64,000 nt of DNA. It comes from Amphiscolops sp. MND2022. Its lineage: Eukaryota. The DNA is taken from the NCBI GenBank assembly GCA_964187785.1, contig OZ076409.1, forward strand, positions 6,698,001 through 6,762,000, read 5' to 3'. Below the pieces are notes generated by a model. It was not told the origin of the DNA and made no database searches. It saw nothing but the letters and a program-made list of their open reading frames with translations. This document shows positions 1 through 64,000 of this stretch, in pieces. Position numbers and translations under genes: made by a program. Position 1 is the first letter of the stretch; each line of letters opens with the position of its first letter.

Positions 1-1575
1 AGATACACTATAGTGATCCGAAAAAGATAGATGCTTCTCGATACAGAGAAACTCATAGTCATTGAAGTTGCTGAAAATCAGGTCAAAGACATTGCCATCC
101 TTATGAGTTGGTTCAGTGAATAATTGGGTAAAACTGTTGGTGGTTGAAAAATCCATAGTGCTTGTGAGAGTTTCAGCATCAATGGCTGGAAAGTTCGCCC
201 AATCTTCATCAGGCAGATTGAAATCACCCATAAACAAAACTCTGTCAATATGTTGTCTGCAAAAGAGTTCCGAGAACGAAGATAAGCAGTTAAATACAAG
301 TTCTTCAGGTATACGATATTCACTTGTAATTGGAGGTGATAGAGTAGAACAAGACCATACTTTTCTAGTGATATGCCGCAACAAAAATGAACACTCGTAT
401 CCTTCTACTTTGATCGCTTGGAATCCATTCTTACCCAAGACAGCTACACAGCCATGCTGATTGGCTATTCGTTCAACGCTTGCTATGACCGAACAAGCTG
501 CAGTGAGGTAGGTATTGTCAGAGAGAGTTTCAACCAACCAAGTTTCAGTTAGGCAGGGAATATCCAGAAGTCTAGATTGAAGGATGCACGATAGGTGTAG
601 CGTTTCCAAAGTCAATTTTCAAAATTACATTTTTTTGGGCCGGGGGTTTTCTATCAAACAACGGAAAACGTGTGAAACCAATTCAGCGCCCTTTTGGTAC
701 CTACACCTACATGTCGACTTCCGTATCTTGTCGTACGCTTGACGTGATTCAATGACGTGATATCCGGAACATTTTGCGAACAACCGGCGGAAAGTATTGC
801 CTACAGCGATAGGACGAATTACTCCATCGGGTTTTTCTGGAGCAATTAGTTTCGCACCGAACGTAATACGGCCGAAGTTCGAAAGTTACTATTCTTTTGA
901 GAATCACATTCACAAAATTTGTTAGGGCTCTGAGAAAATGTATTCAAGTTTGCCCGTTCGACTTGGCAATCAAATCTTTCAAAACTTGGGGCGAAATGCC
1001 ATCCAACCCTGCACTATAAGCACCACAAGGCAATGTTTGACATGGATTTCACAAATATGATTAATTCTGGGTATCAAGTTTCCAGCTAAGGTCGGTAGTT
1101 TGTGGGAACTTTTTTCAAGTGAGCAACGCCTGAATGAAAAATCGTGACACTGAGGGATAGTTTTAGCTAAAAAAACCTACAACATATAAAGTCGGAAAGG
1201 CTCCGGGCCTGCGTTTTTGTCAAATTGGCGCAATTCATATGAACCCATCCGTTGCGGAGCCTACAATTTACCCAGTTTATGAACCCCGAGGGCTTCGAAC
1301 ACTTCAGAGCGTTATAGGTTGTGATGTTTTTCATCACAACTTAACCTCGAAACATAACCAATTGCAGGAATACCGCATTAAGGTGTGTTCCAATCTCCGC
1401 AAAAGAACAATCACCAAGAATAGTTTCTTCACAATGTTGGAAGTATGTAGGACCCAATTCAAATTATTCATCGTTCTACATGGGGAATTGCTTCAGGAGT
1501 CCTTGTGTTACTTTCACGATTCAAGAAACTATTTAGAATTGTTTCCAGGGACATTAGCCAGTCATCAATGAAGTT

Positions 1576-2331
1576 CTATGAGAATTGTAGCAGATCGAAA
1601 GAGAAAAGCGACTTGGAAAGTTCCAAGTCTAGTGCTTGAATGTCGGAAGCTATGAGACTGAAAGGTCTGCAGTCAGTATTGACAGACAAAGCCAACTTAG
1701 TTCTGGGAAGGCTAGGAGATACACTATAGTGATCCGAAAAAGATAGATGCTTCTCGATACAGAGAAACTCATAGTCATTGAAGTTGCTGAAAATCAGGTC
1801 AAAGACATTGCCATCCTTATGAGTTGGTTCAGTGAATAATTGGGTAAAACTGTTGGTGGTTGAAAACTCCATAGTGCTTGTGAGAGTTTCAGCATCAATG
1901 GCTGGAAAGTTCGCCCAATCTTCATCAGGCAGATTGAAATCACCCATAAACAAAACTCTGTCAATATGTTGTCTGCAAAAGAGTTCCGAGAACGAAGATA
2001 AGCAGTTAAATACAAGTTCTTCAGGTATACGATATTCACTTGTAATTGGAGGTGATAGAGTAGAACAAGACCATACTTTTCTAGTGATATGCCGCAACAA
2101 AAATGAACACTCGTATCCTTCTACTTTGATCGCTTGGAATCCATTCTTACCCAAGACAGCTACACAGCCATGCTGATTGGCTATTCGTTCAACGCTTGCT
2201 ATGACCGAACAAGCTGCAGTGAGGTAGGTATTGTCAGAGAGAGTTTCAACCAACCAAGTTTCAGTTAGGCAGGGAATATCCAGAAGTCTAGATTGAAGGA
2301 TGCACGATAGGTGTAGCGTTTCCAAAGTCAA
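1576..2331 (-). pseudogene. LINE apurinic-like endonuclease (EEP) domain fragment; partial duplicate at 1-615
   Basis: Motifs CLTETWL, MGDFNLP, PTHKDGNVFDLIFS and SDH are typical of the non-LTR retrotransposon APE domain. Confidence 0.85.
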
Positions 2332-2735
2332 TTTTCAAAATTACATTTTTTTTGGGCCGGGGGTTTTCTATCAAACAACGGAAAACGTGTGAAACCAATT
2401 CAGCGCCCTTTTGGTACCTACACCTACATGTCGACTTCCGTATCTTGTCGTACGCTTGACGTGATTCAATGACGTGATATCCGGAACATTTTGCGAACAA
2501 CCGGCGGAAAGTATTGCCTACAGCGATAGGACGAATTACTCCATCGGGTTTTTCTGGAGCAATTAGTTTCGCACCGAACGTAATACGGCCGAAGTTCGAA
2601 AGTTACTATTCTTTCGAGAATCACATTCACAAAATTTGTTAGGGCTCTGAGAAAATGTATTCAAGTTTGCCCGTTCGACTTGGCAATCAAATCTTTCAAA
2701 ACTTGGGGCGAAATGCCATCCAACCCTGCACTATA
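2322..2735 (-). pseudogene. CRE-clade-like reverse transcriptase fragment; duplicate at ~606-1018
   Basis: Minus-strand translation gives SAGLDGISPQVLKDL, FGAKLIAPEKPDGVIRPIAVGNTFRRLFAKC and GAELVSH...ILKIDF; the frame is disrupted. Confidence 0.65.
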
Positions 2736-3379
2736 AGCACCACAAGGCAATGTTTGACATGGATTTCACAAATATGAATAATTCTGGGTATCAAGTTTCC
2801 AGCTAAGGTCGGTAGTTTGTGGGAACTTTTTTCAAGTGAGCAACGCCTGAATGAAAAATCGTGACACTGAGGGATAGTTTTAGCTAAAAAAACCTACAAC
2901 ATATAAAGTCGGAAAGGCTCCGGGCCTGCGTTTTTGTCAAATTGGCGCAATTCATATGAACCCATCCGTTGCGGAGCCTACAATTTACCCAGTTTATGAA
3001 CTCCGAGGGCTTCGAACACTTCAGAGCGTTATAGGTTGTGATGTTTTTCATCACAACTTAACCTCGAAACATAACCAATTGCAGGAATACCGCATTAAGG
3101 TGTGTTCCAATCTCCGCAAAAGAACAATCACCAAGAATAGTTTCTTCACAATGTTGGAAGTATGTAGGACCCAATTCAAATTATTCATCGTTCTACATGG
3201 GGAATTGCTTCAGGAGTCAGGAGCACCGCTTCTGCGAAAGATTTGTTACTTTTGTCAGTCTGAGTTGCAGGTGAAATGGAATCACACTGTTTTCTGAAAC
3301 ATCCCAGATTTCCTTTTCTAGTCACTTTCATGTCTTCATCGAGGGTCGTAAAACAACAGTCAGTTCGAATTGAGAATTT

Positions 3380-4480
3380 GCGACGATATATCAGCACACT
3401 ATTGGTGAAACTGCGTCATTTCGGTCTTGTTGGTTCCCTTCTCAAAGTGATTGCGTCGTACTTACAAACCAGAGTACAACAAGTCAGAGTTGGGAATTAT
3501 CTTTCTGATGAGTTATCTATCACCAGCGGTGTCCCCCAGGGCTCAGTGTTCGGCCCCCTCTTTCTTTTTTATCTTCATTAATGACCTTCCTGATTTTTTT
3601 AACTGTACCCCATTTCTACTTGCCGATGACTTAAAGCTCGCTAGTTCCTCCATGTTTACTCTCGAGAACGATTTACTGTCGCGACTGACATGGAGTAAAA
3701 ACAACAAACTTGAATTCAATTTGAAAAAAAAGAGCCTTCTGAACTTCAGCAAAACGAGTGTCAAAGTTGATCACCCTGTTAAATTCATCGAAAACGACAT
3801 ATATCTTTAAAATGAGAGTATTCGTGACCTTGGTGTAATCGTTTCTCCAAACCTGACTTGTACCAGTCATGTAATTTCAAAAACTGCAAAGTGTGACCAT
3901 AGGCTTGCACTCCTACTTCGAAATTTGCCAAATTATCTTAACCCAGAAATAAAATTCAAATTATACCGAGTGGACATCTTACCCGCTCTCACTTATGCTT
4001 CAGGTGTCTGGTACCCGATCAGAGGGGATTTAAAAAAGCTGCAGAAACTTCAGAGAATCTGCTTCAAGTGGATTGACCACAAACAGTCCTATCATACCCT
4101 ATTACGGAAATACCAACTCTTACTAATCTCCCTCATGCTCCAACGCACGACCTACTTCTATTCAACAAGTTGACTTTCGGTCTGAAAGACTTTCCAATCT
4201 GGAAAAGAGTGTCTCTGATCCAGCGAAACGAATACTACGAACTGTAAAGCAACTCTCTAAACACTTTTATAAAAGACCCCATCCGCCTAAAGTGTACAAG
4301 TGCTTTCTTTTTCTACCGCCTGATTAATCTTGCCAATTTTTTGTACCTGAAGTATAATCCTAAAATTCCATATCATCCAGAAGCTACTAAAGTGGAACTG
4401 GAAATTTTTTTGGAAGTTCAAACCTAACTAGCTATGAAGACAATGGCTGCAAAATGTGCTTGAAATGTACCTGCTGTTGA
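3380..4480 (+). pseudogene. CR1/L2-like LINE reverse transcriptase, frameshifted
   Basis: LLVKLRHFG...SGVPQGSVFGPL, FINDLPD and LADDLKL motifs are spread across broken frames. Confidence 0.85.
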
Positions 4481-5230
4481 AAATGCTCCAACCAATCTGT
4501 AACGTTTAACAATCGTCATGTTTTATTTGTGTTGACTTGTCTCAATTCAGTTTTCTAGTAATAGTCAAAAGTAAGCATTTCGAAACGAATAGTAAAAATA
4601 CTGGAGGGCCGCGAAAATGAAATGGCACTTTGCGAAAAAATTGCCTATGCGAGACTAAAAAAGATTGAAGGTCAACAAGAACCAGAGAAGCAGTGTGATA
4701 ATGATGATGACTTTGCCTCAGTGATTCTCAAGAAGAAAGCAAGTATCATAACTTAGAGTTTTTGTTGCCGACATCTAATTTGCTCGAAAGATTTTTCAGC
4801 ACAGCTGCTTTGGCATTGTCCATCTGCGACACAGACTGACACCAGAACATCTAGAGCAGCAGCTTTTCCTCAAAGCCATTAATAAACTGTGGACTATCAA
4901 AACGGTGGCTAAAATGGTTAACAAGTGAATGCGTTTGTGACGTGATTTGTTGTTTGAAGTGAACTGATTGCTGTTCCTGTTTTTTTTTTCAAATTTTGCA
5001 ATAACTGCAGATATTTCTTGGTGAGAACCATTTTTTTTGCAAATTTTATTCGTGATGTAAAAACAAGATGTATGAATAAAACTCAATTCTAGTCAGATGC
5101 CTAGGCTTTAGGCTTATTACTAAAGCCCCTGGGCCACCATAATCTAAAAACAAAGCAAAACTAAAAAAAACCGACATAACACAAATGGACTAAATTTAAA
5201 TACCTAACATCCTCCTCCATAACACAGTTA

Positions 5231-8200
5231 TCATTCGTAATCCTTCAGCCACTTTGGTCTTTTGGTAACACGGCCGCTTCGGGTAGTCGCTGAGTTTGAT
5301 TTCAGTGAACTAGTTGACGGAGACAAAATTCTAGTATTTGTTTTGACGGAAGCGGACTCACTATTTGTTTCCGTGGATTGATCAATGGTTGTGGCTGATA
5401 GACTTTCGTCTTGAATTTCGCGTACGTCTGTGGAGTCATGAAGGACAGACTTTGTTGGATCCTCTTCCTTCTTTCCCTTATCGTGACTATCGTGGCTTTC
5501 CTGTAAATCGTCATCTAGGTGTAACTCATCAAGTGACTCAGCGAAGTTTTCTTGGGTTGGAAGAAGGTCTCTCCTGTTTCGCCTGATCACTTTGCCGTCT
5601 TCAGATTTGAAAATATATGACCTGGGGGTAATTTCTTTTGATTTGATGACTCCCTTTCTGGCCCAGTTGTTTTCGGAGACTCTACAGTGAACTGTGTCTC
5701 CTTTTTTTAATTCTGGTAGATCACGGGCTGCCTTGTTATTAAATTCTGATGTCACATTCCGGCCAGGGGCTTGTTCTTTTTGATCACAGATCCACTCGTC
5801 TCGACTTAAAACTGGTAATCGATTCCGGATATTTTCGCCTGTCAATAAACTGACGATTACCTTCCAAATTTGTCAGAGCACAGTGGCGATGTTCTGTACG
5901 CAAGTAGCGCAAGATGTGGGTCTGTGCTGTCAAAGTTTGCTTTCTTCAGCAACTGTTTAACGGTTTGAACTGATCGTTCGCATATCCCTTGAGGATGATG
6001 TGGACTCGAAGTTTTCAAGGTGAACTCCCAGTTATCAGCAATATCGTGTAACTCGGCACATTTAAACGGAATGTTGTTGGCGCGAAATTCCCGAGGTATA
6101 CCCAAAAAAGACTTACATTGGGCGATGACGCTTCTTGCTGTTTTGTCTGTTAATCGTCTGTTTTTTGGAAAGGATCAGAAAAAGTCAACTACAAGTAGAT
6201 ACTCATTGCATTTTAAATGAAAAGTATCCGCCGCTATTTGTTCGCAGCTGCCTCTAACTGAATCAACTTGTGGATTGAGGGTTTCTTTCTGTTGACAATT
6301 CCGGTAAACTTGACAAATTTCGCATTGCTTCACAATACTTTCAATCTGTGTATTGAGTGTTGGCCAATATACTTGTAGTCTTGCGCGAGCTTCAGATTTG
6401 TCCATGTCTAAATGGCCTTTGTGTATACGTGACAAAACCTCGGCTCCCATTGACCGTGGAATAACGATTCTTTCACCGTAGAGTATAATACCTTCATGGT
6501 AAGATAACTAACTTCGTATTCGTGTAGTATAGTATGGTCGCAAATCGGTGTTAATTTGTTCTGGCCATCCATGAACCATATTATTGAGTATGGGAATAAT
6601 ATTATTGAGTGGGAATAACAGCATTAATCACGTTCTGTGTCCTCAATTCCGCTTCTTCATCCTCCGTCAATTTCAATTGCTCATCCATGAGTAGACTTCG
6701 TGAAACCGTGTCTGGTACGGGAATACTGTTGCCACGGGCATAACAAACGACGCAGTCGTACCGTTGCAGTCGCAAAAGATGTTGCTGAATTCTAGGTGGA
6801 CATTCGTGTAAATGTTTCTTGAAGATTGACTTTAGCGGTTGATGATCTGAATGTACTTCGAAAGTAAGTCCATAAAGGTTCTCTTGAAAACGTTCACAGG
6901 CGAATGCGATGGCTAGTGTTTCTTTTTCAATCTGGGCATATCGTTTTTCTGTTTCTGTTAGAGCTGTAGCTGCGTAGGCTATTGGCTTCCACTCCAGTCG
7001 CTGCTCTAGCTTTGCTCCGAGTGCTCCAGGTCGCATCGACGCATCTGGTGTTACCCTCGTAGGTGCTTTGGGATCATAAAAGCTGAGAACTGGTGATTGA
7101 GTTACTAATCTTTTTAATTTGTCCAATTAGGCTTGGTGGTGTGGTAGCGAGTCCCAATCGGCATCGGATCGGAGCAGCTTGCGAAGATTTTCATTTTCTG
7201 CTGAAAGATTCTTTATGAATTTGCTCAGGTAAATTACCTTGCCTAAAAAGCGTCTCAGCTCAGTTGTATAGCTAGGCGGTTCAATTCGTAAGACATCTTT
7301 GACTTTTGATGGATCTGCACTGATGCCAGCAGCTGAGATAGTGTGTCCCAGGAACGTGATTTGAGGTACTTTGATTGAGCATTTTTCTTTGTTTATTTTC
7401 AGACCAGACGAGCAAATTCTGACCATAACCTTTTCTTCAAACCTTTCTTTGTGTTGAAACGCAGAAGTAACAAAAACTACAATATCGTCCTGCATATTTT
7501 GAATGCCTTCAAGTCCCTCTAGAACTTCTGCTATTGCTTTTAGTAATACCTCGAAAGCACTTTCGAGGCCAAACGGTAATCGTAAGAATTTGTAACGTCG
7601 GAATGGGGTGTTGAAAGTGAGAAGGTCGGAACTTTCAGAGTCCACTGCTATTTGCCAATACCCATTTGAAGCGTCTATTTTGGAAAATACAGTGGCTCCT
7701 GACATTTTTGCAGAGATGGTTTCTGCTGTTGGCAACTCATAGTGATGGCGCTTGATAGCTTTGTTGAAGTCTTTAGGATCCAGACATAATCGCAGTTTTC
7801 CATTCGGCTTTTCTACTTTTCTCAGACTGTTAACCCAGTCCGTTGGATGATCAACTTTATGAATGACTGTTAGCAGTTCGAGCCGTGATAGTTCCTCCCG
7901 AAGCCTATTCAGCATTGGGAATGGAACCTTTCTAGGTTGGTAAATAACCGTTATGACTGATGTGTCCACGTGATTTTTGGGCTGTTTTCCATTCATTATT
8001 CCTAAGTCTTCGAACACATCATGATATTGCTGCAGGATATTGTGCACGACAAGTGCGGTTGTTCGCTTGATTAGTCCGAGTTGAATCCATGCATTAAGTG
8101 CGAGCAAGGGCTGCGCCGTTGGCTGGTCTGCAATGTGAAACAGTATATGGATTTGCTGTCCGTCTTGGCGTTGAATCATTGTTTCGATTTGTTCTACAAT

Positions 8201-8651
8201 TTCATTTTCTTCAGTGTACGTCTTCTTTGTACGTCTTCAGTTTGACATTTGTTGGACTGATGGTAGGAGATGGACTAGTGTTTTTGAGCAGACTGTTGGG
8301 AATGATTTTGGCTTGCGCTCCGGTGTCCAGTTTGAATTTTACTGATAAATTAAACACTTTTAATGTTTCGTACCAAGCGTCAAGTTTGTTGGCGCTAATT
8401 GTTCCCACGAATAGATCGAATCCTCCGACGTTGACTGGTTCCTCTTCGACAACTTCGTTTACTTCAGATTTTTGTTTTCCGCGGCAGACAGTAGCAAAGA
8501 GATTGCGCTTGTTGCATTGAGTACATGTCTTGCCATATGCTGAACAGTTACCTCGCTGATGTCGACCGCCACAAAATTGACGGGGATTGCCATATGATTG
8601 GTTAGCTTGCCTTGTTGGAGGTTTTGATTGTGTTTTTACAACTGTGTCCAA
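5231..8651 (-). pseudogene. Gypsy pol (protease, RT, RNase H, integrase), broken by stops and frameshifts
   Basis: FKLDTGAQ; KLRLCLDPKDFNKAI, KIDASNGYWQI and MQDDI; YAQIEKETLAI and SDHQPL; HKGH...CEIC zinc finger; SSPHHPQGICERSVQTVK. Confidence 0.9.
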
Positions 8652-9035
8652 CGTAGTAGCTTCCTTGGGTTTGCCTTTCAGCTCACATAGGTTTCATCGA
8701 GTTGCTTCTGCGGCGTGTACCATTGTCAGCGCTTTTTCTAGATCAAGTGTCTCTGTTCTGAGATATCTTTCCGTCAGTGACGGGTCATTTACGCCAATCA
8801 CTAACGTGTCTCTGATTAGTGATTGTTTTGAATCAGCAAATGCACAATCGTTAGCTAGTTTCTTTAATTTTGTTTGGAAGCTATCGAATGTTTCGCTCTC
8901 CGCTTGTCGGCATGTGAAGAATCTGTAGCGGCAAAGGGTAATGTTTTGCTTTGGTGCACAATAAGCTTCTAATTTAACCATTACAACTTTGAATTTCATT
9001 TCACCGCCAGCAGTATTCCATATAAAAGTGTTGTA

Positions 9036-10190
9036 CCGCTCGAGGGACCTAACGTTAAAATTAAAGTTGTTGGAAATTTTATATTTCCCTCTATGATATA
9101 TTTTCTATCTCATTTTTATTGTAAGAAGGCGGATGTTGACACTCTCCTTAAGATGGCGAATAGCCTCCATAGAAACTTTGAATTCACAATGGTATTGGAA
9201 ACTGAAGGAGCGTTCTTTATTGGACATGAGATCGTCCGACACCAAGATAGCCTCAAAACGAAGTAGTTCACCAAGCCGACTGACACCGGTTTATTGCTAA
9301 ACTTTCACAGCTTGGCTCCAACCCAATATAAGAGGAACGTTGTAGAGGGAACCATTCACCGAAAAAACCATACAACGACAGACTGGATTGCCTTCCATGA
9401 TGGCGTAGCCAAGGCACAACTGACGTTTGAGCAAAATGGATATCCTCCTCAATTTTATGGAAATATTGTTCAGGACACTATCAACAAGATTCCGAATGTC
9501 GCAAGTCCAATCAACCGACAGGACACAGGTGAGGGGAAAGCTGTGGAAAAGAGCAAGAAACAGCGCCCCCTTTTGATGTTACAGTATAGGGGCCACGAAA
9601 GCGATAGATTCGCACGCAGACTGCGAACCCATGGATTGTTGACTATTTTCACCACCAGGAAACTCAAAAGCTCCCTACCAAGCCTAAAGGATCCAATACC
9701 TGAAGAACTCTCCAGTAAAGTGATCTATCAAATTGACTGTCCGGGATGCCACTCCCGCTATGTCGGCCAAACGGCCAGACATGTGATCACTAGACTGGGA
9801 GAACACAGGAGGAAGTCGTCGCCACTGGGAAGGCATTTTGGTGAATGCGCAGTTAAAACAGTCGAAGTGACGGCGACAGTACTGGACCGATACACGAACG
9901 TCAACAAATTACTGACGATGGAAGCTCTGTACATCGCGAGGACTAGGCCGATATTGAACCGACGAGAGGAATACCGCTCGAGGGACCTAAGGTTAAAATT
10001 ATAGTTGTTGGAAATTTTATATTTCCCTCTATGATATTTTCTATCTCATTTTTATTGTACATGATTTACTTCCTTGCGTGATGTTTTTAGCTTTTTACCT
10101 TGGGTAATTTATAATGATTGTGTATTTTTAGTTACTGATGATGATTCCTTGTAATTGAATACGTTTTAACTGAGAAACCTGTTTGTATTT
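9036..10190 (+). mobile_element. Penelope-like element (RT C-terminus plus GIY-YIG endonuclease), 5'-truncated
   Basis: ORF 9294-10004 has VIYQIDCPGCHSRYVGQTAR..RLGEH and EALYI...P.LN. A partial pseudo-LTR direct repeat lies at 9034-9123 and 9972-10059. The 10-bp TSD aagtgttgta (9026-9035, 10191-10200) interrupts the Gypsy gag. Confidence 0.9.
10130..10171 (+). ncRNA. Degenerate minimal type I hammerhead ribozyme in the Penelope 3' repeat
   Basis: Stem I agtta/taact, CTGATGA core, short stem II GATT/AATT, then GAA(T)ACGTTT with an extra T in the GAAA core. Confidence 0.5.
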
Positions 10191-10464
10191 AAGTGTTGTA
10201 AACTTCGCCGCCCCTTTAGCCAATTGTGTGTAACAAAATCGAGGTTTGCACTTTGTCGCTTTTCTGATCTGCTTCTGTAGCGGTCATTAATATTTCTAGT
10301 TCTCGAATATTTTCCAAATTCGCACAAATTTGCGTAAAAGTTCAGTATCGAATGTGGTTCAAATTTCTCCATTGTCTCCGTCACCATGTGAAAACAAGAT
10401 GTATGAATAAAACTCAATTCTAGTCAGATGCCTAGGCTTATTCCCCTGGGCCACCATAATCTAA

Positions 10465-12765
10465 TGGTGGTCCGGGACGGTAATGCAACAAATCTCTATC
10501 TAAATTACTTAAAACATTGCCTGGAACTTGTAGACTTAGGACAGGACATCAATGCATCTACTGAATCGTTTGCCAATGCAATATCGGAAGCAGTTGATGC
10601 TTTCACATTTGAAAAACAATCAGAACACCAAGATGCCGCAAGACCTTGGTTCACAAAGGAAGTAAAAAAGGCCTTAATTCGAAGAAATTGTAGTTTCCAC
10701 AGATACAAGCGCTGTAAAACCTATAAGAACAAGCTACGCTACACAAGAGCTAGAAATAATGTGCACCAGCAGCTTCGTAAAAGCAAGCGCGAATACTACG
10801 ATTCACGTCTGAATGGGCTTATCAATAATCCTAAATGTTTCTACAAAGGACTAAACAAAATCACTGGTAAAGCAACAAAAAATTCCAACTTTGTTATCAA
10901 GAATGATCAAAATGAATTGATTACGGATGATATTGATGTGGCCGAATCGTTCAATGAAAAATTTGTTTCCATCAGTAAAACCTTAGCTCCTTCAATTGAT
11001 AATGTCCCATTCACGACTCATGGTATAAAAACTAATGAAAAATCACTATTTTTTATCCAGCTGATGGCACTGAGATTTCGAGGATTATAAAAAATCTTAA
11101 GAACCATAAATCACCTGGTCTAGATGGACTGACTGCAGAAATACTAAAAGTGAGTCACGATGTAATAGTTGAAAAAATAACTCATCTCGTGAATGAATCG
11201 CTAAAAAGTGGAACATTTCCTCAGGTTTTGAAAGCTGCGAGAGTGGTACCGATATACAAAGCCGGCAAAAAATCTATACGTGAAAATTACAGACCCATAT
11301 CTGTTTTATCAGAATTGAGCAAAATATTTGAACGTGTTGTGAATGAACGATTATATGATTTCATGGATAAAAATAAGCTATTATACCCAAGACAATTTGG
11401 ATTCAGGTCAAAATTGAGCCCCATCCACGCTCTTTCCGATATAACAGAAATGATTAGGGATAATTCTAACCTCGATATTTCTTGTATTTTGCTTGATTTA
11501 CAAAAAGCCTTCGACACAATAAACCATGAATTTCTCTTGTATAAACTCGAAGCATACGGTGTCAGAGGGGTTTGCTTGGATTGGTTCACATCATATCTAA
11601 GTAAACGAAGTCAATGTGTTTCAATTAACGGTAAGTCTCAAAACCATTACTTATTGACTGCGGCGTTCCTCAAGGACCTATTCTTGGCCCACTGTTCTAT
11701 ATAATTTATGTAAATGATTTGCCGAACTCGTGTAAAGACATTATTCCGTTTCTCTTTGCGGAAGATGCTAATTGCGTTTACGCGAGACCCAAAAATGAGA
11801 CATCCTAATTACAAGATGAAGTTGAACACATTCCTGGTTGGATGGCTATGAATAAACTTAGTCAAAATATTCCTAAAACTGAATTGGTCCATTTTTTAAA
11901 CTGCAAAGATGAAAGCATAGTATTGAAAAATACTGAAATAACATGTACTGAATACGTTAAATATCTGGGTATCTTACTTGATACAAATTTAACTTATGGT
12001 TTCCACGTCAAACGAGTACTGAATAAATTAGCCAAAAATGTATCCATTATTAACCGTCTAAGGCATTTCACCAGAATTCGGTAGTGATACGATATTATAA
12101 AACATACATGAAACCAATTATCCAATACGGACTCTTGATATATGGGTGCACGAGGAAGAGTGTACCGAATGATATATTTCTTGTTCAGAAAAAATCCTCC
12201 GTATTACATATTTTGAAAACAGACGATATCCATCGGATGAATTTTTCAAAAAGCGAAATTATGAATGTTTTTGATCTATACGTTTTTGAACTATTAAAAT
12301 TTGCCGTGCGTTCTAGTAGAGAAAGTCAACTGCATAATATCAAGAGCGTATTTATCCACAAAAATTCACTTGTTTTTACTCGGAGTGTTTCTTCCAATAT
12401 GTTTTATGTACCTGAAGCACGAACGCAAGTTAGCCGACAATCACTAAAATATCGTGGAACCGTCTTACTGAATCATCTACTAGAAACGAAGCTATTACCT
12501 CGCAATTATTAATCTATCGGTGAAAATGAGACTAAAAGATTGATATTAAAAATTAAAAACAAAAGTAGCGAACGTCTGGCAGACATAGTTTTTTGTTGAT
12601 GCCCTTGTGTTTGGAGGGTCCTCCCCCGTTTAAGAATAATAACCTTTGGAGGGTCCCCTCTGGTGCTATATTTTATTTAAACTGACTGCATTGTACTTAA
12701 CTTCTGTACTGGTACTATTGTTCAATTTTTTAAACATAGCATCAGAGAAAATTTAATTCTTTCTT
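10465..12765 (+). mobile_element. 5'-truncated L2/Daphne/CR1-group LINE inserted in the Gypsy 5' LTR
   Basis: PWFTKEVKK, ENYRPISVL, QFGFR, LDLQKAFDTINH and VKYLGILLD motifs; (TTTC)n tail; tctaa duplicated at 10460-10464 and 12766-12770. Confidence 0.9.
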
Positions 12766-12969
12766 TCTAAAAACAAAGCAAATCTATAGAAACCGACATA
12801 ACAAATGGACTAAATATAAATATCTAACAGGTGATGTTCAAATCCTTGCAATTAATTGCAATTAAAAATTGCACATCCCTGACCACCATCAAGGTCATTA
12901 TACTGCAATTGCATGCACTCATTTTCTGTTGTCGCATCAGTGTGTGCTAATTTCAGGTCTGTTGTAAAA

Positions 12970-14509
12970 ATGAAACGCAGTTCAACGGTGTCCTCATCCC
13001 GAAGAAAGAGCCGAAAGGCTCATTTTTCTGCTCCTTCACATGAGAAGTACTATCGCATGAGCAGTGCCCTGTCTAAGGAGCTGCGGAACAAATACAGCGT
13101 CAGGTACTACTATCTTCTGACATCATTTTGAATTCCATATTTACTGAAAATGTTTAATAGATTATTTCAATATTTCCTAAAATCATTATTTTCCGAAATT
13201 GTATCCTGCGTACATATAAGATTGTTCGCTGCAAAAATTATCGTTGAAAATTCTGACTGAGGAAAAAGCTGTGCAAAAGCTCTCGTCATTCTGATTTTAA
13301 AAACTCGAATTGTACAGGAGATTGAACTGTCTTCACCCCCAACTGATAGTTTCTCAAACTAAGTTGGGCTAATTGAGTTCTAGACAGTCGGTGTGAAACA
13401 TCCGCCAAAACCTGAACAGAGCTAACTGTCGCAATTTTATGAAATTGGTTTGATTTAATTTAATTTGGAAAAGCAGAAAAAAATAATTTTGATGATTTTG
13501 AGAATAAATTGAACTGTTTTTGAAGACTCTTATTCGATCATGTTTTCTATTCTAGGTCCCTCCCTATCAGAAAGGAAGATGAGGTTCTGGTTGTGAGGGG
13601 AAACCACAAGGGCCGAACTGGCAAGATCAACAACGTGTACCGACTGAAGTATTGCATCCATATTGACTCCATCAAGCGGGAGAAGACGAATGGACAACAG
13701 GTAACATTCTGTTCTCGCAAAGACTTTAGCAGTAATATTTGAAGGAACCTAATAAGGCAAATTTCTATTATGAATAGCTTGAATAATCATAGAACTTCTG
13801 AACAGTTTTTTCAACTTTTGCTCAATAATTTCGACAGATGTCATGAAATCAACTCCGTAAGTCTCTGGAAGCTACTTGTATATTTTTACTTCCATTTTTT
13901 AGGAATCTTTGAACAGACCCATTTAAAACTGCGAGTCAAAACACATAAGGTTTCAAATATAATCTTGGTGTTTTTCTGGAAATTGTGAATACCCCTTAGT
14001 GCCAAAAAATCCAACAGGGGGTCACATTAGTTTAGATTTCACTTGAAATTCTTTCATAGTGTGTCAAACTTTGGACATTAGAATTCTTCTAGTTTTGCTG
14101 GTTTTTGATATCAGGAATTTGTTGGACTCTTTCCTTTTCCTATGAAACATTCGAAAATCGTAGTCACCTTTTATGGAAAGCAGCAGACAATTTTTGAAAC
14201 ATCGAAAGATCAAAGAACTGTCCATAATCGAATCTTTCTACGCGCCACTTTTTTTCAAGGGTAATTCGGGGCAGTACCTGGAAATGATATTCTTATTCCG
14301 TGTGAATGGTTCAGTGTTTGTTTGGTTAGATCTCAAGTTGAGTCTGCAACGTTGAGTGGGTTTTTCAGGTAGCGGTGCCAATCCACCCCAGCAACGTGCA
14401 GATCATCAAACTGAAACTGGACAACTCTCGCAGGAAGATTCTGGAGCGCAAGAAGAGTGTCAAGGACGATAAGGGCAAGTACACAGCCGCCGATGCCATG
14501 GAGTCCTGA
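12970..14509 (+). CDS. RPL26: 60S ribosomal protein L26 (uL24), 139 aa, 3 coding exons
   Basis: Exons 12970-13103, 13556-13700 and 14369-14509 with GT-AG introns join in frame: [24 protein letters not shown]...[17 protein letters not shown]...[20 protein letters not shown] at 14593-14598. Confidence 0.95.
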
Positions 14510-15822
14510 TCTTGTTGGCCACTCCTGCCAGGAGACTTGTTGTTGTTCAACTTTTGATCGTTGTTTCAGAATTCATTTCGAAAACAGATGGCAATAAAAG
14601 TTGAGAGTCGTATTCTGTTTTCTTAATACTTACCTTGAGTTATCGGCAGAGTTAGCCAGACTGCTATTATGCATAGTCCAGAGATCGCTTGTGGCTCTTT
14701 GTGATGACGAGTTTCTTTTAAGCTTCTTTCTGACTGATACAGCGTGTTTAAAGCATAACTTGCTTGAATGCCGTTGAACCTTTTCAACAATGAATTCTTA
14801 AAAAAATTTCTTCTTGGCTAGACGAAACCTCGAATTCGAAGAGGAAAGTCTACTCTAGAAATTCTAGTTTTTTCACGTGTTGAAGTTGAGTTTTCCGTTT
14901 TCTCAAACTAGTTTTATTTTTGGACCTATTACATAAAGACCGGAGGCACGGAAATATTTAGCCTAGTATTCTCAGATATTTTATTTGCATATACAGTTCG
15001 AGTTTGGGAGAAAATAAATGTTCGAAATGTTTCGGTGTCAGGTAGAACAACACTTTCTGTTTCAGTCCATTTTATACCCGAAGTTGGTCATGGCAAACAA
15101 GCAATTTCGTATCAAGCACCCGAAACTTTTTTGTTGAATGGTTTCAGTTTTTGTTTTGAAAGTTTCCAATTGTTTACGTTCCAGGTTTGGCGTTTAATAT
15201 AGTTATTAGTAGTTCCAGTTTAACGCTACTATATGCTGACTACTTTGTTCATGGTAAACTCGCAGAAAGGTCCTTTCTACTGCTTTTTAATATTTTTGCC
15301 TAAGTTGAAATATCATAGAAATAGGCCATGTCTTTTTCCAGACTATTGTCCCGTTTTTATCGCCAATTCTCGTAGCAGCAACGCAGTGCCTATTTTCATA
15401 ATTCAACTTTTACCTTCCGTGCACAAAACACGTGCTAATCGAGAATTATTGACATTCACATGATTTCATTATCCATTGCCATTTTATAGTAAAAAAACAT
15501 TTCCTTTCTCTAAATAGAATGACCTTTTCGGTCGGGTTTTGGATCTGTTGTTAATTTTGACCCATTTGTTTGAATCTTTCAAATTAATATTTTGAGCCGT
15601 TCATATTTATTTTATTGGTCTGAAATGTTGATTCGCTGGTAGATTTCAATCAACAATTTGAGCCTTATTCATGTATTATCAAATTTCTCAGCTTTAAGTG
15701 TCCCGGTGGTTGATTCAATTATATCACGCGCTGTCTTGTTTTTGTATTGCCCTTTATGTTGAAATTGTTCTTCAAAAGTAATCATTGCTATATCATCTTG
15801 CTCCGTTTCAGTTGAGTTGAAA

Positions 15823-16263
15823 ATGAGTCAAAACGCTGTGCAAGTTTTCGGCCGAAAAAAGACCTCAACCGCTGTGGCACACTGCAAAGAAGGCTCTGGC
15901 ATGATCCGTGTCAATGGTCGCCCGTTGGACCTGGTCGAGCCCAGATGTCTGCAACTGAAGCTTTTGGAACCCATCCGACTTCTCTCCTCAGTCAACTTGT
16001 ACCCCAACAACCCCAAAGTCGACATCAGAGTCCGGGTCAATGGCGGAGGTCACGTGTCAAAGATCTACGCTGTCAGACAAGCTATCAGCAAGGCAATTGT
16101 CGCCTATGTCGGCAAAGTGTCGGACGAGAACCGAAAACAGCTGATCAGAAAGCAGCTGACGATGTACGACAAGACACTTCTCGTTGCCGACCCCAGAAGA
16201 AGCGAGGCCAAGAAGTTTGGAGGTCCTGGCGCCCGAGCCAGATACCAGAAGAGTTACCGATAA
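15823..16263 (+). CDS. RPS16: 40S ribosomal protein S16 (uS9), 146 aa, intronless CDS
   Basis: [17 protein letters not shown]...[14 protein letters not shown]...[26 protein letters not shown]. The ATG at 15823 follows the acceptor ending at 15811. Confidence 0.96.
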
Positions 16264-16389
16264 ATTGTTGTGTGATTCTCTGACTCTAATTCAAGTTTTC
16301 TAATCTTGTTTTCTCCCGTTGTTTGTAAAAACGTGAGATAAAGGTGGCAAGAAGGTTTTCCGAACTCCAGTCGGAAAAATTAATACTTG

Positions 16390-16731
16390 TTATTTTCCGA
16401 CCCCACATTTTACAAATGGGGGAGGAAAATCATGATCTGTGATGCGTTTTTTTCCAAATTTGGCCAAATCTCCACAATCTCCACCTTTTGATTACTTGAC
16501 TATTACTTGACTTGATGAACATAATTCAAGTCTTCTCTCTCTCAAAGTAAAAATGGGAATAATATCTAAAATTTCTGGACGGGAATAATATCTAAAGGGG
16601 ATAAGATCTAAAATCACTAAGTTTTAGATCTTATTCTTTAGATCCTATTCCCCCCTCCCAAAAAAGCTATGGCTCAGTTGGCGAAGGCGGACAGGGCGGA
16701 GAATATCCCGGTGCTTAGCGGGCGTCTTGTT
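16390..16731 (+). mobile_element. HINE/Helentron-like non-autonomous repeat, family B; inverted copy at 34733-35255
   Basis: 5' TATTTTCCG and 3' CGGAGAATA subterminal inverted repeats, a CCCG..CGGG hairpin and a CTTGTT end; two copies in the window. Confidence 0.55.
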
Positions 16732-17319
16732 GATAAAAAGAAACGTCAGCTTACGTATGTTACACGTCAGTACGTTCATTTTTTTTATGTGAAAATGAAA
16801 ATTATCTGACTCAATCTTGTTTCATCACTTTGTATTTGCCAAACGCATCCCAATAATTACGCCAATTTTGTCCGCTAAATGTAACGAGAGCAACTTTTGA
16901 CTGACAGTCAATGTAATGGATAGGATTATGTCGTCATCAATTATTTTATTGGACCAAAATTTCAGCGCAAACGATGTCGACATAATGGAATTTGAATCTT
17001 CTGTCTCATGCACCCCCCGCCGCACACAACAGTACTTTCTTCATTTCAATAAAAAGTGAAAAAATCATAAAAAGGGCAGAAAGTGAACGAGTATTGATTG
17101 GTGGAGATCTTTGACTACATACAGAGGATTGAAAGCCAAAATTTATCATATGATATTTTTACACTTGCGATAAGCAAGTGTTATGGGAAAGTGCGGGTGC
17201 TTTTTTTTCCGCGCGACAACTCTCGTTTCAGCCCGCAAGTCGCATAGTTCAGGCGTTCGTGGTCTAGTGGTAAGATGCTTGCCTTTCAACCCAGATACAA
17301 ATATTCCGAAGCGGAAGGT

Positions 17320-18781
17320 TCTAACTTTTTCGGCACTATGAGACTCTCCCTTTTTTTCGGCTTTGTGAGACTTTTTTTTTCGAAAGCTTCTTAATGTCCC
17401 CAAAGGATCCTCCCTTCAATTTTTTTGATAATTTGCAACAGAACGAATGTTAAAAAATCCCAAAGGGTCCCTTCTTTCAGATTTTTCGGCACTATGAGAC
17501 CGTTAAAAATTCTCAATTTTTGTTTTTTTTCGAAAAGTTTCCAAAGTCTCAAGGGTTCCCATTCATTTTTTTTGAAATTTTGCAACAGAATGGATGTTAA
17601 AAAATCTCAAAGCCCCCCTTCAGTTTTGGGAATTGTGAGATTTTTCAAAATGAATAATTTATGTCTGAAAATTAGGTTTTCTCCGGCCCAGCACCCTACA
17701 TCCGAGTTTTTTTCAAGACCGGTGTTTTTTCTACGCGACTTTTTTTTTTAAAAAAATGTTTTCATCGAAGCCCCTCTTTAATTTTTGCAAGAAACGAAAC
17801 GTTTTGCGAGCATAAAGGACTGCTCAAGGTTTTCGGCACTTTGCGATTTACCGGAGACCTTCATTTTAAAAATTTTTCGAAAAATGTCGAAAATTTTATT
17901 TAATTTTCTGTTTTATTTAAATGTTTTCGGTTGAGAAAGGAGGGGTTTTGCTGTTTCCAGTTGGAGAAGAATGGTTTTCGAGATCTATGCGTATCCCTTC
18001 GGGTATTTTTTGGCGCTGTAAAATTGATGAAATTTTAACAATAATTTCCTTTTACGCTTGGTTCTCCGTATGATATTGCTTATTTGGTTTTCTTCAAAAG
18101 TTCGCAACTTTCTTCGCAAGTGTTTGCGAAGCACGGCTTCGCCTCTGTGTTGAATTTCTCCAAAGGGTCTTTTTCAATTTGTTAATTTTTGCAACAATGG
18201 ATGGTAAAAAATCCCAAAGGGTGGTCACCCCTTTTACACTTTTTCGGCACAATGAGACTGTTCAAATTTTTCGTCTGATATTAGGTTTTCTTAGAATATG
18301 TGCACCAATAATTTTTTCAATAAAATCCGAATTTTGGACATTATATTCAAAGGAAATTGCGTTCGTTTCACTAAAGGGTAGGGGAGGTCACGAATATCGC
18401 GCTATATACGAACTATATTGCGTTTCACTAAGGAGGAGGCGAAAGTTCAAAAGCAAGTGCTCCCATTTGCCCCAATACGCTATAACTGAACTTTTGACGT
18501 TATATCCTTTGCATTTTAGGAAGCGGAGGGTCGAAGTTAGTGGGTTATATCCTACGTAAATTGCGTTTTACTAAGGAGAAAGCCGATGTTCGAAAAAACG
18601 CTCCAATGTGGCCGAGCACGCTATCTTCGATCTTTTGAAGCCGTTTCGGAGCACGAAAGGCAGCCTTTGGGTGTTTCCACACTTTTGTGTGTTTTTCATG
18701 AAAATGTCCTGAGCATATTTTTAAAAATTGCTCGTTTTGAGCCTGAGGTATGGCGCCGACTTTAGATTTTCCAGTCTTGTT
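17320..18781 (+). mobile_element. HINE/Helentron-like repeat, family A (long copy)
   Basis: Internal TTTTCGGCACTATGAGAC and AAAGGGTCCC modules; 3' end GGCGCCGACTT...CTTGTT. The left boundary is approximate. Confidence 0.55.
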
Positions 18782-19361
18782 AATATTGAATTTCGTTCTG
18801 AGGATTTATAAGCTTTTTATAGAAATGGTCTGAAATTTACCTAGTTGAAGATATATTACTGGACCCGAAGTGGCCAATTCCCTAGAACCTGGTTGAGACA
18901 ACTTGAACAAGATGGGAACGTCTAAAGTCGGTGCTATATCTAGGGCTCAAAAAGCTCAAAGATTTTAGGATATGCTCAGGTCGTTTTTAAATAAAAACGT
19001 CTGTTTCGAAACACCGTCAGCAAACTTTTTCTGCAAGTTTTTCTGCACTAGTAAACACTAAGCAGGCAAACGTTTTGTTGTTGAATTGTGTGGATGCGGA
19101 TTGTGTGGACAAAAACAATCCAAAAATGTTCAAATTTTACATGAAACCATCAAAATTGAAGAACTTTTGACTTTTCATGAAGCATTTTCCTCAAAATGTT
19201 CAAATATCTCCTCAAATACATGTCCCGTGATACTATTTCTTGGATCCTCAGGAAGAACCCTCATAATTTAGAGTAAAAATTGGCAAAGGCTGGCAAAAAG
19301 TTGCAGATATCGATTTTTCTTTTGTCTATGGGATATGGTCGAAGAACAAGAACATCTCTCC

Positions 19362-20196
19362 CAGGGTTGTTGTGTTTTTTAACGCATGTTTTTTAACACC
19401 TGTTTTTAACATGTTATTTAACGTTTTTAACATTGATTTTTTAACATATTTTTAACGGTGAGGCTTTGCGAGACTTTTTTCAAACATTTTTAAGGTCCCC
19501 AAAGGGTCCTCCCTTCAATTTTTTGATATTTTGCATCAGAATGCTTAAAAAATCTCAAATGACGATGTAAGAAACAGATTTGGGCAAGAAAAAGCTGCAA
19601 AATTGGCTTTTGTTCTTCACGCCTTGCGGGTTACATGACATTTCGTCCTATGCAATTTCAACCTATACACTTTCAACCGTTGACAATTTCAACCCATTGC
19701 ATTTTCAACCTTCCGCAATTTCACCTATACTAATTTTGGCTAATTACTCCCAATTTGGTTAAGTTGTTATTTCAGTACAATAGTCAGTAATAAATCAAAG
19801 AGCTTTAATTATTGGTATTTATTCATGAAGAAGCCAAAATGTATCAAAACTGGCGTAAAAATTAGCACATTTCAATTTGGAAATGTATGAAAATGAAAAC
19901 TACCTAAAATGATCACATAACTAATTATGATCCATTAGCCAAAATTAATTTAGGTCGAAATTGCGGAAGGTTGAAAATGCAACAGGTTGAAAATGTGAGC
20001 GGTTAAAATGGCAACGGTTGAAATTGCATAGGTTGAAATTGAATAGGGCGAAATGTCCTGACACCGCCTTGCGTAGTGATGTTTGATTTTATCAGCGTTG
20101 TTAACCATTTTAATTTTTAACTGTTTTTTAACGTTATTTAACGTTTTTAACACTTTTTAACGTCAAAGTTTTTAACGTGTAAAAAACACAACCCTG
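19362..20196. mobile_element. hAT-type MITE containing a nested TIR element (19629-20065)
   Basis: Termini CAGGGTTG...CAACCCTG with 8-bp TSD atctctcc. The nested GG...CC element has long TIRs and TSD gccttgcg. Confidence 0.8.
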
Positions 20197-20248
20197 ATCT
20201 CTCCTGTGAAATGAATTCGCATTTTAAATCTTTGGATCCATTTTTCAG

Positions 20249-22132
20249 ATGATTGCTGCGCGATCTGCCAACCAGGGCCTTTTGAATGGCGTGGATGACA
20301 GTGAGATTGCAGAAGGTACCCGTGGGTTTGTGCTTTCCACCACTTTTGTCCTCAAAGGATGCGAAGCCTTGCTGGCGTTCATGAAATCAGCCAAGTACCA
20401 ATCGCAGCTCCACAGATCAGGAAAACGTGATCTGTTTGCAACCAGTTCTAAACCCATCCATGTCAATTTCAATTTGTGGGTCATACCAAAACGAGCTTAT
20501 TACGGTGTGAAAATTTCAAATCTGCCTTATGACATTCATGACGGTGTTTCCAAGAGAATTTGCCTGATTGTACCCAACAGAGAGGGAAAAACGTCAGAGG
20601 AAAGCGTCCAGTTTTTCAAAACTTATGCAAGATCTTTGAATAAGATTCATGATTTTGATGTGATCACATGGAAAGATCTGCAACCTCGGCTGGTATCCTT
20701 TGAGGAAAAACGGAGCCTAGTCAAGTCGTACGATATGTTCATTGCAGATACAAGTCTCCGAGACTTCCTAATACCTAAACTCGGGAAAGTCTTCAAGCGT
20801 TGTCAGAAGTTTCCAATCAACATTGCATTGCATAGAGCGACAGAATTGAAACGAGTTCTTTCCGGAACTCACTTTTTTCTGCATAATGAGGGTAATAATT
20901 ACTCGTATCTGATTGGTCATTCCGGGATGAAACCTAAGGAGTTGAGAGACAATATAGTGGAATCTTTGAGCCAGCTGGCCAAAATTGTGCCGAACGGGTG
21001 GCGTAACATTCGCAGTGCCGGTATCACCGGGCAAGGTACTGCTTTCATTCCAATTTACGACTCTTCGCATGAAGCCCAGTTCAATACTCTCTCCCAAATA
21101 TACCAGCAAGTCATTGTCAAATCGGAACCTGTCCAAAACAATCAACCAAATCAGCCCATGGAAGTGGGAAAGAACAACGGAATTGACGATGCTTTACATT
21201 TTAAACAAGGCAAGAAATTTCTATCGACTTTCTCCAAAATCTCGGAATTGAAGGAAAAGGTTTTGAAATTGTCAGTCGCACATAAAAACAAGGCCCAAAT
21301 GGGTGTCAAAACACCAGTGAAAAGTAAATCAGCGAAAAGAGCCGGGAAGCAAAAAGAAAACATAAATAAGCACGTTGAATCTGTTGAGTCAGATTTGAAA
21401 AATCAGGCAAGCGTCGAAGAAAACCTATTACCAAAGGTTTCATCTAACGTTGAAGAAGCTCCAAGAAGCGGAACACCTGATGATAAAAGTTCCTTGGGAA
21501 ACAGTAAAAAACTGAGGAGTACCTCTGATGCAGCTATTTTGAAAACAGAGAAGAGAAAGTTGAAAAGAACCGCTGATAAACTGTCGAATGATGTCGAATT
21601 CACAGGTCGTGAAGTTCATTTACTGGCTGATTCACCTAAGAAGAAAAAGCCTAAAACCCAGGCAAGTTCTCCTCACATAACTGGATACGAAAAACATATG
21701 TTTGAAGATAAAGAAACAAGCGATAATGCTAAACCCAAAGAAAGACAAAATTTTTCTCCCAAGTTGAGCGGGTACGAAAAACATATGTTTGATGACATTG
21801 CCGAAAAGACGAAAAAGAAGAAATCAAAATCGCAATGTGAGTACAAACTCACCGGTTACGATAAGTTTAGTATGAGGGAAGACTCGCAAACAAGGAAAAA
21901 GTCTGGGAAAGTGAGAAAAAGCAGCGAATCGGCAAACACAGATGTAGACATTCCCCAGCATTTTTTCGACTCGGAAAACGAAACAGAAGTTGATGTTCCA
22001 CCGTCAGCCAAGAAGAAAAGGTCTGTTAGCAGTAGGAGCAGTGTTGCTACTAAACGCGTCCAAAGAATGTCATCCGTAGCTGAAAACACGCCTCTGAGAA
22101 GATCGAAAAGACTCCACTCTTCTAAACAATGA
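20249..22132 (+). CDS. RSL1D1: Ribosomal L1 domain-containing protein 1 (Cic1/Utp30 family), 627 aa
   Basis: L1-like domain (RICLIVP, YDMFIAD...LGKVF...KFP, IGHSGM...DNI...GWRNIRS...IPIY) followed by a long Lys-rich tail. Single ORF starting directly after a tttttcag acceptor. Confidence 0.85.
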   Translation: MIAARSANQGLLNGVDDSEIAEGTRGFVLSTTFVLKGCEALLAFMKSAKYQSQLHRSGKRDLFATSSKPIHVNFNLWVIPKRAYYGVKISNLPYDIHDGVSKRICLIVPNREGKTSEESVQFFKTYARSLNKIHDFDVITWKDLQPRLVSFEEKRSLVKSYDMFIADTSLRDFLIPKLGKVFKRCQKFPINIALHRATELKRVLSGTHFFLHNEGNNYSYLIGHSGMKPKELRDNIVESLSQLAKIVPNGWRNIRSAGITGQGTAFIPIYDSSHEAQFNTLSQIYQQVIVKSEPVQNNQPNQPMEVGKNNGIDDALHFKQGKKFLSTFSKISELKEKVLKLSVAHKNKAQMGVKTPVKSKSAKRAGKQKENINKHVESVESDLKNQASVEENLLPKVSSNVEEAPRSGTPDDKSSLGNSKKLRSTSDAAILKTEKRKLKRTADKLSNDVEFTGREVHLLADSPKKKKPKTQASSPHITGYEKHMFEDKETSDNAKPKERQNFSPKLSGYEKHMFDDIAEKTKKKKSKSQCEYKLTGYDKFSMREDSQTRKKSGKVRKSSESANTDVDIPQHFFDSENETEVDVPPSAKKKRSVSSRSSVATKRVQRMSSVAENTPLRRSKRLHSSKQ

Positions 22133-22153
22133 GTGCTCTTTCTTTGTTGAGAG

Positions 22154-22508
22154 CAGAGTTTTGACACCGCTAATCAGCGAATTAGCGGCCGCGCATGAAG
22201 TTTTTGGCGATTTTATTAGCGATTCAAATTAAAGCGGCAGCTTATAGATTGTCCAAATTCAAAATTTCCTCGGAAAATACACGTAGTTTCTTGAATTTCG
22301 AAGAGTTCTTCCTCTTAACCCTTGTATGAAAAAGACCCACAAAGTATGGAAAATTCTTTTTTCTCGCAAAAATTGAATAAGTTATTTGATTTTAAATATA
22401 CTTGAAGTCAAACTTTTAGTAAATTTGAAGAAAGTTTTTCAGCGAAATAGCGATGTTGAAATTAGCGGTTTAGCGATTAGCGAAAAAAATAGCGGTGTCA
22501 AAACGCTG
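22154..22508. mobile_element. hAT-type MITE; related copy at ~25502-25793 in Pinin intron 1
   Basis: TIR CAGAGTTTTGACACCGCT / AGCGGTGTCAAAACGCTG with 8-bp TSD gttgagag. Confidence 0.85.
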
Positions 22509-23074
22509 GTTGAGAGTATCTTTTAGGATTTTGTTTTGAAGCAAAGGTGAATTAAATTTACTTTTCCTTTCCATGTTTTAGTGCAATTTGACCGCTGCTT
22601 ACAAGTTTTTTTTTCAAGTGAATTTCCAGGTTCTGCTTGGGCGGGTCTCTATTCGATTAGATACGGTAATCAGAGATTTGTTTTCATCAAAAAGATCTCA
22701 AACAAAATGCGTATTTTGCGTCTAAATTTTTTTGACATCTTTGAATGTGCTGTTCGTATCTGTTTGTACTAACTGTTGGAAATAATTTCTATGGGTTGTA
22801 AATCAGTTGCTGTATCGTGGTTTTTAGAAGCGATAGAACTCGAAAATCGTGATTGCAGCTAAGTGATATGCAAATAAGTGAACAAAAAATACTACAATGC
22901 TTTGAAAAGGAAATGTATCATTGGAAGTATTCCAATAATGTTTCAAACCAAAGTGCTCAAAAACAGCTGAAAGTTCTCCAGTTAACTTTTATAAACAAAA
23001 TTGTTCAATCACAGCTGAAAAGCAGTTTTTTGTAGACGCATCTGTTCATTGTTTGAAGATCCTGTGTATAATCG

Positions 23075-23852
23075 ATTACCAGAAATTTCGTCTTCAGAAA
23101 TTTCGTCGCAAGAAATTTCGTCGTCGGAAATTATGTTCTATAAAACGTCGCATTTTATCTAAGCTATTAGGAATTGTCTAATATTGATGTCTTAAAATTT
23201 ATCGCGTCTTGATAATTATCGGTAATTGTACAATTATTGCTATTATTGACTACTTTTAGTGGTGATTTTACCAGAAAAAGTTTGACAAAAAAGCAAAAAT
23301 TCACCTCCGGAACAAGCCTAAATTGTATAGTAAAGCTCCGAATTTTCCCTACACTAAAGCACATTTTGTTTTTGAATAAAAATATTTCTCTAATAGAATA
23401 TTATATCAATTGGACCGAAATATTATTTTATTGGACCAACATTTCAACGCAAACAATGTCGACATAATGTTATTTGAACCTTCTGTCTTATTTCCCCCCG
23501 CCACCGTTTGGGGGGGAATTGATGACATGGTCCAAGCAAACTTTTGGCTAGTATGGTGTGAATACACCGGTAAAATACGTAGTTCATGACTGAAAATATA
23601 CCATTGCTCAATAAGCGTCTTGATGAATTGATTGAATGCAAAACTTTTTGACTCAGTTTTGGTGTCAAAATGAAAGTTGTTCTTAAGATATCATTTTAAT
23701 AATTAAGTAATTGTATAATTCAAATGATATCTTTTGGTGAACTCTGTTATTCTAATCAATACGACGAAATTTCTGACGACGAAATTTCTGGATTTGCTAA
23801 TACGACGAAATTTCTTACGACGAAATTTCTCACGACGAAATTTCCGCCTCCC
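23075..23852. mobile_element. MULE/foldback-type MITE
   Basis: Inverted arrays of AGAAATTTCGTCG at both ends; 9-bp flanking duplication gtataatcg. Confidence 0.7.
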
Positions 23853-25318
23853 GTATAATCGACGGTGCTTGCTAGCTAAAAAACGGAGTTGGGTTTTAGG
23901 TAACGACTTTTTGATAGCGTAAGCTAGAATGTTATCATAGCTCTGACAGCTTAAGGAGACATTTTTGTTGTCTCTGGTAGCCATTTTTGCTGCGAACTTT
24001 CGTTGACTAGACAATCTGTTTTTAAATAAAGTTTTAGTCCGTTATTCTCGAAGGAGTGTTTTCCTAATCCCACAATGAATTTTGATATATCTCGTCCCAA
24101 TCTCCAAATCGTCTTCAAGAGAATGAGAAGCACATAAAATGGTCGTTCTATTGATTACCGACCAATCGGTAAATCAGTGTTCTTAATATATGGAAGTAGA
24201 AAACGCATGAGTATACCCTTCATTTATTATTTTTTCTGCGATAGCAGGAATATTATTGAAATCTAAGGGTGTCTACTTTTTTTCAGTAAGATTCTCGCGC
24301 GATACTGAATAATTCAGATATTTGGTTCGGCAGTGACTGTAAGCGTGAGAATTAAATTTATCAAGCTGCCGACGACAATTCAATGCTCCTGCGATGGAAC
24401 GAGCGAGTGGTAATTATGCATTCGTACGCTGACGTCATTGAAATGAAGCGAACGAGTGTTAATTATTCGTTCGTTGAGAGCTTCTTCGCCTGCATTCAAA
24501 TGCGAAACTTCGTCTACGCTTAGTAGTTATACATATTTTCTTTAGTCCGAGAAGAATTAAAGGCGGTGTAAACTTGTACAGTGATTAATTGTGCGCTAAA
24601 TAATGATTAAACATGACTGAATTGGTATTCCAGATATAATTCTATTAATGAAAGATTAAAGCAGAAATAGTAATGAGCCCCGGAAGGGCCTATTTTTTCA
24701 AAGTTTTGTTTCGATTGAAGCGTACCAACTTTAACCGCTATTACTGATAGGCGTAATTGTATCTGGTATTACTTCTGGCCCTAACATACTTTGGTGTTTC
24801 TGGTAGCCGGGAATATTAATAATTTGAATTAATTCGAATTAATTGAATTAATTAATTAATTGAATAAGGGATTATTAATTGAAGCCGGGAATTAATTGAA
24901 TAATTTCAGACTACTTTACACAGGGGTCTCAGGACTGAGAATGATTGTACATTCTCACATCACAAGTCGAAGTCAGATACGGTTATGGGGGAGGGGGTTT
25001 GGTTTGGTTACGAATTTGAGGGTGTCAACAAAAGTTACGACCACCAATACAAACACTCTTCTTTCCACCCCAAACCCCCACGAATCGAGAAGACATCACT
25101 GTACATTTTTTAACGTGGTTGTTTTCTGTAATTTACCTTTTTTTCGGGCGATAATTATCTAACGAATTCGATCTATTGCGCGCTGAATTTTTCGAAATTA
25201 GGTTGTTAGTTGATGAAATATTTGCCCTCATCTCTGATTTTTTCGACTAGATAGATGGATCCTTTGAGTTTTGTCAGCTTGAGTGAAATGTTTGTGACGT
25301 GTTTTCAGATATGAAATA

Positions 25319-28300
25319 ATGTCGTGGGCACGACAACTCATAGAGAACCGGCTGCAGAATGCAAGAGACAACTTGGACGTGCTCGACAAGAACCTCAAAC
25401 GCATCAGTGGCAAGTCTGACGCCAGGTACAAACAAATCATTGTCGTTCGCTTGTTCCTCGTGTTATTCATGCTGCTCATACCACTTCGATAAGCGTAATC
25501 ACAGTTTTGACACCGCTAATCAGCAAATTAGCGGCCGCGCAGATTCCCAATTCAACAAAAATTCCTGAGAAAATTCACGAATTTTTAAAATGAATTGAAA
25601 GAAATTGCAACTGTTCATCTGTGAAACCCACCTAGTATGAATTTTTTTCTTGCAAAAATTGAATTAAGTTGTCGTTTATATTTTAAGCATTCTTGGATTC
25701 AATTTTTAATGGTTTGAAGAAAAGCTTTTTCAGCGAAATAGCGATTTTGAAAATGGCGGTTTAGCGAAAAAAAGTTAGCGATGTTAAAACTCGAATAAGT
25801 GTACTACCTGATTCGAATCATTTAGACTCGAAAATTGCAACTGACATTTTTTGGGTCGAATTATTTAGGATCGAATTTTACACTACAGCACATAGCTTTG
25901 TATCAATGTATAATTGAAATTTAATGAAATTTTCACTTCTCCCGATCCTAGATAAAATCAAAGTCCCAATTCGATCCCAGATAACTTTTTCGATCCGTGC
26001 CATAATTCGGCTCTGCGCAGCAATCCCGTAATAAGTTGATGTCTTACCAGCAAGGTATACACTACGGTACCGAAAAGGTGAAATTGTTGAATTCAGAATC
26101 AGTATGAAAATAAATACATCAATAAAAGGCGTTATAATCAATTTAATCAAATGGAAATACCAAATGTTTACTGTGTATGTGGGAGACATCTGCCTAGGAT
26201 CCCGTGTAGAAAGGGTATTTCCAAAAAAAATTGTCCCATTTGGGAAGAACTTCCCTCCTCGAGGAATAAGAGGGTGCCAGAAAGCTTCGGTACGAAAATT
26301 TGGCTAACGAAAATTTTCAAAGCGCCCAATCTTTTAATATTTTTTGTTTTGAAATTGAATCAAACTTTTAAAATTTATAAAACTTTGTTTTTCGAGGAAT
26401 TTTGGAAATTCTTGAATTTTCTTAAGCAATATCTCAAACTACTGGCCAGAAGAAAACATTAAAAACAAAATCATTTTTGTAGCCGACACCGTTCTTTAAC
26501 TTTCAGTTTTATAATTTATTCTAAAAGTCTTTTCCTAAAAATGAACAACCAAAAACACTAGGAATTTCGTTAAAACAAATTTTTACGGAGTAGAAGTTGA
26601 AGATTTCGCATTTTGTGATCATTTTGCAGTGTAAATGTTTGAGGAGGGCGTTTTCGGAAAGAGTTCAATTTAAAAGTTATAGATTTGAATCAAAGTTGAA
26701 AGTTTGTCTCAAACAATTTTGTTGAAAAAAGCAGTTCTCGAGATATTGCATGATAGATTTCGAAAATCACCAAAAGTCAGAAATTAGCGACTGCGTTTGT
26801 TAGCTACTAACTTTTAATTTTGTGCGAGTTCAAAACAAAAAATGCCTCCGATTCTGAGTGAATTTTGAAAATGTCTTTGAAAATTCTCTAATGACTTTTG
26901 TGTTTATTGGTTATGATGTACCAATATATTGCGATTTGAGATTTGAAATCAAGTGTCTTCAGCTTTTTGGTTCCCTAGCGTTTGATCTGAATTATCAGTG
27001 TCTACTTGATTTTACAAACACTGAATTGTGTCCAGTGTTTGGTTGCTACAGGTTTAATGATTTTTTTTGTTTTTTTCAGCATGCCGAACTCGGCTCGTCG
27101 TCGAATTGGTGGCCCAACCACAGGACAACTTTCTGTGAAAGCCCGGTAAGTTGCGTCACTCATTACGTAATCTCACTCATTACGTCATTTGGGATCTTTT
27201 CTGTTGAACTGAGTATAGTGTAACTTGAAGTTAACCCTAATCAACCCAGCGGTACTTTATTAAAGCAACATACCTTTTTTTCATTTTCTGATCCGTTTTG
27301 CCAATAGCCCATATTCTCTAGCACAGTGTTTTCTCAACAATTCATTTGGTACCTAGATTGGTTTGAATGGCACAAGCATAGGAAAAAGTGAATGTCTCCA
27401 AAATTGAGAAAAGTGAGTATTTTGCACAAAAAATGGCCATTTTTTCTAAATTTCCGTTTTCGGCGAAATCCAGTTTTTTCAAAAGTTCTTGACCCATTGC
27501 AAAAACCAACCCATTGCACAACAAGTTCTCACGCAACATCCCAATAATGTTATGTTGTTACTACAAGCCCCCGCGGTGCCGGAAAAAGAAACCTGAAGGG
27601 GCGCGCGGCGACAGGGTTCATCTGACAAAATGAAAGGCCAATACCAGACCTTTCAAACGCGCTATAGTTCGTTTCGCTGGTACGCGTAGTTGTGGAAATA
27701 TTGATGATTTAAAATTTTTGTCAAATTTTTTGAAAATTTACAAAATCGCCGGGGTCAATTAGGGTTAATGAACGCGAAACATTTACCAGGAGATCCCGAC
27801 GGACGAAATAGACAAAATACTTGAATCAGAAAATTCGATATTCTGTTAGAGTTGCTCGCATGTAAATATCAGTATAGCTTAGATGTACTGATATTTACAT
27901 GCTAGCAACTCTAACAGTACACAGAAAAGTTCCTCAATCAAATCATATCAGCATCAGGTGATTTGGGGGCAAATGATTGACTGAAAATTTTTCAAAAATA
28001 TTTGTTCATATTGTGAAAATTAAGAAAAAGTTCAAATTTGTCGAAATTTATAATTTCTTCTGTAATTTTGGTCGCAGAAATTTTGTAAACTAGATAAAAT
28101 TGTCAGAAACTTTCCCAACTGACAATTTGTCGTATTTGTGATAGTTTTCAAGATATTTAGGTTTGAAATTTGCACTTGTAAGCAATGAAGTTGCGATATT
28201 GTACAGTTGTGATATTTCTAAAAGCAACAAATGGCAAATCTCAAAATCGAATATCTCTAAAACAGCAGCGATTCTCGAAAAATGATAAAAGTGAAAGTTT

Positions 28301-31300
28301 CTTAGATTTTTATCTAGTTTACAAATATGTTTATTTGAAGGTTATGCGATGAAAATTGTAGAAGTTACGATAGGCTATTTTTAACCAAATTTAGGTCAAA
28401 ATTGAGGTTTTTCTCACTTTTAGTCAACTTTTGCTTGAAACTTTAGAGACATTTTATGTGCAATCGACTCCCCTGATTAATCTGAGGCCCTTGATATGTT
28501 TTGATTTAGAAATCATCCTAAAATGGTAGAAAAAATACGCTGTAAAATTAGACTTTTCAAAAATACATGTATTAAGATATGATTTTGAAGTTTATCAACC
28601 TAAAACAAGGTCACACTAATACAATTGAGAATATTTTCGAGAAAAAATAATATCGTCAGATTCGAAATGTTTGGGAGGATTTTTCTGTCAAAATTATTTT
28701 GAAATCAAAAAATTGTAAGTGGGTCAAAAATTCAAAAAAAAACAAAAAATGATGTTTTGGAAATCGCTCTCGACCAATGAAATGAGCGCGTGAGACCTTG
28801 ATCAGCCAATGATATTTGTTTATTTGCTTTCTTTTCGCGTGCTATGTTGCTTCTTCTAGAATCACTACTGTAGAACGCTAGTGTTTATCGAACTACAGTC
28901 AAACTCGGATAAAAGAAACTCATAGGGCGGTAGGAAAAGAGTTTCTTTTATCCATAGTTTCTTTTATCAGTTGTCCTATTAACGTAGAAAGTTTGTCTTG
29001 CATAAAATCGGAGGAGTGAAAACGTTTCTTATATCCGAATGTTTCTTTTATCCGTGTTTCTTTTATCCGAGTTCGACTGTATCTGATTCAAGTATTTGTC
29101 TAAGCTATCAATCATTTTACTCCTAATCGATAATTTCTTTTGATTCTTAGGTTTGCGACAATTTATCTAAGTTTTAATGTGTCCGATTCTTTCAGGTTGC
29201 AGCCACCCGTTCAGTCGGCCGTGGGAAGAGCTCCAGCATCCACACGGTTAGAACTTGAGGCTCAATGTTCAGTCAATCCTAAGAATCTAGTTCAACATTT
29301 CCATTGAGAAAACTAAACTCTCATCAGTCTCACAGGATTTGGAAGCAACCAAAGATGTCACCCTCAAGACTCGGAAAACGGTTCTCCTTGACAGAAAACC
29401 TAAAAACTTGTAATAGAAAAATGGTCATTTCAAATTTCTTTGATAAGTCGCATAGTACCCAATAAGTCTAAGGGGTCCACCATGCTCGAGAAACGCTCTG
29501 TTTCTCCTGAAAATTGAAATTTGGTGTCGTATAGTTGAAGGGAAAGGTGTTAAAACATGCCCGAAAATATATCCTCGCGAGGTACATGACAGTGTGCTTC
29601 AGTAAAAAATCAGAGAAAAGTCGCATAGTACCGAAAAAAAGCCAAAGGCGGCCACCCTTTGGCCTTTCCTCTACCTTTGCGAGCATAAAAAACTTTTATT
29701 TCTGCATAACTCGAACTCACGCACTCCTGCTTCTCAGACCTCAGTCATCAGACTGGAATTTGAAATTAATAAAAGCGCTTGAGAATGACTGGAGAAAAAC
29801 TTGCCACTGTAAAAATCGTGCACTTTTTTCGAAAAGCGTCGACTGAAAAGATGATCTTTCATTATGAAATTGAAAGAATTTTTTCCTGCAATTTTGCCTG
29901 CAACTATTGACAATGGCAAATCCCGCGTAGTTGTTAATGGCACTCGATTTGAAAACAGGAGTATGCGGGTTCGAATCCCACACAAGACATGGAAAATGTG
30001 CTATTTTTGATTTATTGACGTCATTTTCGAATTTTCTACACTAAGATATACATTTTATCTCCACACGTCATTTCCATTTTGAGGAATAGGCAATCTGTGT
30101 CCCTACGTGAATTTTTGACCCTTTTCCCCTCAAATTTTTCTGAATATTTTGTTTTGTTCTAATTGTGTTTTGAGTTGGTTACGATCTTGCGCTGTTTGCC
30201 AGTAATTACTTAAAACAAGCCGGGAACGGCCCAAGTCAGCACCCGCTCAATGTTCAAAAAAGTAAAAGTTTTTTAAATATGCAAAAGGACAGTTTTGTTT
30301 AAATTGCATCAGCTTTTCAATGCCAAAAAATACTCCAAGGGATACGCATAAGACTCCAAAACCACTTTTTTTCCCAACTGGAGACTTTCAAAAAGGAAGA
30401 ATTGAGGAAAAAAATTCCGAATTTTTGAATTTTTTTATATAGGTCTCCGGTAAGTCGCCTAGTGCCGAAAACCACGAGGAGTCCTGTATGCTTGCAAAAA
30501 GTTTCGTTCCTATTAAAAATTCAGAGGGCTTTGATAAAAACAAATAGGAAAAATTCACGCGTCTTAAAAAACAAAATTCGGATAAAAGCGTGCTGAGAAA
30601 ACCTAATTTTAAGACGGCAAAGAATAATATTGTTAAGTCTAAATGCCGAAAATTGCAAAAGGGGGAGCCTTTGGGCTTTTTGAAAATCCAGTTTGTTGCA
30701 AAATATCAAAACAATTGACGGGGGACCCTTTGGAAACAAAAACAATCTGAAAAAAGTCACAAAGTCGAAAAAATTGATAATGGAGACCCTTTAAACTCGT
30801 CCGGTTTTAAATGCACGAAAAAGTTCCTAGCTGAAGCAGGGACTCGAACGCGCGACCACTGGGTTTCTCCTAATCCGATTGGTAGAGGGTACACGTTAGA
30901 AAGCAGCAGCTTATAAAATCTGTCAGTTCGTTGGTCTTAAAAGTGTCACTACTATAGTATGCTCTTTCTACGAAAGTGCCGACTAAACAGTAGTCTTGGC
31001 CCAGTGGACAGTTGGCGTGGCTTAAAAGCAAACAGTATGCTGGTCCCAATTCCATGCGGAACTAAATTTATTCTCATTTTTTCAAAGCAGGACGAGATGA
31101 TTTTATTTTTCGGGACTGTGCAATTGGAAATTTTTCCATTCCGAGCCAAAAGGGTCCCCTTTGTTTCAATCATGGGCACTTTTTCGATTTTTTTTTGGTT
31201 TCACCAGAGTCCCCCTCTGAGTTTTTCAGTTGAATAAAAGTTTTCAGTTGACAAAAAGCGTTAATTAAACCTGAAGGATCCTCGCTCGGGATGGATTTTT

Positions 31301-34300
31301 TTGCTCCAAACAATACCAAAACCCTTTTCCCATTTCACAAAGAAAACGCTTTGTTCAAATAGACTTTTCCGAATTGTATTAGAACTTGCCAGGGAAAATG
31401 CGGGGGTTGTAACTCAAGCAGTGTCGAAAATAAACTTGAACGTATTCAACCACCAGAAATGCGCTAAATCCGAAATGACGTTATTTCCGATTCATAAACA
31501 ATCTTGCCAAAAAGTTGGCGGGCGTTCGCATTTTACTAGTGTCGAGCTTTTGTATTTTTCCAAATTGGACCATTTTACTACTTGTTTCTGACAACATATT
31601 TTACAATGAAATTGCGGTGTATTCAAATGTCATATTTTGGTCTTGGGAAGAAGTGGTGGAATTACTTGGAGATTTCATACTTGATAAAAAGTGGTTTTCA
31701 GATTTGCTGAGGCTTTTTTGTTGAGATTATTTATTTTCAAAAAGTAAGGCTTCCAAGTGATTTAGTGTTTCCTAAAGACGCCTTTCAACGGCATACAAAA
31801 AAAATGCAGTTCCACTGCGCCTCTTGTTGATGTTTAAAATGGAAATCGTACTTTATAGTTCAAGTCTAATTTTGAGCTGGATTAAAATTTTTATTTTCTT
31901 CAGTTTTCGTTTACATCTTTTATTCTGAGAGCGTAACATATAGAAATTGAATGTGGCAGATTTCGTCCCAGACAGATTTCGTCCGACGTCGAATTTTGAC
32001 AGATTTCGTCCCAAACAGATTTCCTCCCATTTTTAACAGATTTCGTCCCATTTTTGACAGATTTCGTCCCACACAGATTTCGTCCCATTTTAGACAGATT
32101 TCGTCCCATTTTGACAGATTTCGTCCCATTTTTGACAGATTTTGTCCCGGATTACTAATAGTATGGGAAATTATTCTATGCTATACACAAAATTAAGCGC
32201 TAATCGGTATAATCTATTCGGTGATTCTTCATTCGGTGCTGTTACAGCCAATATGTATGGAACTTGATTTTTTTGAAGAGGTTAGCATATTCGTTGTATG
32301 GCTCGGTCGCTTCGCTCCCTTCGCCAAGTAGCAACATTGAGGCATGGCCATATGGCACGTCGCTCCGCTTCGCTTCGCTCCTGCATTTAGGGCACTAGGG
32401 GTATGTGAACATAGCTGACTACGTTATAATAATTATTTGGGACGAAATCTGTCAAAAATGGGACGAAATCTGTTTTAATGTTAAAAAATGGGACGAAATC
32501 TGTGTGGGACGAAATCTGTCAAAATTTCGATGTGGGACGAAATCTGTTTGGGACGAAATTTGTCACTCCCATAGAAATTAGGCCGATCTCATGGAAGATT
32601 GTCAACTTTCATTGACTGAAATTCCGCCGTTTTACCCCTGCCCGTTCAATATTTCCTGAAATATCAGTGTTTTGAACAGAAATCAAAGTTTTTGGACCCT
32701 GTTCAGTAAAAGCTTGTTCTATCGCTTTATCAAAATTGAACTTTATCGATTTTTAAACTAAAAAGTGTGTATCCATCCCCAAATAAGTTATCGATTGCGT
32801 CATCGAGCACGCTTTGACTGAGATTGTGTGTCGAAATCTTTCAAGTTGGAATCTCCTAGATCACGATCCCCTAAATAGAATGAAATCGAAACATTGGTGG
32901 TATGACCGGGCTTTGCTCCTTCCGAGGCCCTTCGCTTACCTTTGCGTCGACCTTGTCAAAAACCGTCACTGAATCAGCAAATACACGTCGCTTCGCTCCA
33001 ACATATAGGGCACAATAGTTATGCACAATTGGCATGTTTTAAAACAATTATCATTTCTGTTTATTTACAAAGACCTCTCAGTTGTGCAGAATCTTGTTTC
33101 TCAGCAAATTATCCGCAGAGCTGATAGATATGACACCGTCTTCAGTTGGTCTGGAGAGGATTTTTTCATCCATGGGCCGGCCACTCACATTGTGAAATTC
33201 GGAATAGACGACTGAAACTTGACAAAAACCAGTCCTTAAAGTGCCCTTTTTTGTATGCGCTCGCTGAATTCAGCTTCATTTTCTGAGTAGTTCTTGTGAC
33301 AATGAAGTGAATTGAGTTTGCAGCTCTCAAATTCGTTTTAAAACGTTTTCATACGTTTAAACCGTTGTAAATGTATAAAAGTACGTATTTAACGTTTTTC
33401 AACCAACGTAAATTACCCAACTAAACTTCTATTAATTCAAATTACTCTAAAATACGATTCAATGAGATCTATGAACAGAATATGAAGCAATTTTGACATC
33501 GCTAATTTGTTTTCGCTAAACCGCTAATTTCAACAAGACGGGAACGTCTAAAGTCGGCGCCATATCTGAGGCTCAAAAAGCGCAAAAAAAGTTTGGAAAA
33601 AAATTGAAATTTTTTGAAAAATTTTTTTCTTTCAAAAAAAGTCGCATAGTGCCGAAAAATGTAAAAGGGGGATCCTTCTGGATTTATTAACATACATTCC
33701 GTTGCAAAATATCAAAAAACTCGAAGGGGGGACCCTTTGGGGACAAAAAAAATTTTCGAAAAAAAGTCGCACAGTGCCGAAAAAAACTCAAAGGGGGGAC
33801 CCTATAGTCTCGTCCTGTTTTGTATCTTACGATAAAAATGGACTTACTGAAAGGGGGGGCCCTTTGCACTATCTCAAATGCGCTGCCAGTATTTTAGTAG
33901 TACTGTATTTAGTAGTTGAACGTTAATTTTAACGTTCGTCGCTTCGAGTCTGTCTTAAATAAAACAAGACGGGAACGTCTCAAGTCGGCGCTATATCTAA
34001 GGCTCAAAAAGCGCAAAACATTTTTTTTGGAAAAAAACTTGAAATTTTCGAAAAAAAATTTCTTTCGGAAAATGTGGCACAGTGCCGAAAAATGTAAAAG
34101 GGGGGACCCATTTTGATTTATAAACACGCATTCTGTAGCAAAATAACAAAAAACTCAAAGGGGGGACCCTTTGGGGACATTAAAAAAATTTCGGAAAAAA
34201 GTCTCACAGTGCCGAAAAAAAATCGAAAAGGGGGGGGGGGGACTTTAGTCCCGTCCGGGCTTGTAGGTAACGTTTAAAAAGTAAATGAATGCGCTCCCCG

Positions 34301-37300
34301 TTTGCCTTTAGCGGTCCAGTAGTTTAGTACTGTATTTAGTAGTTGAACGTTAATTTTAACGTTCGTCGCTTCGAGTCTGTCTTAAATAAAAAAAAACGAG
34401 TGACTGTAATAGTCGGGCTCTTTTCTTAAGAAAAGCGCCGACTAAAAATGCTGTTTCGCTGAAAAACTTCTTCAATCTTATAAATGTTTGAATTCAAGGA
34501 TGTTTTGAATAAAACCAATAACTTTATTCAATTTTTACAAGGAAGAAGAAAGAATTTCTCTTACTGTGTGGGATTTACAAGTGTAAGAGTTGGAATTTTT
34601 CGAAATTCATTTGGAACCTCCGTGCATTGTCCGAGGAGGTGTCAAAACTTATTTAATTGAATTTCATGTTGTGTTCATAATTTTAAATGATTTTGTGCTT
34701 GTTAATTCTATGCTCTATTTCAATTTATACCAAACAAGACGCCCGCTAAGCACCGGGTTATTTTCTGCCCTGTTCGCCTTTACCAACTGAACCATAGCTA
34801 TTTTGGGAGGGGGGAATAGAATCTAAAGAATAAGATCTAAAATTTAGTGATTTTAGATCTTATTCCTTTTAGATCTTATTCCCGTCCTGAAATTTTAGAT
34901 CTTATTCCCTTTTTTGACTTTAGATATTATTCCCTCAAGTGAGTGAGAGAGCGTAGGTAGAGAAGAGTGAATGAAGTGAAGAGTCGATTTATGGCAGAAT
35001 TTGGGGAAAAACGCATCACGGATCATGATTTTCCTCTCCCATTGAAAATGTGGGGTCGGAAAATAATAAAGAAAAGCTACTACTGAGTTCGCGCTGTCAG
35101 CTATTTTAGTTAGTTGACTAGTAACTGAAATAGTCAAGTAACTAAATGCAAAATAGTCAAGTGGATTAAGTGGAGTTTTGGCAGAATTTGGAAAAAAACG
35201 CATCACAGATCATGATTTTCCTCCCCCATTTATAAAATGTGGGGTCGGAAAATAACTTTCCACCACCGTTTTTATAAGCGAACATGTTCGTTTATTTCAT
35301 TTCAAATTCGGAATCTATTGTTTTTTAGTCGGCGCTTCATGAAGTGAAACGCGACTATTATAGTGACTCTTTTTTTTTTTTCTTTTTCAATCCACACGAA
35401 CTGACCAAAATAGTTCTTAAAAGTTCTACAAAATATTATGGTGTCAAATAGCACCATTTGGCCTAGCGAACTGGACCAAAATGAATTTACCTGTTTTTCC
35501 GCGTAACATATCATACCGGGCGAGACCAAAGAGTCCCCCCTTTCATTTTTTTTCGGCACTGCGAGACATTTTTTTCGGATTTTTTTTTCGAAATTTTTTT
35601 TCCGCAAAGGGTCCCCCCTGCATTTTTTTTGATGTTTTGCGACAGAATGGATGTTGGAAAATCCCAAAGGGTTCCTCCTTTCAGTTTTTTTCGGCATTGT
35701 GAGATTTTCTCCCGAAAATAAAAAAATTTTTTTCTTCAATTTTTTCATGTTTTGCGACAGAATGGATGTTGAAAAACCTCAAAGGGTCCCCCTTTTCAGT
35801 TTTTCGGCATTGTGAGACGTTAGCGCGCCAGGGGCTCGCGGTAGCGAGCCCCGGCGCGCCACTCGGTCCATTTTTTTAGTATGTAATTTTTTCAAAAAAA
35901 AATTTCGAAAAATTTTCGAGTTTCGACTACTGTAAACGAATACTTGACACTTGGAAGTCTTTTTGCTATTTTTGAGCCTTGGATATGGCGCCGACTTGGG
36001 CCGGTCCCGGCTTGTTTAAAAATCTAGTATGAAGGCATAATAATGTTGAGATGTTGTTGCAGAGTGGATGTGAGGAGTAGAGACAAGGACGACCGAAAAG
36101 ACGACGGGTTCGAGAGCGAAGAAGAGGCCGAGGACTCAGCTGGCGCCCAGACTTTGGTATCTATCATCTCTGTTAATTAAGAGTTTCTTTCATCCAATCT
36201 GGTTACACTCAACTCCGCTTATAACGATTGCCCGATGACCGGCGTTTTTTAATCGTTATATCCGAATATAGTTATAAGGGAAAATCGTTATATACTAGCA
36301 TCGTGGCCGGGACCGTGAAACTCTATCGCTATAACCGGAATATCGTTATAAACGTAATCGTTATAAACGGAGTTGAGTGTACTTGATATTTCGTCCTATG
36401 CAATTTGAACCGTTGCCATTTCAACCGCTCACAATTTCCACATGGCATTTTCAACCTTTCGCAATTCTGACCTAAATCAATTTTGGCGAATTACTCCTAA
36501 TCCAGTTGAGTTATTATTTCATTAGAGTAGTTATCAACGAATCAAGCAGGCTTAATTAATGGTAACTGTTCATGAAGAAGCCAAAATTTCATCAAGTGGC
36601 GTAAAAATTTGCATAATTGGTTTCAGAAATGTATGAAAATGAAAACAACCTAAAAATAATTATATAACTAATAAGGATCAATTAACCAAAAGTAGTATAG
36701 GTCGGAATTGCAGAAAGTTGAAAATGATGTATGTCAAAATTGTGAGCGGTTGAAAAGACAACGTTTGAAATTGCATAGGATGAAATCTCCTGACACCATC
36801 CAATCTTTATCTTCTGTGTTTACTCAATGTGTTTATTGTTTTAGAAGTCCAATGTTAGCGTGGCAGCCAAGACTAATGAAGCCTCCTCAAAAGTCCTCTC
36901 CGATGATACTACTAAACAGAGGTATTTCTCTCCTGCTTTCTCTTTTTTTTCTGTTCTTCGTCCTCATCCTTATCTTCGTGGGACCGTGCGAAGCGAAACA
37001 ACGGGTGGTCTGCAACGGTAATGATGGCCCAAAGGAATCTAGGAAAACAACTCGTCGAAAAATACTAGGCGGAAAACTCGTCGAAAAGCAATTCGCCAAA
37101 CATTCTCCGGCGGCCAACATTTCAAGCACGTAAACATTTCAAGCAATTGTGTAAAGCTTTATAATGGGTAAAACTTAAAATTTCACGCATCAATAAGAAA
37201 AAGTAATCCATCATTAGCACTGTGTAGTCCTTGTGGCTAATCTGTAATTATTAGACGAGTTTGCACTCAATTATTATTCGACGAGTTAATTTTCTGCCAG

Positions 37301-40300
37301 TTTTCCGCCCTTCAATTTCGACGAGTTTTTTTCGACTACTTTTCCGCATACTGTACTGGCCTGAGTTAAAGGGGGCAATTTGATGAGGGGATGAAGAAAA
37401 GAAGAGTTTATCCTAAACCTAAGCAGAGGTAATTGCAAGCTGACTCCTATTCAGCAAGGGGTACCAACAAAAGCGAGAAATTTTGACCTCAGTTGTTTAT
37501 ACTTTAATCACATTTGCTCATTCTCGCACTCACTTGGGGTTTTTTTATATCAATCGTGCCACGGTTTTTGATAACCACCCCCCCATACGCACCAAACCCC
37601 TCACAAAAAATGATGCTTATTTTTGGTGGGGCTTGTGTTTTCCTTACAGACGAACTTTATGTGTGAAAATGCAAAATAAGTCATACAGTAGAAGCGCCCT
37701 TATAAAGGACCTGCTTTGGACCTAAAATGTGTCCGTTATAAAAACAATCCGTTGTAAAAACTTCCGTTCAATGGAATTCCAGGGATAATTGTACAAAATA
37801 GTCCGTTAGGAAACGTTTTATAGAAAATATACAGTATGCAGATTCAGCATAAATGGAAGTTGTTCAGTTGAAAATGTCATTTTTTTCAACTGTTTTCTTG
37901 AGCGTCGTATGTGAGTCATAACTGTATTACCAGGTTTCACTTTTCACGGAAATATTGTCCTCATTTGCCGTGACATCATGTTGAGATCCGTTATATAAAC
38001 ACATTTCGTATTTGGGAGATGAAATTTTTGTCCGTTATAAACACAATTGCGTTGTATAAGCGTTCGTCATATAGCTAAATAAAATCATGTAATGAATATT
38101 GTTCCAGCCAAGACTTTTTACATTTGTCCGTTACAAACCGAATTCCGTGATATAGCCATCCGTTATAAACGCATTCTTCTGTAGCAAAGATGTTGTGTGT
38201 AATCTTTCTAACAGATTTTTTTTTAACAATAACCGATTGAAAATTTTTAAAACCGAATCTGTTAAACCAATTTTCGCCATGAATCTGAATTTAACCAATT
38301 TTTGAACAAGTTTTTGTGGCGCATTAGGGAATACTTTTGTGACCATTTCCTAAAAGTTTTTGAAAACACAATAGGATGAATGGTTGGGAGTTCAGAAAAG
38401 GTGCGGAAACTAGGCATGACAGCCTAGACTTACTTGAGCTCCTAAACCATTTCTGAATTTTGTGTTTGGGACTTTAGTTTTGAACAGAGAAATGACAAAA
38501 TTTTCATTTTCAAATTTTAAAAAAATGGGTTTTTTAAAACCGAATCTGTTTAACATATTGTTTAATGGTTAAAAATGTTTAACAAGCCATTTTTTAAACC
38601 AATTTGTGAAACCAATGGTTAAACAAAAGGTTCAAATGTACATCACTGTACTGTATGTGGTATGACAATGTTTGAAGTTGCATGTGATTTCGTTTCAGAG
38701 GCCGGAGGTTTTTTGGCATGCTCACCCAGACGTTGCATTCGTTCCAAGAGAAGGAGAATGAGAAGAAGGTTATCTATCATCATCATCGATATTGTACTCC
38801 TGTTCATCTATGAAAGATAAGATTCTAGGGTTCACAAGATTTTGTTAGGATTTCTCAAATTCGAAATGGCCCCAAGTGGCTTATAGTTTGACTACATGTA
38901 TTATATCTTTCGGAAGTTCCCGAAAAATCACATTCGAATGTCAAAGTGAATTTTCCAGATATCATCTTTCACACGGGATATTCTGATGTGAAAAAGATGA
39001 AAAGTGCCGAACAAATTGAATAGTCATTCTCTAGACCATACACAAGTGTAAAGAAGTATGTGAGAAACAGTGTTTTTTTAAAAAAAAATGGTTCTATGTT
39101 TTTTCTTGTTTTGTTCATGAATAACCAAACCACTTTAAGAACCTTGACTATGGCACTAGTTGTTTTCCTTACACGGCTAATGACAGAAACTATTGTTGAA
39201 CAACATTTCTCACATGGTTCGTTGGTGTGTTCAGCCGGCGTTGGAGAAGCGACTGGAGGTAGAGAAGAAAGTGGAGGCGGCGGAGAGGCAGGAGAAGGCG
39301 GAGGCGGCCGTGGAGAGACGGGAGCTGTTCAAGGAGCGCATGCTCAGGGAAGAGGAGATTGCGCAGTTGAACGCAAAGATGGACCGTGCCCAAATGGTAA
39401 GAAACAATCACACCAGCCAGTATAAAATAACCCACTTTAGGTTGGCATCCGTTGGGTAAGGGCCCCTTCTCAAAATGCGACAATTGGTCTCTTCTGTGAA
39501 GAATGATTCTGTGAAGTCTTCTAGATCAAACCAAATCTTTTAAGTTTGTGGGCATCTAATATTGTGGGCAAGTTTTTAGGAGGCGGAAAAAATTTCGATT
39601 ACTTATGCTCTCGTACCTTTTTTTACCCCCGACCTTTCAATGAAAATTCCGAAATTTCTCAAACTGTCCATACACAGTCATTGTACACCCAAAGGTGCCT
39701 CTGCATGCGCAATGGCATCAAATCGTATAACCGGGATCTGCTAAGTCCAAAAATGACTCAAAAACGGACGTTTTTGGACTTTTTTCGATTTCTCAAAAAC
39801 TGTCCATACGATTCGAACAATTTTTTTAACAATCATACATCATAATCATATCAGAGTCCTATGTCTGCAATGACATCTGAATTGTGTGACTGGCATCTGA
39901 AAAACATAGCCAAGTTTAGTCCAAAATGACCAATTGACAATAAAGTAGATAATTTGTTTTTCAATATTTATTCCGTTTCCGGTCATGCAACACTGGCTGG
40001 TTCTTCTAATTCTTGAATTTTGCTTAAAGATTCAAGAGGCAGTAGTAGTAGTATACGACAAGGACCTAAAAGCCGGTCTCTATTTGAGTTCGGAAACCTA
40101 TTTACCGTGACGTAATTGTATAATGACGTAATGGTGGTTTTGTTTCTTTCAGCTGGAAGACTGGGAGTGTGCGATGCAGAAAACGAAAGGCAACATTCTC
40201 ACCAACTCCAGACCCCCTATCTTCTACAGACCCAACATGTTCAACAGCCGTCTCACTGAACTCCAGAAACGCACGGAGAAGTATATAGACAGTGAGCACT

Positions 40301-43300
40301 TCGATTTGACTATTTCTCCAGTAGTGCTTTCTTCAAATGCACGAAAAACTGACAATTCTCATTCATCAAACGTCGCCAGGCTGTAGTAAACCAATGGTTC
40401 AAATCAGGAAACGTAATTAACGGCATGTGCCGTCGTGCCGTGAAATGCCGTTTCAGCCAATCTCGTGCCGTTTTCACTAGTTTAATATTTCTGAGAAATG
40501 TGTCAATATCATACACGTAAAATTTAACGCCCTCTATCGTGACGTTTTGGAACTATCTTTCTGAGAAATGTGTCTATCATACACGTAAAATCGCTGTATG
40601 TTGTGTCTTTTACTACATCTTTTACTATCGTACTGACTGGTTGTCAATTATTTATTTACTTCAGACATTATGCGGGCGGCTATTCACAAGTCCGAAAATA
40701 AATTTGGGTTGCAAAAGTCCGAAAATAAATTTGGGTTGCACAAGTCCGAAAATGAATTTGGGTTGCACAAGTCCGAAAAACTTTCTTGCGGATTTTTTTT
40801 CAAAAAGTTAGCATGAAAATATTAAATTAATATTAATTAATAAACAAATGAGTTAATAACACAAATGAGCAATTGTTTCCGATATGCTTCTAGATCCATT
40901 CCGAGGGCCAAAGAAGTTTTTAGTTCCTGAATTTGTTCATTTCGAACACGGTATTTTCTTTTTTGAATCGGAGGAGATCGGCGTTTTTCAGTGCGTTTTC
41001 GGTAATTTTCTGTTGCTGCTTCAGAAATTTTTTTGCCAGCCATAAATTAGGAGATGATCTGTTAGTGCGCCTATTACCGGTCAGGAATGTTCAAAAACTT
41101 CTCGAAAAATTGCGAAAAAATTTCGAAAAATTTTAAAGAATTATTCAAAACTTTTTTCTGAACATCCCTGTTCCAAGTACTATTCCAGGCTTCACAGCCA
41201 TTTGTCCTCAAAATGGGCTCTCTGTCCAGCACATTCCACATTGATATTTCAAAAGTTGAAATCAAAGTTCGGTGGAAATATTTTAGAAAATCGGCAATTT
41301 TCGGAAATTGTTGCACCAGAAAAACTGTTTGTTGGTCCGAAAGTAATTTCATAATGCATGGCAGGACTTCATTTTCAGGTACAAAAGCCAAAGCCATGAA
41401 TTTGCGGAAAAAAGACTTCACCATTGAATTTTTTCGGTACTCTTTAACCTTAACGAGCTGTTGAACTTTTCGATGAATACTTTTCGTGAAATGAAAGTAG
41501 CAACCATTGTGTGTCGATTCTGGAAAATCCGTTTCAATGGCGCTGATGATTGCCCGTTCGAAATCTGTAACAATTAGTTTTTTTCCATTTGGATGCCGAG
41601 AGTTTCCATTTTTTTTCGAATAATTTCAAACATTTTCCGATAAATGAACGTTGTTTTTGAGCTCAGAAGTGCAAAAACGAGAAGGTGTTTCTGGCTTTGT
41701 AAATATTGGCCAAACAGTACATATAACTGCTCACAAGGGGGAGGGCAACACTTGAAAGTTCCATCACTCAACATGATTGGACTTTTTGCAAGAATTTTCA
41801 AACTTTTTTCAGTTGCGAAAATTACTATACCATTTTTTCTGTCGTTTTTGATGAGGAAAGGCTTGCCCTCGAAAGTTTTGGCCCATTTGCCTTTAATATT
41901 TGTACAAAATGTCAAAGGACACGCGGGTAATTTTTTTGCTCGATGTCGTTGCATTGTCGATTTTACAGATTTGTAAACTGGTACCGAGCTTCTTTCGTTT
42001 CGGGTTTTGGTCAAGACCTTATCGTAAACATTTTTCAAAACTTGGGTTGGATCTTTGTCTATTTTCTTCTTCAATTTTTGTCGAAATTCTATTTCGCTTT
42101 GTTTTCTTCATTTCCGTAATGATTGTGAGAACCGGGATGTTTAAGAACATTTTTCAAATGGGGATCAATTGTCATTGTGACCCCACCTTTAGCGGAACAT
42201 CGTAAATAAATTGTTGTCGGAGTTTTTCTATTGATTTGATAACAATATTGATTGAATACGATAATTTTATCGCGCCCTGTTTCGAAAATAATAATTTTAT
42301 TTTGATTATTCATTATTGGAAAGGTAATTTGATTCGTTTTCCGTATTGAAATGAGTGCGAATAGCAGCCGTTAATGTAATTATATAATACGTGTGGTAAA
42401 ATTTGAACAAAATTGAGATTTTACTAGGGAAACTGAAGAAACTATTTCATCTTTGAACGGACTTCGTTCCGGTCCACCCCGGTCCGTCGGCCAATCAAAT
42501 TGCAGAGCGTCATACAGTGCTAAGTAAGTCTTATTGGACCAGAAAATTTAATTTTATTCTTTCGGACCTGTGACCCGACACCATTATGCGTCCTGTACCA
42601 TTGACATCACTCAAAATCGCAGTGAAAGAGCACCAATGTTTCCAAGTTTTGAAAGCTCACATTGACAAATTAGAAGTTTTTTGCAATGTTTGTTCCCGTT
42701 CAATTAACATGTCAAAATCCAACCATGTCCCCAACCATCTTGAGAGCAGTTTGCATCAGAAAAACGTCGGAAAAAGAAGCAAGCCATACTGGTTCCAGTA
42801 CTGAACAGAACTGAAGACAGTTTTTTGCTCGACTTTACACAACAATGGAACATTTGAGTTTTTTGATAACTTATATAAAGAATAGCCAATCCCAGAACTA
42901 TTGTGCTCCGAATGCGTCAAACGATATTCAGGAAATTGAAGAGAAATTAATTGATTTGAAGGAAACCCAAAATACGTTTGGCGCAATTTCTCTGCAGAAA
43001 TTTCAAACGGTTCTTCAAAAAACAAAGGCTTATTGAAAGTGATAAAAATTACAAAAGGCCAAGAAATCACAGCCTTCTGAAATTGACATTTTCACTTTTG
43101 CACCTGTAACTTCTGTTGAATTGGAAAGATTTTTCTCGGGGTTGAAATCTTTCATCGAAGACCGGCCAAATATGCTGGAAGAAACTGCAAAAAAAATGAT
43201 GTTTATCAAGTTTAATGCTGTTTTGTAAACGATCTAATTGAAATTTCAGTCGATAATCTTGATTTTTTTTCGTGCCGTTTTTGGCTGTTACGTGCCGTAA

Positions 43301-45795
43301 ACGGCGCCGTTTCGGCAAGTTTGGTGCCGAAAATCACGTTTCCTGGTTCAAACATTCAAAAAATGATTCAAGTAGCTTGAAAATCCGTTTTGAACAATGT
43401 ATTGACCCCTTAAAGCGCGAGCGCTTATTTGAGCCCAGCGACGGGGTTTCCCAGAAATAAGCGGCATTAGCGAAAAGCGAAATAAGCGCAAGTAAGTTTC
43501 GTAAGCGATCAATACACTGATTTTGAAGAGAAACTGCTGTTATAGCTTTATTTCATTTTAAATCTGGAAGTTGCTGTTGCGTCCTTTTCTTAGCCCAACT
43601 GTTTTCGAATACTTTTTAACCCAATGTCAACGTGATTCTATTTTCTAGGTTTAATATTCGAGCGAGAAGAAGAAATGAAGCAGGAATTGCATATTCTTCC
43701 TTCCGAGGAGAATTTGGCTGCTGGCGAAGACGAAGAAGGAGTAGCGAAAAGAAACAAAGTATCTAACGTAGGTGGCGAGCGGCGTTTAGGTGCTAACTTA
43801 GCAGGTAAGATAACTAACGGCGGTGGGCTAGAGGCCAAATCAGCTGCCTCTAGCCTTGGGAAGCCTGAGAAAGGTGGTGTTGTTTCCAGTGAGAAACATG
43901 CACTCGTTTCTGGCGGAAACATTTGCAACGGAGGAGACCCCAATGAAGCCCCAAAGTCATTGGCGGAAGAACTCGGAGCACCGAGTGAGGACATTGAGAA
44001 TTTGTTGGTAGAGCAGCCGTCCACTGAACTGCCCAAAAAGGAATCGGTTACTACCAGTGTGGCTTCTGCCATTATCATCCACACTGATAGCTCCTGTAAG
44101 AACCAGGCAGAAGCCGAGAACCTCAAAGAATCGCCTTCAGGGTCCAAAAGCGACAAGTATTCCCCCAGCAAGAAGCAAAGAAACTACAGACAGAGAAGCA
44201 AATCTACCTCTGAAAGCAGAAGAAAGCGCAAAGAGGCGAGTCCTGTCAGAAAAACGAGCAAACCTGATTCTAAAAAGAGTACAGCCGATAAGAAAGAGAG
44301 TCATCGTCGAAGGTCTGAAAGAAGCTCCTCGAGAAACAAGGCCGTCAAAACTTCTGATGCTTCTGAAAACTCAAAAAGAAAAACAGATAACGCAAAGGAG
44401 AAAGACAAGGTTGTGAAGCGAAATAGGTCTGTTGAAAGAGGACAAACTGAAAAAACAGACCGATCGAAAGAGAGAAAACAGAAGACTACTGTGGCTGCGA
44501 GAAAACAACGCAGCAAATATTCCAGTTCCGGAAGCAGTAGTTCTGGGTCAAGTCCTGACGAGCCACGGAAAAAAGCATCTCGTCCAGTCAATCAAAAGCA
44601 GGACAAGCTTCCAACCAGTGGTGACACCAAAGGTACTGTCGCGCCAAGAGACAGCACTGAGTCGAAGAAAGATGGAAAAGACGCTGATTCATTGAAACTG
44701 AAAAACTATAACACTACTTTTGCATCCGAGTTGAAGAAAATGAAACAGCTAACGGAGAAAGACCCGGCAGCTGTTTCTGAGACTAGTAGAACTGATGCTT
44801 CTGAAACTATTCCAAAATTGGACAAGACAGTTATCTCCAATGAAGCTGCGAAAGAAATTCCGCTCCCGGAATCTGAGAGACCTGAAAATAGCCAAGATTT
44901 GGAATCCAAACCAAATACAACTCCGAAACCTCAAACCCCTCAATCTGAAACGGTGAAGCCCAAAATAGACACTGCTCCTGTTCCTGAGTATCCGACCCAT
45001 TCTCCTCTGAAAACTCCAGCCTTGTATAAAAATGTCAACCCGTCATTGCTGCCTGTTGATCATGAAAACTTGACCTTCAAGATAACCTCAGCATTCCAAG
45101 CAGCCCCAACACCTCCAAACTTGCCCCCTGTCTATAACACCCTCAACAATGTCGCTCCAGTGTCTGTGACAGAAAACACTGACAAATCAGCCCATGGTAC
45201 CACGAAAAGCGCCACTGAAACTGCTCCTAAACCGGCGGAAACTATTATTGATTTGACTACCGATGCAAATACTCTTAACTCCTCAAGCACGTCCGAGAAA
45301 AAACCAAGCGCACCTTCACATCCTGTAAGTACTAGCGCTGCCAAAGACCAACAACTTTCTGCCGCAGTTGCCGCGGCGAACAATTCTGGAGCCGTAGCGG
45401 TGAAAAAACGAAGATCGGTAAGTAGTTCTTCGAGTTCAAGCAGCGACAGTGACAAAAGTTCGCCGGGCCGACATAGCCGAGGAGACAAGCGCAAACGTCG
45501 GTCTTCTCCGACCCAGAGGCGTCATGCCAGAAGGGCTTCCAGTCGGAAACGAAGGCGGAGTCACAGCAGACGAAGACGCCGTGGTGGATCCTCGCCCAGA
45601 AAAGGTGCATCTACTTCCCGGCACCATAGACGAAGACCCAGTAGGGAACGGAGACGAAAAGGTGGAAGTCGCAAAAGAAGGAGAAGTCCTTCCGCAGACA
45701 GAGAAAGGAGACGCCGAAAATCCCCCTCTTCATCTAGTTCCGAGTCTTCTTCGAGCGGGGCTAGTGGGAACTCAAGCGATGAGTCATCCAAGTAG
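25319..45795 (+). CDS. PNN: Pinin (SDK/memA domain, RS-rich C-terminus), ~970 aa, 9 coding exons
   Basis: Exons 25319-25425, 27080-27145, 29196-29246, 36063-36156, 36845-36921, 38699-38768, 39235-39396, 40153-40291 and 43649-45795 are all GT-AG and phase-consistent (2913 nt). Motifs: RLQNARDNLDVLDKNLKRISG; KQRGRRFFGMLTQTLHSF; KRLEVEKKVE..ERRELFKER; ILTNSRPPIFYRP. The small exons 2-4 are less certain. Confidence 0.88.
27235..27764. mobile_element. piggyBac-type MITE
   Basis: TTAA|CCCTAATCAACCCAGCGG ... CGCCGGGGTCAATTAGGG|TTAA. Confidence 0.8.
27843..27917. repeat. 75-nt near-perfect inverted repeat (32-bp arms)
   Basis: ctgttagagttgctcgcatgtaaatatcagta ... tactgatatttacatgctagcaactctaacag, with one mismatch. 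Confidence 0.85.
28896..29079. mobile_element. pogo/Tigger-type MITE
   Basis: TA|CAGTCAAACTCGGATAAAAGAAAC ... GTTTCTTTTATCCGAGTTCGACTG|TA. Confidence 0.85.
30214..30987 (-). mobile_element. HINE-like repeat, family A
   Basis: Begins AACAAGCCGGGAACGGCCCAAGTCAGCACC and ends AAAGTGCCGACTAAA. Confidence 0.6.
31949..32570. mobile_element. MULE/foldback-type MITE
   Basis: Inverted arrays of CAGATTTCGTCCCA / TGGGACGAAATCTG; 9-bp TSD atagaaatt. Confidence 0.85.
33532..34448 (-). mobile_element. Two head-to-tail HINE-like family A copies
   Basis: AACAAGACGGGAACGTCT(A/C)AAGTCGGCG occurs at 33532 and 33963, with a single AAAGCGCCGACTAAAAA end at 34448. Confidence 0.7.
35321..36016 (+). mobile_element. 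HINE-like repeat, family A (full-length example)
   Basis: TTTTTTAGTCGGCGCT ... GGCGCCGACTTGGGCCGGTCCCGGCTTGTT. Confidence 0.7.
36201..36797. mobile_element. MULE-like MITE with a pogo-type MITE (36206-36379) inserted in its TIR
   Basis: 9-bp TSD atccaatct; same family as 19629-20065. The nested element reads TA|CACTCAACTCCG...CGGAGTTGAGTG|TA. Confidence 0.8.
37686..38181. mobile_element. pogo/Tc1-type MITE
   Basis: TA|CAGTAGAAGCG ... CGCATTCTTCTG|TA with repeated CCGTTATA motifs. Confidence 0.65.
40405..43345 (+). mobile_element. Internally deleted hAT (CGGBP-like) transposon in Pinin intron 8
   Basis: TIR CAGGAAACGT/ACGTTTCCTG with TSD gttcaaat/gttcaaac. N-terminal zinc finger CNVC...H.ES..H (42586-42804) and C-terminal FAPVTSVELERFFS (~43082-43228). 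Confidence 0.8.
40675..42581 (-). mobile_element. MULE (Mutator-like) transposon with decayed FLYWCH plus MULE transposase
   Basis: 9-bp TSD cattatgcg; termini CACAAGTCCGAAA / TTTCGGACCTGTG. ORFs carry IYLRC..HNH, SDGTFKCCP..QLY, FALLSSKT..Y and RTNGCEAWN. Confidence 0.88.
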
Positions 45796-46780
45796 GGGTG
45801 ATCTGTTTCGCTGCCGAGACCGCCTCTCGGAGACGCTGAGATAGCCTTTTTGCGTTTCACTACTATCCTTAGAATACATCAAATATGAAGAATGTCGCAG
45901 TACCCAGCCCCGAAACGTATAGGCTAGAATAAGTAACCTAAGTTCATGGATGAAAAGCAGAATAGAAAAATGTTTATATTATAAGTTACCATCGAAGTGA
46001 TTGTAGGTTTTTGCAGGTTTGCAGAAGAATTGAAGAAGCGACTGCTGAAGTTTTGTTGATATTTTGCACAAACTCAAGACACTTGAATTTTTCTCCAATC
46101 CTGATATTTTTGTTTATAATATACTTGTATCCGAGCTGTGATGTGATCACTTTGACAAATTCTTTCGTTTTCCGCTAAACTAGATCTTTCAGTTTCAATT
46201 TTCCTAAAATCTCACTTCACCATCTGAAAAAGTTGCTCCAATACAAATCAAATCCGAGAAAAATGTCGAAAGCAAGATAGATTTTCTACTCCAGATGAAA
46301 GATATGCTTTTACAGCCGAATCAAAATTAGGATCAAAGCAACTTATGGGGCTCGAGAATTTCTTCACTGGGATTTGTATTGAAATTTTTCAGATTTTTTC
46401 CTTCATTCTTGAATGATGTTAGAAACTGTTTTATTGCTTATTTGTCATTTTCCAATTTACTTTTCACTCGATTCCTGTTTTCTAAAATTTCTAACATCTC
46501 CACAATTTGCAAGTCACTAGATTTGGATAGTACACATGGTTATTGCGCATACTAATCTTTCAAAGACCAGTTTTTTCTGCCAATCGGTTGCTACTGTTGA
46601 ATTTTTCTTTGTAAGCTGGAACATGAATAATTCGCTAAACGGTACTTTTTTGTTCAGCTTGAGTTGAGAAAAACTTGTCGAATATTCAATCATACTCAAA
46701 AATAGCGGGCGGGCCTCGTTTTTTTTGGGGAACTTTATAGCACCTTCGCATAATTTTCTGAAGTTGATTTTTTAATATAC

Positions 46781-47219
46781 TTTTAGCAGGCGCTTCACAA
46801 ATTGAAACGCGACTATAATAGTGACTTTTTTCAATCCACGCGAACTGACCAAAGTTCTACAAAATTTTAAGGGGCCAAATTGTACCATTTGGCCCAGGGA
46901 ACTGAACTATAAAAGTTGTCGCTTTTTTCAGCGTAACATACAATACCCGGCGAGACTAAAGGCCCCCTTTCGATTTTTTTTGGCACTGTGACTTTTTTTT
47001 GAAAATTTTTAAATTTTTCCAAAGGGCCCCCTTATTTTTGATGTTTTGCCAACAGAATGGATGTTGAAAATAGCCAAGACGTCTCCCCTTTTAGCGCGCC
47101 AGTTCGGTCGCTCTTTGGGTTTTTCGGGTACTATGGAAAAGAATACTTAACGCTTTGAAGTCCTTTTGCTATCTTTGAACCTTAGATATGGCGCCGATTT
47201 ATGCCGTTCCCGGCTTGTT
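46781..47219 (+). mobile_element. HINE-like repeat, family A
   Basis: TTTTAGCAGGCGCT ... GGCGCCGATTTATGCCGTTCCCGGCTTGTT. Confidence 0.65.
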
Positions 47220-47619
47220 TCTATTGTATATCAGTAGTGCGGTGTTAAAACTCATTGTCAAAACTATTGACGTATAAAAAGATATTGCTAGTGGGCGAGG
47301 TATATAGAGAACCTGTTTCTACTGACTGACAAGGCATCGTGGCAGAGTGGTTAGGTGGCTCGATTTCCATTCCTGAGTTTGAATCCGGGACTTCGCAATT
47401 ATTTTTGTAAGGTTATTATACCCCCATACTTCTGATAGTATAACACTGCACTAATTATATCGCATTCAATGCCCTGATTCATTTACCAATCGAACTTGCT
47501 CGAAAACGTGCGTGTATTTCCTTGAATTCTAGTATTCCCCGGAAATGTTACTCTTATCTTTCGTGCTCATGTTAGTTCATTTCATCATTTTTTGCCTGGT
47601 TTTTCAGATAATTTTTGCT

Positions 47620-49281
47620 ATGCCTTCCTTCGATCCTCTGGGGTTAGCCTATGGGCTTTTAGTCAGTGGGGGCGGCATATACGGGTATGCTAGAAGCGGC
47701 AGTGTGCCCTCTATAGTAGCTGGCGTTAGCTTCGGACTACTGGCAATCGCTGGATCAATGCAATTAGCCCATGACCCCAAAAATATCTGGATCCTCTTAG
47801 CTTCCAGGGATGAGTCTTCCAAATCATTTTTGAGAAATTGAAAAAATGTATATAGAATAACGTTTTTTATTAGTTCAATCGTGACTTTTTTTTGTGTTTT
47901 TGATATTTCTGCCTTAGCAGTTAATAGTTTTTCAGGACCTTTTTATCGACCCACTTTGTTAGCCAATTTTGATTGGCTACTCCAAGTCTTGAGCTAGTTT
48001 ATTTTATTCTCGTAGCTGCGAGGTAACGTTTTATTGACATGAGAAGCGAACGAGTGTTAATTATTCGTACGCCAACTGCTTCGCCTGCATTCAAATACGG
48101 ATGCGAAACATCTTACGAATGCGAACTTAGCAGTTGTATTTTCTTTAATCCGAGAAAAATTAAAGGCGTTGTAAACTGTTCCAATGATTAATTGTGCGCC
48201 ATCTGATGAATTAACTTACAGTTGAATCCGCCTAATTTGTATCGCTAAAGACCGAAAATAGTACGGACAATGAGAAATAGAATTCACCGGATGATATTAC
48301 TTTGGCCGTCCCGAAATGGGGTTCTCAGATGCATACGAATTAAACGAAAATATGAATTATCCGAATACGAAGTTGACTGTATCAATAATTATCATGATTA
48401 GGGGAGTGTATAGTTACTTGAAACATTGTATGATTTTGATACTGAACTTCGAAGGTTATCGAATCATCTGGGCGTATTCCAATTACCGAACATTGGCAAA
48501 CCTTGCTACAGGGTCCATGAAACACTGGGTTCCTGAACGCCTCAACCAGCGTTTGGAGTGGACAATCCTATCTGTTACATTATTTAACAGTTCAAAGTTG
48601 CTCATTTAATCTTATGGCGGAGAAAAATTGGGTTGAAATATGGGCGTTTCTATAATTTTAACTTGTTCCAGGCGTGAATTTTTGCTATTTTGGACAATAT
48701 CAAAAAATTAGGATCGTTTTTGCTGAAAGTGTCAAATCAGATTTCACAATCCTCTAAGTATTCATAACCATTTTTAGTCGGCGCTTTCATAAGATAAAAG
48801 AGCCCGACTATTACAGTCACTCGTTTTTTCTTTTTTTAAAGACAGACTCGAAGCGACGAACGTTAACGTTTTGTCAGTTTGTTCAACTAAAGGAAACTAA
48901 ACGAATACCCGGGAAACGCATCTAAGTTATTCCAAAGGGTCCACCTTTCGATTTTTTACGGCACTGTGCGACTTTTTCTCGAATTTTTTTGTCTCCAAAG
49001 GGTCCCATTCGATTTTATTTGAGCCTTAGATATAGCGCTGACTTGGCTTGAGACGTTCCCGTCTTGTTAGTTCTCTCATTAGTGGAATGTTTTTGTCGTG
49101 GATTGCTGTATATGGTGGATAGACTGACTCATCCCTGTATTAATTTTGTTGCAGTGGAACTCTGTCGGTGCTGATGGGTGCCAGATACTACCACACTGGC
49201 AAGTTCATGCCAGCCGGAGTGGTGGCCACAGCCAGCATCGCCATGTCTCTCAAACTGCTCGCCTCCTATTACCTGAGATAG
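47620..49281 (+). CDS. TMEM14: Transmembrane protein 14 (TMEM14C-like), ~104 aa, 2 coding exons
   Basis: Exon 1 (47620-47807) reads DPLGLAYGLLVSGGGIYGYARSGSVPSIVAG...DPKNIWILLAS. Exon 2 (49155-49281) reads GTLSVLMGARYYHTGKFMPAGVV. The donor position is inferred from homology and is non-canonical. Confidence 0.88.
48219..48379. mobile_element. pogo-type MITE in the TMEM14 intron
   Basis: TA|CAGTTGAATCCG ... CGAAGTTGACTG|TA, with degenerate TIRs. Confidence 0.6.
48771..49068 (+). mobile_element. HINE-like repeat, family A (short copy) in the TMEM14 intron
   Basis: TTTTTAGTCGGCGCT ... AGCGCTGACTTGG..GAGACGTTCCCGTCTTGTT. Confidence 0.65.
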
Positions 49282-51446
49282 CACGTGATATACTTTTGCT
49301 CCTAATTTTCACAGATTTCTGGAACTTTTCCGTTAATTCCCCCCACAGGAAGTGCGGAAATTTTAAACCAGTAACCCCCCCCCCCAGGATCATCGGTAAG
49401 TTTCAGTTGCAGTTAGAGTTATAAAGTACTGCAATTTGATTGGTTGTTACTATTAATTCAATGATAACTTCCTTTGCCCGCCTAACTTGGGGGATTAAAT
49501 CGGTAGGAGGAATTAACAGAAAAGATCATATTTCTTGCGACTTTGTGATTATCAGTTGTTATGGATTGCGTTTTCTCTATTTTTCACTTCATACTGCAAA
49601 ATTCATATTCTAATTTATGATTCGAGATTTCGCATCGCACATTACAGGAAATTCGAATTCATGGAATGTTGACGCTTATTATGGGGAAGATTTTCGGCAC
49701 AGTCGGAATGAAACTAATTGAGATACAAGAAAAGAGACAAAAGTAGCTTTTGATGCTTTCAAAGACTAATTGTGCTACTTTTACGAATTTTTTCGTTTGA
49801 TTTTGAAAAGTGATTTTCTTTTGATTTTCTTTAATATTTCCAGACCTTTTGTGTGTCTAAAGGGTCCCCTCGTTAAATAATTTTTGGCAATGTGAGATGT
49901 TCAAACTTTTGATTAAAACAGTTATATTTAAGGCTATGCGCTCTAAGCCTTATGTGGGGTGCCGTTTATAAGCTACCATACTGTTATAAATTTGGGCCCC
50001 TGGTTGTAAAAAATTACTTGGTCTGAATACGAACTAGCTCGAAACCAAAGTTATTTTAGAGAGAAGTAAAAATGTTGCAATGGACTTTACTCGGTTTGTC
50101 ACAGCCATTGTTGGTTTGTAATGTTGAACTATCGATAAGGAAATCGCCTTCTGACATTCCAAATCGGACTTGAGTCAACTATATCTTGGTCCAGTCGCCG
50201 GAAAACCGCTTTCAATTCAACTATTGCAAGAACATACTCATGTTTGATTGATTAACTGACTCACAACCCCTCTTTTTTGGCCGGATTTTTTTCCGTTTAG
50301 TGGGAGCAAAATTTTCCAAGTTTACGAACTTTTTCTAATGATACCCAATCATTTTAGCATTACCTTCCTCCCAGTGATGTTAGTAGTAAAGGAAGGGGGG
50401 GGTTATGAACGTTTTTGGCTCCCAACCGAAAATTTCTAAGATAGAATTCTTATGCACGTTTTGGGCTCCCAACCGAAAATTTTCTAAGATAGATTTCTTA
50501 TGCACGTTTTGGGCTCCCAAGTCGAAAACTTTCAAAGTCTTAAAGCTCAAAGGTCAAACTGACTCTTTAATCAAAATGTGTGCCATATGTCAAGTTTTGT
50601 TTACATTTCCTTTTCTGACTTAGAATAATCTCGACTTAGGAGCCATAAAAATGCAATAAGAATTTGAGAATCTTGAATATTTTCCTCTGTGAGCAATGCC
50701 ATCAGAATATATGACTGAATCTGAGAAACATAGTCAAAATCAGCCCAAGAATGTCCAAAAACTGTTTTTTGACGTTCTCAAAAACTGTCCGTATGATTCA
50801 AACGAATTTTCTATAGTCGTTCTACACTATATTAGAGTCCTATATGTACAAAGGCATCAAAATCGTATGGCCGGGATTTGAGAAACAGCCAAAATTGGAC
50901 CAAAAAGTGACCAAAATCGGCCATTTTTTGACTTTTTTCGATTTTTTCAAAACTGCATGCGATTAGAGTTCGAACGATTTTTAGTCGGCGCTTTTTAGAA
51001 GAAAATTAGCCCAACTATTACAGGGACTAGTTTTTTTTCGTCAGATAACAGAATGTATGCGTAGTGGACACTTTTTCTACAGAACTATTAAACTACTGGA
51101 CCGGCAAGCGGGAACGCATCTAAGTTAGTGCAAACGGTCCCCCCTTTCGTGTACTCAATTTTTAACGAAAGATACAAAATCGGACGGGACTACAGGGTCC
51201 CCCCTTTTCGGCACTGTGCGACTTTTTTTGAATTATTTCTTGTCGCCAAAGGGACCCCCTTCATGTTTTTTGATATTTTGCAGCAAACTGAAGTTTCAAA
51301 AAGCCCAATGGGTCTCTTTTTTAGTTTTTCGGCACTATGAGACTGTTTCAAAATTCTCATTTTTCGGTCCTATGTGTGCAGTTAGATCAAAATACTATGT
51401 GAAGCTGAGCAACATAGGCAAAATTACTTGAACACTGACCAAAAAT

Positions 51447-51970
51447 ATGTACTGTATATTGAAAGATAGATCGAACAAAGGTCCTATACGGCTGTGTTCA
51501 TAGAATCTCAGCTACTTTAGAACTATAGTATGGTACTGTATGTTGAAAGATTGATCGAATATAAAACCTATACCATCGTGCTAATTGGATCTTAGCTACT
51601 TTAGAAATATAGTATGGTAATGTATATTGAAAGATAGATCGAATATAAGTCCTATAAGACCGTGTTCATCGAATCTCAGCTACTCTAGACCTATAATATG
51701 GTACTGTATATTGAAAGATAGATCGAACAAAGGTCCTATACAGCTGTGTTCATAGTATCTCAGCTACTTTACCCCTATCGTTTCGTAAAGTAAATGGAAA
51801 GATAAATCGAATATAAGTCCTATACGAAAGTGTTCATCGAATCTTAGCTACTTTAGACTTATAGTATGGAACTGTATATTGGAAAATAGATCGGATATAA
51901 GTCCAATACGACCGTTCTCATCGAATCTTAACTATTTTAGACCTAAAATATGGTACTGTATATTGAAAGA
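51447..51970. repeat. 84-bp minisatellite, ~6 units; duplicate at ~55704-56227
   Basis: GTACTGTATATTGAAAGATAGATCGAA recurs at 51449, 51533, 51617 and onward. Confidence 0.85.
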
Positions 51971-52850
51971 TATTGGATTGCTCTGTCTGTTCTGCTGAGC
52001 AGAACTTGAATTGCTGCTGCTGCTGTTGTTGGTTTGTATGATTGAATACGAAGAAGAAAAATTGATTGGCAACATCTGAATACTGGTTTGGAAATCCACA
52101 GGAAAAAAGTGAATTATTAGTCCTACAGAGAGACCAACAATTTGTTGTTCTTGCTAGCACTTTCGTTCTGAATCGCGAGATGAACTTTGTGAATCCTGGC
52201 GCAAAATTAGTTTTCATGAACCTTCGCAAACCATGTATTTTCAGTTGACGCCGACAGTGTTGAAACAATTTTATAACAGGTTCCAGAAACCTTTCTGAAC
52301 GTGTACTCTGAAAACTCTTACAAGTCAAAAACAACTTACAATCACTTCCAAAGCCCGACTCCAAAACGGATTCTATTTGTATCAAAATTATTCCTCACAA
52401 ATTATCGAATTTTACCAATTAAACATTGTGCTTCTTGTGTTGAAATTGAGTGTCCGGTAACGCTGAGACGAAAACTTCAATTCAAGCAGGCAGTGTGGTC
52501 TGAGTGATTAGTCCTGCAGCTAGATACCATACTAATCTAAATTGTATCAAGCGATCGAATCACTGGGGTCACACTACTGTTTTGATGGTACAGTCGAAGA
52601 CTAGTCGCTCATCTCGTGAAGTCTTACATTAACTGCTTCGGGTTTGATTCAATTCTTCACTGACGGATTGCCGTCTCACTCACTGATTTCAAAGCGACTC
52701 CTTCATCGCAATGTGGCTCCTGAAGGCAACTGACCGAAAACCAAACGACGTCGAAAAAATGGTGACTTTCACGAAGCAGAGGATTTTTGAGACTCCAAGT
52801 TGTTTTTGTACAGCTGTTCAAATCTCACATTTCTGTGCCAACCGTACCTT

Positions 52851-53020
52851 ACCAACTTAACTCCAAGCAGGTGGAGGCCATGCGCCGACGAGCGCAGGGC
52901 GCTGACCGGGGTCCGGTCCGCGCTCTTGGCCTCCACCTGCTTGGAGTTAAGTTGGTGCTATCGAAGCATTCCGGGCCGCGCTCAACGGCGCAAGGCCTCC
53001 ACCTGCTTGGAGATGAGTTG
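52851..53020. mobile_element. Small GC-rich TA-flanked MITE with an extra internal TIR copy; duplicate at ~57108-57277
   Basis: TA|CCAACTTAACTCCAAGCAGGTGGAGGCC with two inverse copies; the last ends GAGTTGG|TA. Confidence 0.65.
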
Positions 53021-53053
53021 GTAAAGAGTTTTGACATTTGAACGGCTATACTT

Positions 53054-53240
53054 CGCCATCGACCGCCGCGATCCGGGTTTCGGCTCGCCGATCGCCGCAA
53101 TCCGGGTTTCGACTCGCCGATCGCAGCGATCCGGGTTTCCACTCGCCGACCGCAGCAATCCGGGTTTCCACTCGCCGACCGCAGCGATCCGGGTTTCGGC
53201 TCGCCGACCGCCGCGATTCGGGTTTCCACTCGCCGCCGCC
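53054..53240. repeat. 29-bp GC-rich minisatellite, ~6 units; duplicate at ~57311-57497
   Basis: ATCCGGGTTTC recurs at 53071, 53100, 53129 and onward. Confidence 0.85.
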
Positions 53241-56200
53241 GAGTCAAAGGGCAACTCTTGGAACCAAACCAAACGAGGTCTATGGTACAAAGAATATTTT
53301 GATCCTCTCAGCAAACATTTGATTTGGTCCATCCTGGCTCTTTGGGAAATCTGTCTGCAGATCAAACACCAGCAAAGCTTGTTTTCAAATATGCGGTAAT
53401 CTTGTTGACTTATCCATCAAACGGGCCTCAAACACTTGACTAAATCGCACTGTATTCCAAGATTGACCTCAGCATTGTATCTCAAACTATTCCTACCTAT
53501 CAAACTGGTCATTTCCTTACTAGTCGTATGATGAAGACTTAACTTGGGTTTACAACGAAATTTCAGAAACTAAAGTATGATGAGAATGTTAGGTTTCAGA
53601 CAATGTTGCTTCAGACGATTATAGTGACTGTGATGAATCAGTTGCAGTTTCGAATCAGTTTCAGTTGCAGTTAGAGTTATAAAGTACTGCAATTTGATTG
53701 GTTGTTACTATTAATTCAATGATAACTTCCTTTGCCCGCCTAACTTGGGGGATTAAATCGGTAGGAGGAATTAACAGAAAAGATCATATTTCTTGCGACT
53801 TTGTGATTATCAGTTGTTATGGATTGCGTTTTCTCTATTTTTCACTTCATACTGCAAAATTCATATTCTAATTTATGATTCGAGATTTCGCATCGCACAT
53901 TACAGGAAATTCGAATTCATGGAATGTTGACGCTTATTATGGGGAAGATTTTCGGCACAGTCGGAATGAAACTAATTGAGATACAAGAAAAGAGACAAAA
54001 GTAGCTTTTGATGCTTTCAAAGACTAATTGTGCTACTTTTACGAATTTTTTCGTTTGATTTTGAAAAGTGATTTTCTTTTGATTTTCTTTAATATTTCCA
54101 GACCTTTTGTGTGTCTAAAGGGTCCCCTCGTTAAATAATTTTTGGCAATGTGAGATGTTCAAACTTTTGATTAAAACAGTTATATTTAAGGCTATGCGCT
54201 CTAAGCCTTATGTGGGGTGCCGTTTATAAGCTACCATACTGTTATAAATTTGGGCCCCTGGTTGTAAAAAATTACTTGGTCTGAATACGAACTAGCTCGA
54301 AACCAAAGTTATTTTAGAGAGAAGTAAAAATGTTGCAATGGACTTTACTCGGTTTGTCACAGCCATTGTTGGTTTGTAATGTTGAACTATCGATAAGGAA
54401 ATCGCCTTCTGACATTCCAAATCGGACTTGAGTCAACTATATCTTGGTCCAGTCGCCGGAAAACCGCTTTCAATTCAACTATTGCAAGAACATACTCATG
54501 TTTGATTGATTAACTGACTCACAACCCCTCTTTTTTGGCCGGATTTTTTTCCGTTTAGTGGGAGCAAAATTTGCCAAGTTTACGAACTTTTTCTAATGAT
54601 ACCCAATCATTTTAGCATTACCTTCCTCCCAGTGATGTTAGTAGTAAAGGAAGGGGGGGTTTATGAACGTTTTTGGCTCCCAACCGAAAATTTCTAAGAT
54701 AGAATTCTTATGCACGTTTTGGGCTCCCAACCGAAAATTTTCTAAGATAGATTTCTTATGCACGTTTTGGGCTCCCAAGTCGAAAACTTTCAAAGTCTTA
54801 AAGCTCAAAGGTCAAACTGACTCTTTAATCAAAATGTGTGCCATATGTCAAGTTTTGTTTACATTTCCTTTTCTGACTTGGAATAATCTCGACTTAGGAG
54901 CCATAAAAATGCAATAAGAATTTGAGAATCTTGAATATTTTCCTCTGTGAGCAATGCCATCAGAATATATGACTGAATCTGAGAAACATAGTCAAAATCA
55001 GCCCAAGAATGTCCAAAAACTGTTTTTTGACGTTCTCAAAAACTGTCCGTATGATTCAAACGAATTTTCTATAGTCGTTCTACACTATATTAGAGTCCTA
55101 TATGTACAAAGGCATCAAAATCGTATGGCCGGGATTTGAGAAACAGCCAAAATTGGACCAAAAAGTGACCAAAATCGGCCATTTTTTGACTTTTTTCGAT
55201 TTTTTCAAAACTGCATGCGATTAGAGTTCGAACGATTTTTAGTCGGCGCTTTTTAGAAGAAAATTAGCCCAACTATTACAGGGACTAGTTTTTTTCGTCA
55301 GATAACAGAATGTATGCGTAGTGGACACTTTTTCTACAGAACTATTAAACTACTGGACCGGCAAGCGGGAACGCATCTAAGTTAGTGCAAACGGTCCCCC
55401 CTTTCGTGTACTCAATTTTTAACGAAAGATACAAAATCGGACGGGACTACAGGGTCCCCCCTTTTCGGCACTGTGCGACTTTTTTTGAATTATTTCTTGT
55501 CGCCAAAGGGACCCCCTTCATGTTTTTTGATATTTTGCAGCAAACTGAAGTTTCAAAAAGCCCAATGGGTCTCTTTTTTAGTTTTTCGGCACTATGAGAC
55601 TGTTTCAAAATTCTCATTTTTCGGTCCTATGTGTGCAGTTAGATCAAAATACTATGTGAAGCTGAGCAACATAGGCAAAATTACTTGAACACTGACCAAA
55701 AATATGTACTGTATATTGAAAGATAGATCGAACAAAGGTCCTATACGGCTGTGTTCATAGAATCTCAGCTACTTTAGAACTATAGTATGGTACTGTATGT
55801 TGAAAGATTGATCGAATATAAAACCTATACCATCGTGCTAATTGGATCTTAGCTACTTTAGAAATATAGTATGGTAATGTATATTGAAAGATAGATCGAA
55901 TATAAGTCCTATAAGACCGTGTTCATCGAATCTCAGCTACTCTAGACCTATAATATGGTACTGTATATTGAAAGATAGATCGAACAAAGGTCCTATACAG
56001 CTGTGTTCATAGTATCTCAGCTACTTTACCCCTATCGTTTCGTAAAGTAAATGGAAAGATAAATCGAATATAAGTCCTATACGAAAGTGTTCATCGAATC
56101 TTAGCTACTTTAGACTTATAGTATGGAACTGTATATTGGAAAATAGATCGGATATAAGTCCAATACGACCGTTCTCATCGAATCTTAACTATTTTAGACC

Positions 56201-58230
56201 TAAAATATGGTACTGTATATTGAAAGATATTGGATTGCTCTGTCTGTTCTGCTGAGCAGAACTTGAATTGCTGCTGCTGCTGTTGTTGGTTTGTATGATT
56301 GAATACGAAGAAGAAAAATTGATTGGCAACATCTGAATACTGGTTTGGAAATCCACAGGAAAAAAGTGAATTATTAGTCCTACAGAGAGACCAACAATTT
56401 GTTGTTCTTGCTAGCACTTTCGTTCTGAATCGCGAGATGAACTTTGTGAATCCTGGCGCAAAATTAGTTTTCATGAACCTTCGCAAACCATGTATTTTCA
56501 GTTGACGCCGACAGTGTTGAAACAATTTTATAACAGGTTCCAGAAACCTTTCTGAACGTGTACTCTGAAAACTCTTACAAGTCAAAAACAACTTACAATC
56601 ACTTCCAAAGCCCGACTCCAAAACGGATTCTATTTGTATCAAAATTATTCCTCACAAATTATCGAATTTTACCAATTAAACATTGTGCTTCTTGTGTTGA
56701 AATTGAGTGTCCGGTAACGCTGAGACGAAAACTTCAATTCAAGCAGGCAGTGTGGTCTGAGTGATTAGTCCTGCAGCTAGATACCATACTAATCTAAATT
56801 GTATCAAGCGATCGAATCACTGGGGTCACACTACTGTTTTGATGGTACAGTCGAAGACTAGTCGCTCATCTCGTGAAGTCTTACATTAACTGCTTCGGGT
56901 TTGATTCAATTCTTCACTGACGGATTGCCGTCTCACTCACTGATTTCAAAGCGACTCCTTCATCGCAATGTGGCTCCTGAAGGCAACTGACCGAAAACCA
57001 AACGACGTCGAAAAAATGGTGACTTTCACGAAGCAGAGGATTTTTGAGACTCCAAGTTGTTTTTGTACAGCTGTTCAAATCTCACATTTCTGTGCCAACC
57101 GTACCTTACCAACTTAACTCCAAGCAGGTGGAGGCCATGCGCCGACGAGCGCAGGGCGCTGACCGGGGTCCGGTCCGCGCTCTTGGCCTCCACCTGCTTG
57201 GAGTTAAGTTGGTGCTATCGAAGCATTCCGGGCCGCGCTCAACGGCGCAAGGCCTCCACCTGCTTGGAGATGAGTTGGTAAAGAGTTTTGACATTTGAAC
57301 GGCTATACTTCGCCATCGACCGCCGCGATCCGGGTTTCGGCTCGCCGATCGCCGCAATCCGGGTTTCGACTCGCCGATCGCAGCGATCCGGGTTTCCACT
57401 CGCCGACCGCAGCAATCCGGGTTTCCACTCGCCGACCGCAGCGATCCGGGTTTCGGCTCGCCGACCGCCGCGATTCGGGTTTCCACTCGCCGCCGCCGAG
57501 TCAAAGGGCAACTCTTGGAACCAAACCAAACGAGGTCTATGGTACAAAGAATATTTTGATCCTCTCAGCAAACATTTGATTTGGTCCATCCTGGCTCTTT
57601 GGGAAATCTGTCTGCAGATCAAACACCAGCAAAGCTTGTTTTTAAATATGCGGTAATCTTGTTGACTTATCCATCAAACGGGCCTCAAACACTTGACTAA
57701 ATCGCACTGTAGTCCAAGATTGACCTCAGCATTGTATATCAAACTATTCCTACCTATCAAACTGGTCATTTCCTTACTAGTCGTATGATGAAGACTTAAC
57801 TTGGGTTTACAACGAAATTTCAGAAACTAAAGTATGATGAGAATGTTAGGTTTCAGACAATGTTGCTTCAGACGATTATAGTGACTGTGATGAATCAGTG
57901 AGCTGCAGCAACAGCAGCAGCAGTGTCCCCAATTCTGACAGTGATACTTAAATCGACTCCCTCAATATTTTAGATGCCCTCAAAAACAGCCGCTCGTCGC
58001 GTGCTTCGAGCTACGCGAGGCCACTGAAACAAGCTTCGAACTCTGACTCGGCAAATTCCATTTGGTACCGTTTCATTCATAGTGTATCGATCACTTGATA
58101 TTCACCATTGATATTAACCTAATTGTTAATTTAGATGCGGCCGATCCTGGCCTTAATCAATCAATCTAGCTTCTAGCTCTAACGATGATGGAGAATTCGC
58201 AAATGTTCTTGACTGGGATGCTCTATCTGA

Positions 58231-61200
58231 CTGAATATTCGTCAAAACCGCCAAATTAAAATAAAGACACGTTCTTACCAGTAGTTGTCTCGTCAGATCA
58301 TCGATTTTCTGCAGGCGTTCACTTGTTATCCTAGTTGTGTGCACGATTCCTGACTTTGGAAGCCCTGCAGTTGAAAAAAAATTTTTTGAAAAGTTCTGAA
58401 AAATTTCTAAGTCCCACAACTTTTGCTCGGGAAATGCTAGAACGCTGAAACCTCGTTGAAAAGGCCAAACGGTTTTGCTCGGGAAAATTTTGGGCAGGGG
58501 TTCCGCTTATACAGGAGGGGTCTTGTAAGAACTTTTTCGGTAAAACGGTAGTGATAAATCGGGATTTTCCTGAATATTCGTCAAAAACGCCAGGTTAAAA
58601 TAAAGACGTTCTAACCAGTTGTTTTCTCGTCAAATCATCGACTTTCTGCAGGCGTTCACTTGTAATCCTAGTTGTGTGCACGATTCCTGACTTTGGAAGC
58701 CCTGCAGTTGAAATAAATTTTTAAAAAATTCTGAAAATTTTCTAAGTCCCACAACTTATGCTCGGGAAAAGCTAGAACGCTGAAACCTCGTTAAAAAGGC
58801 CAAATGGTTTTGCTCGGGAAAAATTCGGGCAGGGGTTCCCCCTATACAGGACGGGTCTTGTAAGAACTTTTTCGGTAAAACGGTAGTGATAAATCGGGGT
58901 TTTCCTGAATATTCGTCAAAAACGCCAGGTTAAAACGAAGACACGTTCTAACCAGTAGTTTTCTCGTCAAATCATCGACTTTCTGCAGGCGTTCATTGGT
59001 AATCCTAGTTGTGTGCACGATTCCTGACATTGGAAGCCCAGCAGTTGAAATAAAATTTTTGAAAAATTCTGAAAGTTTTCTAAGTCCCACAACTTTTGCT
59101 CGGGAAATGCTAGAACGCTGAAACCTCGGTAAAAAGGCCAAATGGTTTTGCTCGGGAAAAATTTGGGCAGGGGTTCCCCCTATACAGGAGGGGTCTTGTA
59201 AGAACTTTTTCGGTAAAACGGTAGTGATAAATCGGGATTTTCCTGAATATTCGTCAAAAACGCCAGGTTAAAATAAAGACGTTCTAACCAGTTGTTTTCT
59301 CGTCAAATCATCGACTTTCTGCAGGCGTTCACTTGTAATCCTAGTTGTGTGCACGATTCCTGACTTTGGAAGCCCTGCAGTTGAAATAAATTTTTGAAAA
59401 ATTCTGAAAATTTTCTAAGTCCCACAACTTATGCTCGGGAAAAGCTAGAACGCTGAAACCTCGTTAAAAAGGCCAAATGGTTTTGCTCGGGAAAAATTCG
59501 GGCAGGGGTTCCCCCTATACAGGACGGGTCTTGTAAGAACTTTTTCGGTAAAACGGTAGTGATAAATTGGGATTTTCCTGAAAAATGGTCAAAAACGCCA
59601 AATTAAAATAAGGACACGTTCTAACCAGTAGTTTTCTCGTCAAATCATCGACTTTCTGCAGGCGTTCACTTGTAATCCTAGTTGTGTGCACGATTCCTGA
59701 CTTTGGAAGCCCTGCAGTTGAAATAAAATTTTTGAAAAATTCTGAAAATTTCCAAGTCCCACAACTTTTGCTCGGGAAATGCTAGAACGCTGAAACCTCG
59801 TTAAAAAGGCCAAATGGTTTTGCTCGGGAAAAATTTGGGCAGGGGTTCCCCCTATACAGGAGGGGTCTTGTAAGAACTTTTTCGGTAAAACGGTAGTGAT
59901 AAATCGGGATTTTCCTAAATATTCGTCAAAAACGCCAGGTTAAAATAAAGACGTTCTAACCAGTAGTTTTCTCGTCAAATCATCGACTTTCTGCAGGCGT
60001 TCACTTGTAATCCTAGTTTTGTGCACGATTCCTGACTTTGGAAGCCCTGCAGTTGAAATAAAATTTTTGAAAACTTCTGAAAATTTTCTAAGTCCCACAA
60101 CTTTTGCTCGGGAAATGCTAGAACGCTGAAACCTCGTTAAAAAGGCCAAATGGTTTTGCTCGGGAAAAATTCGGGCAGGGGTTCCCCCTATACAGGAGGG
60201 GTCTTGTATGAACTTTTTCGGTAAAACGGTAGTGATAAATTGGGATTTTCCTGAAAAATGGTCGAAAACGCCAAATTAAAATAAGGACACGTTCTAACCA
60301 GTAGTTTTCTCGTCAAATCATCGACTTTCTGCAGGCGTTCATTGGTAATCCTAGTTGTGTGCACGATTCCTGACATTGGAAGCCCTGCAGTTGAAATAAA
60401 ATTTTTGAAAAATTCTGAAAATTTTCTAAGTCCCACAACTTTTGCTCGGGAAATGCTAGAACGCTGAAACCTCGGTAAAAAGGCCAAATGGTTTTGCTCG
60501 GGAAAAATTTGGGCAGGGGTTCCCCCTATACAGGAGGGGTCTTGTAAGAACTTTTTCGGTAAAACGGTAGTGATAAATCGGGATTTTCCTGAATATTCGT
60601 CAAAAACGCCAGGTTAAAATAAAGACGTTCTAACCAGTTGTTTTCTCGTCAAATCATCGACTTTCTGCAGGCGTTCACTTGTAATCCTAGTTGTGTGCAC
60701 GATTCCTGACTTTGGAAGCCCTGCAGTTGAAATAAATTTTTAAAAAATTCTGAAAATTTTCTAAGTCCCAAAACTTATGCTCGGGAAAAGCTAGAACGCT
60801 GAAACCTCGTTAAAAAGGCCAAATGGTTTTGCTCGGGAAAAATTCGGGCAGGGGTTCCCCCTATACAGGACGGGTCTTGTAAGAACTTTTTCGGTAAAAC
60901 GGTAGTGATAAATCGGGGTTTTCCTGATATTCGTCAAAAACGCCAGGTTAAAACGAAGACACGTTCTAACCAGTAGTTTTCTCGTCAAATCATCGACTTT
61001 CTGCAGGCGTTCACTTGTAATCCTAGTTGTGTGCACGATTCCTGTCTCTGGAAGCCCTGCAGTAGAAATAAAATTTTCGAAAAATTCTGAAAATTTTCTA
61101 AGTCCTACAACTTTTGCTCGGGAAATGCTAGAACGCTGAAACCTCGTTAAAAAGGCCAAATGGTTTCGCTCGGGAAAAATTTGGGCAGGGGTTCCCCCTA

Positions 61201-64000
61201 TACAGGAGGGGTCTTGTAAGAATTTTTTCGGTAAAACGGTAGTGATAAATCGGGATTTTCCTGAAAAATCGTCAAAAACGACAAAATAAAATAAAGACAC
61301 GTTCTAACCAGTAGGTTTCTCGTCAAATCATCGACTTTCTGCAGGCGTTCACTTGTAATCCTAGTTGTGTGCACGATTCCTGACTTTGGAAGCCCTGCAG
61401 TTGAAATAAATTTTTGAAAAATTCTGAAAATTTTCTAAGTCCCACAGTTTTTGCTCGGGAAAAGCTAGAACGCTGAAACCTCGTTAAAAAGGCCAAATGG
61501 TTTTGCTCGGGAAAAATTCGGGCAGGGGTTCCCCCTATACAGGAGGGGTCTTGTAAGAACTTTTTCGGTAAAACGGTAGTGATAAATTGGGATTTTCCTG
61601 AAAAATGGTCAAAAACGCCAAATTAAAATAAGGACACGTTCTAACCAGTTGTTTTCTCGTCAAATCATCGACTTTCTGCAGGCGTTCACTTGTAATCCTA
61701 GTTGTGTGCACGATTCCTGACTTTGGAAGCCCTGCAGTTGAAATAAATTTTTGAAAAATTCTGAAAATTTTCTAAGTCCCACAACTTATGCTCGGGAAAA
61801 GCTAGAACGCTGAAACCTCGTTAAAAAGGCCAAATGGTTTTGCTCGGGAAAAATTCGGGCAGGGGTTCCCCCTATACAGGACGGGTCTTGTAAGAACTTT
61901 TTCGGTAAAACGGTAGTGATAAATCGGGGTTTTCCTGAATATTCGTCAAAAACGCCAGGTTAAAACAAAGACACGTTCTAACCAGTAGTTTTCTCGTCAA
62001 ATCATCGACTTTCTGCAGGCGTTCACTTGTAATCCTAGTTGTGTGCACGATTCCTGTCTCTGGAAGCCCTGCAGTAGAAATAAAATTTTCGAAAAATTCT
62101 GAAAATTTTTTAAGTCCTACAACTTTTGCTCGGGAAATGCTAGAACGCTGAAACCTCGTTAAAAAGGCCAAATGGTTTCGCTCGGGAAAAATTTGGGCAG
62201 GGGTTCCCCCTATACAGGAGGGGTCTTTTAAGAATTTTTTCGGTAAAACGGTAGTGATAAATCGGGATTTTCCTGAAAAATCGTCAAAAACGACAAAATA
62301 AAATAAAGACACGTTCTAACCAGTAGGTTTCTCGTCAAATCATCGACTTTCTGCAGGCGTTCACTTGTAATCCTAGTTGTGTGCACGATTCCTGACTTTG
62401 GAAGCCCTGCAGTTGAAATAAATTTTTGAAAAATTCTGAAAATTTTCTAAGTCCCACAGTTTTTGCTCGGGAAAAGCTAGAACGCTGAAACCTCGTTAAA
62501 AAGGCCAAATGGTTTTGCTCGGGAAAAATTCGGGCAGGGGTTCCCCCTATACAGGAGGGGTCTTGTAAGAACTTTTTCGGTAAAACGGTAGTGATAAATT
62601 GGGATTTTCCTGAAAAATGGTCAAAAACGCCAAATTAAAATAAGGACACGTTCTAACCAGTTGTTTTCTCGTCAAATCATCGACTTTCTGCAGGCGTTCA
62701 CTTGTAATCCTAGTTGTGTGCACGATTCCTGACTTTGGAAGCCCTGCAGTTGAAATAAATTTTTGAAAAATTCTGAAAATTTTCTAAGTCCCACAACTTA
62801 TGCTCGGGAAAAGCTAGAACGCTGAAACCTCGTTAAAAAGGCCAAATGGTTTTGCTCGGGAAAAATTCGGGCAGGGGTTCCCCCTATACAGGACGGGTCT
62901 TGTAAGAACTTTTTCGGTAAAACGGTAGTGATAAATCGGGGTTTTCCTGAATATTCGTCAAAAACGCCAGGTTAAAACAAAGACACGTTCTAACCAGTAG
63001 TTTTCTCGTCAAATCATCGACTTTCTGCAGGCGTTCACTTGTAATCCTAGTTGTGTGCACGATTCCTGTCTCTGGAAGCCCTGCAGTAGAAATAAAATTT
63101 TCGAAAAATTCTGAAAATTTTTTAAGTCCTACAACTTTTGCTCGGGAAATGCTAGAACGCTGAAACCTCGTTAAAAAGGCCAAATGGTTTCGCTCGGGAA
63201 AAATTTGGGCAGGGGTTCCCCCTATACAGGAGGGGTCTTGTAAGAATTTTTTCGGTAAAACGGTAGTGATAAATCGGGATTTTCCTGAAAAATCGTCAAA
63301 AACGACAAAATAAAATAAAGACACGTTCTAACCAGTAGGTTTCTCGTCAAATCATCGACTTTCTGCAGGCGTTCACTTGTAATCCTAGTTGTGTGCACGA
63401 TTCCTGACTTTGGAAGCCCTGCAGTTGAAATAAATTTTTGAAAAATTCTGAAAATTTTTCAAGTCCCACAACTTTTTTCTCGGGAAAAGCTAGAACGCTG
63501 AAACCTCGTTAAAAAGGCCAAATGGTTTTGCTCGGGAAAAATTCGGGCAGGGGTTCCCCCTATACAGGAGGGGTCTTGTAAGAACTTTTTCGGTAAAACG
63601 GTAGTGATAAATTGGGATTTTCCTGAAAAATGGTCAAAAACGCCAAATTAAAATAAGGACACGTTCTAACCAGTTGTTTTCTCGTCAAATCATCGACTTT
63701 CTGCAGGCGTTCACTTGTAATCCTAGTTGTGTGCACGATTCCTGACTTTGGAAGCCCTGCAGTTGAAATAATTTTTTGAAAAATTCTGAAAATTTTCTAA
63801 GTCCCACAACTTATGCTCGGGAAAAGCTAGAACGCTGAAACCTCGTTAAAAAGGCCAAATGGTTTTGCTCGGGAAAAATTCGGGCAGGGGTTCCCCCTAT
63901 ACAGGACGGGTCTTGTAAGAACTTTTTCGGTAAAACGGTAGTGATAAATCGGGGTTTTCCTGAATATTCGTCAAAAACGCCAGGTTAAAACAAAGACACG
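58231..64000. repeat. ~337-bp satellite array (~17 monomers, runs off the window)
   Basis: CTGAATATTCGTCAAAA or a close variant recurs at 58231, 58570, 58905, 59243, 59578 and onward (335-339 bp spacing). Confidence 0.97.

Follow-up and report, generated by a model that had tools for sequence, protein, structure and literature searches.

The genes for RPL26, RPS16, RSL1D1, pinin (PNN) and TMEM14 in the window (the whole 64,000-nt stretch of DNA analysed) each begin directly behind a TTTCAG acceptor, and the sequence evidence makes spliced-leader (SL) trans-splicing at these five acceptors likely. We favour the reading in which the acceptors take a 31-nt leader in trans and the genes are separate units co-oriented by happenstance, which we consider reasonably probable. 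The preliminary description had proposed trans-splicing, possibly together with an operon. The first part gains from an SL RNA gene array, leader-capped copies and a genome-wide acceptor geometry, whereas the spacers and the presence of this geometry at unlinked genes speak against the second, and a single operon of all five genes is unsupported.

Five co-oriented genes behind TTTCAG acceptors

Pfam bears out the identities given in the preliminary description, and all five genes lie on the + strand:

12970..14509, +, RPL26 coding region, 139 aa, Pfam Ribosomal_L26 in exon 1
15823..16263, +, RPS16, intronless 146-aa ORF with stop, Pfam Ribosomal_S9/S16
20249..22132, +, RSL1D1, intronless 627-aa ORF with stop, Pfam Ribosomal_L1 domain
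25319..45795, +, pinin gene, ~20.5 kb, Pfam Pinin_SDK_memA, exon 1 at 25319-25426
47621..49281, +, TMEM14 family gene, Pfam Tmemb_14

The RPL26 exons lie at 12970-13103, 13556-13700 and 14369-14509, with borders inferred from frames and GT/AG and with AATAAA at 14593; no transcript-derived RPL26 of this organism, in which a leader-encoded extension might have shown, was found in the protein database. RPS16 was found as a single copy and RSL1D1 at a single locus in the genome, where no retrocopies of RPS16, RPL26 exon 1 or TMEM14 exon 1 were found. The first coding exon of TMEM14 starts at 47621 and the last spans ~49144-49281. Internal exon borders of pinin are approximate, being drawn from conservation with a copy on chromosome C5, with conserved blocks near 27032-27164, 36055-36171, 36833-36924, 38664-38771, 39177-39403 and 40094-40301. 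Pfam places Pinin_SDK_memA exons at 39184-39456 and 40132-40383, and the RS-rich last exon (~43650 to 45795) corresponds to an unannotated frame of 719 residues at 43636-45792.

The claim that no opposite-strand host gene interrupts the cluster also holds. All three minus-strand Pfam matches between 12.9 and 49.3 kb fall inside the pinin gene span, and they are a transposon remnant, weak or spurious:

41077..42370, -, MULE-type transposase remnant in a pinin intron, MULE transposase Pfam match at 41077-41625

Weak sub-threshold minus-strand matches to FLYWCH and YHR052C-B occur at 42092-42370, and a Cas9 bridge-helix match at 28093-28341 (-) was judged spurious.

Inspection of the start codons reveals TTTCAG exactly where the preliminary description had placed it, 0-13 nt upstream of all five ATGs:

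12951..12956, +, TTTCAG acceptor of RPL26, 13 nt before the ATG at 12970
15806..15811, +, TTTCAG acceptor of RPS16, 11 nt before the ATG at 15823
20243..20248, +, TTTCAG acceptor of RSL1D1, 0 nt, abutting the ATG at 20249
25303..25308, +, TTTCAG acceptor of pinin, 10 nt before the ATG at 25319
47602..47607, +, TTTCAG acceptor of TMEM14, 12 nt before the ATG at 47621

The motif occurs 54 times on the + strand of the window and ends 0-13 nt upstream in 21 of 929 + strand ATGs (2.3%). Against this background, finding it at all five of the named starts is far beyond chance, and the five sites are genuine 3' splice sites. Outside the window, TTTCAG lies 0-26 nt before the ATG at all seven assessable housekeeping genes, at distances of 0 nt for a DHX8-like gene, 2 and 26 nt for RPL15, 6 nt for an NSA2-like gene, 12 nt for RPS6, and 21 and 24 nt for RPS8 (one further RPS8 copy, L059, was excluded because its locus ends at its ATG). 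Since the geometry recurs at seven of seven genes elsewhere, it is genome-wide and nothing special to this cluster. The diverged C5 copy of pinin, a DNA-level duplicate with different neighbours, has an identical acceptor and 10-nt 5' UTR. That the sites are chance motifs with no splicing role draws its sole support from TTTCAG being a short word; it is contradicted by the low background frequency, by the motif's presence at every gene inspected here and elsewhere, and by a pinin copy that keeps its acceptor though its flanks have diverged, and we give it almost no credence.

A spliced leader and its genes

The 1.07-Gb genome, of acoel type, carries the leader published for the acoel Symsagittifera roscoffensis. 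Genome-wide, the leader string is found at 2378 places with three or fewer mismatches, compared with 0 for a reversed-pattern control, and the 100 places listed are all exact; its 20-nt 3' core has 1962 exact places (control 0). The preliminary description had proposed a genome search for an SL RNA, and a tandem array with leader, GT donor and Sm-like site was found. Of the 100 core places listed, 89 form this array on C1 (16.23-16.41 Mb, predominant spacing 904 bp), on the same chromosome as the five-gene cluster and ~9.5 Mb from it. Nineteen array loci were examined. In each of them the leader has ...AATAG as its end and a GT donor follows (GTAAGT in 18, GTAACT in L022); further on, all but the interrupted L029 have a stem-loop together with an Sm-like site, AATTTTTGA or AATTTTCGA. 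The predicted SL RNA fold has a dG of -27.9 kcal/mol (z -3.3), a stability that none of 200 shuffles reached. The window itself is free of leader copies and therefore offers no leader exon in cis.

Dispersed leader copies differ from the array in that GT follows the leader in 0 of 18 and the leader runs directly into ORFs. Four leader-started elements are LINE-like, with an endonuclease domain and in two also a PHD finger, while a fifth has a PHD finger only; 11 of the 18 scanned ORFs behind dispersed leaders have no Pfam family. The distance from the leader to the first usable ATG ranges from a few nt to tens of nt, being 8-12 nt in L013, L014, L020 and L021 and longer in L003 and L012. One element family occurs in two forms, with the leader either at ...TTTTCAG/ATTAACTG or upstream of that site (L003/L004 versus L011/L016), and this pair of forms records in fossil DNA that the leader was added at a TTTTCAG acceptor. 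The leader-capped copies show that leader-bearing RNAs exist and that a TTTTCAG acceptor is used. Relict leaders from retroposed SL-bearing mRNAs were reportedly described in dinoflagellates by Slamovits and Keeling in 2008; like those, the copies here are DNA leader copies at the 5' end of retroposed sequences, LINEs included, and unlike those, the copies seen here are LINE-like elements of an animal. Such leader-capped LINE copies provide a cheap, RNA-free record of the acceptors that the leader uses.

In the favoured reading, the outron (the 5' part) of each pre-mRNA would be lost at TTTCAG and a capped leader gained, where the leader donor would be SL RNA from the tandem array and the resulting 5' UTRs would measure 31-44 nt. 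The five genes would be separate transcription units that run in the same direction, within a small island of genes with transposon-rich DNA on one side and satellite on the other. Here we infer both the leader use at the five junctions and the separate promoters.

An alternative is that each acceptor closes a cis 5'-UTR intron, with its own short non-coding first exon and promoter upstream. In animals that lack a spliced leader, many ribosomal protein genes have such introns. Of the ~9 internal acceptors inferred in the five genes, about half are also TTTCAG, more than any other sequence. RPL26, RSL1D1 and TMEM14 each have two candidate donors (at least 7/9 of the consensus) at 63-791 nt upstream; those of RPL26 are plausible (CAG/GTGATG at -126, AAG/GTCATT at -63) and those of RSL1D1 and TMEM14 weaker. 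However, these candidates are at or below background (6 in 5.8 kb versus 1.45 per kb), and no donor of this quality lies within 1.16 kb upstream of RPS16 or pinin. The two pinin copies share no conserved block upstream of their acceptors, within ~1 kb of the window acceptor or 1.4 kb of that on C5. A 5'-UTR intron that ends 0-26 nt from the ATG in 12 of 12 genes would be unexpected without leader splicing, and the genome has both the SL RNA gene array and the leader-capped retrocopies. We regard cis-splicing as quite improbable.

Intergenic spacers and the case for an operon

The four spacers span 1.3-4.0 kb, with repeat shares that are lower bounds (best 40 candidates scored per search):

14510..15811, +, spacer 1, between the stop of RPL26 and the acceptor of RPS16, 1302 nt, nearly all unique sequence
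16264..20248, +, spacer 2, RPS16 to RSL1D1, 3985 nt, at least 2981 nt of repeats (at least 75%)
22133..25308, +, spacer 3, RSL1D1 to pinin, 3176 nt, at least 1268 nt of repeats
45796..47607, +, spacer 4, pinin to TMEM14, 1812 nt, at least 470 nt of repeats (46764-47233)

The preliminary description had taken much of the intergenic DNA to be MITE/HINE-derived and the spacers to be inflated to kilobases by transposable elements. The kilobase lengths stand, as do repeats making up most of spacer 2 and part of spacers 3 and 4, but spacer 1 is unique, with ~100 repeat-like nt (15284-15396) in 1212 searched (19 of 19 candidates scored). Repeats in spacer 2 occupy 16374-16738, 17151-18160, 18161-18801, 18898-19021 and 19362-20202, the last being a young 840-bp element, 93-98% identical to other copies, that ends 46 nt from the RSL1D1 acceptor. 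Those in spacer 3 lie at 23079-23852 (with terminal inverted repeats) and 24216-24709. Subtraction of repeats leaves ~1.1 kb of unique DNA in spacer 1 and upper bounds of ~1.0, 1.9 and 1.3 kb in spacers 2, 3 and 4. The first 734 nt of spacer 4 are conserved with the C5 pinin copy and may represent the 3' UTR of pinin; neither AATAAA nor ATTAAA occurs anywhere in this spacer. CpG observed/expected is ~1 throughout, with no CpG islands. Of the 700-nt regions upstream of the five genes, at least three have a few AT-rich 9-mers in common; no k-mer of 10 nt or longer recurs that widely.

Co-transcription of some or all of the five genes from one promoter, with the transcript resolved by the spliced leader and the spacers enlarged by transposons, would fit several of these features. 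Same-strand adjacency is seen at all five genes with no opposite-strand host gene in between, and the next recognisable gene, a LIM exon 26 kb downstream, is also on their strand; at the C5 locus, DHX8-like, TMEM9 and pinin genes are likewise co-oriented. Spacer 2 retains at most ~1.0 kb outside repeats, and spacer 4, with no canonical poly(A) hexamer, retains ~0.6 kb once the possible 734-nt 3' UTR and the 470-nt repeat are removed. In the flatworm Macrostomum lignano, operons were called at repeat-adjusted spacers below 1 kb, as given in part of that report (PMC8629364). In contrast, the short intercistronic distance expected of an operon is absent from spacer 1, where ~1.1-1.2 kb of unique DNA exceeds that 1-kb threshold and is far from the ~100-bp mode (PMC8629364). 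Five genes in a row would share a strand by chance in 1 of 16 cases, unlinked genes show the acceptor geometry just as well, and the diverged pinin copy, which sits behind different neighbours, has an acceptor and 5' UTR identical to those here. Ribosomal protein genes would also be expected to need very different outputs from pinin and TMEM14. Among the fetched leader loci there is one family with 1-mismatch variants and no SL2-like second leader class, and a literature search found no paper linking acoels or Symsagittifera with operons. Taken together, we consider such co-transcription rather unlikely. Unlikely, too, is the proposal that at least one adjacent pair is co-transcribed and leader-resolved; the most plausible pairs would be pinin-TMEM14, because its spacer has no canonical poly(A) hexamer, and RPS16-RSL1D1, because its spacer is at least 75% repeats.

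Relation to known leader systems

Nematodes offer a parallel to the favoured reading of separate, trans-spliced genes. SL1 acceptors of Caenorhabditis elegans are of the UUUCAG type, lie a few nt before the AUG and have no paired upstream donor, the transcripts carry outrons, and most trans-spliced genes are outside operons. TTTCAG a few nt before the ATG here resembles these monocistronic SL1 genes. Nematode operons have ~100-nt spacers and a dedicated SL2 for downstream genes, which contrasts with the leader loci examined here, where no SL2-like class was seen.

The closest published case is S. roscoffensis, in which 10,433 genes (30.2%) are described as SL trans-spliced (Martinez et al. 2022, PMC9911081; bioRxiv 10.1101/2022.08.27.505549). 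In the sections of that paper available to us, the leader is a 32-nt string. Its first 31 nt are the leader found here, and its last base, an A at position 32, is the one with which the acceptor exons examined here most often begin. Further shared features are several SL RNA genes, a genome size of ~1.1 Gb and a high transposon load, and those sections list no operons (PMC9911081). With a published share of 30.2%, some genes that have such an acceptor may not be trans-spliced. The statistics may describe a relative rather than this genome, because the RefSeq RSL1D1 protein of S. roscoffensis and the single RSL1D1 locus here share only 41% identity. That repeats inflate operon spacers had earlier been suggested for M. 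lignano, a member of another phylum with an unrelated leader, in which, according to the part of the report available to us, ~30% of genes are trans-spliced with conserved genes enriched, same-strand neighbours were counted, and the repeat-adjusted spacer mode is ~100 bp with a cut-off of 1 kb (PMC8629364). Unlike there, spacer 1 here is ~1.1 kb of unique DNA, and the upper bounds of the other spacers are 1.0-1.9 kb.

As it stands, the five-gene pattern is a routine consequence of the published acoel spliced-leader trait. Its main consequence is for annotation, as the 5' ends would be sites of trans-splicing and the promoters may sit far upstream in repeat-rich outrons. A co-transcribed pair, if real, would give Xenacoelomorpha its first described operon-like unit and would imply that a polycistron can accommodate kilobases of inserted transposon DNA between its cistrons. 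Proof of transcription through the spacers would add Xenacoelomorpha to the groups with operons and would inform estimates of the frequency with which operons evolve in lineages that already have leader splicing.

The five acceptors and their gene models

The five genes of the window all lie on the + strand, each with its ATG just behind a TTTCAG acceptor. The acceptors are where the preliminary description had placed them, and Pfam agrees with its five gene identities.

Genes of the window, with the end of each TTTCAG acceptor and its distance to the ATG
RPL26, + strand: acceptor ends 12956, 13 nt; Ribosomal_L26 first exon (Pfam); three-exon model, 139 aa, borders inferred
RPS16, 15823-16263, + strand: acceptor ends 15811, 11 nt; complete Ribosomal_S9/S16 ORF, 146 aa (Pfam)
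RSL1D1, 20249-22132, + strand: acceptor ends 20248, 0 nt; single exon, 627 aa, Ribosomal_L1 domain (Pfam)
Pinin, + strand: acceptor ends 25308, 10 nt; two pinin/SDK exons (Pfam)
TMEM14, + strand: acceptor ends 47607, 12 nt; Tmemb_14 exon (Pfam)

As a chance background, TTTCAG ends 0-13 nt upstream of 21 of 929 + strand ATGs. With a background of only 2.3%, chance cannot account for the motif at all five named start codons, and the five acceptors are real. Pinin ends in an RS-rich exon, the unannotated long frame at 43636-45792, and therefore spans ~20.5 kb. No opposite-strand host gene interrupts the five, as had been claimed: minus-strand Pfam matches among them, all inside the pinin span, are a MULE transposase remnant and adjoining weak, sub-threshold matches, together with a Cas9 bridge-helix match that is spurious. 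Rfam (at gathering thresholds) and tRNA scans of the window returned nothing.

Searching the ESM Atlas with RSL1D1 yielded Ribosomal_L1 clusters only; Arthropoda, the commonest taxon, is misleading as a taxonomic hint. The best named relative is a Symsagittifera roscoffensis protein (36% identity), and closer relatives reach 60% and 51%. The RefSeq S. roscoffensis RSL1D1 protein (P0005), used as a genome query, found the window gene only, at 41% identity.

A second pinin copy, more compact than the window gene, lies on chromosome C5 (G000:C5:66404000-66453999, fetched as loci L046-L050). Its exon 1 is 97% identical to that of the window; identity runs to 91-97% across the exons and to ~80% for the last exon with downstream sequence, an in-frame stop splitting that exon into frames of 569 and 154 aa. 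Since the copy of exon 1 includes the acceptor and the intron start, it is a DNA-level duplicate rather than a processed retrocopy. The acceptor junction TGTTTTCAG/ATATGAAATAATG is kept exactly while upstream and intron sequence have diverged; the acceptor and the 10-nt UTR are thus constrained, which does not tell cis from trans splicing. A very short upstream ORF (ATG AAA TAA) lies in this 5' UTR at 25309-25321, its stop codon sharing bases with the main ATG (TAATG); both copies have it in identical form. On C5, a DHX8-like intronless gene and a TMEM9 exon lie in front of the pinin copy, all on one strand.

The spliced leader, its gene array and its dispersed copies

The S. roscoffensis genome paper describes a spliced leader and reports 10,433 genes (30.2%) as trans-spliced (PMC9911081). 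In the 1.07-Gb assembly, where the window occupies C1:6698001-6762000, the published 32-nt leader string has 2378 matches at up to three mismatches (reversed-pattern control, 0), and all 100 of the matches listed are exact. The leader's 20-nt 3' core has 1962 exact matches against none in the control, and of the 100 listed, 89 fall in an array at 16.23-16.41 Mb of C1, the chromosome of the window, ~9.5 Mb away from it. The genome search for an SL RNA with leader, GT donor and Sm site, which the preliminary description had suggested, found its object in this array.

Leader-bearing loci outside the window
G000:C1:16229106-16413187 and beyond (loci L022-L040): SL RNA tandem array
L003, L004, L007-L009, L011-L016, L018-L021: dispersed leader copies without a donor, leading straight into ORFs

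Units of the array are spaced mostly at a 904-bp period, some being longer. All 19 array loci fetched contain a 31-nt leader ending ...AATAG and then a GT donor, which reads GTAAGT in 18 and GTAACT in L022. All except L029, which is interrupted after the donor, continue with a leader-pairing stretch, a GC-rich hairpin and an Sm-like AATTTTTGA or AATTTTCGA; some units carry a leader with one mismatch (GCCTACTTG...). The fold of the 111-nt SL RNA unit has a free energy of -27.9 kcal/mol (z -3.3), which none of 200 shuffles matches. Since the leader of these loci is 31 nt followed directly by GT, the A at position 32 of the published string does not come from the SL RNA gene. Acceptor exons begin most often with this base, in keeping with the A found at 7 of 12 acceptors examined. 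The leader is the first 31 nt of the S. roscoffensis string, whereas the sole RSL1D1 locus is only 41% identical to the RefSeq protein of that species. The genome may therefore come from another acoel with the same leader, or the labelling may differ. The window itself contains no leader copies, and the nematode SL1 family (RF00198) gave no match in this genome among the best 50 of 369,169 first-look candidates.

Dispersed leader copies without a donor number hundreds to thousands in the genome. A GT donor follows the leader in none of the 18 fetched; instead, the leader runs into ORFs, the first usable ATG lying a few to some tens of nucleotides behind, and several copies read leader, TTTCAG and then ATG a little further on. 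Pfam places a PHD-finger ORF1 and an endonuclease (Exo_endo_phos) ORF2 behind several leaders, which marks those elements as LINE-like, and finds no family in 11 of the 18 ORFs scanned. The dispersed copies appear to be retroposed DNA copies of leader-capped element RNAs. One family comes in two versions, the leader being followed by ATTAACTG... in L003 and L004, and by CTGCGG...TCTTTTCAG ATTAACTG... in L011 and L016. Leader addition at the TTTTCAG acceptor of the latter would yield the former; this family is direct genomic evidence for acceptors of that type. A further family (L002, identical to L017, with L005 and L006) has a near-complement of the leader's 3' half directly behind the leader (...GTGATAAACTTAT...ATAAGTTTATCAC GTGTTTTT), the two pairing into a hairpin. 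The ORF that comes next begins MV(Y/H)VIGASSL and has no convincing match in Pfam; these loci are not SL RNA genes of the usual kind, nor are they obvious LINEs.

Trans or cis splicing at the five sites

To place the five acceptors in their genomic setting, housekeeping genes outside the window were picked regardless of their 5' ends.

Comparison genes outside the window, with position of the acceptor
DHX8-like gene, intronless, adjoining the C5 pinin copy: TTTTCAG directly before ATG (0 nt)
RPS6: TTTCAG 12 nt before ATG
RPL15, two genes: TTTCAG 2 and 26 nt before ATG
RPS8, two genes: TTTCAG 21 and 24 nt before ATG; a third copy, whose fetched locus ends at its ATG, is left out
NSA2-like gene: TTTCAG 6 nt before ATG, the start being what we take to be the conserved N-terminus, MPQNE

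TTTCAG precedes the ATG in all seven assessable outside genes, hence in 12 of 12 with the window's five, making the arrangement a feature of the whole genome and not of this cluster. Only roughly half of the ~9 internal acceptors of RPL26 and pinin (borders inferred) are TTTCAG, others being TTCTAG, TTGCAG, TTTTAG and TGACAG. Many of the housekeeping genes are intronless or have a very long first exon directly behind the acceptor: RPS16 (15823-16263), RSL1D1 (20249-22132), RPS6 and RPS8 (L051, L056, L057) and the C5 DHX8-like gene. RPL15 pieces are tandemly duplicated ~3.6 kb apart at G000:C12:44336151-44341223 (L053-L055), where two matches have in-frame TGA stops, and RPS8 has at least three loci, two on C5 and one on C1.

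Were the acceptors joined in cis to an exon of their own, a donor would be expected upstream. Upstream of the five, candidate donors (a match at 7 or more of 9 consensus positions) are no more frequent than in the background: RPL26 has two (-126 and -63), and RPS16 and pinin have none. Nor is there a conserved upstream block within ~1 kb of the window pinin acceptor or ~1.4 kb of that of its C5 copy. Genome searches for a processed copy preserving a leader junction found RPS16, RPL26 exon 1 and TMEM14 exon 1 only at their own loci, and the P0005 search returned no RSL1D1 retrocopy beside the window locus. The frame is open through the leader in RPL26 and pinin, a possible leader-encoded N-terminal extension; a protein search with 12955-13101 for a longer, leader-extended RPL26 gave 98 hits, none from this organism, the best being 77-78% identical and from other organisms. 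Because the genome uses a spliced leader and 12 of 12 genes share this geometry, leader trans-splicing probably occurs at most of the five sites. The trans-splicing earlier proposed for the five genes holds to the extent that their acceptors are very probably spliced-leader acceptors; the same arrangement at unlinked genes means that it is not specific to the cluster.

Spacers, orientation and the operon question

The preliminary description had further suggested a polycistronic cluster whose spacers were inflated by transposons. The four spacers, from each stop to the next acceptor, differ in this respect.

Spacers between the five genes; repeat shares of spacers 2-4 are lower bounds
Spacer 1, RPL26-RPS16: 1302 nt; essentially unique, ~100 repeated nt (all 19 candidates scored)
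Spacer 2, RPS16-RSL1D1: 3985 nt; at least 2981 nt repeats (40 best candidates scored)
Spacer 3, RSL1D1-pinin: 3176 nt; at least 1268 nt repeats (40 best candidates scored)
Spacer 4, pinin-TMEM14: 1812 nt; at least 470 nt repeats (40 best candidates scored)

Spacer 1 is nearly unique: transposons have not enlarged it, and an RPS16 promoter could fit there. Spacer 2 includes a young 840-bp repeat (19362-20202) with internal inverted segments, which shares 93-98% identity with its copies elsewhere on other chromosomes and stops 46 nt short of the RSL1D1 acceptor. Conservation with the C5 pinin copy extends over the first 734 nt of spacer 4, which may be pinin 3' UTR; AATAAA and ATTAAA are absent from the whole spacer.

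For Macrostomum lignano, where repeats inflating operon spacers are already published, operons are called where genes lie no more than 1 kb apart after repeats are subtracted, the mode being ~100 bp (PMC8629364). Spacer 1 lies beyond this limit; spacers 2-4, whose repeat shares are lower bounds, may fall within it. Five genes would be co-oriented by chance in 1 of 16 cases, and the next recognisable gene, a LIM exon 26 kb downstream and the one further host exon, beside transposons, in a 40-kb flank sample, is also on the + strand. The LIM exon and the C5 trio hint at same-strand clustering, in a sample too small for statistics. The five 700-nt upstream regions share no k-mer of 10 nt or longer as a promoter motif; there are no CpG islands, CpG observed/expected being ~1 everywhere and hence uninformative. 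No mention of operons in acoels was found in the literature. That all five genes form one polycistron is very unlikely; co-transcription of at least one adjacent pair is unlikely too, if less markedly so.

Around the cluster, the window is rich in repeats, with retroelements (Pfam) over 1-12.5 kb.

Repeats flanking the cluster
6178-8236, - strand: gypsy-type pol remnant (RT, RNase H, integrase zinc finger), before the Penelope-like element
9267-12509, + strand: Penelope-like element (reverse transcriptase and a weak, sub-threshold GIY-YIG match), ending ~450 nt short of the RPL26 acceptor
50403-57673: direct duplication of 4257 bp with internal 84-, 48- and 29-bp minisatellites
58231-64000: 337-bp satellite, at least 17 units, continuing beyond the end of the window

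The arrangement at the five genes is an ordinary case of a known mechanism, leader splicing of such a genome being already published. The SL RNA array and the leader-capped LINE copies are the more informative by-products.
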